NCBI GenBank assembly: GCA_905178155.1
Contig: CAJINV010000008.1
Coordinates: 2,733,303 to 2,797,302 of the forward strand
Length of the DNA: 64,000 bases
Reading direction: 5' to 3'
Source of the DNA: Amoebophrya sp. A120
Lineage: Eukaryota > Protista > Dinoflagellata
Shown: positions 1 through 64,000 of the stretch, piece after piece
Layout of the letters: the number at the start of each line of letters is the position of its first letter
How positions within the stretch are numbered: the first letter of the stretch is position 1
Made by a program: the position numbers and the translations under genes
Notes under the pieces: model-generated
Database searches by the model: none
Told to the model about the DNA's origin: nothing
The model's input: the letters and a program-made list of their open reading frames with translations, nothing else

Positions 1-1199
1 GATGAATTTCTTTCCACTTCCAACGAGTGATATCTTATACTTATTCATGACATACAGAAAAAATACGCTGTAGACGAAAACGCAGCACCAAGTCGATTTC
101 GAGAAAACTTTCTGCATGAAAAATTGGAACGAAATGAGACGAACACCATGTTGCGGGCACTGCTTCTATACTGAATTCAGATACAGCCCTTTGCTCGCAT
201 CTTATGGCGTGCAAGTAAGTGTCTGACATATGCAGCTAATAAATCCTGAACTCAAATACAAAGTTATTCGTCACGGATAATTTACGTTTCCTTGAAGTCG
301 CATCTTGGTCGCTTGTTGAAATATTTGTCGAATCTCGTTTGAAGCGTCTTTATACACGGTCACGATAAGTAAAAATGTACAATCAACATGCCTGAGTCTT
401 CTTCTCGATAGTAACAAAAAATGCGAAATGGGTCTTCCATGATTTTTTAACGTCGAAGATTTCTTGTCCTACTAGTATTGCTACTTGTTGTGCGTTTCAA
501 AATGTATCATAATGAAGTCCTGTTTTGAAGTACGGTAATAATAAATATGAAAAACGATTACGCATTCGCCCCGTGCCCTTCCCGAAAAGTAAGTCGCAAG
601 CAGCAGGCGACGCGCGCAAACGGATGGGCGTGCGTGCCTAGCGTGTCGTCACTTTTCGATGTTGGCGTTTGTCTCACAGAAAATCAAAATCTTTTTGTAT
701 ACTTCGAAATTGATTTGAAAAACATTCTACTTTTGTTGTTCATTATTTAAGTGAAAATGTGTGCGTGCTGTAAAAAAATAAGATAACAACAAGGGCTTGA
801 AGTTGTAGCTTGACATAAGAGTAATTCCAAGTCCAAAATGACACAGCGGCTGAACCCGAAAGCAGAAAGAAGAGAGATACTCCTACATCTACAAATAGTA
901 CAAATGGTTTCTCACAATAATTATCAGTAAAGTTCGTGCGAGCGAAGCAAGCCGTTCCTGTGCGACATTATCTCGTCTGAATCAAAAACTAATCGCACCT
1001 GAAGCCCGTAGAGAGAGGCAGAAAAGAAGAAGAAAATAAAGGAAGATAATTCCGAACGGGCCTCTCGGTCAATGCGGAGCGCTGATGTTCTATGAGCCAG
1101 TATTCATGCGCCGTGTCTCCACTAATTATCTGCTACACTGTGTTGATAGCCAGCCACGTCAGGTATGTATCTACGTCCACCCGCTTCCAGTTTGATCTG

Positions 1200-1242
1200 C
1201 ACACAGACACAGACACAGACACAGACACACACATACACACAC
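1200..1242. repeat. (ACACAG)n/(AC)n microsatellite just downstream of the kinase stop codon
   Basis: cacacagacacagacacagacacagacacacacatacacacac read directly. Confidence 0.9.
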
Positions 1243-1252
1243 TCCTTTCGCC

Positions 1253-4200
1253 TCACGCGCCGCGGTACCCACCGTGCGCGTACCGCCCGTCCCCTGAGGG
1301 CGCATCGAAAGGGGATCGGCTTGGAGGCATCGAAGGGTATCGGCTTGGAGGTGGGGGCGGAGCTTCCACGGAACGGGAAGGAAAGCTGTGCGCGCGCTGC
1401 ACCGGCGGCGGCGGCGGTGCTGGCAGTCCTGGCGGTCCGGCGGGAGGTGGCGTCTGCTGTCGCGAATACTGTGGTGGCGGCGGAACCAGTGCCCAGAGTC
1501 GGGAATCGGATGCTGGCGCGCTGTAAGCGCCGGGTAGCTGCTGCTGAGATGGCCGCGATGCGGGTAGTGATTGCGGCCGCTGCGGTGGCGGGGGGGGGAG
1601 GACTGGTCGCTGCTCAGAAGGGGGCCATGATGACCAAGGTAACCAACTAGAACTGCCTGCTGGAGCGCTGGTGCGGGGCGACGGAGGTCGATCTGCTCCC
1701 TGCGGTCGGGTCCCTGGCACTGTTTTCGGTGCGGCTGGATCGGCGCGGTTTGGTGCGGTGCCTGCAAGTCTAGGCCATGATGGAGTCCGTTGTGAAGGAG
1801 TGTCCTCGTTTGCAGTGGCCCGCGACCCTGACGGGTCCGACCGCAGATATGCTTGCAAATGTGCTAACATGCCTGAAGCTGGTGAGGTCGATGGAACCGA
1901 CGCAACTTTTTTAGTTGGTTCGGAAACAGCGGACTTCGGCGAAATAGGGGACTTCTGACGACGACTATTTCGAAACTGCTCTACCAGTCCGTCTGCACGA
2001 CGCGCAACAGCTCGTGCTGCCTTTCCGGCTCCATTAAGAAGCCATGATAGATTCACTCCTTCACCGGCGTTTGGCGATGCGGACAGTTGGTCGTCCCGAC
2101 TCCGGCGACCCGCGTTCTGCAACGGCTGCGATTGCTCGGCTGGCTTGGCTTCTTGTTTGCGCGAAAACAGCCTCCATGTTGCACCAGGCGACCATGTCGA
2201 TTGGTGTTGAGAAGCCGCAACTGGCAAGGCTTGGGGGGACGACCTCGAAACGCCAGCATATGCGACGTGGTCGACGCTCGTGATGCTATCCTGAGCAGGC
2301 TTGTTTCGGAAAGCGATGTGTCGCAAGATATCATCCTTTTGCGACGTCGTAAGACAGGGACCTTTTGTTGCACACGAGTTCGACCCCGAAGACATTGTTT
2401 TTTGCACGTCCTTGTCCAGTTGGTCCAAAAAATCCTGCGCTTCTCTCAGGAGATACCCGGCTGCATAATACGTTCTAAGATTGTGCTGGCCATTCAGGAC
2501 AAGATACAGCCGTGGCATTCCCAAGTCCAGCAACATCGTTACGCTGGCAGCAAACCAGTCCGTCTTTGGTGAGTAGCGATTTTTCTCGTTTAGCCACATT
2601 TTTCCATGTTCCATGGTGGGGCTATAAGTTGCTTCGGTCCCGATCGGTTTCCGGATCGAAAAGCCGACGGCCTGGCTATTATGGAACGAAAACCTTGTTG
2701 GGTACAATTCCGTCACTTTTTCGCCGAGAACGACCAAGCCGTTTGCAGCGACAATCGAAGACAGTCCGAAATCAAAAAACTTGATCGCCCTGCGGAGTTG
2801 CGGTTTCCTACCAATCCTTGCTCCCATATTGGCGGGCTTTAGGTCATTCAGCACAAAATTGTAGCTGTCCAGGACCAGGAGGCACGTATGAAAACTGTTC
2901 ACGTATTCTCGGGCTACTGGCAGCGTCGTTCGTTTTGCCACCTTATCGTCTCCGGACGGATTTACTGCGATCTTTTCAAGGAAAAACTGGAAGAAAACTT
3001 CGTGTCGGCCTGGGATGTAAGACATGACGAAGTAAGTCCCCTGAGCAATGCAGTCCCGCAGATCCTGGCCGACCTTGTTACTGCGAGCAAGCACCAGATT
3101 CATCAGGACTTCGTCTGAAACGTGATAGAGGCACGCCTTCTGATTTCCGCCGAACATCCTGTCTTCCTTGTTACATCTCACCTCTTTGAAAATCTGATCG
3201 TGACCTTGTATCCAAAGCAAACGCAGTCACTGCGAGAGAAAAATGAAACAGAGCAAATTAGACGACGACAGACGAATATGTCAACGCCGATGTTCGGCAG
3301 CACATTCACATACTTAGACCTCCGCTCGGCTCGCAGGCAATGCGAGAGTCCGACCCGACAGCAACAGCCAGAAACTATACAAAACTCAGCCCGCTAAATA
3401 ATAAACCATAAAAACGTATGACGCAGGAAGTGCTGTCGATATGGTGGATGTCAGCTCCATATTGCTCGCTCTCGAGCGCGGCAGAGCATGCCATAATAAA
3501 TTGCGAAATACGTCGTTCGAAAGTCAGCTTTGCTCACTGCGCCGAAAGAAACCTGCGCATGCGACGCAATTGCGAGACCACATTTTTGTCATATTTTCAT
3601 TTTGACTCGAGGTAGACACGTTTCCTTACATACCAGCATCCCCAATCGAGTGTTTTCGGTTGAAAATAGATCCAGTCCAAAATTCGCGCACCGTCCCAAA
3701 GCTTCCTTGGCCGCCATGATTAGACGCGTCGTATGACACAGGCGTGTTTTTCAACAGTCCGCCATCTTCCATATTTGCTGCAACAATTTCACGAACGCGG
3801 CTGTTTTGTTGCCTTATTTTCCCAAAAAAGAAATATCGTTCGATCCACTCCTGCACCTTGGGTTCAATTCCCCTGCAATCACCGCCATAGCCGGCGTCGT
3901 TGAAATATTTGAGGAATGTATCCAGGTCAGCTCTGCACCACATTGCAATTTTGACTTTCATGTGGTAGACGACGTCATCGTAGTAGCTGCGCATTGTTTG
4001 TTCTTGCTGGTCATACGCAACCACAGAATTCTCCATGAAGCTCGTGGCATTCGCCGTCTCGAGGGTTTTATTTGCGGGCAGGTGTCCCCGGGCGTGTCCA
4101 ACCGCCACTTCCCTGCGAAGAGAACTGAATCCGTCTTCAGGCACTATGGGTTTGAAAAGAGTCCCACTCCCCTACTCAAGTAGGCCTTGAGCAAATCACA

Positions 4201-6648
4201 GGACTACAAGTTCTTGACTGGTGCACATCATTGGCCCCCATACAAGCACAACTAGGGCCGCCGCCTCGCCAAGCATGTAAAGTAAAAACGAACATGAACA
4301 TCTTCATGTCGTCTTAGATAGCGGCGCTAAGGACCTTGGAGCACGCCTAAGCCATCTTCAAATTATGATTGCGCTTTCTTTCTTGTCTCGTTTTATCATG
4401 TTTTGCTGCCTCTCAAAGAGAATTCTGCAGTGTGAATGCGATTTCAACACTGATCCATTGCTGCAATATGCAAAAACAAAAGAAACGCCTGCACGCAAAA
4501 AACGAAAGAAACGATCGAATTTCGCTCTGCGTTCGTTCGTTTGCAACTGGAAAAATGGAACCTCGGTGGTAATTAGAATTACACTCACACACGACTTTCA
4601 CATTTTATACAAGGCTGGTAGAAATATTACATCACAAATCGTGCCTCCTGCTTGCTCTCCTTGGCCGAGGTGGGAAATCAGTTCATGCACGTGTACGTCT
4701 TGATACAACGGGGAAAGTGGTTTCCGTCAGATGGGATCCCGCCCGCGATTGCGGTCCTCGATGCCCACTGCTCTGGCGCCAACGAAGTCAAATGAAGGTA
4801 CGTCTGCAGCGCAGTGACTGAGGAGGCATCGTCGTGATCTTTTGTTGACCTTCCATCCTCATGCGAAAAAGCTTCCCTCTCTTGGGCGGGAGCAGCGGCG
4901 GTGTGGTTTTCCGAGCTCTGCGACTGCAGCTCCGACACGCGTACGGTTTTTTGCAGTGCTAGCGCACCACTGCCGGAGTTCTCCGAGATCTGCTGCGACG
5001 TCGAGACGGACGCTGCTTCCTGCCGCGGCGGCGCCGCGGCGGGGTTCCGCTCACGGTCTTCTCGCAAGTACGAAGAAGAACGAGCGCTTCTGTCCGGCGG
5101 TGGGTGCTTGATTTCGAAGTCTCCCGCAACCTGCTGCAGGTGCGAAACGGGCCAGGCGTGCGAAAGGGGGGGACCAAATTCCAAGTTTTCTGACGAGCCC
5201 CGCTGTAGATGCGAAACCCCCACAGCTCCCTGATCCAGGTGTCGTGGCGGGGCCGTGAAGATTTCGGAACCCGCAGCAACATTCTGGAGGTGCGAAGGCG
5301 GCCCTGCTTCCTGCAGCGGCGTTGCGGCTTCTCTCGCTTGCTGCAGGCGCGAAGGTAGCTCTGCTTTCCGCTGCTGTGGGCGAGCGGGGTCAGCAACTTG
5401 CTGGAGGTGCGAAGAAGGCTCACGTTCGTCCAGCGCCGTCAGTGGCGCGGGCTCAGCAACGTGCTGAACCCGCGAGGGCGATTCGGCTTCCAATACCGTC
5501 GGGGGCGCCGCTTCAGCAAATTGCGGTGGGTGCGTAGACGGCTCGGCATCCCGCGCCGGCGGAGGCAGGGTTTCCCCAACTTGCTGCAGATGCGAAGACG
5601 GCTTGGCTGCCCCTGGCGGCGGGGGCGCGGCTTCCCCACCTTGCAGATACAGCGGGGCCGGGGGCGCGTGTTCAGCAGCTTTCTGCAGATGCGAATACGG
5701 CTCGGCTCCCAGCGGGGCTGGGGGTGCGGATTCGCCAGCTTGTTGCAGATGCGAAGACGGCTTGGCTTCCATTGGAGCCGGGGGTGCGGATTCGCCAGCT
5801 TGTTGCAGATGCGAAGACGGGCTGCTTACCAGCGTGAGCTGCAACGAGGCATCAGCAACCTGATGCTGCAGACGCGGAGCCGGCTCAGCTTGCAGGGGCA
5901 ACGGGGCTTCAGCAGATCGATGCCCGAGGTGCGAAGACGACCCATCTTCCACCGGCGGCGGTAACGGCCCTTCAACAGGCCGATGCTCCAGTTGCGAAGA
6001 CGGCTCAGGTTCCCGCGGCCACGGCAACGGAGCATCAGCGGCCCGAAGCTGCTGCAGGAGCGAAGGCGCTTCGGGCTCTTGCGGCTGCACCGAGCCCTGC
6101 GCTTCATCTTGCTCGTGGTCTTGTGGGTGCGGCGAGGATGTTTCGGCTTCAACAGCCTCGTCCCGGCGGTCTTGTTGAGAGGGAGCGCCAGTACTACCCG
6201 GACGGGACTCATTCATGTCCGGCACCTCGTCCGCGACGCGACCGAAACCGCGATCCGCCACGGCCGGCACCTCCGCTTCCTCCAGAAACGAGGGCGCGGG
6301 TAACGTGGTCCGAGACGCTGGCTCGACGGAACTGGGTTCCTCCGACTGACCGCCCGTGATGGCGGACACCCGGGACCACAAGGAACTGGGGTCGGGCAAA
6401 AGGTCCGCCCAAAGCCATTTGCGCTCGTTTCCCGGGCGCGGCGCCAGAAACCCCGCCCGCTCGGCGTGCACCGGCCCGCTCGCCGTAGCGCCTACGTACA
6501 AAATGACGCACCGCCCTGAAGTAATCATGCGCATGACCTCAGCGACTCGGCAAGTTCTTCCCGATACTTCTTTCGTAAGAAAGTACCTCCCGCAGAGCGT
6601 CTTCTCGAGGACGCAAAATTCGTCGGATGAAGTCGTCAGGGTTTTCAA
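1253..6648 (-). CDS. Divergent Ser/Thr protein kinase with N-terminal tandem repeats and Pro-rich tail (multi-exon; 5' end and some junctions uncertain)
   Basis: Gly-rich loop GGQGSFGTVR in ORF 3626-4144. LNDLKPANM, FFDFGLS and YSPKTDWFA in ORF 1253-3220. A GT-AG intron at 4144-4706 joins repeat ORF 4678-6648 in frame (FPR-L-PEDG). Junctions in 3230-3630 are unresolved. Confidence 0.6.
5140..6020 (-). repeat. Coding tandem repeat, unit about 60 bp / 20 aa (core PSSHLQQ)
   Basis: Recurrent tgcagatgcgaagacgg core; near-identical 60-bp units at about 5660-5820; more than 12 SHLQ-like units in the translation. Confidence 0.85.
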
Positions 6649-8592
6649 TGAAAACCTTATCGCCCGATAAGCTCGAATCTACCTTCTGTTCGCAGACACA
6701 CTACTGATCTTCGATCTCGACTGTGACTTTGTACTTTTCTTCCTTTTGTCAAGGTTCGGTCGTGAAAAAAAAGAATTTAGTTTACTCAAAAGATTACGAT
6801 GTTCTTGTGTCGATAGTTGTGAACGTGAAAACGGGTTCGTATGCAAAGGGGTTCTTGCATAGAAATCGCATCACTGGCTGATGGGAATGCGTAGGTCGTA
6901 AAGGTTGGGTTCAAGTTGAAACTCTGCAGATCAAACCAATGTGCTAGACACACGGCTACTCACGAAAAACCCAGCGAAGAAAGCTACCAGTACCATATTT
7001 ATCGCAGATGTCGAATCAGCAGCTGCCGCACGATGACCGAGCACGGAAAAATCGATGAAAAAACCGTTACCCTTTGCATCAGCTTTAGCACTTCTACTTC
7101 ATTTTGAGAACGAAAGAATAAAACGTCCGGACGGGAGAGCGCCACTCGTGATTACGAACGCCATAGCAGCGAAAGTACGAAACCGACAGCAATAGTCAAG
7201 CACCAAGACAGACGAAAATACAGCTACGTAAACTACTTCGGCCACGACAACCGATGAGGACCAGGACATACTTTCCTTTCTTCGATGACCGACAGGAAAT
7301 GAAGAGCGGTATGTACTCCTTTCGCCAGACACAGCTGCCACAACAGGGGTGGGGCGTAATCGCAGAAAGAGAAACGATGCGACCGACTCAAATATATTTC
7401 AGTGTGCACGAAATATGAAATCAAACGCACGACAAAAATAACCGATCAGAAGGAATATTTCTAGAAAACGACCGAGGAAATGAAGTGGAATATCCGCATG
7501 CAATGCACGTATGCACGTTGGCTGTTCCTGGCTGTTATTTCTCAACTTCAGATTTTAGATAGTGCCAAATCTGAAGTAGATAGTGCATTGCAAAATCTGA
7601 AGTAGAGAAATGACAGCACCCGATTCCGTAGTCCTCTCAGCGTCATGATCGTAGTTCTGTGTCGACTTATTCGTGATCTTCAAGATCACGGACAAAGATT
7701 CTTGAAAAAGAAAAACATGTAGAACTGGGCTCATTATGAATACTCGAATCAAGAAAACTGGTCTTGCGTGCGAGACCCAAATGCACCGCGTTGTCCGTGC
7801 CCCAACTTCGAAAATCGCCGGCGTGCCTGTCTCGATGCATGCAAAAGATAGACATGATTAGAACTCGAAAGGAGAGGCAGTGCTGCTGCGCCCGGAATAT
7901 AGCACAGTTTGGAAGGGAGCCTCAGACACAATCTAGCCCTGTATATCATTTTTACTTTTTAGACCTTTCCAGCGAAAAATCTATACGAGAGTCATAAGGT
8001 TGGTTTTTGGTAAGCTGAAAACTTGAAAGTACTTCCTTTCAAGTTACATCTCACGCGGTAATTGCATGCTGTCGATCGACGCCAGAGTCGCCTGATGAGG
8101 CGGTATTTTCTGCCTAGCAAGTCCTGACTGCCTGGCAAAGAAGTTCACTGTACCACCATTACCTGTAAGTACAAAGCAAGCCATGGCTGCCTGAAGCAGC
8201 GCCAGCGAATGCTGCAGCTCCCGCCCCTAAAGAGAAGATAATGCCGCGCGACGAAGCAGTCATGCAAATGCTTTCAATTTCAACAACAAAAACAGTCCCT
8301 TAGGTACCCAGAAGCGTGTTCTCTAAACGGTTGCGCTATACAATTACAATTATGTAACCTTTTCAGAGACTATAAAAGGTCTCCGGGATGGATTAAGAAA
8401 CAGCTTCATCTCCGCAAACGGGGTTTATATCTACACTGCCATGCAACAGAGAGAAACATCAAGAGAGCACCCAATAAGAACAGTTTCTATGAGACTATTT
8501 CGACTATTTGGACTTCAAAAAGTTGCAGTTCAACTAAAAGGTACTATGTGAAAAGGTCAACGAGAATGGAGTGCGACTAGCTCCTCTTATTC

Positions 8593-11500
8593 TCAATCGA
8601 GCTCGTCGAGCTCGTTTGCGGTGGTTACTTTCTTTCCTCCGCCGCCGCCCGCGCCGCGGGCCTTCGGGCCGGTCTGCTGCCGGCCCCGCGGGTTGAAACT
8701 GAACCCCGGCTTGCTTGGTTGCTCGGCTCTTCCGTCCTCGTCGTTTTCCACCGTGGTGCTCAGCTCTTCCTCCTCGATTTCCATGCGCGTGCTGCTCTGC
8801 CCGCTCTTCGCGCCTCCTGTGGAAGTTCCGCGGCTTTTCTTGCTACTACTTCCCGTGCTAGTAGTACTAGAGCTGCTACTACTCGCCGAAGAAGCTGCCG
8901 CCGGCTCTCCGCCCGCTGCTTCCAGGATTTCCTGGACAGCGGCCCGTTCCTCCGAGCCCAGCCGCGACATCATAGTTTCGATGTCCTGCATGGAGGGCAG
9001 CTTTTGCTTGGCCGCGCCCGCGGAACTTGTGTGATCCGCCACGGTGCCTGACTGCGTCTGCGAGGTGGGATTGTCGAAAACAATGGCTTCATCGTCCCAC
9101 ACGTCGCCATAGCTCTGCTTCTTCTTCTCCTCCACTTTGCTCGCTTTGGTCTTAGAGTAATCGGAATGCCACCCTGGTAATCATTTTGGTGCGCGAAGCG
9201 ATTTCAAATGATGTATCATAGAGACTATTCGGAGAAGAAAAATACATGCGAAAGAAGCAATCGTCAACATGGGTCTATGAGTACTCTGCGCTCCTGTCAA
9301 GTTACGTACCAGGATAGATAAGGGCTGCAATACGAAGATGAGGGGTCACTGGCGATGGCGAAGAAGATTGACTGCAGGTATTCGTATTCTTTTTCAAAAC
9401 ACACACTGTTATTCTACAATAGAGCGTACTTGAGGGAATGCTTTCCGAGGAGGACGAAGAGGTTCCCGCACCCGATCCGTTGCTCTTGGTGGAGGCACGA
9501 CTGTCCGCGTCGGCGTAGGCTTTCTGCAGCTCTGGGTCGTACAGCCCTTTGCCCTGCTCTTTCTCGAGCTTCAGCACCTTCAGCTGCTTATCACACACAA
9601 AATTTCCCCTAGCACTTCTATTTGATGCAATCATGCGCTCATTTACAAATCACCGCGCGATCTCGTCGTCCCCAGGAACAGGATCATCCTACGGAAGACA
9701 TAAACGAGAAATTTTCTGCCTTTTTCGCGGTTTCAAATTTGCATGACGGGTGTGGGAACCTTCTCCTGTGTGATACGCTTTCTCCTTTGAGTCGTCCTTC
9801 AGCAGCTCCTTGTTCTCTTCTTCCCATCCCATGATGCTCCGCCGGCACCGGCGCTCCCACGTGTCCACAGGATCTGTGTCTTCATCGTACTTGTCATTGG
9901 CCTATGCATTGAAAAACTGTCATGATCACTGTCGTGATGGTTCTACGTACGTTATAATCCGCGGACGGGAAAAGAACAAACTGTCAATCGTTCGGATGCA
10001 CACTGACTCAGCTCCAGTCTTACGCGATACGCAGTGCGTATCACGCGCGCATGTTGCACATACACTCACTTACTACTACCGCTGTGCCGCTGCAGGTTTC
10101 GACTTCACGTGCCGATGTCGACGCTTACTTCTGACTACTTTAGTCTTCACGCGAGGACCACATCACTGGATTTGCACTGCATATGGCCATCATTGCGCGG
10201 CGCTCCCGACCCTGCCGCTTCGCCTCGTCGCACATGCGCTTAAAGGATTCCATCTGCTTGCGATGCGCGTCTCGCTCCTCTTCCTTGTGCAGCTTGCGCT
10301 CCGCCCGCTCTGCTTCTAAGCCGCCCTGCACGAAAGCTTCCGAAAATCGTCGCTCGTCCTTGAAAACAGGTCGGTCATCCAGGTACGACAGGTTCGGCAG
10401 CGCAGCAATCACCTGGGAAAGGACAGAGTTGTGAGTGCAATCATGAGCAATTTCCGTCAGTGTTCTATTCGGAGTGGACAACTTCTGCATCTGCCGTAAC
10501 ACAATCGCACGCGCGGAAATAGTAGTTGGTGGTTAGCCGTTTTTCTTGACGTCACCATCATCAGAAATGTTTTGTTTTTGTTTGAAGCTGGGTTGCGTAA
10601 TCGGGTTCTTCCACATCGATAATCATGACTGAAGAAACCTTACCCTCTTTCGGTAGGATTTGATGGCGGACACGACGGGATTTCCCTTCAAGTACAGCAC
10701 CTTCAACTCCGGCATTTTTTCGAGGACCTCCTGCACCAGTTCGGGCTCTTTGATCTTGTAAGCTATCACGTGCAAACCAGTTGTGCCAGCAGTACATTGC
10801 ACGTCTTTTCATTGCGAGGGGAGAGACCATGTCCTCGGTCCTCTTTAACTCTCCGATGACCCCTCGACCTGAATGGCTCCTTATTCCACCAGAGAAGATG
10901 CGCGAAAAAATGCAATTCTGTATTCTATGACGGGTCGTGGTCGAAGAATCCGTCTACCATCCCGTCCCATTCAGGACAGAGCAGATTGTTTGCAGCGACG
11001 ACTCTTCGCTCTAGCGCGGTCAATGATGCATCAAATGGCGCAGCAGCGGCATGCATGGCTGCAGAACAAAGGGGACAAAATCGCGTGCGAATAGATACTA
11101 CTGCACCGAATATCCGATTGATACTTCCTTGGAGGTCCAGGACTGCAATTTTGCTTCCCACCAGGTCTCGCACGTCGTCCAGGCCTGCAACGTAATTTTT
11201 TCAACAAACCTAAGAAATGCTAGGATGCACTACGCGTTCGGATCTAAGATGCGCGTTATTTACGTTTTTTCTCAACAGCTAGCCCGCCGGGCCAAATCTT
11301 GTTTCAGCCTGAGAACCACTAACTCACATCTGCATATCATCATCATCTATCCTGCGTGGGGCACTGCGCATATTATTGTAGCGACGACTTGGATAGTACG
11401 CAAATTTTACCATTGTGCCCAAGCTGGTTGTTGGCAATCTGCAGGGTTGACAGGTTCGGTGGCAGGTTTTCGATTTTGTAAATGAAGTTGTTGCAACAGT

Positions 11501-12453
11501 TCAGGGTCTGTAGGTCCTGCATGTGCGCGATCCCGTCAATAGATTTAAGACCTGAGATGGGTTATTTTTTCTTTTCGCCGCAGATACCCCCATGGTGCTG
11601 GACTCTTTCTCTACGCTGCAAGCGATGCGAAGTCTATACATAGCCCTATGCAGAAACACGCCTTTCACACGGCCTATGAAATGATCAAGCAAGAAGCGTC
11701 GTCGAACCGTTTTGTTTTTTGTCCATGCCGCGATGGCGAAAAATGCAACGAACTAGACCAGGTAAAAAATGTATAATGCTATACAGTTCTCGTGTATGAA
11801 CAGAGACCGGAGTTTGGTCATGGACTCCAGATTTTCGATTTTCTCGATCGCGTTTGATTCCAGGTAAAGTGCCCGCATCTCCGTGAATTCCTCCAAGTTC
11901 TCGATTTTCGTGTAGCCGCCGAAATGAAGGTAGATTTTTTCGTTTAGCCCCGGCGTCGAGTAATAGAGTCGTCGATCGCTCCGCAAGATCTTCTTGATCT
12001 TGTCTCTCGTCAGTTGTGCACCACCCAGGGTCGGCGTATGAAATTAAAACAACGCTTGAAAGTCACCGACAGCAGGGAAAAATTATTCCGGAATGTGACT
12101 AGCAAAACGCGCTGTCGTTTGACTACGCAGGCAGAACCAGTCGTTGTGTGAAAAATTCATGCTATTCGTCAGAGCATGCAGTAGTCCGATCGTGAGAGCT
12201 TTCGTTCTCCTGGAATGTCCTTCTGACGGGCAGTCACATTGCACATAAGGTGTCATTGCTTTGTTTTTTTTGATTCCCGTTCCATCAACTACAGTCTTTG
12301 TGACTTTATTCCACCGTTGCGTTTTCCATAATCTCGGTCAGCGTACCACTTTGCGCGCCGTTTGGCGTCGTCTTCTGCCATCTTCTCCTCGATCGGCCGC
12401 CGGCGCTCCATCACGCTCTGATGGAGCGCCATATCCAAATCCGTGGCCGCCAT
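8593..12453 (-). CDS. DNAAF1: Dynein axonemal assembly factor 1 (ODA7/LRRC50)-like LRR protein, multi-exon
   Basis: YSTPGLNEKIYLHFGGYTKIENLEEF, LRR units, LKVLYLKGNPVV..YRKRVIAALPNLSYLDDRPVFKDERR (LRR cap typical of ODA7). Exons joined by GT-AG introns plus four TAT..ATA elements. In-frame ATGs at 12453 and 12381. Confidence 0.85.
9589..9775. mobile_element. Introner/MITE-like non-canonical intron in DNAAF1
   Basis: Ends TATCACACA..TGTGTGATA; flanks AAGCG/AGCAG on the coding strand; removal of element+5 nt gives SKEKA-LKVLK. Confidence 0.8.
9903..10183. mobile_element. Introner/MITE-like non-canonical intron in DNAAF1
   Basis: TATGCA..TGCATA ends, imperfect TIR of about 22 bp, perfect TSD GGCCA; removal gives AMMA-NDKY. 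Confidence 0.9.
10764..11123. mobile_element. Degenerate introner in DNAAF1
   Basis: TATCA..TGATA ends, degenerate TIR, flanks GGAAG/GCTTA; removal of 10760-11124 restores LRR motif LDLQGNKI. Confidence 0.75.
12037..12330. mobile_element. Degenerate introner in DNAAF1 (first intron)
   Basis: TATG..CATA ends; TIR tatggaaaacgcaacggtggaataaagtcac vs tatgaaattaaaacaacgcttgaaagtcac; TSD decayed (GAGAT/CGCCG) but element+5 removal is in frame (WYADR(D/E)-TLGGAQLTRDKI). Confidence 0.7.
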
Positions 12454-13841
12454 TTTGGCTACCTGTGTTCCCGATCACTTCCGACCGAAACCAAAAATCC
12501 GAGCGAAATTCGCACGAAAAAGTCCTGGTTGAGATCGCGGTTCGCAGAATTCAATACTAGTCTGTGACCAATGTCGTTGAGCAGCGATGACCTTATTGTC
12601 GTGCAGCAAGCTGCTCCCATCAGGTCGAAATCACGTGCAAACAAGCGACAATGCTACGATCTGCATTTCATTTCACACGCAGCACTCAAAAACCCTCACC
12701 GGACCAATAGCCTCCGAAGTAGCCTCGCCGACTGTTCGGGCATCAAATCTGGGGTAGACGTACCTCGAGGAACGTCTCTGTGCATGCGTTCCTTCATCTC
12801 AGCTCACACACTCGCTCGCTCCGCAACAGCGACCATCCTCACGTAACGGTTTCGAAACTGGAGGAACACGGTTCTTGGGTTTACCCAGACAGCAAGCCTT
12901 CGTGATCGACAGTCAGCCCTGAGCAATTTTCTATATCTAGAGCAGCCCGTTCCATTTGGTTTTCAGCGCACACGCGCACCTCTGCAGCATCTGTGTAACC
13001 TCACTCTGTCGCATGTGCGAAGTAGAGATCCGCCCATTCGTAGCATTGGGAGTCACATCTCTGCGGTTTCACCACGGTTGCAAGAAAGGAAAGGCATTTG
13101 TACTGAAGCGCTCGGTCTAGTCCTTTCTCGGAGGCAATGCACTTGGACTAGGCGCCTAGTAGTCGCAGACTCTCACCAAAAACAGTGCCAAAGTTATAAA
13201 TCAGGCTTTCCGGGGGTGTGAATCAATATCAAAACTCCGACCAACTACGACAGAGGGGTAATTTCCTGTCGCGACAGATAGCGATCCGTCGAGGACCGGT
13301 GTTCTTTCCCTTTGGATTCAGATTCCGTCGAAGAAACAACCCGACAGAGTGAAGCACCTGTCCTAGGAAATAAGAAGCCGCTAGAGGTCTTTCGCCGTGG
13401 CGGTATTACATTGGTGTGGGCGTTTAAAACAAACTTCTGATCGTGCGAGGAAGTCCGAGAGAAACGACAGTGGTGCGACGATCCGATGCTGTATCGAATA
13501 CAAGTCGCACGGTATTGTGTTTCTCAGCCAATAGCGTAGAATCACAATCAGGAATTAAAGTTTATGTTGATAAAGCAGGCTGGTTAATAGTGGAGAAACA
13601 AGTGTAGTAAAGCAAATAGTTTTAAAACTGAACCACATATAAAAATCTGAGCGAAAAGAGCCCTGACCGGACTGTCTTGATTGTAAAAAGTGAGGATAAA
13701 ATTTCTGATGGAACTAAAGCGCAGCAACTGACTCGTACCCGAAAGTCGTCGTCTTCGCGCTAGACGAAATAGGAATTGTTACAACATCAAGCACGATTAT
13801 AGCTACTGAACTAACCACAACACGAATAAATGCTGCAGCAT

Positions 13842-14717
<876 letters not shown>

Positions 14718-15850
14718 CTTGTCTTGTTTTTTTGGACTGAAACCAAAAAAAGCTTCTCACAATCCTATTCAATCTTCAAATCAAATTGTGTTTCCTTTCT
14801 GGCTGATGCAGTCAGGATCTTTTCTGTCTCTCCGTGCAATCTTAAAACCCTGCGGTTTCTGAGGTCCCTCAAAACTCGCTAAACTTCCTGGAGACCGTGC
14901 CCGCGTTCGCAGCAGTGGCTCCTGTCGTCGGACAAAGCTAGCAGTCTTCTCCTCCTGTTCGTTCACGATGAAAGTGAAACCGGGGTGGAGCTACTGAGCT
15001 ATATAACATTTTTTTATGCTACTCTCATGTGAGGGGATAGACATAGAGGGTGCCATAGTACAAATCGCTCGGAGTCGCTCGCTTTTCAGGAAAAGAAATC
15101 TAAATCGGCACGACACGAAGCGCATCTTGTTTTAAATTTAAAACGAGGTTCCAAATAAATTCCCAAAGACGTGAACACAAGCAGCGACAAGGTGCTGCAC
15201 AATTCGAACCGACGTTGGCCAGCGTCACTTGCAGTGCTTTTTCGGCCATCGAGCAAGACCGCAGGCTTTTCGGGGCGCTTTGCTCGAGTGGGTGCGCTGA
15301 TACATAATAGTAGCATACGTAAACACCAATTTTTGACATCATTTACAGTCCAGTATTTCTACGGCATTTGACCGGTACATTAACGTCTAACTACGATGAT
15401 AGTAGTTTTCTTGACAGAAGTTGTTCTCGCGGAGATGTTCATACATTATAGGTTCCATAATTTTACACGTTTTCATTTCCTTCCGCTCTTCGAACGCCAG
15501 AAAATTAAACTAATTCTAATTTTGATTTGATGTTCACACTCCGAAGTAGCAGATCCGTGGATTGTAACACGCCGCTTTGTACAGAACTCGTTTTGGTATT
15601 TTGTGATTGACATTAAGAATCGCCGGTAGTGGTTTTTAAATTTAAAGGTTTAGATACAGCTCACTCAACCTTTTTGGCATACGCATCGTTTTTCTTCTCG
15701 TTTCATATAAGAGGTTCGAGCAGAACCAAAACACTGTCTGCCTTTGAAAAAATTGTCGAATGGTATCGCGGCCGGCGCTCCCGGTGGTCTGCATTTCTGG
15801 TTGTCCTTCCTCTTGCGCCCGCGGCCGCGTCTAGTGTGCTGCTAGCGGCA

Positions 15851-18800
15851 TTACTTGAACATCCGGCTCAAGAAGCTGCGTTTTTTCTTCAGCGCCTTTG
15901 CTTCCTTCACGCTGACGATAGGATATCCCGGGCAAATAGATGCGCACTCAACCCGCCCTCTTAGTGTAACTTTTTTTGCTCCTTCGATAACAGCCCTGCT
16001 CTCTCCCGTATCTTCTCGAGTCGTGTAGTATTTTTTTCCTAGTGCCGCCCAGAAAACATCTGCGCAACTGACCGACCTCATAGTGCACAGCGTTTGTCTG
16101 TAATAGCAAGGACTTTAAGCAGGCATGATCATGAATGTTTGCTTTTCCTTTTACAACGACAAAATAAATCTCCGGTAACGCCGAGTGCGCATCCAAATTT
16201 CCATTGAATAGCCCCTCATCGGCCAACCATGACGAAGCGAGGACGAACCCATTGACTGATTTGTCCGCTGCGGAGTACAGTTTCTGTGCGTATTCCAGTG
16301 GGAACTCCTGCTGAAGGAGCGCTAAAAACTCCTCGCCAGAAGGTGTCGACGAGAAAATTGATAACATTTGCAGTTCGCTCTCGTCACATGAGTTACTTAC
16401 TTTATGATTTACCTAGCGCGTTGGAAGGGGACGCGCGGATTCGGAGCCAGCGTAAAAGCTCTGGGGCTTCCCTGAACCGCTGGGTTTGCACTGCCAGAAT
16501 CGTACATGTTGACATAAATGCCTTCGTCGTCGCAGACCCGGTTCCAAAAAAGTAAGTGAGTAAAAGCGGCTGTGTGCATATCATCACATAATTCGGCTCA
16601 CGAATTGCAAACATTTGCCTTGCGGCCGCTTTGGATAAAAATTGGCTCAGTCAGCCGTTTGTGCAGCAGCTCCGCTACTTTCTTGTCCACTTGCAATCCA
16701 ACCGTCTCCGCTTCCCCGACTTGTTGAACCTGGTATTTCAGCATGTTGTACAATTTGCGGTCACAACGAAGAAATTATGCAGGAATGATGAAGCAGTCGA
16801 ATTTAACACACCGGCGCATCATCGAAACAACAATATAGACTTGCACATTATGTACCTCTGCAGCCCACTGGTCGACCTCGTACTGTCCTTCTAGGAGTCG
16901 AACCATCAGCCCTGTGGCCTCTGCCTCCGAGAGGTAGAGCGGTAGCAGCATGGACAGACACTTGCTCCACTCCGGTATGCTCCAAAAGTTCAGCAGGATC
17001 TTGGTCAGTTTCGGCACGTCCAGGGCGCAATTGCGCAACTTCACCACCAGCCGCCGACACACCAGGTTGTAGTGCTCCGGCGTCAGGTCTACCGGCTGCT
17101 GCAATTTGTCCGTCGCTCTCCTGGGGTGAATCTGAATGTCACCTTCTGATGTCTTGTCGACCAGCGAAATCAAAAAGTCCACCTGATGGCTTGTCAGTCC
17201 CTGGGGAATATGGAGCGGAAATGCCATAGCAGTTCTCTTCTCGCAGATCGCTGACTGGTATACGACTATTTTATTTCCGACCTGCATTATTTACAACCAC
17301 GCGGCGCAGAATGTAATTCATCCGGCACACGACAATGCTCGACGCACAGATTGCATGAACAGTGCGCTCTGCTTCATGTAGAGGTCCCTCCGCAAACAGA
17401 TGACAGATGTTGCTGCTGCGCATTTCAAACTTGGATAATCGATCTGGCAAAGCTTGGCCCGAAAGTCCGACTCTGGCACAGTGGATTTGTTTTTTGTCGT
17501 CGGGCTTTTGTCTCGAAACAGTGGCTCCGGGTCTTGCAGCAGATCTTGCATCACCTGAAGAGTCGACTCAAACACAGTGTACGTCGTTTGCTTTCGCTAT
17601 ACCGCTTGGAGAAGCATTTTTGTGCCGTAATGCTGCCAGCGTCTCCATTCGAGTCGTGAACTAGAACTAGTACTGACGCAGCAACCAAGTACAGACGACT
17701 TCTCTATAGATACCTTGCCCCAGCTCGGCACGGCGTTGAGTATGGTTTCGTCTGCCATCAAGAGGTGCGTTTCGAATTCGTCGATGTTCACCTGTCCCCC
17801 GCTCTCCTCGCTGACCAGCATGGCGCAACACTGGTGCAGCTCGGCCCGGGACACCCCAAAGGGAATGTCGCTGCACAAGTCGATGAAGGCGTAGGGGTTT
17901 ACGTTCTGGTTCTGCTGGAAGTACACCTGCCACACGTCCTTCAGCGTACAGTGCACGAACTTCTTTTTCAGCCGCGCCCAAATCACCCGCAGGTTCTCCG
18001 CTGTCATCGCGCGAAACGGCGTTTCGGGGGGCTTCCCCAGTTTCGAGATGCTGCCCGAGCGGCTGTTCACCGTGCTCTGCGGATTTATGCTGCTCGGCCC
18101 CCCGCCCCCGGGCGGCACGGGGATCCCGAGCGGGGCGAGTGGCGGCGCGCCGCGGCACGTGAAAAACTGCGTGTGGTTGTTGGCGTTTGTCCCCGGGCTT
18201 CCGCCGGGCGTGGAATTCGTGAAGTTCAAGCTCTGCTGTGCCTGCAGCGCGGTGGACGTGAAGGGGTAACACTCCACCTTCGTTTGGAACACCTGCACGA
18301 AGTCCCGGTAGTCCACGTCCCCCACCAGGTTTTTCTCGCTCGACATCAACGCCAGCATCACATTCCGCTGCGTGTAATTTTTTGGAAAAGGTACTAATTC
18401 ATTGTGCAACTCACGACCTCCTGCAGATGCGGAAACTGGTGGCTTAAACAGTGTGAGCCTCACTACAGTAAACCCTACCGTCACTTTGCACGGCACCCAG
18501 ATTGTTGTACAAGTACGTACCTCGTTGTTCTGATCTTGCAGGGTGTGCGCGATGGATATTTTGAACGCGTCGGCCGTCACTACGCCGCGACGCTCCGGGT
18601 CTGCGGCCGTGCACCTCTCAAACAGCATTTGCAATTTTTCTGGGTCAAACAGATCCCGGACCGAAGCATCCACCCGCTTCGCGAGGGGACCCGGAGCGGT
18701 GTTTAGCTGCTCTGCGAAGTGAAACAGGGGAATCCTGTGGGTATAGTTTTTTCGGGGCAATCAATGGCTGTTCACAAAATTCATTCACATCCAGCAAAAA

Positions 18801-21246
18801 CGTCTAACATCTCAGTTCGGTTGTTATCGAGCTCTCACTTCGTACTACTCCTGAAACGAAAGCAATCCACGTACCCACTTCCTGCAGCCCCGCCGGGTGC
18901 ATTGGCGTCGGCCATTGTGCTGGCCGCCCCGGATGCGAAACAGGCTACCAGAAAGTTGATCTCCGGGCTGGAGAGGGCGCAGTTGAGCGCCTGCAGGGCC
19001 TGCACGAACTCCGGGGTCTGGAAAATGCCGTCGCCCTTCTTGTCGAAGGAGGCGAACGTGGAGATCCAGTTAGACTTGCGGGTCACCAATATCGCCCGTA
19101 TCCTGGCCATCAACACCTCGAATAGCTCTTGATTCTCCGCCGGGATCTGCAGCGCCGTAGTGCTAGGCCGCGCAACCTGGACAGGTGGCGACGAGGGCGG
19201 GGGTGGTGGGGGGCCCGGCCTCTTGGAACCGGGCGGCGGCGGACCCGGTGGTGCTGAGACTGACAGTGGTTTTGCACCCGGTGGGGGAGGCGGCGGTCTG
19301 CGGAAAAAAAATTTTCTTGCGTCAAGTCATTGTGTGCGTCGACCGATCGTCGCTCCACCTACCGCTAGAATACAGCAAACATAGCGCTGTGGCTGTGTGC
19401 AGACCTCCTCTGGCAGCCGCCGGGAAATCTCGACACAGAAGCTGCACCTATTTCAAAACAAACTGGCATCAAACACAAAAAAGACATTTCTGCACTTTAT
19501 TGCCGCCTCGGATTTTGGTTTTCCGCGAACGGGACTCAGGGAGATGAACGGGTCGTTGTCCGGCGGCAGTTGCAGCCTCTCCGCGGTCTCGCTCTATCCA
19601 AGAAAAAAACATTGTAGGTGTAACTTTTTTGGAGGAACAGCATTAGAAATTTGTCTGGCATGACAGCAAAAACCTGCCATGCGCAGATAGTACGTGAAAA
19701 CGCCCTTTAATGGACCCTACGACGCATGCCAAGCATGACAGACGCAATCATCTTGCATGTTGCGCATCACAAATTTACACTAACAGCGTTTTTTTCTTGG
19801 ATACGCTCACGTAGGGGTCCAGTAATATTTCCGTGGTTTCCGGCCGCGCCTCCGCAGATTTGGTCAGGAGTCGCTTGATCAGGTCCATCAAGCGCGTGCT
19901 GTACTGATCTGGGATGGGGTCGTAGTGCTCGGAGACGATTTTGTACACCAACCCGAGCAGGGAGGAGGACTCGAAGGCGTGCTTCAACATACACAGCTCG
20001 TACAGCATATCACACAGAAAAAAGCTGGCAGGGCATGTTTGTAATGCAAAAATAAATACACTGAAAAATCTGCATTGCATATCCGAAACAGCATGCTATG
20101 GGGCCACCCATGGCGAGTTTTTCTGTGTATTTGTTTTTGCATTACAAATATGCCCTACCAGCTGTTTTCTCTGGGATACAGCACGCACCCCAGCGCCCAC
20201 ACGTCCGACTTCCAGTTGTAGGGCTCGCTCCGGCACACCTCGGGCGACATGTAGTAGGGCGTGCCCACCACCGTGACCGCCGCCTCGCGCGTCCCGTCCA
20301 GCACCCGGGAAATCCCGAAGTCCCCCAGCTTCACGTTGTAGTCCTGCAACGGCGGCGTGGCCGCGTTATCGACAACCCCGGCCAGCGCCGGGCTGTTGCT
20401 GCCGTCCAGGAATATGTTCGAGGTTTTCAGGTCGCGGTGCAGAATCTTCTGTCGGTGGATGTAGTTCAGCGCGTGCAGCAGCTGCGTGAACCAGCGCATG
20501 ATCACCACCTCCTCCAGCTGCTCCTTCTTCTTCGCGCAGGACTTTATCAACTTCCGCAGATCGCCGTGCGGGGCGTACTCCATCACGATGACCAAAATGT
20601 TCAAATTGAAGGTGAGCGAGAAACTTTCGATGTACCCGTATTGTGAGGAAATATCCCCCCACCCCATATCAAAACGAAGTTTCTGATGCTGGATTTGAGT
20701 ACACAAATCAGGTTTGTCTTGCAGAAAGTGCTTGGCGGCAATTTCTGAGCCTGTGTGGGTATGCAGAAGGCTAGCAATTACGCATGGAGCACAGGTTTGC
20801 AGTAGCCGAAAGCGCATGACAGATTGGCTTTGGAATGCGCCACATGGCTCCTATTACCCTATATGCAAGACAAAGATGATTTGTGGCCACAAATCAGCAT
20901 CACAAATTTCCATTTTGATATGGGGAGGGGGGATTTTTCCTTTTGATAACCCGATGATGTGCGGGTGCCGCATCTGCTGCAGCAGCTGGACCTCCTGCTG
21001 CGCCAGCTTCTGATCGTGCTCGTTGAGCGCGTCCACCTGCACCGACTTGGCGACCAGTTGCACGTTCGGCTCCCCGCAGCGGCTGACCAGCTGCGCGATG
21101 CCGTACTGTCCGCGGCCAATCACGGAAACGCGGTTGTAGCCGTACTCCGACAGGTCCGGCCCCGAGTCCTTCTTCTTGGTTGCCGGGTCCGCTGGGTTGT
21201 TGTTCTGGCCGTTGGCATTCGCCAACTTCATAATCTCCTCCGCCAT
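15851..21246 (-). CDS. NIMA-related (NEK) kinase followed by a Pro-rich linker and several EF-hand-like repeats; multi-exon, 3' part less certain
   Basis: IGRGQYG, VAK, HPHIIGYIESF, ILHRDLKTSNIFL, VKLGDFGISRVL, VGTPYYMSPEVC, KSDVWALGCVLYELC. Then FASFDKKGDGIFQTPEF, GDVDYRDF, GQVNIDEF and LVDKTSEGDI. Confidence 0.8.
17209..17437. mobile_element. Degenerate introner in the NEK gene
   Basis: TAT..ATA ends, residual TIR (gaaatgc..agcag), flanks TCGAT/TTCCC; element+5 removal gives LCQID-QGLTSHQVDFL. Confidence 0.55.
19595..19803. mobile_element. Introner in the NEK gene
   Basis: TIR tatccaagaaaaaaac extending imperfectly to about 30 bp; perfect TSD GAGCG; removal gives DPYVS-ETAERL. Confidence 0.92.
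20008..20178. mobile_element. Introner in NEK kinase subdomain IX
   Basis: TIR of about 60 bp with few mismatches; perfect TSD TGCTG; removal restores WALGCVLYELC. Confidence 0.95.
20639..20948. mobile_element. Introner, family A (related to 30669-30980), in the NEK gene
   Basis: Imperfect TIR of about 85 bp (tatcaaaaggaaaaatcccccctccccatatc...); perfect TSD CGGGT; removal restores HPHIIGYIESF. Confidence 0.95.
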
Positions 21247-22091
21247 CTTGCAGCTACAACTGCTCCTCAGGCTGTTTAATACACCAGATGATCGGGGGTG
21301 ATTTTCGGAACGGCGTCGCTGCTTGTCGTGGTATCAGCTCCTTCTATTTGCGCTTCACCATTTTGTTCCCTTTTTTACCAGGCTGAACACAGGGCTCTCA
21401 TCTCCAAGCCCCACCGGCCCGCTCCCCTGGGGATTTCTTCAGCACTACCTCCTCCACTTCGTTTGGTTCCAGCTTTCTGCTGCTCCTGTTTCTTTCTGCA
21501 AGACCATGCAGCTCCTGCCACGGCGAGCGGTTCCCTATGTATAGTTCTCTCTGGCCTTTTTTCGTGTTCGGGGGTGGGCGCGGACTCAGGCCAGGTTTGA
21601 AGACTGGATCGCGCAGGAGGTGTCGCCGTCGTGGGGCCCCGGTGGATTTTCAACGAATACGTACACAAACTGGCAATACGAGCGTACTAGAACAAGCCCG
21701 ACGATTAGAAAATCACCTAGGCAAGAAGAAATGCAGAAGATTGCGTGTCTGATCACTAAAGCCATCAAAACCGTTCAACCCGCCAAGTGCAGCCCTGAGT
21801 TCTCTCTCTTAGTTGGTCGCAACCGAAGAAAAAAAATTAACATAGTTCGCTCGACAGCAATAGGTTCCTTCCCGCGGCTTTAGCTGAAACGGATGACAAA
21901 AGAAATAAACGTGACGACCAGAAAAGCGATTTCTATACTCGCTTGCGCGAAATTCTGAAGAAGAAAAACACAGACGCTTGAAAAAGCGATTCGCATACCA
22001 TAGTTGCTCTTCAAAATATATCGAGACGCGCTGATTGTCGCGGCAAGTCACACCTTTTCACTCTAAAAGTTTCACAACATTTTCACTCTCG

Positions 22092-25000
22092 TCAGTCATT
22101 TGTCGCCTTCTGATTTTTTCGGGTCGCAGCTTTGCTTTTAGTCATTTTGTTCATCTTACCTGCCACATCATTAATGACAGCGCCTCTGTCTCCGCCGGAG
22201 TCGCCTATTTTTATCTGCTCTCTCGCCATCTTAACGTGGTTCTGCTGTCGCTTCATGGCCTTTTTCATCACGCCCTTACTTTTCTTGCTTCGCTTGCCCT
22301 GCCGCCCCGCTCCGCTGGGAAGTTGGTGTTCCGGTGGCGGTGCGGCGAACAAAGCTGTTGGCAAAGCGTCTACCATATCACCGACGTTTTCGAGATCCGC
22401 GGGCCCTGGACGGTCTTCAACAACCGGAATAGTAGTACCGGTGCTTTGCCCCTTCGAGGCCGCAGAGCCGTGTTTGCTGGCTCTCCCAGGCTGCAACGGA
22501 GGCAGCCTTGACGCATGGCTCGCATTTACCTCGACCTCCTCCTGCCCGAACTCCATCAAAAACCACTCTTCCACCTTCAGAATGCACTGGTACAAACCGT
22601 GCTCCGTGCACCCACAAAGCCGCGCTAACTCTGTGATCAAGTGCACGAACAGGGGCGGGAGCTGCTGGAACGCGGTGAAATGGTTCATGCGGTAGGCGCG
22701 ACTGAGTTTCCTGCTCTCGCTGGTCTCTTTAATATTGCTCGTGAAAACTCGCCCCTCCAGCAGGCCTTCATCCTCGGAGTAAAAATTACCTTCAAGCTTC
22801 ATTTCGTGGTCACTGTCGTCCGAGAAGTCGTCCGGTTGCTTCTTCTCCTGGCTAATCATCAGCGCGTCTGGGTTGGGGAAACGGGAAAAGTTTCTGCCAT
22901 CTCGCTCTCCGTCCTCGTACGCGTGCAGCAGGAAAAAACTTGCGGAAGAGGACAGCTGCGAGGGTGCTGCCTTTCGTCCAGCCACTGTCGGCAAGGAAAC
23001 CCCCCGTCGACTTGTTTTCACGTCATTGGTGTGATTGCTGAGCTCCTCGCTATCCTCGCTGAATCGATTTTTCACATTTCCTGCAGGTAGTTCATCATCT
23101 TGTTCCGCCGCCCTCGGGCCTTCATGCAGTTCCGTCCGCGCAGCAGCCTCCTTTCTTAGCTGCTCGAGGCCTAGAATTCGCTGGCCGAGTTGAAACAAGG
23201 GCTTCCGCCAGCCGTACAACGCGTCCAGATCGACGGTCGCTGGCTGTTGCAGCGGATCGTCGCCGGCGCGACTTGCTATTTCTCCCGCACTTCCCCCGCA
23301 CCACTGCTGCAGAAAGTAGTCGCAGAACTGATTCTTCTCCAGATCGGTGCACCGACTCCACCGCCCGTAGTCCATGCGGCCGCTGTTCGCCAAAATCTCG
23401 AGCGCGTCGCTGATGCGGCTGTCCGCGATGCCCCGGATGCGCGACGCCTTGTAAACCGACTCGCCCCGGGACAGCACCAGCTCGTTCCAGTACACCGGGG
23501 CCCGCCACGTGTCGCCGTCGGTCCGCTCCCGGCACGTGTGCATCACGGCGGACCGCCAGGCGTGGGCGCTCCGCGACCGGGTTTTGTGGTCGGCCTGCTG
23601 CCACCGGAGGTGCGCGGCGGAGGGGAGGATGGCGGTAGTGAGTGGGAGGAGGGAGAACGGGGGGGAGGTATTTTGCTCCGGTTTTTCTTTTTGGAGGCGG
23701 TTGGAAGTAATACGGTTGCTCCTGTTGTGCTTTGCCGACGTCGATGTGCCTTTTTTACCTGGAGTCGCTTCATCCCCTTGATGTTGTACTTCCGAGATTT
23801 CCGACGAGACGGACTCGGTTTTTTTCACATCAACGGCCAATTTGACCGCCAGCACCAGAAAAGCAGCCGCCCACTGTGGACCGGGGTGGTTCTCCGAGAG
23901 GAAGGGCAGTTGAACGATCTGGCTCGGCTGAATGAGAATCCTTTCTCGATTGCTGCTGCTGCTATTGTCGATGCGCTGGCTCAACAGAGTTTGGTTTTGG
24001 TCTCTCGGGTCGAGCTGTAGTTCTTGCTCTATCGTCTTTCTCCCCTCCTCCTCCTCGGCTACCGCGGTAGCCTGCGCGCTGGTCAGCTGCCGCAGTGTAA
24101 AGATATTGCTGGCGTTAAATGCTGTATCATGTGCACAACTATTGCCAGCACTACTACTGTCTGCTTCAGCGTCTCGTGCTGTGCCGGAGTTTAGTTTTTG
24201 CAGCAACGAGTTATTGCAGCCATTAGGTCGTTGGTCTTGCTGGTTAATATGGTCTTTCCGCTTTCGAGAAAAGCTGCTCGCTAGGGGTATCGGCAGTTTC
24301 TCGGCGAGAAGAGGGATGGCGTCTTCCTCTTCTGCATTCTCCTCGTAGGTGCTCCGGTTTTGCGGATCGTAAAGAACGAGTTTGCTTTGTTGGCGCACCG
24401 CCACCTTGTTTGAAGAAGCTACAAGATTCGCTTCCTCTTTTTCGTTTCCACCGACGTACGGGACTAGCGCAGTGCTTCCTCCCCCGGTCGCACTTGTTCC
24501 CCCCTCGGCAACTACTGCAAAGGTCTCCGCGCCAAGTCCGGATGCCGCCGGTTTCTGCAGTAGCTTCTGTTGTGCCTGTTCTACCCACACTGAACAGAGT
24601 CTTGCTGCGATCTGCGGAATCTTATCCGTGTCCGGGAAGAGAAATCTTCTGTTCTGCACGTTAGACAGAGCTCCGTCTTTCCGGCTGAGAGTATGATTTT
24701 TGCTCTCGTTTATTTCTAGTTGCTCCTTATGCTTTCTACTTTGTTCCTGTTCCGAATCGATTTGTCGTACGACCGCCAGCTTGAGCTCCATCGACAGTCT
24801 TTGGATTGCGTGCATCACCGGATAGGCAGTCACCGAGTCGAGCCGTTTCAGCTGCGCGGAGAACCGCAAGGCCCGGCGCATGCAGAGCAACGTTCCGAAC
24901 CGTAGGACCATGTTCTCAACGGTCTTTTGCCCGGGGAGACGGGGAATGTCGAAAAACGACGCGTGCGACTCCACAAGCCGGTTTTGATGCTCTCCTGGGC

Positions 25001-27566
25001 CACCTTCTGGTTGATGTCCTACTTTCTTCCCGACCGAGGAAGCGAGTATGTGGTGGATGCGCACGAAGTCCAGTCGTCGGGCCTGCTTGCTGCCCGGGTG
25101 GTTTCGCTTGCGCGGGGTCGCAAGGCCACCGGCGTCGGCGAAAGCAAATGGGTCAAATGCTCCTCCTGGTCCGCCGTTCGTCTCTTCCATCCCCGTAGAG
25201 CTGCTCCTCGTCGTGTCGTCATAGTACAAATCGGCTTTGCACTTCGTTTCGTACTCCAAAAAATCGATCAAATTGAAGAACGGCAAGTACCCCCGGCGAA
25301 TCCACTCATACAGATCCACGGTGACGATGGGGCGGTTTGCCAGGACCGACGCAAGCACGAAGATCGCCAAGTCCGCACACCAGAACCAGTGAATGAAAAC
25401 CGGAAGGTTTTCGGTGTCGGGGAAATAAGAAGAGGTAACGTGCTTATTTTTCAGCGCGCCTCTGCTCCCAGTTGCGCCCGCAGCTGTTCTTGAACGAGCA
25501 GGCACTTTAGAGGTGGAGGAAGCAGGGTTGTTTCCACCAGGCGGAATGTTGTCGGTGTCGTCCTCGATCGCGGCGGCAACTTCAGCAGTTCTTGTCGTTG
25601 CTTTTTTACTGCCTTTCCTACTACTTCGCCGAGCGCTTTTGCTTTTTCTCCCCGAGGGAACAATCGCATCTGCCTCCGTTGGAGGTCTATTTCCCTTTCT
25701 GCGCATGTCGATACCGAAAAATGTTTTCTGCACGCTTTCTTGCCACGATCGGTCGTGGAAGGTTGAGTGTTCCTCGTTTTGGTCCTGCTCGTCGTCTTCA
25801 CTGAGGAGATAGTTTTCTTCCTGAGAGTCTTCCTCCGGCTCCGAATCGTGATCCACAAACCGCACAGATCGCGAATTCTTATCCGACTGTTTATGCGGTT
25901 CTCTATGATTCTTCTTTGCACGATCTCCACGAGACTCTGTCAATCCGGGAATGATATCTTCTTGGGACACGCTTTGATTGATGGTATCGGTAATGGCTCG
26001 CAGATGTTGACCTTCTCCACCCGGAGTCGCCGCTGCACTTCTATCGTCGTGTATTTCGTCTTTATCCATCTCTTCTCCTTCGTCCGACGAACTGTGCGTT
26101 TCCCAGACCCCGTTCTTAATCTTTTTTGACGACGCACGATTCCTCCCTCTCAAGCGCTCCTTCGTGTTGCTTCGCCAGCACTGCGCGAACGTTACACTCC
26201 CGAACCCCGCCTCCCCGGGAAGGAACTGCGAGTCCAGTAACAGCAACGTGTTCAGCTCGCGCTGGTCAACCGGCTTCGTGCCGCCGGTCGCGCTACCACG
26301 GCCGAGACGCCTGTGCCGCTTCATCGCTTTCTTTTTCTTTTCCGCTGACTCGTTGCTCAGATCATTCGTCAGCTGCAGCTGCGAAGTTGTAGATTTTTTG
26401 TTGTTACTACCAGAACTCGTCTGCCCCCGCGATAATTTATTCAGATTCTGCAGCAGCGCATCCTCCTCCTCCTCGTCACTACTGCTTCCCTTCTCCTGCT
26501 CCACTAAACTTTCGGCCATTTCGTTCGTGTGCGCCCGAAACTCCGCCCACAGGTCCCGCACGAATTGGAGCACGGGCCGGTTCGCGATCAGGTGCTTCAG
26601 CGGGTTGAAGCTCGGCTGCGGATTTAAATTTCCAGCGGAACAAACCCCTTGCTCGTGCTTGGATTTCTTCTGCGAGGACCTCATTTCTGAGGATAATGAA
26701 CGTGGCGAGTCTCTTCTCCCGCCACGCCCCTCGCTATTACTACCGCTTTCGTCGTCAGTATTGTTGTTCAATATCTGACCTTGTTCTTTTACCGCTTGTT
26801 TCTCATAGCTTTTCCCTTTTCTCATCCCGCCCTCCCGCTCGTCGATCAGCCTCGCGTGCCGCACGAGCTCGCGCATCTGCGCCTGCAGAATGTCCTGCAT
26901 CAGGTCCAAAACACTCCTTTTTCGGCGACCTTCTGCAGACTCGTCCCAGTCCGGACCGTTTTTTTTCCTTTTCTTTCTCTTCAACCCGGTGATCTCGTCG
27001 TAGTCCCCGGCCTCGTCTTCCAGGTCCCGCAAATCCCGGTATCCTGAGTAAAAACGTACCCACACCAGAGTCAGGATGGGGAATCTGCTAGACAAATCAG
27101 CCAGCTTTGGTTGTTTGGCATGACAAGTTTGTCCGCGTAGTGTAGTGCTGTTTTAGCTAGTTTAGCAGCATTACAGATCTAGTATCTCGTGCTGATTGAA
27201 GCATGACAAATTTCAAAACCGCATTAGAAAATGCTTCTCATGGGGCTCCGCATGAGAAAAATTTTAAGCATGCAGAGTTGCATGACAACTATGGTGTGGG
27301 TACGTTTTTACTCAGGATACCCGGTCCAGCTGTGTCATCTGCGCCTCCTTCCGGGCCGCCGCATCCTTTTTGATCCGGATGGACACCACCTGCTGCTTCC
27401 GCCCGGTCACGTTCTCGCCCTGGTCCCCGATGTCCACCTCCCCAAACTGCTGGGTCAGCGCGTGGTTGATCACCCCGCATTGCCGACAGGTGAAGTGCCC
27501 GGAGTTAAAGTCCTGCACTAAATCCTCGGACCCACACTCCTCACACTCCATCGGCGCGCCCGACAT
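22092..27566 (-). CDS. TFIIB-family zinc-ribbon protein, most like RNA polymerase I initiation factor TAF1B/Rrn7 (2 exons, about 1730 aa)
   Basis: N-terminal CEECGS..FTCRQCG ribbon; internal PIVTVDLYEWIRRGYLPFFN resembling the Rrn7/TAF1B cyclin-fold motif; exons joined across element 27040-27319. Confidence 0.6.
27040..27319. mobile_element. Young introner in the TAF1B-like gene
   Basis: Perfect 28-bp TIR tatcctgagtaaaaacgtacccacacca; perfect TSD CCGGG; contains an in-frame stop; removal gives QLDR-DLRDLEDE. Confidence 0.97.
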
Positions 27567-28421
27567 TTTTCTGGAATGAAATAAATTCCGGTTAGTTTAT
27601 TGAAAATACTTGTTGTACCCAGTCCCAGGGTCGTCGCGCTGGGGAAAGTAAAATCTGGTGAATACGAATTTGTATTTCTATTTTCATCTTCAAATTACAG
27701 CGAAGTCGAGAAATCGATCTTGTTCAGGAATGGTCAAAAGTCGGCATAACAGGATCGATGGTGTCAGGGGCGGGTCGGAATACAGGTAATATCGGCACAA
27801 GTATAGTGTAATCGGGGAAACTTCGTGACGGATGCTTGTAGTTCGATGAATGTCTACTCAGGAGGGAATACTTCTATCTAGAAGAAACGCGACAAATGAT
27901 GTTGACGAGAAGAGGTTTTTGTAATGCGTTCTCTGATTTCTATTTTTACTTTTTCTTCAACCTACTGCCTCGGTCGCCTGGTGGTGTTCGGAGCATCGCG
28001 ATTGTGCAAAAGCTACAAGAACAGAGACGATACAGTGGCGAATCTGCTGATGAAACGAACTGTAAGTGTGACCATTTCGAATTTGACAAAAATCGGGAGC
28101 GAGGAACCACACGAGCACATTTTTCACAACCGACGTCAAGGTTCCTGTTCTTCTGCAGAGCCAGATGAACCGCATTTGGATCTTGGTTTATTTCCTGATC
28201 TCAACACTCCTACAATTTTTGTAGACGACCGATTTATTGCCTTTTTCGCGTTTGATATTGTGATTTTCGTTTCTGATCTGGATCATTTCGTTCCGATTTT
28301 TAACAAACGAAGACAGTTGGCTTGAAACAAACCTCGACTGCACCAGTCAAAGTGCCACGGACAGTGCTCCATACAAAACAGATTTTCGATCAACACTGCG
28401 CTGGGTGGAGAGAAAATGTTT

Positions 28422-29297
28422 TTAATCACGATCAAGAACTAAAAGTATCTTTTCTATCAGCTCAACGACAGTCTCGAATTCGTATTCGGGAGTGATTTCC
28501 AGCATGTCGGTACCAGCCCTTTTCTCAGCATTCCTGATCCAGCACGCTTGCATGCCATTCTGTTTTGCGCCTACAATGTCCTTCGCAAAGTCATCTCCTA
28601 TCATCAGACAGTCCGCTGGATGAAGAACAGGGATTTCATCGTCTTTTTGCAGCACGGGTATTATCCCTTGTGCCTCCTGCTGTCGGTCTGCTTCGGCAAT
28701 CGCAATTCCGGTACCAACCTGCTTCTCCAAACAATTCCTCGCTTTTTCCAGCGCCTTCTGGAACATTTTTTCGCTCGGCTTGCAGGCCCCGACCTCGATA
28801 GCGCAGACGGAAAAGTCAAACAGGTCCTTTACCTCCTCTACTTGAAAAACATCCGCGTTGCCGTCCGTCACTGCGCCAATGATGAGCGGATAATTTCTCG
28901 CTTCTCTCCTCTTCTCTTTCATTTTCTGTAATTTTCGCAACTGCGGCACCACGTTGTCGAAGAAAAAGGGGGTGTTTCGCCACTTATGCCAATAATCAAA
29001 CTGCTCGTCCACGACGGCTTTGCTGGTTCCTTCTGGGTTTTCCCTTTCGAGGTACGTTTTCCGCAGGAAGGTGTAGTCGAAAGACTTCTCCGGAAACTCT
29101 TCGATTAGCGGTTTTATCCCGGTTTCGAAGTTCTGCAAAAAAGGAAACTGCTCCTGCGTTTTCGTCGCCGCGTTGCGAATGGTTTTCATGCAATCCCAAA
29201 GCGTTTCGTCAAGGTCAAAGAGCAGAACTCTCGGCGGTGGCGGAGATGACGGAGAGGCTGTTTTTACCGCCGGGTTCGGTGGCGCATCCAGGGCCAT
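28422..29297 (-). CDS. HAD-superfamily hydrolase (subfamily IA), intronless
   Basis: Motif I LLFDLDETL, motif II GAVTDG, motif III KP, motif IV MIGDDFAKDIVGAKQNGM. Confidence 0.9.
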   Translation of the reverse strand: MALDAPPNPAVKTASPSSPPPPRVLLFDLDETLWDCMKTIRNAATKTQEQFPFLQNFETGIKPLIEEFPEKSFDYTFLRKTYLERENPEGTSKAVVDEQFDYWHKWRNTPFFFDNVVPQLRKLQKMKEKRREARNYPLIIGAVTDGNADVFQVEEVKDLFDFSVCAIEVGACKPSEKMFQKALEKARNCLEKQVGTGIAIAEADRQQEAQGIIPVLQKDDEIPVLHPADCLMIGDDFAKDIVGAKQNGMQACWIRNAEKRAGTDMLEITPEYEFETVVELIEKILLVLDRD

Positions 29298-30487
29298 CCT
29301 TGCACTGCTTTCTCCTGAAAGGTGTGTAACGACGCGACAAACTCAAATCAGATGATAGATTGTAAGGATCACGCCAAATCAAGTACGAAGCGCATCAGAT
29401 CTTTTATCTTCACTAGGCAAGTAAGTACTGCAATGGCTCGACAGACTATCTGTATATGAATTCAACAGACCATTGCTGGTGGTGCCGGATCTCAAAACTC
29501 GTCGAAAAGATTCAAAAAGTATTAAAACCTTAATCGGATCAGCATCAGTTCCTGTGAAAACGAAGGAAAAGATTAAGATATGATTCACGAAGGCAAACCA
29601 ATGATTCAAAAGTAACCTTGGAAAATAAATCGGGGGATCTTCATGTTGCGGAACAATACGGCACTACCTCACCTGACCGTTTCTTCATCTCCGACGCAAC
29701 CACTGCGGAAAGTTCTTGGCTTCGGCGAATCAAAGAAATATGGCTTAGAAATAAACCTTTCGAATTAAAAGTGAATCACGCAGTAGTTTCAATTTCATCA
29801 TAGTAATCGTAAGAAGTGGCTGACAGCAGTCTTTTCCGTGCCGAAAACAAATTGTTGTTCTGTAGAAAACCAGAACCGGTTCGTTTCCCCACGGGCTGTC
29901 GTGCTCAGAGAAGTTTTTTTTCGGTAGTATCATTATCCTGCCACCTCTTACTGCTCGAATCATCATCGTGCTCAAACTGCGTCAGAAAATCGACCTCTTG
30001 CGATCTCCTGCCGGGCTTGCATATTACGGATCATAGACTCGTTGGACATCAAAATGCTAGATGAAATGTAAATGCGTCTGTAGCCGGCAGAAAGTCGACC
30101 ACAGTGTGGCGGTACTGCTGTTTCATTTTTTTAGTAGGGGCTGCTGATTTGGAATCATGTCGCAATCGAGTACGAAATTCAAATCGACTGTGCCTTCGTG
30201 TACGTTTAATTCGAAAAAAAAGTTCCAGAAAGACAGAACATAGTGTAAAAACTCGTATATGAGTTCAACATCCTACTGGTGATACTAAGGCGCTCGAACC
30301 GCAGGCAAAAGAAACCATGTGAAAGCGTCTGGATGTGAAATCTGGTTAGATGAGCAGTCGAGAAATCACTTCACCTCAAGACTTTTCAACAAATCCACCT
30401 TCGCAGACAACTGGCAAATCACTTCTAACTGCGATGAGCGAAGAAGGGCGACCGAAGTCCCTGAAAAGGAAGTAGGAGCGAACTCGA

Positions 30488-32121
30488 CTACTGTCCTCCC
30501 AGCCCTTGCCCAGCGGCTCCGGCGAACTGGGCCGCCAGGGCCGGCGTGGCGCCCTCCTCGTAAAAGGAGCCTCCCGGGGTCTGGTCGTAGTAGCCCGATG
30601 GTGTCATGCCCGCCAAACTCGCGTCGTAGGGCGCTTTCAAGCCCTTGGGATCCTTTCCGTCGATCATGTATCGAAAGGAAAAATCCCCCCACCCCATACT
30701 CAAACTAGAGATTTGTGATGCAGATTTGTGGTCACAAATCAGCTTTGTCATGCTAGAAGGGAAAAGATGCGGACTGTAGTGCTGGTTGGCGTGGGAAAGC
30801 CTCGGATCTTCAGCATGACAGGGGGCAGCTGGAAGTGGGAAACAGCATGACAAATTGCCTGCAAACGAGGCCACAGCTGCGTCTCTTGGCCTTCTAGCAT
30901 TACAAGTCGATTTGTGTACTCAAATACAGCATCACAAATTTCGTTTTCGATATGGGGAGGGGGGATTTTTCCTTTTGATATGATGTATGGCGTCTTCATC
31001 TTGTCGTCCTTCCCATAGCCCAACTCCACCCCCGGGACGCCCCCGACCTGCGTCTTGGCACCCGAAGCGCCGGCCACCCGCTTGTGCGCGTTCATCTGCT
31101 CTTTCAGTTGCTTGTCCCCCAGCGGGATCACCCCACCCTCGCGGATCGTTGCCTTCTTCAACAGCTCGTCGAACTCCTTGTCCTCTTTTACCGCCATGCA
31201 GATCAGCCGCGGCGTGATGCGCGCCTTCTTGTTCTGCCCCGTCTGTTTGTTCACCGTGTTATTCCCCATCGCCACCTTGGCCCGGTTCCCCGCCAGCTCG
31301 CACAGCTCGGCGACCAGGTACTCCATCACGGCGGCGCAGAAGACCGCGGTGGTGCCGGACACGCGCGCGTTCGCCGACGCCCGGCTCTTCAGCCGATTGT
31401 GAATACGCGCGACCGGGAAAATCAGGTTCGCCTTCGCCGCGCGGGTCTTGGCAGACCCCTTCTTTTTCCCCTTCGACTTCGCCTCCTTGTTCTTCGCCTT
31501 CCCCAGCTTCGCCAGTTTGTCCTTCTGTTTTTTTTGTCAAGTCCGATGTGGGGAAGTTGTTTTTGTACAGCGGTTTTATTCCATACGAGATCATTTTGTT
31601 GTAGCTTGATAACTTATTCAAAAAGAAAAATGAGTCCGCACAGGCACGCTAATGCCAAAAAAAAAAGCAACTACATAGTACAAAGCATCTACCTTCGATT
31701 TCTTCTTTGCGTTGATGCCGATGGGAAGTTCTGAGAGGATGATTTTGTCCTTCTTCCCCTTGTCTTTTTTGTCCTTCATCTTGTCCAGCTTGTCGTACTT
31801 CATCATCTTGTCTTGCTGTATACAAAAGGAAAATCAAAACCGTGCCCTTTTGTTGATGCTATGCCAGTTCGATTTGCTCTTCATGCGCCGCTTTTACAGC
31901 GTGCGCTGTTTCTTATTAAGCAAGTAGTAGCTCAGATGTGTAGTGCAGATGTACCTATTAATCCTAATGCTAAGGCACAAATCATAACGGTGCTATTCAA
32001 CATGCAGAGAATCAACAATAGAGCGAGGTTTAATTTTTCGCAGTCGGTTATTGTCCATCTTGTTTTTGTCCACCGCCATCTTCTTTTTCTTCGTCGCCAT
32101 CTTCTTCTCTGCGTCCTCCAT
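30488..32121 (-). CDS. Atypical histone H2A variant with long Lys-rich N-tail and long C-tail (4 exons)
   Basis: TRAAKANLIFPVARIHNRLK..VSGTTAVFCAAVMEYLVAELCELAGN..RITPRLICMAVKEDKEFDELLKKATIREGGVIP. GT-AG intron at 31525-31692 and introner at 30669-30980; first intron boundaries ambiguous. Confidence 0.85.
30669..30980. mobile_element. Introner, family A, in the H2A gene
   Basis: Same TIR as 20639-20948; TSD CATCA/CATGA; removal gives KTPY(I/M)-IDGKDPKG. Confidence 0.93.
31813..32050. mobile_element. Possible old introner forming H2A intron 1
   Basis: Flanking GACAA direct repeat and degenerate TIR (aaacc..ct.ttgttgat.ct.tgc); ends no longer TAT/ATA; an in-frame GT-AG alternative also exists. 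Confidence 0.45.
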
Positions 32122-33218
32122 CTTGAATGTTGTAAGTGTGGCTTAAAAAGGTGTGAAACAGAAATGTTCTTCAAAAGTAGGGATAGAACGAACGGGTTGT
32201 TTTAGGTGCTACGATAAATCAGTCTAGCAAACGAGCATGGTAAAGCCGAGTGCGAAAAAAGTTTCCCGCAAAAAAGTAAAACCAAGATCGGCAGAACGAT
32301 CTTGACTGTTGTTCCGCTGTTGAAGAATGGATTTTCGAATGATGCTGATCCAGTAGTTGTGATATGCGCCAACTTCAAACGGACAGCAGGGATAACGGCG
32401 AGGCAGATCGCTTCTTATCTGAATCAAGGATCTACTTCTTTGCTAGTCGCGATAACAAATCAAAGTTGCCAAAAAAAAACTTAAAACAAATAGAAACTGC
32501 GAGGCAAGTCATCAAATTCTAGATCACTGTCCGTCTCGCTGTAGGGATGTGCATCGCTTCGTGAGCACGTCAAGATCTTTCGCTGCTTTGCAGGTTGTGT
32601 CTTTACGTATTACCCAGTCCGTCATGCTTCTGGTCAGCGCCAGCGCGTCGTGGGAGTGCCATGCGTTGATTAAGAAATAAGTAATATCGCTGGTGATCGT
32701 TCTTCGACAAGTTTTGTGCGGATCGAGATGCTCTACTCGTTCGCGACCAATTGGCAATTATGAAATCTGATCTAAAAATTGACGAGACTCTGGGCGTAGA
32801 TGAATACTCTTTTTATCGATTTCCGTGCCACTACAGCGTCAAGTTCTGGTCTCATCTGTTACTGTGCACAACATGCCGTCATGCTACGAAAAGCGGACAT
32901 GAATCGCGTCGCCATGTTTTGTTTTAAGGCTCTGATCAAAGTCACTTAGTGCAGTAGCAGTTTCTACTTCGTTTGTTTTTCTGGATGAATACGAATGAGT
33001 TGGGATCGAAATACAGCAGAGAGATCTATGAAACTGTTCAAGGTCAAGCTATGTATTCTCGTTGGAATGAGTCCTCCGCTTTACAAAGTAAGAGAGGAGG
33101 ATTGTTTCTCTGTAATCTGAGTCGCTCTCGTTGGAACTACTTCGTTGGATGTGGCAGTACGTACCTCCTGGCGGGCAGGCGTTAGACACGTTTAGCGTTT
33201 GACAACACCTTCCGTAGC

Positions 33219-34214
33219 TTAGAAGTAATCAGAAGTCTTCATCGCAGCGAGCGCAAAACCCAACATGATCCAGATGGCCACGGTCAAATACCATCGGCTA
33301 CGTCCGATCATGTCGATCTCGCCCAGCTCAGCAGCCCCAGCAACCTTTGCCGCCGCGTGTAGTTCCGCTAGTCTGTCTCTACACTCTACACCCACTTCGC
33401 GAAAAATCATCGCTTTCTCGACGCCGAAGTCCATCGCGGTCTCGCACACCAGACGAACAAACTCGTTTGCCACAGGCCGCACCGCATCTTGATGTTTTCG
33501 CAAAAAAGCCAAAAACTGCTCACGTTTCCACTCCCGGTGAGCCACCTCTACCACTGCCTTCGATGCAAAAACATCGCCATGGACACGGCCTACATGGGCG
33601 TGGCACGCCGCTGAGTCCGGGGAGACGTGGAAGCACAGGAAGCAGAAGTGACAACCGCAGCGCGGCTGGTCGCATGTCAAGGCCCGACATCCGTCAGGAT
33701 TCTGATCGATCAGACTCCTACACTTTGGGCAGCGCGGTGCGACACATTCCAACGCGGAATCAGCGAGCAACTTCGCATCAGCCAATTTCTTCTTGTCTTC
33801 GCTTTGCAGCGTTGCTGGCCTGGAAGATACCCGCTCAAAATATTGCTCGAGTTTCTTCGGCACTTCTGGCGCGGTGGGATCGTCGGTTTTCGCGACCTGT
33901 CCGAACGCCTTAGCGATGTGCTCGTGATCGAAAATCCCTTCAGGACAGGTTGTACGACAGCAGTGGACTCCCCTTTCATGCAGCGGGGCTGTTCCGACGT
34001 GCTCCACCAGGCAGCGGCAACAGTAAATATGCTGATTTTGCGAACAGACGTATCCACAACTGACTGCCGCTGGTGCCGGAGCGTTGTCCTTTAGAGGGTC
34101 AACCGGATCTTGACAAACAAGACACACTCGAAGCTGGATCGTGCGTGTGGCGTCGTCGTCATCCCGGCCCCCAAAATGGACCGGGCCTTCCTCTTCGCTA
34201 GGGCCGCAACCCAT
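33219..34214 (-). CDS. RBR/IBR-type RING E3 ligase-like protein with C-terminal transmembrane anchor
   Basis: RING-like CLVC..C..H.YCCRC..CCRTTC; Rcat-like RCPKCRSLIDQNPDGCRALTCDQPRCGCHFCFLC; hydrophobic C-terminus WYLTVAIWIMLGFALAAM. Confidence 0.75.
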   Translation of the reverse strand: MGCGPSEEEGPVHFGGRDDDDATRTIQLRVCLVCQDPVDPLKDNAPAPAAVSCGYVCSQNQHIYCCRCLVEHVGTAPLHERGVHCCRTTCPEGIFDHEHIAKAFGQVAKTDDPTAPEVPKKLEQYFERVSSRPATLQSEDKKKLADAKLLADSALECVAPRCPKCRSLIDQNPDGCRALTCDQPRCGCHFCFLCFHVSPDSAACHAHVGRVHGDVFASKAVVEVAHREWKREQFLAFLRKHQDAVRPVANEFVRLVCETAMDFGVEKAMIFREVGVECRDRLAELHAAAKVAGAAELGEIDMIGRSRWYLTVAIWIMLGFALAAMKTSDYF

Positions 34215-35146
34215 TTTTCTAAGCTTTTTTTATTATCGGAAAGCGGATAAGAACAAGACGGAGGGGACAGAAAAAATGAGTTGTCACGAACGCCAGAAAA
34301 AGGAGTTGTCCCGCTGGCAATTGGATTTTCAATTCATGAGAGCTCATACAAGTTTGTGAGGTCATGAACCTCTTGGGCATAGTTGCTATGGTAGGCGTGT
34401 GCCAGAAATTAGATCTTTGTGGCTCGCATGCTGGCGTAAAAACAAGCCGGAGACCTAGAGCTAGATCCTAGTGGCAACTCCGGCAAAAATAAAAATGCTA
34501 GTCAGTGTGTGTTACAACTCGTCAAAAGCAGATCAGTTGCCTGCTTGACACCATCTGAAAGAAGTTCGGCTCCTTAGATCGTCAAATTACTGTAGTCAGC
34601 CATGCTGTAGATCTGTCTTAGTTTGAAGAGCGAGTCGCACGCAAAGGAATCTATGCAGTCGACAGCACCATGTATCGGCATGAAGTAGTGATCGTACTCG
34701 TAGTAAATTGTATCTTGGCTATAGTGGATTACAAAAGCATGGATCAGGAATACGCACCAAAAGCAACGCGGCGACATCGTGCAGGAGTCATTTGAACAGC
34801 AGCGATTGGGCTGCCGTGCTGAGAGAATCGATGAAAGTTCAACAAATGTGATAGGTTCTTGAACTTCAGCATGCTTGGATTTTATTTTCTGTGATTATTC
34901 TAGCGAGCAGCTGCGGATGCGGAATGAAGTGTTTATCTTCGGAATAGGTCAGGTTCATCGAACTTTCTTCTCGTGCACTATCATAATCGACCACTTTCCT
35001 TCTACAGGCACGTTCCAACATGAAGCAGATTGCGACTTCAAAAACGATTTGGATCGAAATTGATTGAAGGTACATACGAAACTGGTAGCCGCATGTCCAG
35101 TCGTTGTTCTCGTCTATTCATGCGATTAAGGCACAAAGTCTCGTTC

Positions 35147-37763
35147 CTAGAAAAAGAGCCTGGTCGGGCTCACGAAAGCTTTTCGGCATTTGGGACAAAC
35201 TTTATTTGGCATCGAATCACAGCAATCGCCACACAGGGTGTGACCACATGGCAAAACCATATCACAGGACCGGTCTAGGCAGATTTCGCAAGTCGGCCCT
35301 TCCGCCTTGGCCCTCTGCTCTTTCTCTTTCAGCATCTTCTTGATAGCATTTGGGTCCTGGTAAAGCTTGCTCATCTCCAGTGCATCGAGTTCGTCTTGCA
35401 GCAGGGAAATCATTTCTCGATTGTTCTTCTCCTTTGCCATTTCCAATGCGGTCTTTCCGTCCTCGGCTTTGTTCTCCAAAATGTCCCACCGTTCCGGATG
35501 CGTCAGAAGGAGGCCCAGTGCATCCACATTGTTTTTCGAAATTGCATAATGCAGACAGCTACCAGAAAACTTTATAGATGGCTTGTTCTTCGGGTAATTT
35601 GTCACACTGAAATTTGCTTTGTAATCCACAAACTGCTCATGGAACAGGAGCACCTTGAGAGCGTCGTTTTGTTTTTCGCATATCAAAGATGCCAGGAGCT
35701 TTCGAAAATCAACCCTGTTCGTCGCCGCGGGATCGGTTAGCAAGAACTTAATGACCGTATAATTCCGATCGGAAAAATAGTGGCCGAAGCCGCTGGCCAA
35801 GTCAAGCTTTTCAAATGGGAACTGCGGATGGGCATCAAAAAAGTCCTTACACTCCTTCTCCGATTGACACGAGGCAAGCGCCGCAAAATCTAACACAAAT
35901 TTCGTTTGTTCGCTTCCGTGCTTCGCCACGTGGTCGATGATGGACAAACGGCCTTCCCAACTCTCACCCAAGACGTTTTCTGTATATCGGAATCCCCGAC
36001 TCTTTGAGATTTCCTGCGCAAGCTCTGCTTTGTCTGCCTTGAGCGCCATACCAAAGGCCGTGACACCATCTGTGGTTTTCGCATTGACTTTAGTGAATAA
36101 CCAACCGAGGGCCAGACCCAGCAGCTTCGTCACCGCGCGAAAACGCTCACGAAATGTGAGCCAGTGTAGCAGTGTCCATCCATCTTCGTCAACTGCATTT
36201 ATCAGAGGTGCGATTGCTTCAGTGTCTTGGTGTTCCAAAATCGCTTCAATGGCAATGTCTCCCAAAAACTCAAACTGCAGGACGTGCTCAGCTGTTATGG
36301 GATTTTTGAAAGGCATCCATTTCACCAGCACAGATTTCTTTCGGAAGTACGTAGGTTTGGTGTTCGACACTTTTTTGATCCTCCCGCTGCGAGGCCCACA
36401 AATTGAGTGACGCCTATTCATTTGTGGCATAAGAAAAGGCATTCATCATGCGATCGCAACAGAATTACCACATAGACCCTTGGGCGAAGATGCGAGGAGT
36501 GTTTCGACAACAGGTTTAGCCTCCTCAACTGTGCTGCACATGGATAGTTCCATTCGTCGGAGCATCGCAAGCAGCTCGTCGCTGCCCTTTTCCTTGGCAA
36601 TGGCTTGTGCGTCAACCACTGCAAGTTTTGAGTTTATCAAGTTCTGGTGGACAGATTTCGCATTTGAAGAAAAGCCTGCTCGCAGAGGAAAAGTCTAAAT
36701 CTGAATGTATGTAAAACTGAAAGAGGATGAAAACGCATTCTTTTTTCGGCGCCTAGTCTGTACCGATGATTTTCCTGAACTCCGTGACTGCAGATGATGC
36801 CCCGTTGCCGTTCGCATTCAAAAGGCAGTGATACCCGTACAATTTCGCCAAGAGCTGTTGCTTGTCAAGCACTGCGGCGTGCTCAATGAGCCTCTTCCAT
36901 CCGTCGGACTCAAAGGCAAGATATTGCCAAATCGAATGCGCAACCGTGCCTGTCCCTTCCTCTTGTTGTTTGAAATGATACTCGAACTGCTGCAGCAACA
37001 CCTCGATCGCTACGCTGTTCCCGTCGAGATCCCGCCAGGGGTCAATTCGCATCATCATTGCAGGTTTTAACTGGTAAAGCAATTCCCATGCACGCTCCGG
37101 CGTCTGCACACCCGCTAGCTTTCTCAAGACGAAGGCGATCTGGGTCGTAAGCTCTTCGGGCTTGATGCGGTAATCGCCTGCGCTTGCGGTATCGGAGCTC
37201 TTTTCCGTTTCACTTCGTTTATTTTCTGCGGAGGCGGGCTCTGCATGCCGTTCGTCATCCTTATTCAGTGCTGCGTTCGAGATGGACACTTTTTTCTTCT
37301 CACACCCAGTGCCAGCACTGCTCCGATCTGCTTGAGATACGCCGGCAGATGGGACCGAATCATCTGGATGCAGCGCATGGCCAACTATCTCGCGAGAAGA
37401 ACCCAAAAGCACATCGTCCTGCTCGTCATGTACAAGGACTGTTACCAAGCCGGCCTCTTCAGAGACTGCAGCAGGCACGGGGACCACAGCTTTGCTACTT
37501 TGTGATGTACCGCCGCCAAATGCAGTTTTCCCCGCAGAAGACGCCTGCAGCACGCTGCATTTGATCACAGAGAAAATCGTCGCTAGCAGCTGCGGAATCA
37601 CAATAAGAAAAATGACGCACCACACCTCGACCGCAATAAGAGACTGCGCCTTTGCGACGAAAGCGTTCTTCAGATGATTGAGGTGGCCAACCAGGCTGTG
37701 GCCTTTTACATTATCCGCCATCTTCATCTTCTTCAACATTGAGTGAAAGTGGTGAAAAGTCAA
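35147..37763 (-). CDS. Ankyrin-repeat plus C-terminal RING protein, probably with an N-terminal TM segment (joining of upstream exons tentative)
   Basis: DEDGWTLLHW, DGVTAFGMA, GSCLHYAI, DGKTALEMA ankyrin motifs; CEICLDRSCDMVLPCGHTLCGDCC..CPKCR RING. Plausible GT-AG joins to ORFs 36446-36640 and 36753-37763. Confidence 0.65.
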
Positions 37764-38250
37764 ATTGAATCACTATTTTTCATTAAAAAGTCAGTACGGT
37801 ACGCTCTAATCTGCAGCGCTTTCCATGAAAAGCTCGAAGGTTATTTCCGCTGTTTCCCTGCATAACCAGCTTCAAGGTCATTCGCATGCGTGAGTGAGGC
37901 TTTAGACACTGTGAAGAGGAGATCATGTAGTTTCGATCCGGCAAAACAAAAAGAGATATCTTCTCATGATCTGCAACTGCAACGATACCTTAGGATCTTT
38001 AGCATGGTCCAATATCAAGATCTCTGTTGATGGCGTTCGGTCAAATGTAAATGACGACGTAGGAACATGATCTTCAATAGTCAGTACTAGCTAGTCCTGC
38101 ATTGCTCTAACACTAACTTGCTCGCCGGCTAGTGCGCAGGACATCGCTGCGTTCGCTCGGGCTTGAGCAAATTGAAATGTCGTCTTACTGCGTAGTGAAA
38201 GCATTGCGGTCTTTCGGAGGAAAAGCAAAAAGTGCGTCGCTTTTCTGCTC

Positions 38251-41200
38251 TTACATCAACCCGGCAAATGGGTCGTTATTTGTTCTTGGAAAGGGGGAGA
38301 ACTGGGAGTTCGCTTGGTTTTGATTATTCCCCATGTTCATCATAGGATTACCACTCGGATTCATGTTCATCATGGGATTTTGCTGCTGCTGTCCTCCACC
38401 TGGCATCATGCCCCCCATCGGGCTCATGTTCATCATGAGGTTGTTCGCGCCTCCACCCATTCCGCCCATCATCGGATTAACATTACCTGCTCCGCCTGCA
38501 GCACCTGGAAGCTGCATTCCCCCGGACGATGAGGTAGATGAATTCATTCCCCCTGTACTAGCGCTACCACCTGCGCTCCCCAACCCCGCGAACGGATCCC
38601 CCTGCATGTTCGCCATCCCGACCCACTGCGAACTGACGCCGGTCTTCTGCAAATCGAAGCTTTGCAACCCACCCGTCAACGTGCTCGAAGTCGCAGCGGA
38701 AGTCCCCGTCATCACTCCAGAGGAGTTGTAGAAACCCGGATCGTTTAGTTGCGCGAGGGGGTTGGCGCTACTAGTAGTGCCGGACATGTTAATACCACCG
38801 GCGCCGGTGGATGTTGTAGTCGTCGTCGTCCCCATCATAGACAGCAAGTCGTCCTGCCTCGCAGCGGAAGACGCTGCGGGCCCCGAACCTGGAATCGGCA
38901 GCTGCATAGGAATCGACGGATTACTCGGCGGCTTGCTAATCGGCATGGAACTCGTCGTGCTCACTGGCGGCCCGGATGTTGAAAACAAGTCCAGCATGTT
39001 GCTCGTCGACCCAGGGTTGGAATTATTCGACGTCGTGTTCATCATGTTTCCAAATCCATCATCCAGCAACGAGCCCCCACTGCCGGAGGTGCGGGAGCTC
39101 GTCTTCGCGAAATTGTTGCTGGTCGACGGAACAGTCGGGCCGCTGAGCAACAAGTCGAAATCGGACTTCGCGTCGGAGGAGGCTTTCGAGTTTGTCACGG
39201 TTGTACTCGCGGCGTTCGAGGACGTTGTGGCCCAGGGGTTATTGCTCGTAGTTCCGAAACCACCTCCTCCAGTCGGACCACCCGTTGGGGTCGCGCCCCC
39301 GAGCTCCGCCAGAAAATTGTCATCCGCGTCCGGTACTCGCGGCTTCGCGGTGGTCCCGCCTTCATTGGCGGTTAGCAGCCCCCCTGCCGAGCCCATTCCG
39401 CCGAGCGCGGCGTTCACGTCCGCACTGTTGTCCGTCCTCGTTGCGTACTCTTTTGAACGTGAGGTGTCCACTCGCTCCAGCAACTTGCGGCACACCTCCA
39501 TCTGTGTGCGGTACTGGTCCGCGGTGAGGGATTCCTCGGCGAGCAACGGGCACACCAAGGGCAAGATTTTCGTCGCGGTTTCGCGCGGCCCGAGAAACTT
39601 GCTCATGGCGTCGTAGGTAGAAAGCAGCACCATGCACAGCGCCGGCGCCCGCTCCATCTTCTGCACGCGCTCGCAGGCGGTCAGGATGGTCTCCAAAATG
39701 GTGGACCGATCAAACACCGCGAACATCGCGTTGATGCCCATCAAAATTTGCACCCGGGTATTACATGCAAAAATGTCTGGGTCTGGAAAGTTCCGAGGTT
39801 TGTCATGCAGTTTTTCCAAGCTCCACCAAGTCTGTATTGCAGGGCCTAGCATCACAGATTCTGCAGCCCCTTGGTGATGCCTATTCTGCATGAGAAATCA
39901 ATGCCCCGCCGGCATGGCTAGAAATGGGGGACTTTTGCAAGTCATGCAACAGAGATTTTTGTATGATCCGCAACACGCATCACAAGCTCGCATCCTTCCA
40001 GACCCAGACATTTTTGCAGTTGATACCGGGCCTTCAGCGTAGACTCGTTGCGCAGCAAAACGGCGAGCATGCGGGGCAGGATTTGGTCTTTGATGTGCCG
40101 GTACTCAAATTTCTCGTGCAGCTGCGGGATCTTTTCCAGAGCGGTCTGCGCGATCGTCGGCTCGGGAAGCTCGAGACAGCGAAGTAGAAAGGGGAGCAGA
40201 ATCTGGGAGGAAAGATTGGCTGTCATCATTCTTGAATGGGTCCGTCTGTCGTCGTGGGAAGATGAAACTTGTCTTTATGCAAAAAGGCTAGGACAAAAGG
40301 GAAAAAAGCATCAAGTTAGCTATACCGCGTTTGCCTCGCTGGTTGCGGTCAGCTGCATGATCAGATCCAAATTCCGAATCAAGTCCGTCACAGCTTCTAT
40401 CGGGATCTCCTTCGCCGAGAAAAGAGCGCGCATCCCTGGCCACACTTTCTCCTGTGATAATGTTCAGAAACGGCCTTATCAAATGCTTTCTGTTTCTGCT
40501 ATTCCTGCTGCTGGGTCGCACTCATACCAGACATCGGTACTGGAATAGCTTTGTAATATTTCCATGGCATAAAGTAGAAATACGTTCAATATGAGAACAT
40601 TTTCATGTAGACTTCGAACCTGAAACTGCTCTGGGGTGAGAAGATTCGGTCGCTTGAGGCACACCAGAATGCACTGCAGCACGTGACCGTACAAAGGCGG
40701 GTAGTTTAGAGCGCGGACCAGCTGGGGCAGAACCCTTTCGCGGAGCTGTTGTGATAAGTGGACAGAAAATAATCTGTGATGCGCCCTGCCCAAAAAGCAA
40801 CAGTTCCCTGAAAAAAATGTTTTTTGTCCTTTTCCCGAACAAATTTATGTTGAAAATGAAAAAGACAAAAACAACAAGGCAATCTCTACAATCCTATCCG
40901 CGGTCAACGCACTCGCCGGCTGCTCCAGCAGGTTCTTGAAGCCCTTCAGGAACTGTGCCTTCTGCGCATCGTCCTTTTCCGACAGAGTCTCTAAAAACCG
41001 CAAAGCCTTGATGTGGATGTCCTGAAAGAACTCCGATTGTAGAAAGGCGCTGATATCGATGCGGTGCTCCGGGTTCGGCGCAAGCATGCCACACAGGATG
41101 GAAACCAGCTCCGGTGGGACCTTGGCGTGCAGGTCCTTGAGTGGGAGAAGCTGCTGGAGCTTCGACTGGTGCCCATTCCTGTCGTACCGCCCGAGCTGGG

Positions 41201-42548
41201 TGTTTGTTGTATGAAATGCATCCTTTCTGTAGATAGTGCTACAGATCATCGAAACGACATTATTTCTGGCAAGTTGACAAACGAGAAGGAGAAGCAAAAC
41301 GCATGCGATTCTATATACTAAAAAAGACAAAATCTGGCTCGTTGCAGTAGATCATACCGCAGCCAGCAGCGGTCTTTTCTCCCCAAGCGACATCACTTCG
41401 TACGCAATCAGCCCGAGCGAGAAAACGTCGGACTCCAAGCCGAATTTGCGTTGTGCGGTGATTTCCGGCGCGCAATACTTCAGCGAGGGATCCGCCCCCA
41501 TTTGCGTGATATCGTCTGCAAGAAACCCGAAAGTCGTATCGACAGCGGTTCCCTTCGTGATGCCTTGCTGCGCATAAGAAAATCCGCCGAGGAACCACCG
41601 TCCTTGCTCGGACACAAAGATGTTACAGGGCTGCACGCCGAGGTGCGCAGTCTTCGCGTCCTGGTGCAGGAAACGAATGGCCTCAGCGAGGTCGAGCAGC
41701 CCGCATTTCATTTCCAAAGCAGTCAGCTCCTTCGCGTTCTGTAGTGCGTTTTGTTTGCATTTTTGAGGAGATGAAATTCGCATCGTCTACGCCTCCAGCA
41801 CCGAAGTGGGCTCCACAGATTGTGTGCTTCGCCTCATTCGTTCCCGCTCTTGCAAAACTGTACTTGGTATGATTATCACACTATGCATGTCATCAACAGG
41901 TAAAAAAACTCTACACCTTTTCCAGCAGAGTCGCCAAATTCGTTTTCACGTGCCTCGTGGCGAATGCAAGCGTCAGTTTCTCCTCCACGAGAGGTTCCAA
42001 GACGTGTAGAATGTTGGGGTGTCGCAGGCGCTGCAGCATCTGTGCATCCCTCCGAAGACATTCGAGGACCTAAGTTAGTGTCAGTGGATAAATTCATCGG
42101 TCAAGTAGAACTCTGCTTCTGCCTCGGCACGTCCGACATTAGAGCTACGAAAATACATCGCTCTGAAAACTACGTCAGTTTTACTGGCTTAGACTAGAGC
42201 TGCTGCCAGAGGTAGAGAAGAGTCAACTAGAGGGAGACGACGGCTTTTGTGCCGGAAAACAAACTATTTTATTGCAGTTAGGTGCCTACTGTACTTCTAC
42301 TTTCGCATAAGAAAATAATCAGTTGCGCATGTAGTCCCTGATACCGCGTCCTTCTGCCGGTTTTTGTCAAGGAGCTTTTTCTCAAACAGAAACACGGTAA
42401 GCGGTTCGGTCGGACGGTCCGTGTGGGTCGCGGGACAGCAGGTCCATCGCACGTCGAGACCCTCGCAAGAGGGAGTTTTCTCCAGCTTGTAGGAGCTGTT
42501 GAGCACCTTGTTGCCCATCACATGCTCCTGGAAAAAACGCTGGAACAT
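38251..42548 (-). CDS. SCY1-like pseudokinase (SCYL2-like) with HEAT region and low-complexity tail
   Basis: VFLFEKK, LQRLRHPNILHVLEPLVEE..LAFAT, EMKCGLLDLAEAIRFLH..AHLGVQPCNIFV..GRWFLGGFSY, PSLKYCAPE, SDVFSLG, ILPLVCPLLAEESLTADQY; mostly GT-AG introns. Confidence 0.85.
39759..40025. mobile_element. Introner, family B (related to 45263-45523), in the SCYL2-like gene
   Basis: TIR of about 50 bp containing tgcaaaaatgtctgggtctggaa; perfect TSD CCCGG; removal gives TLKAR-VQILMG. Confidence 0.95.
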
Positions 42549-43733
42549 CTTCGCGTAGATGAATGACCTAAAAAGCTTATCACCGTTTTTAACGCACAAG
42601 GAATTTGATGTTGGCGCGTGGAGCTGGTTCCAGAATGCAGTGTGGAGAAACAAGTCCGTGCTGCTCTCCAGGCGGGGTTCGTGTAGCTCGCACGAATGCG
42701 CCTTGGCAGTTTCTGACTTACGTGTCGCTGACCGGTTCCCCGTTTATCAATTTCTGATGTCGCCGCCCAGAATACTAGCACCACTTTTCTCGTCAGGACC
42801 AACTCGTGCTGTCTGGCCGCTGGCTCTCGCACCACTGCATCGGTAACAATATCACGCAATCACCAGGACGCGCCGCCGATAACTGCCACATCAAACTGAA
42901 GTCCATGTTGTCCATGGTAATAGTCCTCTTACTTCAAGTTTCGCTGACGCAAAGCCAAAATCTATTCAAGTTTTTGTCTACTTCCAGGGTTCGAAGGTGT
43001 CCTAGTGCCGGCCCTCGTGTAGCATCTCTTCGTAGAAAATCGTTCCCGGCGTTATTATGGTTTATTCTTTCTTTTCCAAGAAATAGGCGCTGCGTGTCAT
43101 CCTTCGAAGATGTGAACCGCCATATTAGACATAGTAAGTTTTAGCTGCAGTTTAGTGACAGTGAGAGTACTGGCTCTTCGATACTATTTGATGAGATCCT
43201 ACTGGTGCGCAGACGAACACGATGTCGCAATTTGCAGCAATATGCCTCTACGGGTCTCCGCCTCGGCGCGGCCATTGGTTCACTTCTTCATAGAATCCTC
43301 TTCGTGTAGTGACTTGCTCACACGACTAGCTTTTTACATATTGCTTCACTTGTTGAAACGAGCACTGTCGAAAAAGAGTTACTACTTTCCGGTTGCTGTG
43401 TCGGTCTGAAAAAATGTACGTTTGATATGGAATTACAGGCAAGACAAGATGAATAATCTTAGTACTCGGAGACGAGCGGTAAAAAACATCATCCTCGATC
43501 TTCAAATTTTTCCACAAACCTGATCTCGTCAGCGGAGATAAAAAGGTTGGGCAGCATTTCTAATCTGTAAAAACTACTAGCTAGTGGGAAGTCGTCAGAA
43601 ATCAAACAACGATAATGTGCTTGCTCGGCACGGGCACAACAACGACAATGACACACATCAGAACGCTGCTTTACTTCGCGGCCCACCCGATGAATCGGTG
43701 CCCTCTATTTTACTTCCGGCTCACCCGAACCGG

Positions 43734-46646
43734 TTACAGGAGGGTTTGCAAAGCCGCCGCCGTGATGCTGGTTCGACCGGTCCCCGGGCCCAGTCCGGGT
43801 GCACCTAGCCCCATCCGCCCCATTGGCGGCCCCGCCGCGACCATGGAAGTCCTGCCGGCGGAGCGGGGGGTGAGGACGGTGGGGGTCGTTCTCCCCCCGC
43901 TAGCGACCACCTGCTTCGCCTGGGTGGCCACGTTCGTGCTGGGAGCTGCCGTTTCGTCCGCATTCCGCTGCTGGCGGTACATCATGCGCCGCATGCGCTG
44001 CTCCTCGCGGTCCTGTTGCCGTTTGCCCCACTCGTCGTCATTATCCTCTCTCTCGCCGAAACAGAAGCAACAGCAATCGCTGCCGTACTTCTGTCGCAAA
44101 CACCAAATAACCACAGTCACAACCACCAGGCTCAGAACGGGTATGAGCACCAGCAAGGTCACGTTGGTCATGTTTCCGCAGGGGCCAACGTCCAGCTTCT
44201 CCACGCCAAAGCTATGGAAACGAAGGGTGGGAGGCGGAAGGAACAGGAAGTCGTTTTTTTCACCTTTGCGGACGTTCGTATTGAATATGAAACTAAATGC
44301 GACCACATTGCACGCTTGAGGCATAAGTGCGCGGCTGGAACTCAACGAAGCTGAAAAATACAGAGAGGTGACGTGCCACCTTTAAGTTTTTTCCTCACGG
44401 GGCGGCAAAAACAAGAACGGATTTCCGCCCGTCAAGTAATGCAAAAATTTGTCTTTCACCATCACCTCTTAGAAATGGTATGGTATCTTTTGAAGAAATG
44501 TCGACTATGCAAGAATATCGAAATTCTTCTCAAAAACCAATTAAGTATAGATTGTCAACTTCATCCTGCGACCCACTCATCGGTTTTTTACTATTTCATA
44601 AAAGCACGTGAGCACGTCTCTCCTGTCGACGGGGGTGCCCATGATGCCATTCGGCCCGAAGTACAGCACGCACGTGGGGTAACGGCTGCCTTCCGTCCTG
44701 TAAATTGAGAAGCCCAAACACGGCAGATCGTCGGTGATCACTTCCAGAATCTCCGCGGTCTCCTTGGTACAGTACGCTGCACACTCCTCCACGAAGACCT
44801 CTGGCTTCTCATCTCGGGCCGCCAAGAGAGAAGCAAGTTTGGCTTTCTCGAGGCGGTTGACGCTGTCCACAGTGTACCCGTGTACCTCCAACTCGTTGGC
44901 AATGTGCGGCAGCGCGTTGCGTATCAGCTGCGGGTCGGTCTGCAGATCGTCGGCGAGAGACTCGTGATAATCCGCGTCGAACGGGATGGCCGCGCCGAAA
45001 ATTTCTGTTGAGACAATTTTTGTATTTCGTAAAAATTGTAGTTGGGCAGGGTTTGATATTTTTATTTTGCATCAAAACTTCGAACCAAACTAGACGAGAC
45101 GCAGTTCTCTTTCCGATCATGTCGAATGAAAGATAGTATCAAAAAAAAATCTCAAGTCCTATACGGGAGGGATGTTCGGGATTTGCCGGCGTTGCGCCTA
45201 GCGGTGGATGTACGAAGGGGTCTTGCAGTTTTCCGATATCGAAAATGTAGTGGTTGGCGAAGTATGAAATGCAAAAATGTCTGGGTCTGGAATGTTGCCG
45301 GGTTTGTCATGCATATTTTGCATGACCCAGGATATCTGTAATGCGCGACCTAGCATCATACATTTTTAGAGGCTTCCTGATGTCTACTCCGCATGACAAA
45401 TCCCCCCCCCGCGTATCACGAACTAGACGCCTCTTGGTGGTCATGCAATACAGATTTTTTTAGAGTCCAAAGTTAGCATCACAAGTTCCAACCTTCCAGA
45501 CCCAAACATATTTGCATTTGATACGTAGTTCGAATCGCCTTGTCGTCCGTACCCGGACGGGCACACGAGGGACGTTACACTGTCAAACTGGAGAGTGCTG
45601 CGAGGTGCTTGTTCCTGTTCCTTAATGCTCTCCCGCCGGTGGAGTTCTTGTTCTATTAGCTCATCTTGGCGCCCAGAAATACTATTTTCCCGCATCTTTA
45701 TATCGAGAAAGGTTGTCGTGTTGGCGAGAAGGTGGTCTTCGTCTTGGTCTGTTGAAACCCTTGCTAGTCTACTTGTGGGCGTGCCGGTGTACCTCGAATG
45801 ATGAAGTTGTTTATCATCAGCAGCACTGGTTGATGGTGTGCTCTCTGTCACGACCAGAAGATCTGGCACAGGTAGCTCTTGCTCTGCGCTTGCTAACAGG
45901 AAGTCGCGCGGCCCTTCTGATTCGGCAACGGTTCCAAGGGTCCCTTCATATTTTTCTGCGATATTCCCGTGGTCTCCGCCTGTCTGATGAAACGACGAAG
46001 ACGCCGACTCATCGGCCGCGGCCGCGGGCACCAATCCCACTTCTACCACTTTCCGGTTCATTTCGCCAAGTTTCGTCTCCGCAGGGCTTGCTTCGACGTT
46101 CTCTGTAGTTGACGCCACGTATGAAGCCTCAGGCGTGCTGCCGTCTGTCGGCGCGCCGGCCTCTTCCGTGGAAAAGATCTGGTGTCGCAGAAGCGTTTCG
46201 CCGTCATGGTTACCACGATCTCTTTGGTGCATATAGGTACTTTTTCTGGCCGATTTTTTCGTACGTAATGTTGCCCTCTCCGAGTTCACCTCACCGCTGC
46301 TTTTCGTGTACAGATTGCTCGACGCCGCGGCCTGATCATCATTTCCGCTCGGAGATTCATTCTTGTTCACCGCACGCCTATGCTTGGATATCTTGACTTT
46401 CTCAACAACGGTCGTGTAGGCGATTGCAAAGTTGCTTCTGCTGGCGTCTTGCAACAGCAGGCAGATGCTCGCAAAGGTCAACCAGCTTCTTCTGGCCGGA
46501 ATCTCTGTAGCCAGAAGGGCCGCGCCATGCGGATTTCTGGCGGAATTGAAAATGTGGTAGAAGACCACAGGTGTCGCGGTCTTTCGGCTTCTAACCATCG
46601 TGTTCCCGGAGGGGTCTGGGGCGGCCGACTGGTGTAAAAGCCGCAT
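43734..46646 (-). CDS. PAN/Apple-like type I membrane protein, paralog 1 (4 exons)
   Basis: LVCPSGY...ECAAYC..LPCLGFSI..TCVLYF..DVLTC, then TM (LLVLIPVLSLVVVTVVIW) and CCCFC. Introners at 45263-45523 and 44213-44600; GT-AG intron at 45005-45164. Confidence 0.7.
44213..44600. mobile_element. Introner in PAN-like paralog 1
   Basis: TATG..CATA ends, degenerate TIR, perfect TSD GCTTT; removal gives DVLTCF-GVEKL. Confidence 0.85.
45263..45523. mobile_element. Introner, family B, in PAN-like paralog 1
   Basis: Aligns along its length with 39759-40025; TSD CTACG/CTTCG; removal gives GDSNY-ANHYIF. Confidence 0.93.
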
Positions 46647-48199
46647 GTGCTCGTCGGGTTTTCGCCGAGGGATTTTAAATCGCTGGTGCCGTGCTCTTCC
46701 TCTTCTGCTCAGACGGATTTCAGCTCAAGCTTTTCCTTTTTCAACTGATCTACAACATCTCTGCAAATCTATTGATGTCCGATGGGTAATGATAAAGAAG
46801 TAAAGAGGTAGACAATGCCCTATTCCAGTCTTGTAGTGTTTGGTACTAGAAAATGGGGAGGGGGCAATAATTTCAGGTGGTTCTTGCTTGGGCTCTGTTG
46901 CTGCAAAGAAACCGAATTTCTTATGAAGTGCGTACAATACGGGAGTCGTTCCAGACGAAAGCTGCACGAAAACTCTAGAAGTCCGGAACCGAGCGACTGT
47001 AATTACAGTCAGCTCGTGTGAACGATAAATTCTACGAATCCGAACGACAGAAGAGTACGCCTCACCGACAGAAGCGGCAACCACGACTTTGCGACGAAAC
47101 TGGTACAGAAACCGACGAATGCCGAGTTATGGACGCAGCACGTTTTCATCTCCACGACACAAGTATGTCATCATGGAAGAGTTGTGGTAACGACAAAGAC
47201 GACAGACATAGTAGCACTGTGCACCGAGAAAGTTTCTTTTAGTCTGCTACGACAGAAGATCCGGCAAGCCGCACACGAACCGAGAAGGAGAACGCCCTTT
47301 TCGTTTTCTTTTTCAGGTGCAGTGCTAGAATTCTCAGCACCGTCGTAGGTTCAATAGTCACAAATAGAGTAAGAGGAAAAGAAAGAAAAACCAAAAGTCT
47401 CTCGTAATCACAGGTATAACGAATCTTATTTGTCTGGCTAGGATTTCACTAAGCTACTCACTTTTCCCCTGTAAAATGTTAAAAAATGATCTAGCTTGCT
47501 TCTCCTGCCTAGCGGTTTTCTGAATTTCTAGTGGGAGAGGAGGGGAAGAACCTAAAGAAGAAAAACGAATACTTTTACTACAGAAGTTGTTACAAAAACG
47601 AAAATTAATTGCGAGTACAATTGCTTTAGGGAAAAGGGAAAAACAATTGAGTGCTGAAATTGATCTGCGGAAAATTTTTTTTTGGCTAGAACGACGACAA
47701 GCGCAGGGGGGCCGGCGCGTCCATCCTTCAGTGCAAACAAGTAACAGTAAACGTGAAAACTGAAAAAGGCATGACTCACTCGGATGACGGGTCGTCGTGG
47801 TGCTGCTGAATGGTGTTCTTCCTGAAAAACAACGCAAAACGGTAGCCTGCAGAGTTGCACTGTGGGGCGCATTGTAATCTCCTTGCTGATAAGTAGTGGC
47901 TCCACGAAGAACAAGTCCTCTCGTTTTTATGACCTTGCAATCCCAGAGCCGCAACAGCACCAATATGATCGATGACCCACTAGTATGCTTTCAATGTCAC
48001 CTGGCGCACCATCAATAAGAAGTACAACTAGGCACAACTACCGGCAGCATATCTTGAAAAATTGAAATACAATTCCGAAAGAAAAAAAAATAAAAAATGA
48101 GATTCCAGTATACATCAACAAAATAAACAACAAGTAAAACTCGGGTGATCCAAAATCGAAGAACGAAGCATCACAGCCACCTCCTAAGAGAAAGAAACA

Positions 48200-51100
48200 G
48201 GCTGACCCGGTGTGCCTACGAAACTGGGCCGATCCGGGTTGGTTCCGCCCGACGGCTTGTCGTCGTCGTCCTGGTCTTTCCCCTTCTTCTTCAGCGAGCT
48301 ATTCGCGCCTCCTTTCCCCTATCAACCAAAAAAATTGTACACCCATACCATATTCGAAAATATTTGCCGTGCGTGCCGTTTTTTGAGTCCTCATTGGCTG
48401 TTCGGCATGACAAATTCCATTCTTGGCACACTGCCTAAGTGCACTTCGACTTCTCATGCTTATTCCGCATTATATTCTACTTACATATATGCATGGCGGA
48501 AGGTCGCCCGTGTGGCAGATCAGCAGTTTGAGTTTCTTGTGAGAAAAACAAGAGAGAGACACATTCTAATTTTTTGCTGGTATGGCTGTGCTTTTCTTTA
48601 GGTTATCTTTTTTGTGGTCGCCTTGCCATCGGATTCCTCCGGCTCGTCCTTGGTGTGCGCATATGGAGGGGGACAAATATTTTGCTATGGCCTACATGAT
48701 TTTGTATGTGTATCTCAGTCACAGGGACGGGAGTGAATGCATATAGTCGGCAGGACTTGATCTTAAGTGGCAGTTTATTCTACCATGAAGTGCAACATCA
48801 TGTCCAACCTCAATTTATTTTCAGGACATCATACGTTGCCCGAATAAGTATCCATTTTCAAGAACCCAAATGAGTAGGTTTCTTTCCGAAGTAAAAACCT
48901 GAGCATGAGGAAGCTGCGTCCATCAATTGTGAGCAACTATTACTTAGTGCTGCTTCATACATCCTACGCAATATCAAAAGACCTTAGCTCGGTAGCGAAA
49001 GAGGACCAGCTCCCGCGCAAAAGTTCAAAATATCCAAACAAGCGAGGACCATGACAAAATTCTGTCCCCCGCCGTACCGCTCCCGCGCCGGCCTTCTTTT
49101 TGGGCTTGTGCTTCGCGTCCGCCTTGGCCTTGGCCTTTTTCTTGCCGCTCGCCTTTGGCTTGTGCGCGGCGCCGTCCTTGTGCGCGGCATCCTCGTCCTC
49201 CGACTCGTCGGGGGAGCTGTTGCCCGCCCCGTGCTTGGCCTGCTCCTCGATGATCATCTGTGACAGCGTCTGCCGAGCGGGCGGCGGCGGCCCATACTCC
49301 ACATCCGCCTCGGCCACGTTTTGGTGATCCTTGTTGTCGCCCCACTCCGCGGCCCCGTCCGCCTTCCCACCTGCAGCGTTGTCCACTGGCGAGACGTGCG
49401 TGCTTTTGTTCAGCGCGGTGCCCCCGATGCTCGCATTGCTCACGTTCGTCCCCCCGGTCGGGCGGTTGGCGGTAAAGCTCGGACGCTGGCGCGGCTGGGT
49501 GCCCGCTCCCTCCACGGCCGCGCCCGGGCTCGGCTGGGCACCCACCGCCGCACCTGTTGCAGCGACATTTGAAGTCGTGATCGCACCTCCGACGGCTCCT
49601 ACTGTGGCGGCGGCTCCGGGCGGCGCTGCGCCAACCGGTAATGCTCCTGTACTAGCGGCACCAACTCCAGGTGGAGCTCCTGGCGCAGCAGCTCCTCCTG
49701 TTGTACTAGGGCTCACGCCCATGATCCCCCCCACCCCGAGGGCACCCACCTGGCTGGCTTGCTGCGAGCGACGGCTGGCGGCCGCCTGGCTTTGGCTCCG
49801 GCGCGCCGCGGCACGCGCGGTGGCGTCGTCGCTCCCGTAGCAGAGGCAGCACACCACCATCATCCCCATGATCAGCAGCATCGCACCCAGCCCGATCATC
49901 AGCGCGACGGCCGCGGGGAAGGGCATCCCCAGGCACGCCGTCGCGGCGGTCGACAGCAGGGAGGGGGCGATTTTGTTCTTGCACGTCAAGAAGGCCGGGT
50001 GGCTGACCAGTTCCGGCCAGTCGTTGTAGGCGGTCATGAACAGCATGCAGGTCACGTTGAACGGCCCCTCCACCGGCTTTGGTGGGTGGATGCTCCCGTC
50101 GTCCTGCGCAAACCGGGTGGCGTCCATGCTGAACCCGGCACAGTACATGGGGTGGTACTTCTCGCGGTCCGGCTGCTCCAGCTCGGCGTTGTCGCACAGC
50201 GTCCGGCACTGCGCGACCAGGGCGTTCAGCTGTCTCATGTGTGTCATTAACGCCGCCGCGTCGCTGCTTCCGTCCCAGGAACCGGTGAACGGGAGCGGCC
50301 AGTACTCGGCCAAAAACTCCTTCGGTGCCCCGGTCTGAGCGTCCGTGTAGTTTCGGATCTCGTAGCCGTACAGCTTCTTGGGCTCTATCGTGTCATTCAC
50401 GTACTCCGGTCCGCCCAAAATGAAGTTCCTCACAATCAACTGATCGCCGGCGCCCGGACCCGACCCGCCCAGCAATTCGTAGTCTTCGCCGCACGCTTGG
50501 GAGAGAAAGTCCCCCGTTGAGGTGACCGTCGTCGCATTATTTGCTGGTGCGGCATCACCATCCTCTTCGTCTCGTCCGTGCGCTAGAACGACCTTGTTGG
50601 AAGTAGTGGCCCTCCGATTCTGTTGCTTCCGGTTCAACCTCTTTGCGTTTAATATTTCTTGCTCCGTCTTTTGCAGAAGATTATGGTTTTGCTCGTCGTC
50701 CCTTGAAGACAATCCTTCTGCTGTTTCTGCATCTGTTTCGCTCGCTTGATGTTCAACGTGCTGGGGGCCGTCGAGGGGAAGAAAAACTTCTGCATCGATT
50801 TGTGCTTTGCGGTCCTGTGCTGTCAGCTTTTGCACCTCCGCCAAAGACGAAAACGTAGACGCGTTGTTGTCAACTAAAGGGCTGGGAAGCACATCATGTC
50901 GTGCGTAGGCTTCTTGCTGTTGCAAAAATTCCTTGTCGATGGTCTTCTTGTCCCCATCACCTCGTGTAGTCGTCGTAGCGGAGCTCGTAGTTCTGTCGTA
51001 CCCACGCTCGTAGTTTCCTTCCAAATGTTGAACTTCGGAACGATTTTTGCGTATTTTGCTACTTGCAGCCACTCCGTCTTGATTATTTCGGTGGCTGTTA

Positions 51101-52011
51101 TCTGTTCGTCTTTCCCCAGCAGGCGCTTCGAACTGTCCCAGTTCATCCAGCCTGTTCATCGCTGCGCCTGCCTGCAGCACAGTCGAAGAACCGTCGGATA
51201 TTGCGTCCGTAGCTCGGCGTTGTCCGGAATGCGCTTCGTCTTCGTGTTGCGCAGCAACGTCCTGCTCAACAAGCTCCTGGTTCGTCGTGATAACGTTGTT
51301 CGCAGAGTCCTTCGGGAGAGCTCCTAACGCCAGCTGCTCTCGTTCACTTTCCTCCTTCTTGTTTTTACCATGTAGCGAATATGAAGAGGCGGGAACATCA
51401 GCTGCCTTTTTCTTATCGTCTCCACTTGTTTCCTCGCCAGGTGCCGTTCGGATAATTTGCTTTCGAGTTACAAACCTTCTGTGCCTCACTTTCGCATCCT
51501 TCTGAGTCTTCGCCTGCAACTGGTACGCCGAGGCGACCAGGGACGTTGTCGGTCGAGAAGTCTTAGTACTGCAAGTGCCATCTCTCCTGGGCTTCAGCGA
51601 CGAGCGCCTCGACGCACTGGCGCAACGAGGACACGCGGACCACTTCGGTTGACTGCAGCCACTGCTTCTGTTTTTACCGTCCTGCAGCTCTTTGGCCGCC
51701 GCAGCTTCGTTGCCAGAATAAAGGGAGAAAATGATATTACCGGTTCTTTCAGGAACATGAACATCTTGATCTTCACACAAGCTCGTTGTCCCGAACAAGT
51801 TGTCAAACGCTTGTTGTACCGCCCCAAGATCGACTTGTTGCAAACTTGTAGCCAGGAGACACACGCGCGCGACTGCTTTCCGACCTGATCTGCTGTCCGA
51901 CTGCTTTCCGACGTTTGAAGGCCACCCGCTCGTGCTGGGATTGATCTTTTCACCCGTCATTTTCTTCCCGCCCTGACGCCACGAGGACGCGGGCGGGCAC
52001 GAGGGGGACAT
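48200..52011 (-). CDS. PAN/Apple-like type I membrane protein, paralog 2 (3' end uncertain)
   Basis: QACGEDY...QCRTLC..YCAGFSM..VTCMLF..FLTC, then TM (AAVALMIGLGAMLLIMGMMVVCCLC) and a low-complexity tail continuing across two elements. Confidence 0.7.
48320..48582. mobile_element. Degenerate introner in PAN-like paralog 2
   Basis: TIR taccagcaaaaaatt vs tatcaaccaaaaaaatt; flanks AGCCA/GGGGA; element+5 removal gives KKSTA-KGGANSS. Confidence 0.55.
48662..49076. mobile_element. Introner in PAN-like paralog 2
   Basis: TIR tacggcgggggacagaattttgtcatgg vs tatggagggggacaaatattttgctatgg; flanks AGCGG/TGCGC; removal is in frame (AGA-(H/D)TKDEPEE). Confidence 0.8.
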
Positions 52012-54050
52012 AGCCGGGGACGGGAAGTATTTCCTTGCTTATTGAGAACAAAAAATCAAGAGGAGGACGCGTCTGGAATTAATGCGCTAGACCGGAAATC
52101 GGTCCGACACAGAGCGTCCATCAGAAATGAATCCTAAACGATGTAGTGGGTGTGGCATATAATTCCTAAAACTTTACTTCCTGAGCTGGTACAACTTAGT
52201 AGTTATTGATTGGTCTAGTCACAAAAAATGGGGAAGATTTCATGATGAAAGGGGGTTGTTAATAGACCTGCTGTGGGAAAAAGCGAAAGCACGTGCATGT
52301 TCAACATTAACGACATTTTTGAAACGTCAAGTGAACGCAAAGACGAAGAGACAAATTCAGGAATAACGCACGGTGTACGTCAGATCTCTTCTTCAGTCGA
52401 AGAGTAATACTATGCAAATCACGATACACTGCTACCGAGTTCACGATACCTTGCGCGCAGGCGCAGGAGCACAGAACGTACTTGTAAAAAGTCAACCGCA
52501 CGAATTTGAACGAAAGCAGGCTGATTCCTTGTCCAGTGTACGACAAGCGACTAGGAACGACACAGAAGTTCTTGCCGCAATGCTAGTTCCAAATACGCAA
52601 CCGATCAGATTCGGACGAAGACCGAGTTTTTTATACCTTGACTACCTTTTCTAGAGGCTTACGGCAACACCAACAAGACTCGTAGTTGCGTATGCACAGT
52701 TGGCAGCTACAGCACCGAGCGCTGCTCTAACTACCGAAGAGGGGAAGAAAAAAGGGCAGGAATTGAGGTTTACTTCACGTATCTTCGACAGTGAATGCAT
52801 AAATGCTACACAGAATGCTCCGCTTCGGTGAGGAAAGACAAATGGACGAACAGCACGTTTCTGTCAAGTGAAGACCACAAATATGGCTCCAGAGTGGCCG
52901 TCTGCAGGAGATACATAAGTACACCTACAATAGTTCGATGCATTTAGAATTTGAAAATGAGTTGTTGGACTTGAAACTCAAACTGTGCGATCAGAGGATG
53001 GTCCAGAAAATGAAATTGTTCAGATATATAAGCATACGTATAACAAGTCTGAAAATTATTGAGCGTAAAAAAAGTCATCGGCGCTAGCACGAACGAAACA
53101 AAGGCGCAAAAACAATATCGAAACGACCTGCCGACGTCAACTAGAGCCGACCACGGCTACGTTCGATATTGGTTGTCATATTTTAATCTGCCGAATTTTT
53201 TTCCATTGAACCCAAACAATACAGCGAAGATGGTGATGATGATCTTAGCACATCACACAGGTTGTATTTGAAACATACATACATACACCTTCTACACAGT
53301 ACCTTTTCGAATACCGCGTGGATAGAAGCAATTCACAAAAGGAGTCGAAAAAGCAAGACCATAATTGACCATCACTAGCGGCCTTTTGCTGCAGAATAGC
53401 ACTAGTAGTACTAGCTGACGAAAATAACAAGTTATATCAATTCCAGCTATTTTTCCCGGCCCCAGAACCTTACACAGCGCGCTACTTCGGCTGCTTTCTG
53501 CCACAAAAAATGAAATACAGGTATGTACATAGTGCTTTGGACCCGATAATCTTCCCTTTACCTTTTCGAATGCGTCATAATTATCAACTAGACCACGGAC
53601 AAGGGAAGTATCAAAAACTGATGCAGTAGACCACACCATTAGTTTTCAAACCCTTCCCTTTTGCCGGCTGGATCTTGCGAAAGACAGATAGATGAATACG
53701 AAAAACCGATTCAAAATCATTCATTATCGTCTTTCGCTTTGGACATTTTTTCTACTTATCATCTTGATTTTTACAAAGAGAAAGAATAGTAGTCGGAAAA
53801 TTTGTTTTCACGGAAACTTGAACGAGCCTGGACGACGAGAAAGTTACGTCATCTCCTGAGCCAGTGACGAATAGTCCTCGGCTGGATAAAGCAATTCGAT
53901 CAGAGCGGATGCAGGTTGATAACCAGTGCGCAAGAACGGTTGATTGTTTAAACAACACCACGAGTTCTAGTATTTTTCCCTACATCTCGTGTATAATAGC
54001 ACCAGCATAAAAAATAAAAGCACTTGCTTTTAGGAATTTAATGTAGCCGG

Positions 54051-57000
54051 CTACGACCTGAGTGCCATTGCGGCGCTGCGGTGCCCCTTCCTCGGACTGG
54101 CAATCGCTTCTCCGTTTTTGATTTGCTGCCGGTTGTAGCGCATGTTCAGGAAAACGCCGAAGGCGACGACGAACACTCCCAACACGCGCGAAGTCGTGAG
54201 CGATCGCTGTTGCAGGCCGATCCATCCAAATTGGTCGAAAGGCATGGATCCCACCAACTGACCGAGCAGAATCAACAGCCACAGCATCGTTTGCCCAATG
54301 CGGGGCCCGATCACGCAACTTTGGTAAACGCAAAACGCGCCGATTAAACCTTCGGAGTTTGTTTTTTAGGGAGAGATCATGGTTTTTCTAGTCTTCATTC
54401 CTTTTCCTGCTTCCTCGTCGCACAACTGTACGTAGTACTTAGCTCACGTAAAGAAGAATCATTATAGGCACGATAATTGGCAGGTCTGTGCATATTATCC
54501 AAAAGACCGCTTTCCCCCGCCAAATAAAGAAGCCAAACCCTGCTATTGAAAGAACATGAAAATAACTACCATACCTGGCGCAAACATCCAAACTGGCACT
54601 GGTTTTTCCACGGGCGCAAGCGGGTAGTCCCAGCCGAGAAATACGACAGTGGAAGCCATCGACGCGCCGATGAAGCTGACCAGTGCGCCACTGTCGTTGC
54701 TCGCAAAGCATCGCCGGGCCGCCGCGTTCACCGAGGCCTGGATCGGAAGGCACACGCCGCCAAAAAAGGCCAGCACCATGAAAGGCAGCGTGTGCTGCCA
54801 GAAGTCCTCCTCCGTCTTCTGGTGGTCCTGCTGCTCTCCGTGTAGTTCATGAGCACGGCCCGGAGCAGAGGGGGAGACCGTTGCCGAAGCAGCCGCTGTG
54901 GACGGCGACGCTCCAGCGGACGACGAGGTTCCCGACGGGGACACTTCTGCCTCTAGTCGGAGGTGGTGTTGGACCGTTGCAGTAGAAGCGGAAGGCGGTG
55001 CTGACCGACCGGCGGGAGAGGAAGCTGTGCTGCCAGCACTGGCAGTAGAGGAGAAGGTGCTGATCACGACCAAAAGAACGCCGCCCCCAACTACCAAAAT
55101 CGCGGTCAGCTTGCCCGCATTCAGCGGGCGGCGCGGCAACCCCGCAAAGCCCTTGTGGTCGCACAGCATGCTAGAAGACAGTTGGCCGGCCGCGTTGATC
55201 AGGAAAAAAGCGACGCACCCGATCTTGGAAATTGTCAAAAACGCGGTAGTCACGATAAACACACCAATGGGGCCCCCGAGCAGCTTCCAAATCTTGATTT
55301 GCTCCCGCGGGTGCTCTTCGCGTACTTTGGTTTTGATCTCCACCACGTGGAGCGGATTGTTGGCCGCGACCGCAGTAAAGTTCTTTGCTTGCGAACTTTG
55401 ATCTACTAGATTTTGTACGACAGTGGCTCCGGGAGATGTAACGAGAAGGTGGTCCTTGCCGCCAGTAACGCTTTTCAGTTCGTACGAAGGAGTTGACGAT
55501 GTTTCCGCTGATGTATCTTCAGAGGGGACACCACCTTTCATCACCTTTTTGGTGCAAGCAACGACTTTCGGCGACTCCTTCAGCGACGCTCTCCGCCCCA
55601 CGTCTAGGTTCAACCGAAACAGGAGCCCGATGTTGGGGATTTGATGCTTTTTCTTCGGAGCTCCTGCGTGACTGTGCTGCACCGACTGGTGGCTCACCTC
55701 TTGCGATTGGCTCCGCGCACAGATGATGTTATTTTTACCAACGGGGGACAGCGCTGAAAAATCGTCCTCGCTGCCACTCGACGTCCTGTGAGGTTCTCCT
55801 TTGTCGTGTGCGAGAACTTCGGTGGTCGTGCTGTCGTGTGGGAACAAAACCGGATCCGACTGCTTCGCCTTACTTGCTCTTGATGAAGCGAAGCTCGTAC
55901 TCATGGATGCCGGTGCAGGTGCTGTGCCCGTCGCTGCGGTGTGCTGACTTGACGTCATTTGATGTTGTTCCAACGTCCGGTCGCTGCCAGATGAACTACT
56001 TGTTTGCGTATCATTCTGCTCTCTCGTCGCTGGACGAGAGTCTTCCTGTTCAACGTCCGGGTCCTCCAAAAAAAGTTGGTCGAGTCCGCGCTTCTTCGCT
56101 GGTCGGCCCGCCGCCATCTTGGCGGCAAAATCCACGCCAGACAGGGGGTTTGCAGCGGAACTACTGGTGGTCGTGAGAGCACCACCAAGGCAGCTGCTCT
56201 TTAGTTCAACTACACTGTTCAGGCTGTCGACTTCGCTTGAACACAGAAACTGGTATGTGTCTGGGGGCGTCTCTAGCACAAAATTGTCTTCTGGATCCGA
56301 GGTACTGCCGACTAGTCCTGTTCCTTCAGCATGATCCTGAAGACGATCTCCTCCAAGAGCTCCGTGGGCGTTATTAGCAGAAATGCTGTTCGCGGTGGAA
56401 CGACCACCAGCACGCGCAGAATCTTGGGAAGGACAGTTCTGGATGCCCGAGGAGGTGGTGGTGGTTTCGGTCTTGACACTGGTCATGGTGTGCGCGTTCT
56501 GATCCACGACTTTGAGGAACGAAAGTTTATTGTTCCTCTCATCGGAGGAAGCTGCACCCCCAGAACTCCGCCCAGACGAGGAGGATGCAACCGACGGCGT
56601 AGATGAAACCCCGGATGTTGATATCCTCGCAGCTGCAGCTGGTGCCCCTTTGTAGACTTCGACTTCGTGAAGATTTTGAACACTTTCTCCCCCGTCCGGA
56701 GGTACGCAGGTGCTGCACGTGCTCACTTGGTTGCGCCGGTCGAGGTCGTTTTTCCCGAGCTCGAGTTCCTCGTCTTTACTGGGTATGAGGACTGGATTGG
56801 TATTAGTCCCTTTATTAATATTGTTCCGCTTCAACACCGGACTGCCCGTCTGCTGCTCGGGCGTGACTTTATCGCTCGCAGCATGGCACGGTCCAGTCGA
56901 ACTTGTGGCGCTGGACGTCGTTGAGGCGCACGCGACGTCCGACAAGGAAGTCGTACTACAAGTCGTGGTCGAAGAGGACAATAATTCGTCCCAGGCGTTC

Positions 57001-57599
57001 TGCGTCTTTCTCGTGGTGTACACTTTTCCGGACAGCCACAAAACCGATTTGACGACCAGAAGACAGCTCAACGCGTATCCTGCCGAAACAAGTTAGTAGC
57101 CAACACCCAAATTATTTTATCTGCGGCATGAAAGAATGTCAAGACCATGCGCCAGGCGATTTGCTGAGTACACAAGTGTTGCTGGCCAGCAATCTCCATT
57201 TTGGGTGCTGTGAGTGGCAAATTATTGGATTTGGGGGTGTAGGATAGGAATCGAAGCTGGCGCTGGCTATACAAGAGCCACATCAGGAAAAATTCGCTCT
57301 TTTTTTATTCCTGATTGAAGGAGCAGAGCCTTTAATAGCTATGCCTCTCATGCATAGGTGCAACTACAGAGACGTTCGGTACCGTCTCTGGACAACATGC
57401 AAATCTCCATGACAAATACTTTCTGGGTCGTGGTTAAGTACTACTTCTTTACACAGGATAATGCGCCGAGCATGTTGAGCATGGCCGCGAAGGGTGCGGA
57501 CTGAAAAGTCGCCGCGAGACGCGCGCCGATCGCACCATGTAGCGCCAACAGCATCCCCGCCGCTAGCGGGATTGCGTGCTCCAGAACCGTGAGAAGCAT
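54051..57599 (-). CDS. Tandem YdcZ/DUF606 (DMT superfamily) transporter-like protein with a very large low-complexity insert
   Basis: Domain 1: AAGMLLALHGAIGARLA..AAMLNMLG ... WKLLGGPIG..IG..AGQLSSSMLCDHKG. Domain 2: GGVCLPIQASVN..ALVSFIG..WMFAPGLIGAF..RIG..LGQLVGSMPFDQFG. One introner and one GT-AG intron. Confidence 0.75.
57076..57460. mobile_element. Introner in the YdcZ-like gene
   Basis: TIR tatcctgtgtaaagaagtagta vs tatcctgccgaaacaagttagta; TSD CGCAT/CGCGT; removal gives MLGA-LSCLLVV. Confidence 0.9.
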
Positions 57600-59015
57600 C
57601 GTTTTCCTCAATCAAAACTAGTAAGTTCTTTGATCAATGCGGAAGATGGAGCTTTTCCAAGAGCGGGGGAAAATTGATTCAGATTTCTCCGGAATGAATT
57701 TTTACAACTTGTTACTGTTAGTACGAGGTAGTCATAACTGGGAAATTACTGCAGTAATGTCATCTCGTTGTGAGTAGCAATGCATACTATGCGGCACGCA
57801 AGGAGTCCAACGGTTTTATCACAAATGTCGTCATTTGGAATGCGTTGTTTCATTGCTATGCAACTGTTGTATTCAACCGACAAACTTCAGGCAGTACAGA
57901 GTATGAAAATCATGCGCGTGCTGACATTCGAGCGCGTTGTAATTATGGGTTGTACAACAGATTATGCGATGTAAGACTATGCGTGTGGAAAATAAAAGCA
58001 AAACTATGGTGCGTAAGTGTCGGGTAAGGATGTTTTAGAGATGCAGAGACAAAATGGCAAAGACTACTTCAGAGGTACTACCTCGAGGGTGAGGTTTGCG
58101 TCAGAAAGCATCATATCTACCTGGCTGACAATTTTGTTGGTTTCAAATAAATCGGCATGTTGTTAATACGTTGCTCCCCAACGAAACTCAAATTCTCTCA
58201 TAGACAACAATACAGGATGCGCGACTAGTATAATTCTTCTTCTGGCGCCAATCTTATGTCCTCCAATCGGAAAAAACACTCGTCAGACAAAAAACCAACA
58301 GAGTAATTACTTACTGCCTCGAGGATATCATTCGCTCAGCTTCGGTCCTCACAAATAAAACAATGCCACGCACAGTGCAATGTTCTTCCTGCTCAGAATA
58401 AAAGCGAGCGACTCTGTTCTCTCCACCGCAAATTGATGCAAAAACGGAGACCGACGGAAGAGACTGCATTCTATAACTTTTGATGTACAGTGTAATCTGG
58501 TGATAACCGACAGCATTTCTTGATCACCGAGATGAAATAGATCGTCTCACGAAAACTACTACGGATTGCAGACACCCCTGGGTCGTTGGGAACATTGCAC
58601 AGACCTGTCCCGCACGCATTGCATGAACCGCAAAGTCTGGAGTTCAAGGTTTAGCATCACAGGCTTAATTGCAACTGGTGAGGCTTTGCAACTTTCAAAT
58701 GCAGTTGATGCAAGATGCGTTTGTTGAAGAAGTAGAAGTGCCTTGGAGGCACGCTGCAAATAAAACCAGCTAGGACAAAATACTTACTGAACGACACAAA
58801 TGACTTTCTAAATCGAAAAAGGAGTCCTCACAAATGCGAGTGCCGATTATTTGCAAGAAAAAAATAAGGTAGATTTCCTATGTCGCATCCCTTGTCGATG
58901 TTTGCTTTCCCGCTGCGTCTTCTCACGTCGATCACTGCATCCTCTCACGTCGTATGCTCGCCATACCCTGCTCCAGAAGAGATCCACTCTATCAAAACGC
59001 TCGCATTTTGTGCTA

Positions 59016-60797
59016 TCACTTATGCCGCCCCTTCCCTCCTCTTCGGCCGCCCCGGCCCCGCGGAGTGCTCGGCATCGAAGCCGGAGGTGATGGCTGGTGC
59101 TGTTCCGGGGCGAACTGCAGCATCGCACTGGCCCGGTTCAGCTGCATCGGGTCTACTCCCACGGAATGGGCCGAGGCTACTGACACTCGGGGACTCCCGG
59201 CGTGCGGCGAACCTCCCGCCATGGAAACCCGTCCGGAGATCCGGGGATAATGACTGGAAGCAGCGACGTCGCTCACTCCGCTCACTCGAGGTTGCAGCCC
59301 GGAATTGTACGGCATCGAACCACCCCCGTAGTGCGTCGAGCCTGCACTAAGGTTGGTAAAGTCGTCCTGCTGGTGTCGGCAGACCAAGAGAACAGGGATC
59401 GCGATGATGATTACTACCAACAGTACGCCTAACACCGTGAACATCACCCAGTACTCGGCCAAAATTTCCGAAAAGGTCTTCTGCTGCTTCTGGGGTGCGA
59501 TTTCGGTGGGGTCCGGCACGCTCGTCCGCTGGCAAGTCAGCAGATCCCGCGTGTCGCGCAGCGGCGTGGGCCACTTGTCAACCTCGCTGAAAAACATCCA
59601 ACAGGTCACTTTCACCATTTGACGTGCCCGTTGCTGAAGGAGAGTCTGCTCAGGAACAACAGGCGGAACAAGTGTAGGATCTTCCTCTACTTCTCCCACG
59701 ACAGCCGATGCCGAAGTAGATCCTACACGAAATAAAGGGTCGACGTCCTGCTCACCTGCTAGTTGTACTCCTTCTTGGTGGTGCGACCTGCTATTTAGTA
59801 CTTGAGTGGTGGTGCTCGTGGTCTCCTTGCTGAGAGAAGTTTCTTTGCCTTTTTGCTTGTTTTCTTCGACCAGGATTTTTGCTCCTCCAGAAGTGGTTCT
59901 TTCACTTGCTCCTCCAGAAGTTGTAGCTGCACTGGTGCTCCTTCGCTCCGATTGCGTCCTCTGCAGCAGCTTCTCGGAAACAAGATCAATTTGGGAAAAA
60001 CTACTGGTGCTTGCGGCAGAAGTGTTGTTTTTACCCTGCGCCGTGCTGGTTTCTGCACCACCGGAAGTCGTCGTGTTACTCCTTCTATCCTCGACTGGGG
60101 CTTGTGACGCGAGCTCTTCGGCGGTGAAACTGCCGAACTCCAGCGAAAAGCCGCCACAGGGCAGGTCAGTCCGGGTCCGGGCGAACCAGAGACACATGTT
60201 CCCGCACGTGTGGGAAAGTCGAAACCCGTCAACCGCGTCGTACTCCAGGGACAGCGTTTTCGCATACACTTGCGCCGTCCCTCCATCCTGCACTTGCAAC
60301 TCGTACTCTTGAATGCCGTGGTGCGGATCCGTCCCGGGGCTGCCCAGCATGTCCGCCCGCAACACCGTGTTGCCCGCGAGGACGGTGCCCGTCTGCGTGA
60401 ATAACGAGGTCTCTAGCTTCGCGGTATCGCGGCATAAGTCTTGCTCTCTGGCCAGTGCATCTAACATATTGGATGGAAGCAGCGGATTCTCGTCTGACTG
60501 TATTTTTTGCCCTTTCTTTTTATTCTCATGTTCGGCCGCGACGGCTTCTGTTTCGTGATTCTCGGTTCCCTCTCCCAAATCCTGCTGTGCCTGCGCCGCC
60601 TCGTCCACTCGTTCCGTCGCAGTCGCATATGCTCCGGCTATCGTGCCTATCTGATACAACGCGACATAATTTTGTTGAAACTGCGCCCCGTCCAAGAAAA
60701 CGGTCGCGATCCCAAACTTTCGGCAAAAGCGGAAGAGCGTGGCTGGTAGGACGTGATTGCGGTGGGTTCTTATCATCTTCAAAGAAATTGTGTGCAA
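59016..60797 (-). CDS. PAN/Apple-like type I membrane protein, paralog 3 (start uncertain)
   Basis: DLCRDT...TCGNMC..LPCGGFSL..VTCWMFF..DLLTC, then TM (WVMFTVLGVLLVVIIIAIPVLLVC) and a cytoplasmic tail. Confidence 0.7.
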   Translation of the reverse strand: MHTISLKMIRTHRNHVLPATLFRFCRKFGIATVFLDGAQFQQNYVALYQIGTIAGAYATATERVDEAAQAQQDLGEGTENHETEAVAAEHENKKKGQKIQSDENPLLPSNMLDALAREQDLCRDTAKLETSLFTQTGTVLAGNTVLRADMLGSPGTDPHHGIQEYELQVQDGGTAQVYAKTLSLEYDAVDGFRLSHTCGNMCLWFARTRTDLPCGGFSLEFGSFTAEELASQAPVEDRRSNTTTSGGAETSTAQGKNNTSAASTSSFSQIDLVSEKLLQRTQSERRSTSAATTSGGASERTTSGGAKILVEENKQKGKETSLSKETTSTTTQVLNSRSHHQEGVQLAGEQDVDPLFRVGSTSASAVVGEVEEDPTLVPPVVPEQTLLQQRARQMVKVTCWMFFSEVDKWPTPLRDTRDLLTCQRTSVPDPTEIAPQKQQKTFSEILAEYWVMFTVLGVLLVVIIIAIPVLLVCRHQQDDFTNLSAGSTHYGGGSMPYNSGLQPRVSGVSDVAASSHYPRISGRVSMAGGSPHAGSPRVSVASAHSVGVDPMQLNRASAMLQFAPEQHQPSPPASMPSTPRGRGGRRGGKGRHK

Positions 60798-61699
60798 CGA
60801 CGTCGAGTACTACGAAAAACGAGGTGAAGAAAACTGCAAGAGGACCAAAAGGGTGCGCCTGTTTTTTTACCTCATCTTATTTCAGTTGGTCGCTGCAGCC
60901 GCAATAGCTTGGGGGGGCTTCTACGGTAAAGAATTTCTACTTGGGTGCTTACATCTGGGGGTACTTAACAATCAAAAACAAATTTCCTGGGGATGAATCC
61001 TGCGCGACAAGATTGATAACTTTTTAGTCACTTGATTCACCGAGCAAACAAAAGAGGTCAAGCACGAATTTTCCGAGCGCCAACGCAAGTCGAAGCGCAC
61101 GACCACGTTGCAATACAACTTGCAACAACTGCACGATGTTTGAAAGCACGAATGGAACGAACTACCATGGTACCTTGCTACAGCACGGTCGACCGATCCT
61201 CAGGGTACGAAAAATAATCAAAATCGACCGAAGGAGTCACGCCCGGAGGACGAAGCGCAGGCCATGAAAATGAAGGGTCTACAGAATGGCTTCCAACATA
61301 CGAAGCGAAAAGCCACAAAAACAGAAACCGAAGACGGCACGAAAAACGAAAGAAAAATCATGCATCCGTGCTTGTTCTTTTGCAGTACAAATTCTAAATT
61401 CATTTTTCGGCGATCCTAGCACGAAAGCGCACATGCGATGAGATGAATCATCTTCCTCTGTACGAAACAATCGCCTTGTACGTTTTCTTGCGCATGTAGT
61501 GCGTCAAGTACACATACGTGTTGCCATTGTAATTTCTATGACCACGTCTGCAGAGATTGCGTAGCGGTAGTGCAGCAGACACGCCAGGTTAACAAGGACT
61601 ACGTGGCAAAAATTCACTCAGTGAACCATCAATCATCATCATTCAAGTACTAGCGCGGCCCTAAATTTCACTTATTATAAGGGGGGCACTTACTTTCTA

Positions 61700-63091
61700 C
61701 TACAGCAGACGATTTTCTTTTGTCGCGCTGCTTATCCCTCCCATTGTCGCCTCGGTACCCGCAGGAGCCACTCTTGATGCTGTAACTCCGTTCAAGACAG
61801 AGGAGCTGCTAGTTACTGCCCCCTCTGCAGCGGCTTTCTTCGCCAGAGCGAGCGTGGCGCGCAACTTTTCCTGTTGTACCAATGTCTTCACACCGTCCTT
61901 GAGAACTGTACGCAAGTCCCGCGCGTCCGTGGTGTCGCGCACTTGCAAGAGCGAACCGTTTTCGAAACTCTGCTCGTCAGAAATATCATGGTGTGGCCCA
62001 CCGCCCTGATTGGTTTTCTCGTCCCCCAAGAGGTTTATTCCCCCGCCCGCGGCGGCTGTGCCACTAGCTGCCCACAGTCGGTCATCCGCCTGCAGCTTTG
62101 GCTGCATCAGGCTGCGGGCGGCGTCCTCTATGGTCAGCTGGGGCCGCTCCTGGACCGCGTGCTGCTGCTGCTGCTTCCAGTTCTCGACCCGACGCGCGAG
62201 TGACACCAAACTCTCGTGCGGCTCGCTTGCGCCCGTTGCTCCAGTGTTGTCCTTTTTCCGCTGCCCGAAGACCGCGATCGGCGTGGCCGATTCCGCCTTC
62301 TTCTGCTGCGCGCGCTCCTTCTGCTTTTCCTTCTTCCGTTTTTTCGCTTCCTCTTCCGTGATCAGGCTGTCGGGATCGCCGCCGTCGGCGCGTACCCGCT
62401 TCACGGGCTGTTTTCGCAGCTCGTTCACTTCGGTCTGCCACTTTTGCGCCTGCTCCTCCCGCATCCGCGCGGCCCAGGAGGTGGACGAGGAGCTGGACGA
62501 GGAGGCCTGCTTCGCATCGACCGACGGCGCCTCTTTAATATTATTTTCAGCTGCACTTCCTCCCTGCGGAAGAGAGGACTTATTCTCAGTTACACTCTGT
62601 TTGCCGACCGTAGCGCGAGTCGCATTTTTCTGCTCGCTTGACGCCGCGCTAAAGACAGGCAGTTGTCCATGTTGTTCCATAATCTCAGCGCCCGGAGCTG
62701 CTGTACCCGTGTGGCTAAGATTGTCGCCTGCAGCCCCGGCTTGATAAGATTGTGCTCTCATCTCGTCTGACCGAAGAGGGAGTGGCGTGGTGTTTGCACT
62801 CGTCGTATCCTTACCATGTTTTCCCGCCGAAGCGGGTCCACCGACTGCGCTTGCGCTAGTAGTCGTGGTTGTACTACGACCCCCTCCTGGCTGCACGGCC
62901 TGTTTCCACTTTTCTTTTTCCTTATCAGACATCTTTTGCCACTCGGAGGAAATCATTTTCTCGGCTTCGGCCTCCGTTCGCTGCTGCTCGTGGATCAGCT
63001 CGTGCTTTCGCGCGGCCCGAAAATTCAGCCGCGCTTTGAAGAGATTTACGCCCATTTTGACGGGGAAAATAAAAAGGTCGACTTTTACCAC
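61700..63091 (-). CDS. HMG-box-like protein, last exon or whole gene; upstream exons may lie at 63650-64000
   Basis: GVNLFKA..EAEKMISSEWQKMSDKEKEKWKQ resembles HMG-box helices; remainder is low complexity and charged. Confidence 0.5.
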   Translation of the reverse strand: MVKVDLFIFPVKMGVNLFKARLNFRAARKHELIHEQQRTEAEAEKMISSEWQKMSDKEKEKWKQAVQPGGGRSTTTTTSASAVGGPASAGKHGKDTTSANTTPLPLRSDEMRAQSYQAGAAGDNLSHTGTAAPGAEIMEQHGQLPVFSAASSEQKNATRATVGKQSVTENKSSLPQGGSAAENNIKEAPSVDAKQASSSSSSSTSWAARMREEQAQKWQTEVNELRKQPVKRVRADGGDPDSLITEEEAKKRKKEKQKERAQQKKAESATPIAVFGQRKKDNTGATGASEPHESLVSLARRVENWKQQQQHAVQERPQLTIEDAARSLMQPKLQADDRLWAASGTAAAGGGINLLGDEKTNQGGGPHHDISDEQSFENGSLLQVRDTTDARDLRTVLKDGVKTLVQQEKLRATLALAKKAAAEGAVTSSSSVLNGVTASRVAPAGTEATMGGISSATKENRLL

Positions 63092-64000
63092 GCACTGGTG
63101 TAAGAGTAAGAAAGAAGTGACAAAATAAACTTAAACCACCTACTTACTACTTATCTTAGTATATGATATTGATGACGTCGCAGCACATGTTGTGTTGGAG
63201 TGCCATTGCCTACTACTTTTGCAAGAAACGAGTTAGGAGGGCGCGCCCCGACGCTATCAGAAGAGCGAGGAGCATTTCGAAAAACCGAAATCAACAGTCG
63301 GGTATCGTTTCTACTTACTCAATCGAGTGGAGGTTTGTCCTTCATCAAACTACTTCTTATTCCAAAAAGAGCGGACGTACTCTTTTTGACACGTGGCCAG
63401 CCTAGCCTTCTTTGACCGTGAACCAAAAGAAAAGTGTTAGATGCTGGTGCATCTTTTGTACTCACAACCAAGAGAACAGTATCGACTCTCAGTGAATACC
63501 TTCACCTCGTGCGCAGGTAGCAAACAAATACAGCGAAGTGCTGAATCGTTTTTTTGGAGGTTCTTGCCTAGAAGTCGTTGCTATAGCAACCACAATGACA
63601 ACGATGTCGCTGTATCCGGCTGTAATATCTTCGCCTGCGCTATGCAAATCTTTTTAGACTTGCTGTGTCAATTCCATCGGCTGCGGTGGATGACTTCGTG
63701 TAACGTCATTTCCTGATGTTTCCAGCGCGGCATTATTTGCATCACGCATCATCCACCCCCCTGCGTGCCTTTCCACGCCGCTCCGGGCGGCTTCATGCAT
63801 TCCCACAGAAGTAGCGGGAACATGATCATCTTCCACGGGCTCGTTATCACGACACTCTTCTCCTAGATCGGGAAAGACATCGTCTGCGGGCGGGCAAATC
63901 AGTTGCACGTTCACCAGCGCGTTCACCTTCAAGAACGACGGACCGCGCGGCGCGAATAGCGTGTTCGTGTTCGCAGATGAACTTTGCAGGTTTTGTAGGT

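Follow-up and report, generated by a model that had tools for sequence, protein, structure and literature searches.

Amoebophrya sp. A120 is a marine parasite in which introner elements and their removal were reported in 2021 (Farhat et al. 2021, PMC7789003). In that account, A120 introners average ~240 nt, form repeated families, have non-canonical ends and carry an inverted repeat (IR) that begins with TAT, followed by ~7 variable bases and a run of A, with direct repeats of 3–5 nt at their borders (5 bp in the legend to Fig. S19); IRs and direct repeats are also present in 15% of the canonical A120 introns. It treats the length of the repeat as variable and the introner border as variable or unknown, and its Fig. 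3 legend describes splice sites as variable relative to the hairpin. Introns without GT-AG account for 60–65% of the total in both A120 and strain A25, and their splicing route was posed as an open question; the A120 spliceosome is nearly complete, and U1 was not found. T occupies +2 in nine of the nine commonest non-canonical motifs of A120, and all nine A25 motifs begin with TT (Farhat Table S4); the terminal inverted repeat (TIR) motifs of the two strains differ, yet T(+2) is common to both (PMC7789003). More recently, 58 A120 introner families were described (Gozashti et al. 2025, PMC12130899). Of these 58 family rows, the 19 considered mostly list TIR DNA elements of unknown superfamily, with mixed automated calls of target-site duplication (TSD) length (2–5) and splice-site calls that are mixed among families; in the same material, family 38 combines TIRs with ORFs related to Copia/Gypsy and is a candidate mobiliser, no link between it and the elements studied here being established.

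The window analysed here, a stretch of 64,000 nucleotides, contains two exons with 100% identity to Amoebophrya sp. A120 proteins (P0001 and P0121), and its elements are almost certainly known A120 introners. Their existence and removal in A120 are already known and hence constitute no new discovery, as the preliminary description had correctly stated (PMC7789003). For a fixed splice register (one base before the element and four after it) we found no published description, and the fixed cut position is apparently the new part.

We catalogued 16 TAT..ATA-type elements of 171–415 bp at or inside positions 9589..57460, in agreement with the earlier count of at least 16 insertions of 170–415 bp; our own reading of the frames gave about eight host genes rather than the nine first proposed, while the perfect 5-bp duplications recovered in seven of the 16 were exactly those already named. 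Five elements (10764, 12037, 31819, 44213 and 48320) have weak TIRs and were located via reading frames rather than by the TIR scan, the boundaries of 31819 and 48320 being set by eye. The weakest member of the set is 44213, for which structure prediction gave no terminal stem. The host gene of 27040 has a long exon without a Pfam match, and that of 39759 is presumably a SCY1-like pseudokinase; a representative search with its exon recovered orthologues and not the A120 protein. By exact look-up, 16 of the 28 locus ORFs queried were present in the protein collection, and three clusters included an A120 protein. Introns near 40325, 40880 and 41357, suspected as decayed elements, proved to be ordinary GT-AG introns by comparison with the orthologue.

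Elements and resolved introns in the window (element coordinates delimit the TA..TA body; all host genes lie on the minus strand)
Feature	Coordinates	Strand	Host gene	Flanks or duplication	Remarks
Element	9589..9775	-	LRR-protein gene	AAGCG/AGCAG	Skipped in X1 and X2 contigs
9589 intron	9585-9776 or 9584-9775	-	LRR-protein gene		GT..CA (register 4) or TA..AG (register 5)
Element	9903..10183	-	LRR gene	GGCCA, perfect	X1 and X2 contigs lack 286 nt here; register ambiguous, options include GC-AG
Decayed element	10764..11123	-	LRR gene		Unique joint in X1 and X2
10764 intron	10760-11124	-	LRR gene		G+TATC..GATA+GCTT (GT..TT)
Decayed element	12037..12330	-	LRR gene		Unique joint in X1 and X2
12037 intron	12033-12331	-	LRR gene		T+TATG..CATA+CGCC (TT..CC)
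Element	19595..19803	-	NEK-type kinase gene	GAGCG, perfect	91% to L037 copy (family member)
Element	20008..20178	-		TGCTG, perfect	61-nt TIR; interrupts kinase WALGCVLYELC
Element	20639..20948	-		CGGGT, perfect	Interrupts HPHIIGYIESF; ends in common with 30669
Element	27040..27319	-		CCGGG, perfect	23 full-length relatives in sister loci
Element	30669..30980	-	H2A-variant gene	CATCA/CATGA	Restricted to registers 4-5 by A120 protein P0001
Decayed element (TAA..ATA)	31819..32050	-	H2A-variant gene	GACAA/CAGCA	P0001 allows registers 4-5 only
Element	39759..40025	-	Pfam Pkinase gene	CCCGG, perfect	Orthologue P0146 continuous across junction
TAT..ATA insertion	44213..44600	-		GCTTT, perfect repeat	Hardly any TIR; basis is frame restoration
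Element	45263..45523	-		CTACG/CTTCG	Family shared with 39759
Decayed element (TAA..ATA)	48320..48605	-	P0121 gene	AAAGA/GGGGA	P0121 allows registers 3-5
Element (TAC..ATA)	48662..49076	-	P0121 gene	AGCGG/TGCGC	P0121 allows registers 0-4
Element	57076..57460	-	YdcZ/DMT-family gene	CGCAT/CGCGT	

A 5-bp repeat alone occurs at chance level (11 perfect TAT..ATA pairs vs 9.5 over 50 block shuffles), whereas a perfect repeat combined with a TIR exceeds chance (six vs a mean of 0.4 and a maximum of two in shuffles), and a gapped TIR score of at least 12 with a repeat of at least 3/5 was observed eight times vs none in eight shuffles. Among 198 related elements, gathered by a scan in which duplication length was not a selection criterion, the duplication is perfect at 5 bp in 135 and at 6 bp in one, and mean identity reaches 0.87 at 5 bp vs 0.23–0.30 at other lengths from 2 to 10. 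The consensus of 117 oriented elements has TAT in 100%, a value imposed by the filter, and A in 82–97% at positions 11–14; within the window, this TAT/A-run terminal IR is weak or absent in 5/16 elements. Full-length relatives at 72–92% were present for seven window elements in 260 kb of sister loci, and none for nine in the same sequence; insertion occurred in both directions (12 vs 8). The anatomy is MITE-like, with TIRs, a fixed 5-bp duplication, dispersed families, either orientation and no coding capacity, so that the transposon-type reading first made from TIR and TSD is supported. No cognate transposase was found in the sequence covered; the one 1126-nt TIR element is non-coding, with no frame over 76 codons. 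A CNNNG target preference, considered at first, was rejected, the duplications having no consensus. The 22 matches to the TIR motif in viral contigs were taken as chance because none had a matching far end plus duplication, and no homologues of the element-rich L002 gene were found among proteins up to 2000 aa.

Removal from transcripts was examined by a read comparison over 9000–14400, which spans 4/16 elements in one LRR gene. Spliced contigs from X1 and X2, two data sets of one study whose RNA type is a guess and whose contigs drop rare variants, skip 4/4 elements (9589, 9903, 10764 and 12037) together with four GT-AG introns, and the joints leave 588 stop-free codons in the LRR gene; at 10764 the interval between the joined parts is flagged as not known. 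The X5 contig is unbroken over 9000–13878 with zero differences and keeps the elements; the raw RNA run X8 contributed 0 reads on 9000–14400. In all four cases examined, the element plus 5 nt is removed from transcripts without GT-AG, as the preliminary description had anticipated in proposing removal without an AG acceptor. Removal of five more is backed by proteins: A120 database entries for 30669, 31819, 48320 and 48662, which derive from annotation and resolve codons only, and an orthologue for 39759. If retained, the elements would introduce stop codons in all 15 cases with an open flanking frame, consistent with the coding disruption originally described; for 48320, no open flanking frame was found in this test. 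Excision also rebuilds WALGCVLYELC and HPHIIGYIESF, as had been claimed. Across the larger set, removal of the element plus five bases gave the best coding frame in 130/168 cases under a coding model, adopted in place of noisy ORF-length strand calls, and outright in 83/168 by ORF length.

None of the 16 elements has a sequence-equivalent GT-AG register, and to this extent the original claim that in-frame GT-AG options are generally lacking stands; 7/16 elements nonetheless have an in-frame GT-AG pair within 15 nt whose use would change the protein. Element 9903 has an equivalent GC-AG register. A canonical GY plus AG is possible in any register for 6/117 oriented elements, AG stands at the register-4 3' end in 9/117, and the observed joints GT..TT and TT..CC are neither GT-AG nor GC-AG.

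Register 4 denotes an intron of 1 nt, the TAT..ATA body and 4 nt (-1/+4), and a junction can be read where the duplication copies have decayed and differ. Thirteen informative junctions (seven same-strain and six cross-strain) are all compatible with register 4, four of them exclusively; three, which belong to a single gene, were read directly on RNA contigs. With the junction that had suggested the rule excluded, the chance of such agreement among the remaining 12 is 2.8e-5. Alternatives close at hand are left unused, namely an in-frame AG 3 nt upstream at 10764, an in-frame GC-AG option at 9589 and, according to P0121, an in-frame GT-AG dropping three codons at 48662. The register also tracks the transcribed strand in plus- and minus-strand genes despite insertion either way. 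These observations make it very probable that a single fixed register is used, 1 nt before TAT and 4 nt after ATA.

We favour a model in which MITE-like elements, likely spread by a transposase, are cut at this fixed register, likely by an AG-independent spliceosome; the spliceosome is, on balance, the probable removing enzyme. An integrase-like DDE transposase would insert the element via a 5-bp staggered cut, and the TIR hairpin would bring the two intron ends close to each other. At the 5' end, N|UAU would imitate the donor GUA by way of U(+2), the branch nucleotide would be the A that opens the terminal AUA, at position -7, and the 3' cut would be chosen by its distance from that A. Branching at A(-7) is put forward tentatively, as is the complete scheme in which the A120 spliceosome ignores G(+1) and AG, reads U(+2), uses A(-7) as the branch point and makes the 3' cut at a set distance of six bases beyond it. 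A precedent exists in Giardia, where VTAT donors accompany a fixed branch-to-3' distance (PMC6679479). Since each TIR end carries the two signals and the loss beyond the element equals exactly one duplication, an insertion would be silent wherever it lands in an exon and whichever way round it lies; this would account for the element invasion.

The terminal bases are unequally conserved. Changes number six at 5' +3/+4 vs none at 3' -6/-7 (p=0.03), sparing A(-7)/T(-6), and four at -5 vs one at +2; the asymmetry comes from 11 elements, two with a conflicting strand call, of which one was later settled in favour. A(+3) is changed in three elements, so donor mimicry would be loose. There is no support for selection favouring G at intron +1 (43/117 vs a flank value of 0.294, p=0.085), G being equally common at position 1. 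A conserved U two bases before the candidate branch A is absent, A occupying TIR position 5 in only 47–53%, and A(-7) itself falls within the predicted stem.

The same elements and register could instead be handled by a structure-guided endonuclease and ligase, resembling tRNA splicing or the euglenid route, that cuts at set distances from the hairpin base, which we consider unlikely. Such an enzyme would suit the second terminal TIR pair predicted at a probability of at least 0.5 in 12/16 elements, including the decayed 10764 and 12037 (a count made without a shuffle control), and the dispensability of both G(+1) and AG; U1 is missing in A120 (PMC7789003), and euglenid TIR introns exit as circles without a lariat (PMC11282704). 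The terminal changes are nevertheless one-sided, with the pair-breaking C at +4 present and the pairing-neutral G at -7 absent, albeit in small numbers; T(+2) occurs in A25 and A120 despite unlike TIR motifs; and 4/16 elements have no predicted terminal pair, two of which (31819 and 48320) are removed according to the database proteins.

It is improbable that a spliceosome uses loose, hairpin-assisted sites whose register varies within the duplication, -1/+4 being a small-sample or annotation effect. Variability is suggested by the Farhat Fig. 3 legend (PMC7789003), by the TSD lengths of 2–5 and mixed splice-site calls in the 19/58 available rows (PMC12130899) and by two contrary junctions at locus L005, poor cross-strain matches outside the 13, at which the A120 protein fits slightly better at registers 0–2 (5853; 8/13 vs 7/13 residues) and 0–1 (6383; 9/13 vs 7/13) with no exact register. 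Perfect duplications, however, render annotated borders arbitrary, which is sufficient for the published variability, and the uniquely resolved junctions gave register 4 in 4/4. Excision from DNA in the manner of internal eliminated sequences, or untranscribed copies, with the joined contigs representing element-free DNA, is very improbable: although run types are guessed and contigs lose rare variants, the same X1/X2 contigs lack four GT-AG introns as well, nothing is missing from the X5 contig, and in plus- and minus-strand genes alike the register goes with the transcribed strand despite insertion in both directions.

The splicing question remained open in PMC7789003 partly because borders were considered undefined; a fixed -1/+4 register defines them, and the rule is therefore checkable genome-wide from existing RNA-seq. 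It also names the base to seek in a lariat assay and distinguishes spliceosomal from ligase-type removal. If true, the fixed register would explain the tolerance of insertions at any exonic site and improve gene models in the group. Should the tentative AG-independent scheme hold as well, any TAT..ATA transposon bearing a 5-bp duplication would be a perfect intron anywhere and in either orientation; tens of thousands of introns so far called motif-less would then obey a one-line splicing code, with ruler-type 3' splice-site choice without AG.

Several systems share part of this organization. IS3EU/GingerRoot transposons have similar TA..TA termini, and their integrase-related DDE enzyme would suit a short staggered cut, but their TSD is usually 6 bp (PMC10045372), against 5 bp (135/198) rather than 6 bp (1/198) here. 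Euglenid nonconventional introns are alike in their end-joining TIR hairpin, TSD-like repeats, non-GT-AG ends and offset stem with a longer 3' overhang; they differ in CAG/CTG at +4..6 and -8..-6, where our elements have TAT/ATA at +2..4 and -7..-5, and circles are reported for them (PMC11282704). Fritillaria introns are likewise transposon-derived and non-GT/AG and are spliced by a modified major spliceosome (PMC13326754); there, AG-AC and AG-AT ends are preferred (PMC11282704) and U2AF is duplicated, whereas our elements leave the final four bases of the intron unconstrained. In Giardia, the donor VTATGTT has a variable first base and the branch-to-3' distance is invariant; the branch point is fused in Giardia and Trichomonas, and their introns, few and not transposon-like, have a conserved CTRACACRCAG with AG at its end, in contrast to the candidate A(-7) without AG proposed here (PMC6679479). 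Closer to home, the 19 A120 family rows considered, out of 58, give no common register (PMC12130899), whereas the register here is apparently fixed. The closest match remains the introners of Farhat et al. (PMC7789003), which share the strain, TAT IR, direct repeats, non-canonical ends and families; borders and repeat length are variable in that description, whereas the window set has a strictly 5-bp repeat and an apparently fixed -1/+4 register.

Inverted-repeat and motif scans of the window, together with reading frames, identified 16 insertions with TA..TA ends, each 171-415 bp long. They lie between 9589 and 57460, always within coding sequence of the minus strand, and show every one of the seven perfect 5-bp flanking repeats named in the preliminary description (7/16 elements). 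In the window, the flanking repeat alone occurred at chance level (11 vs 9.5 in 50 shuffles); repeat plus terminal inverted repeat (TIR) exceeded chance (6 vs 0.4), as did a gapped test (8 vs 0 in 8 shuffles). Five of the 16 have decayed TIRs and were detected through reading frames, and three start TAA or TAC with intact ATA ends. A frame test agreed that retained elements introduce in-frame stop codons; the host genes number eight by the present count, not nine. The absence of a GT-AG option held for sequence-equivalent registers (0/16), but protein-altering in-frame GT-AG sites lie near 7/16, and element 9903 has a sequence-equivalent GC-AG register.

Contigs from runs X1 and X2, presumed to be RNA from two samples of one study, were aligned to 9000-14400, where they skip all four elements (4/4) and lack four GT-AG introns as well, their joints yielding 588 codons without a stop. 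This bears out the proposed removal from transcripts without GT-AG, the contigs proving the existence, not the proportion, of a spliced form for 4/16 elements. A contig of run X5 is unbroken and identical to the window over 9000-13878, and raw run X8 gave 0 reads on 9000-14400. Over 19000-28000, the share of words present was 0.75 in X1 vs 0.95 in X5, which fits, indirectly, a spliced transcriptome. Separately, one X2 contig runs unbroken from the last exon of a gene named calmodulin from its sequence, across a ~1.4 kb spacer, into the spliced LRR gene; read-through or the overlap of a long 3' UTR may account for this, one contig not being proof of a single transcript.

We denote by k the bases of the upstream duplication copy kept in the exon. 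Because a perfect duplication permits six equivalent border positions, borders have appeared variable in published work; where the copies have decayed, the border becomes resolvable. Perfect-duplication or synonymous junctions are uninformative and do not enter the count; 13 junctions are informative, and k=4 is the sole register compatible with all of them. At 10764 an in-frame AG three bases upstream is bypassed. Excluding this junction, which suggested the rule, the chance of the k=4 fit at the other 12 is 2.8e-5 under uniform registers, a figure that makes the case look somewhat stronger than it is, two boundaries having been placed by eye. To the contrary, L005 5853 leans to k<=2 and 6383 to k<=1, both lying where conservation is poor and no register matches exactly; neither is among the 13.

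Informative junctions and other features (L-numbers, sister-strain loci, sense coordinates for L025; P-numbers, database proteins)
Position	Feature	k	Basis or remark
9589	element, LRR gene	4-5	RNA contigs; 9584-9775 missing
9903	element, LRR gene		RNA contigs; 9898-10183 missing
10764	element, LRR gene	4	RNA contigs; 10760-11124 missing; GT..TT
12037	element, LRR gene	4	RNA contigs; 12033-12331 missing; TT..CC
30669	element	4-5	A120 proteins on window DNA
31819	element	4-5	A120 proteins on window DNA
48320	element	3-5	A120 proteins on window DNA
48662	element	0-4	A120 proteins on window DNA
L025 2819-3074	element	4	A120 protein on sister-strain DNA
L025 4191-4496	element	0-4	A120 protein on sister-strain DNA
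L025 7455-7796	element	2-5	A120 protein on sister-strain DNA
L027 8729	element	0-4	A120 protein on sister-strain DNA
L005 3545	element	4	A120 protein on sister-strain DNA
L005 7248	element	0-4	A120 protein on sister-strain DNA
12332-13878	calmodulin-LRR contig		X2
30376-32122 (minus)	H2A-like gene		P0001, 303 aa; long lysine-rich N-terminal tail, C-terminal extension; Pfam Histone score under cut-off; next-closest matches unnamed, ~60%
41194-41357 (minus)	GT-AG intron		starts GTATGA; TIR-like ..TTTCATA shortly upstream of AG; may be an old element with an acquired AG acceptor
54040-57600 (minus)	YdcZ/DMT-family transporter gene		very long low-complexity stretch before matched domain
L025 1351-2476 (reverse)	1126-nt TAT..ATA element		perfect 5-bp duplication

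The sister loci come from assembly JACKZZ01 (37 loci, 259.5 kb, retrieved with one TIR end). Since three ORFs from these loci fall into clusters with A120 proteins and identity to A120 is near-complete at L027 and lower at L025 and parts of L005, they belong, judged by sequence, to a strain close to A120. A scan selecting on TIR only, and blind to duplication, gave 198 elements (median 263 bp) at a density inflated by the TIR-based choice of loci; 135 carry a perfect 5-bp duplication, mean identity being 0.87 at 5 bp vs 0.23-0.30 at other lengths. Of these, 168 have TAT..ATA ends, a repeat of at least 4/5 and length <=450; for 130 of the 168, the coding frame was best when the element plus 5 bases was removed. 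The 117 orientable elements show no target-site consensus, permit GY-AG in any register in six cases, and have a family end lying 5' in 12 and 3' in 8; their sense-orientation duplication mismatches are uneven (2, 2, 8, 3 and 10 at positions 1-5; L001-L037). Full-length relatives with 72-92% identity were found for 7/16 window elements. In L005 and L030, >10 elements sit in a single gene whose exons measure 40-100 nt; P0143 spans ~18 introns in L005, nearly all of TAT..ATA type.

Folding, run with no control, predicted a terminal stem in 12/16 window elements, two decayed ones included. Deviant terminal bases occur in 254 candidates; 138 of these lie clear of any clean element, and full-length family members number 12. 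Among the 11 with a locus strand, six changes fall at intron +3/+4, whereas their pairing partners -6/-7 have none (p=0.03); position -5 changed four times and +2 once. Strand calls conflicted in two elements, one later confirmed by protein. The three window elements that start TAA or TAC but keep ATA ends add to this pattern. Because a DNA-level or pairing-only constraint would give symmetric changes, this small-sample asymmetry suggests that U(+2) and A(-7) are read at the RNA level. The inferred agent is a spliceosome that would accept N|UAU as donor and branch at A(-7), the distance from which would set the 3' cut. Against the donor reading, A(+3) varies among elements; against the branch reading, A(-7) sits inside the predicted stem and lacks a U(-2) branch consensus. 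Structure-guided removal by an endonuclease and ligase, a type of route that may apply to euglenid introns, is a real rival to this spliceosomal reading. As to mobilisation, no transposase was found in the 1126-nt L025 element or the viral hits: the former is non-coding with no long ORF, and viral matches to the TIR were judged chance. That element is packed with ~160-bp tandem palindromic repeats, and A120 protein P0133 reads through its position.

Two window exons are 100% identical to proteins of Amoebophrya sp. A120, and the introners mentioned in the preliminary description are indeed published for A120 itself. The available text of Farhat et al. 2021 (PMC7789003) reports that >60% of A120 introns are non-canonical (mean 240 nt), with inverted repeats beginning TAT and 3-5-nt direct repeats, and counts 29,850 repeated introns; it gives the borders as 'variable' or 'unknown' and detected neither transposase nor U1. 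In one dataset of Gozashti et al. 2025 (PMC12130899), most of 19 of the 58 A120 rows are classed as TIR DNA elements, and TSD and splice-site calls are mixed across the same rows; the paper also describes a TIR-flanked family carrying Copia/Gypsy-related ORFs. The elements and their removal are therefore already known; the original observation is real and its interpretation correct. A fixed register is hinted at, not stated, in the available text of Farhat et al. 2021, where four bases of the repeat are placed upstream of the 5' end; its Table S4 supports such a register, since each of the nine commonest A120 motifs has T at its second position and is free at the 3' end, while all nine A25 motifs start with TT. 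No such statement appeared in the available portions of PMC11282704, PMC9860276, PMC12005148, PMC11453091 and PMC12787238, or in the literature searched, largely non-subscription.

What the analysis adds is a fixed-register rule that can be tested, together with a candidate for the branch base. Giardia introns, described in the accessible part of PMC6679479 as having VTATGTT donors and an invariant branch distance, offer a precedent for the proposed donor and fixed branch distance, and work on Fritillaria, as far as its accessible text goes, showed the major spliceosome to be adaptable (PMC13326754). The TA..TA ends resemble those of IS3EU/GingerRoot, which, according to the accessible part of PMC10045372, usually make 6-bp duplications, unlike the 5 bp of the A120 elements.

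Follow-up and report, generated by a model that had tools for sequence, protein, structure and literature searches.

The host gene and its introns

The focal intron interrupts a gene at 8593–12453 on the minus strand of the window, by which the whole 64-kb stretch of Amoebophrya A120 DNA analysed here is meant. The gene has nine exons and encodes a DNAAF1-like leucine-rich-repeat protein of 590 aa, as supported by LRR Pfam hits and by a homolog from Chromera (P0010) that is named Dynein assembly factor 1 homolog. Its exons, like those of two further genes in the window, were 100% identical to annotated A120 proteins (P0006 for the host gene, P0001 and P0016 for the other two). According to the exon map the host gene contains four GT-AG introns and four introns of a hairpin type (TAT...ATA).

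Transcript evidence was obtained for the region 9300–14400 from the contigs of two runs, X1 and X2, which are two samples of one study and were treated as cDNA, given that introns are skipped in their contigs; the raw-read runs X9 and X10 gave 0 reads. Assembled contigs drop rare forms. The RNA behind X1 and X2 probably also underlies the annotated proteins, so that the two sources of evidence are not independent. Registers are written such that (1,4) denotes a cut one base before TAT and four bases after ATA.

Besides the focal intron, a second non-canonical intron with 0 slidable letters lies at 12033–12331 (minus strand, 299 nt, TT..CC). Its joint (12032/12332) was found in both X1 and X2 and corresponds to (1,4), and its flanks are identical at 0/5 positions. 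The initial annotation had predicted this register and the residue Glu for the element (at 12037), and both were borne out, Glu being present at the junction in P0006, P0007 and the A25 protein P0008. The other two hairpin-type introns of the gene, also on the minus strand, are 9585–9776 (192 nt, contig joint 9583/9776), for which the RNA permits only (1,4) or (0,5), and 9899–10184 (286 nt, contig joint 9897/10184), which has a perfect 5-bp duplication (GGCCA), is fully slidable and therefore carries no information on the register. The remaining four contig joints in the region 9300–14400 were GT-AG.

Sequence and cut position of the focal intron

The focal intron (10760–11124, minus strand, 365 nt) begins with GT and ends with TT. 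Read along the minus strand, the upstream flank GGAAG (11128–11124) is followed by TAT at 11123, by ATA ending at 10764 and by the downstream flank GCTTA (10763–10759). The TAT...ATA element core (10764–11123, 360 nt) has a terminal 5-bp stem, TATCA/TGATA, with predicted pair probabilities of 0.46–0.88, outside which the arms have diverged. The upstream flank, which comprises four exonic bases and the first intron base, may represent a decayed target duplication; it is identical at 1/5 positions to the downstream flank, which comprises four intronic bases and the first exon base.

The sequence and our translations agree with the diverged flanks and the alternative products described in the initial annotation. 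When all in-frame registers were translated, LDLQGNKI, with Asn at the junction, resulted from (1,4) only; (0,5) gave LDLQGSKI (Ser), and the GT-AG option (1,1), which would use the in-frame AG at 10764–10763 with its G inside the GCTTA flank, gave LDLQGTYKI. The contigs of X1 and X2 join 10759 to 11125, skip 365 letters and leave 0 slidable letters. The mapping had flagged this joint as 'between: not known', which was resolved by the lengths in X1 record 2, where 177 letters (505–681) equal the exons of 118 + 59 nt, with no extra letters at the joint. The annotated protein P0006 is compatible with a single cut here. The proposed (1,4) cut, GT..TT and non-slidable, is thus confirmed. The proposed bypassing of a nearby canonical AG was seen as well: the assembled joint skips to 10759, and use of the in-frame AG three bases upstream of the acceptor is absent as an assembled product, in contigs from which rare forms may have been dropped. 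A product made with this AG would keep the reading frame, so its absence is not explained by nonsense decay.

The Asn at the junction, which had been put forward as fitting the LRR consensus, is present in 7/7 aligned proteins. Of 79 distant metagenome relatives, 76 have Asn and three Cys, and the alignment around the residue contains a gap in 0/79; neither Ser nor an additional residue therefore fits. These relatives were distant DNAAF1 relatives, the only ones recovered by a second metagenome scan after a first scan had found no relative, and they served as a measure of residue conservation, not as empty-site alleles. From the conserved Gly-Asn, the original target would have been GGAAA, in which case all four departures from it would sit at positions that are intronic under (1,4).

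The overall fold of the focal intron was no better than that of shuffled sequences (z −0.24), and its end pairing was equalled by 6 of 30 interior shuffles. An Rfam search of the 64-kb window returned no match, and no copy of the focal element was found among the 20 largest of the 30 repeat families in the window. With RNA-supported ends other than GT-AG, the intron is a non-canonical A120 intron and not a canonical U2 GT-AG intron. A strict introner criterion asks for an inverted repeat of 8–20 nt starting with TAT and a direct repeat of 3–5 nt at the boundaries; the focal intron falls short of both, and its five matching arm bases also lie below the cut of our arm scan, whereas the younger copies at 19803 and 27319 have such an inverted repeat. 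Judged from its sequence, the focal intron is likely a decayed copy of an introner-type element.

TAT...ATA elements in the window

Sixteen elements of the TAT...ATA type were gathered by a scan and by eye, a collection that is not exhaustive. In the arm scan a score of 15 corresponded to chance (14 found, 10–17 in shuffles) and a score of 17 was above chance (11 found, 0–2 in shuffles); the scan misses both non-slidable introns. Perfect 5-bp duplications flank 7/16 elements, and three more match at 4/5 positions. Under (1,4) the first intron base would be G in eight, T in five and A in three of the 16 elements, and none would end in AG. The second terminal pair was predicted with a probability of at least 0.85 in 12/16 elements and of 0.0 at the equivalent positions in 12/12 GT-AG introns, and terminal pairing was predicted even in two elements with almost fully decayed duplications. 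At 12033–12331 the observed terminal pairing was reached by 0/30 interior shuffles. Four of the 16 elements have no predicted terminal pairs, including 31815–32051, which is spliced according to the annotated protein. Among the 12 canonical GT-AG introns, A stands at +3 in ten and the start is GTAT in four. The flanks of the 16 elements mostly begin with C or G and often end in G. This may reflect a target preference, under which many introns would start with GT by chance.

Two of the introns lie in a gene for a histone H2A-like protein of 303 aa (P0016; 30491–32121, minus strand) that is unusual in its long lysine-rich N-terminus and its C-terminal extension. At the hairpin intron 30665–30981 (minus strand, 317 nt) the annotated protein is compatible with an offset of 1 or 0 but not of 2–5. 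The Ile predicted at this element (at 30669) is present in the annotated protein, but offset 0 accounts for it as well as offset 1 does. The non-canonical intron 31815–32051 (minus strand, 237 nt), known from the same annotated protein, has a left arm that starts with TAA; it is cut four or five bases after ATA, with offsets 2–5 ruled out, and although no terminal pairs were predicted, a long inner stem was predicted to join its ends. This intron provides a natural test case for hairpin versus motif.

A kinase gene, which we take to be SCY1-like, contains six GT-AG introns and one hairpin intron that is seen in the annotated protein P0001 (39755–40026, minus strand, 272 nt); the latter has a perfect duplication (CCCGG), is fully slidable and gives no register information.

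Further introns were predicted on the minus strand. Two of them would be (1,4) introns: 17205–17438 (TT..CC, flanks 1/5 identical), called from sequence, and 48658–49077 (GT..CG), called from sequence and fold, whose left arm reads TAC instead of TAT. The predicted junction would give Asp (GAC) at the former and His at the latter, with a pyrimidine as first exon base in both. Three putative hairpin introns with perfect 5-bp duplications lie at 19591–20949 in a protein kinase gene (cores 19595–19803, 20008–20178 and 20639–20948), one with identical 16-nt arms and a perfect duplication (CCGGG) at 27036–27320, two at 44209–45524 (cores 44213–44600 and 45263–45523) and one with flanks identical at 4/5 positions at 57072–57461.

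Two pairs of elements, 20639–20948 with 30669–30980 and 39759–40025 with 45263–45523, are 79–94% identical at both ends, so that the introns 30665–30981 and 39755–40026 each share both ends with an element elsewhere. Both pairs sit in unrelated genes, a spread within one 64-kb window. In both pairs homology stops at TAT/ATA or one base beyond, and these limits between copies indicate that the mobile unit is the TAT...ATA element.

Strength of the register

Five introns are informative, namely the two non-slidable ones, both in the host gene, and three partly slidable ones (9585, 30665 and 31815), which fit offset 1 or 0 and exclude offsets 2–5. Under a random choice of each intron among the six seamless registers, agreement of all five with the (1,4) product has P = 0.001; the same test gave P = 0.006 without the focal intron and P = 0.009 for the three introns with RNA. 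The first exon base was a purine in 7/7 tested introns. We consider it probable that the focal intron is a non-canonical A120 intron cut at (1,4), likely an old copy of a transposon-like TAT...ATA element, whose ends are set by a fixed distance rather than by GT/AG.

The interpretation given in the initial annotation is largely supported. It had held that the acceptor is measured from the hairpin base and is independent of sequence. The same distance was found at both non-slidable introns; the hairpin base and the ATA motif are not separable as its reference point. The first and last intron bases do vary (GT..TT, TT..CC), whereas there is no variation in T at +2, in A at +3 or in ATA, and exons begin with a purine after the tested introns, as given above.

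Two published datasets were considered as genome-wide support and rejected. Junction sliding was simulated by applying the sliding rule of aligners. With perfect duplications the simulation placed seven of the top nine A120 motifs of Table S4 of Farhat 2021 (PMC7789003) within its own top 12; these motifs were reproduced equally well by a genuine (1,4) register when strand was disregarded. In that table, T stands at +2 in 9/9 top A120 motifs and A at −2 in 8/9. Dataset S2 of Gozashti (PMC12130899), in which the six largest families among 19 of 58 A120 rows have gt in 27%, at in 18%, ag in 29% and ac in 18% of 1817, was set aside likewise, since sliding of ambiguous junctions yielded the same pattern in simulation.

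Relation to known intron systems

Non-canonical introns with inverted repeats starting with TAT, direct repeats of 3–5 nt and a hairpin model have been described for A120 in a study of the Amoebophrya strains A120 and A25 (Farhat 2021, PMC7789003). There more than 60% of introns are non-canonical, and U1 snRNA was not found although most of the spliceosome proteins were. The focal intron belongs to the same organism and class and lies below the published definition of an 8–20 nt repeat plus a direct repeat. No fixed register is given in the legends and text of that paper, on which our comparison rests: according to the legend of Fig. 3 the position of the splice sites with respect to the hairpin varies and the border is unknown, and that of Fig. 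S23 gives a distance of 1–5 nt from the splice sites; the logos (Fig. 3, Figs S19–S25) may show more. Our literature search, with most subscription papers and theses beyond its reach, found no statement of a (1,4) register, and a bioRxiv preprint on dinoflagellate introners does not mention Amoebophrya. The (1,4) register appears new for A120 and its relatives, the intron class and the ruler principle being already known.

The closest parallel is the Euglena code 5'-N3CDG...CH'G-N5-6|R, which was proven using non-slidable introns and for which a MITE origin has been proposed (Nomura 2025, PMC12501133); Amoebophrya goes unmentioned in that article. Fixed spacers from a terminal motif to both cuts and no need for GT/AG are common to the two systems; the motif is paired in Euglena and predicted to pair in 12/16 A120 elements, and the first exon base R of the Euglena code matches the purine found at the tested A120 introns. 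They differ in the motif (TAT/ATA in A120, CAG/CTG in Euglena) and in the spacers (1 and 4 against 3 and 5–6), which in A120 sum to the duplication length; moreover, the lineages are unrelated. The focal intron works like the euglenid nonconventional class yet stands outside it (N1-TAT...ATA-N4 vs N3-CDG...CH'G-N5-6).

Introners that co-opt splice sites (Gozashti, PMC9860276, PMC12130899) are likewise transposons with TIR and TSD that become introns, often with mRNA length unchanged, and among the A120 families several carry the automatic label 'co-opt both' (PMC12130899). As far as these sources describe them, such introners carry or co-opt a recognisable donor or acceptor, whereas the A120 duplication provides no fixed letters and the AG is ignored. 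In the base-paired noncanonical introns of diplonemids (PMC12621601) the intron's 5' end pairs with its 3' end, as predicted here; their description, in the parts available, includes no fixed TIR/TSD register.

Amoebophrya has tens of thousands of non-GT-AG introns to excise, for which the earlier description gives no cut position. A fixed (1,4) register would reduce the varied end letters to one rule, would correct gene models and would explain the cost-free spread of elements through coding exons. It would be the second spacer-based splicing code, after that of Euglena, and is testable on existing RNA-seq.

Proposed mechanism and alternative explanations

We propose that insertion of an element duplicates 5 bp of the target, that its TAT and ATA ends would pair and bring the cut sites together, and that the machinery would then remove the element with 1 + 4 = 5 flanking bases, one duplication's worth. 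Since this sum equals the length of the duplication, a fresh insertion would be seamless and leave the mRNA unchanged at any target. The five intronic flank bases may drift afterwards, which would expose the register in old copies. As catalyst the organism's altered spliceosome is slightly favoured, with about an even chance, because the 5' end N-U-A-U resembles the ordinary donors of the genome. N-TAT may thus be a donor of relaxed sequence; that the first and last bases are free argues for the opposite.

A separate cut-and-join enzyme is a serious candidate for the catalyst, at somewhat under an even chance. Such a non-spliceosomal pathway, compatible with the same register and of the kind proposed for euglenids, would recognise the terminal stem, cut at fixed distances and release linear or circular full-length introns. 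Besides the Euglena precedent, the occurrence of G, T or A at +1, the complete absence of AG ends among the 16 elements and the bypassed in-frame AG argue for it. The spliceosome normally reads the donor region from +2 to +6, and a stem over these positions would mask it. Against it, U at +2 and A at +3 are as in canonical donors, and A120 keeps nearly all spliceosome proteins, with 15% of its canonical introns sharing the repeat layout (PMC7789003, text and legends).

A spliceosomal ruler anchored on the motif itself is possible but rather doubtful. N-TAT would then stand for GTAT as a donor with relaxed requirements, and counting from ATA (e.g. from a branch A located at −7 or at −5) would define the acceptor. 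In this view the hairpin would be a remnant of the transposon's inverted repeats. The canonical donors of the window are consistent with this in their frequent A at +3 and GTAT start, and both decayed left arms (TAA and TAC) retain T at +2 and A at +3. Splicing of 31815–32051 four or five bases after ATA, where no terminal pairs are predicted, points the same way. The pairing data speak against it: terminal pairing is predicted in most elements, including the two with nearly fully decayed duplications, and that of 12033–12331 was unmatched by its interior shuffles. The right arms, inspected by eye only, have no evident common branch-point consensus.

We regard it as unlikely that the register varies among elements or molecules, with (1,4) here a product of chance or of the survival of functional products: the sites are variable according to the earlier publication (PMC7789003, legends), annotated family boundaries are heterogeneous (in the 19 of 58 A120 rows; PMC12130899), the sample is small and contigs mask minor forms, but the random-register test still gave P = 0.006 without the focal site, slidable junctions alone generated the published heterogeneity in the simulation, and the AG product, being in frame, is not absent through nonsense decay.

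Returning to the fixed (1,4) register, a wider reading is tentative, and we would not expect it to hold in full: most A120 introns would follow a second splicing code, a letter-blind 1+4 ruler set by the paired TAT/ATA and matched to the 5-bp target duplication, which would make insertions silent. The machinery would be either non-spliceosomal or deeply rebuilt, and of an origin independent of that of Euglena. The TT-starting introns of A25 (T-TA) would then follow this register too, their first base being fixed. In Table S4 of PMC7789003 the top A25 motifs start with TT in 9/9 cases, and together with repeats starting with TTA these motifs put T at +2 and A at +3, which is also the arrangement in the N-TAT of A120.

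Other features of the window

The long kinase gene at 16413–21245 (minus strand) contains four hairpin-type introns, may have GC-AG introns close to 19520 and 16620, and continues, by eye, into an EF-hand-like region. At 5124–6090, 13 diverged repeats of 49 nt with a spacing of about 60 nt lie inside a long minus-strand ORF. The genes seen in the window are nearly all on the minus strand, as in the co-oriented clusters described for Amoebophrya.
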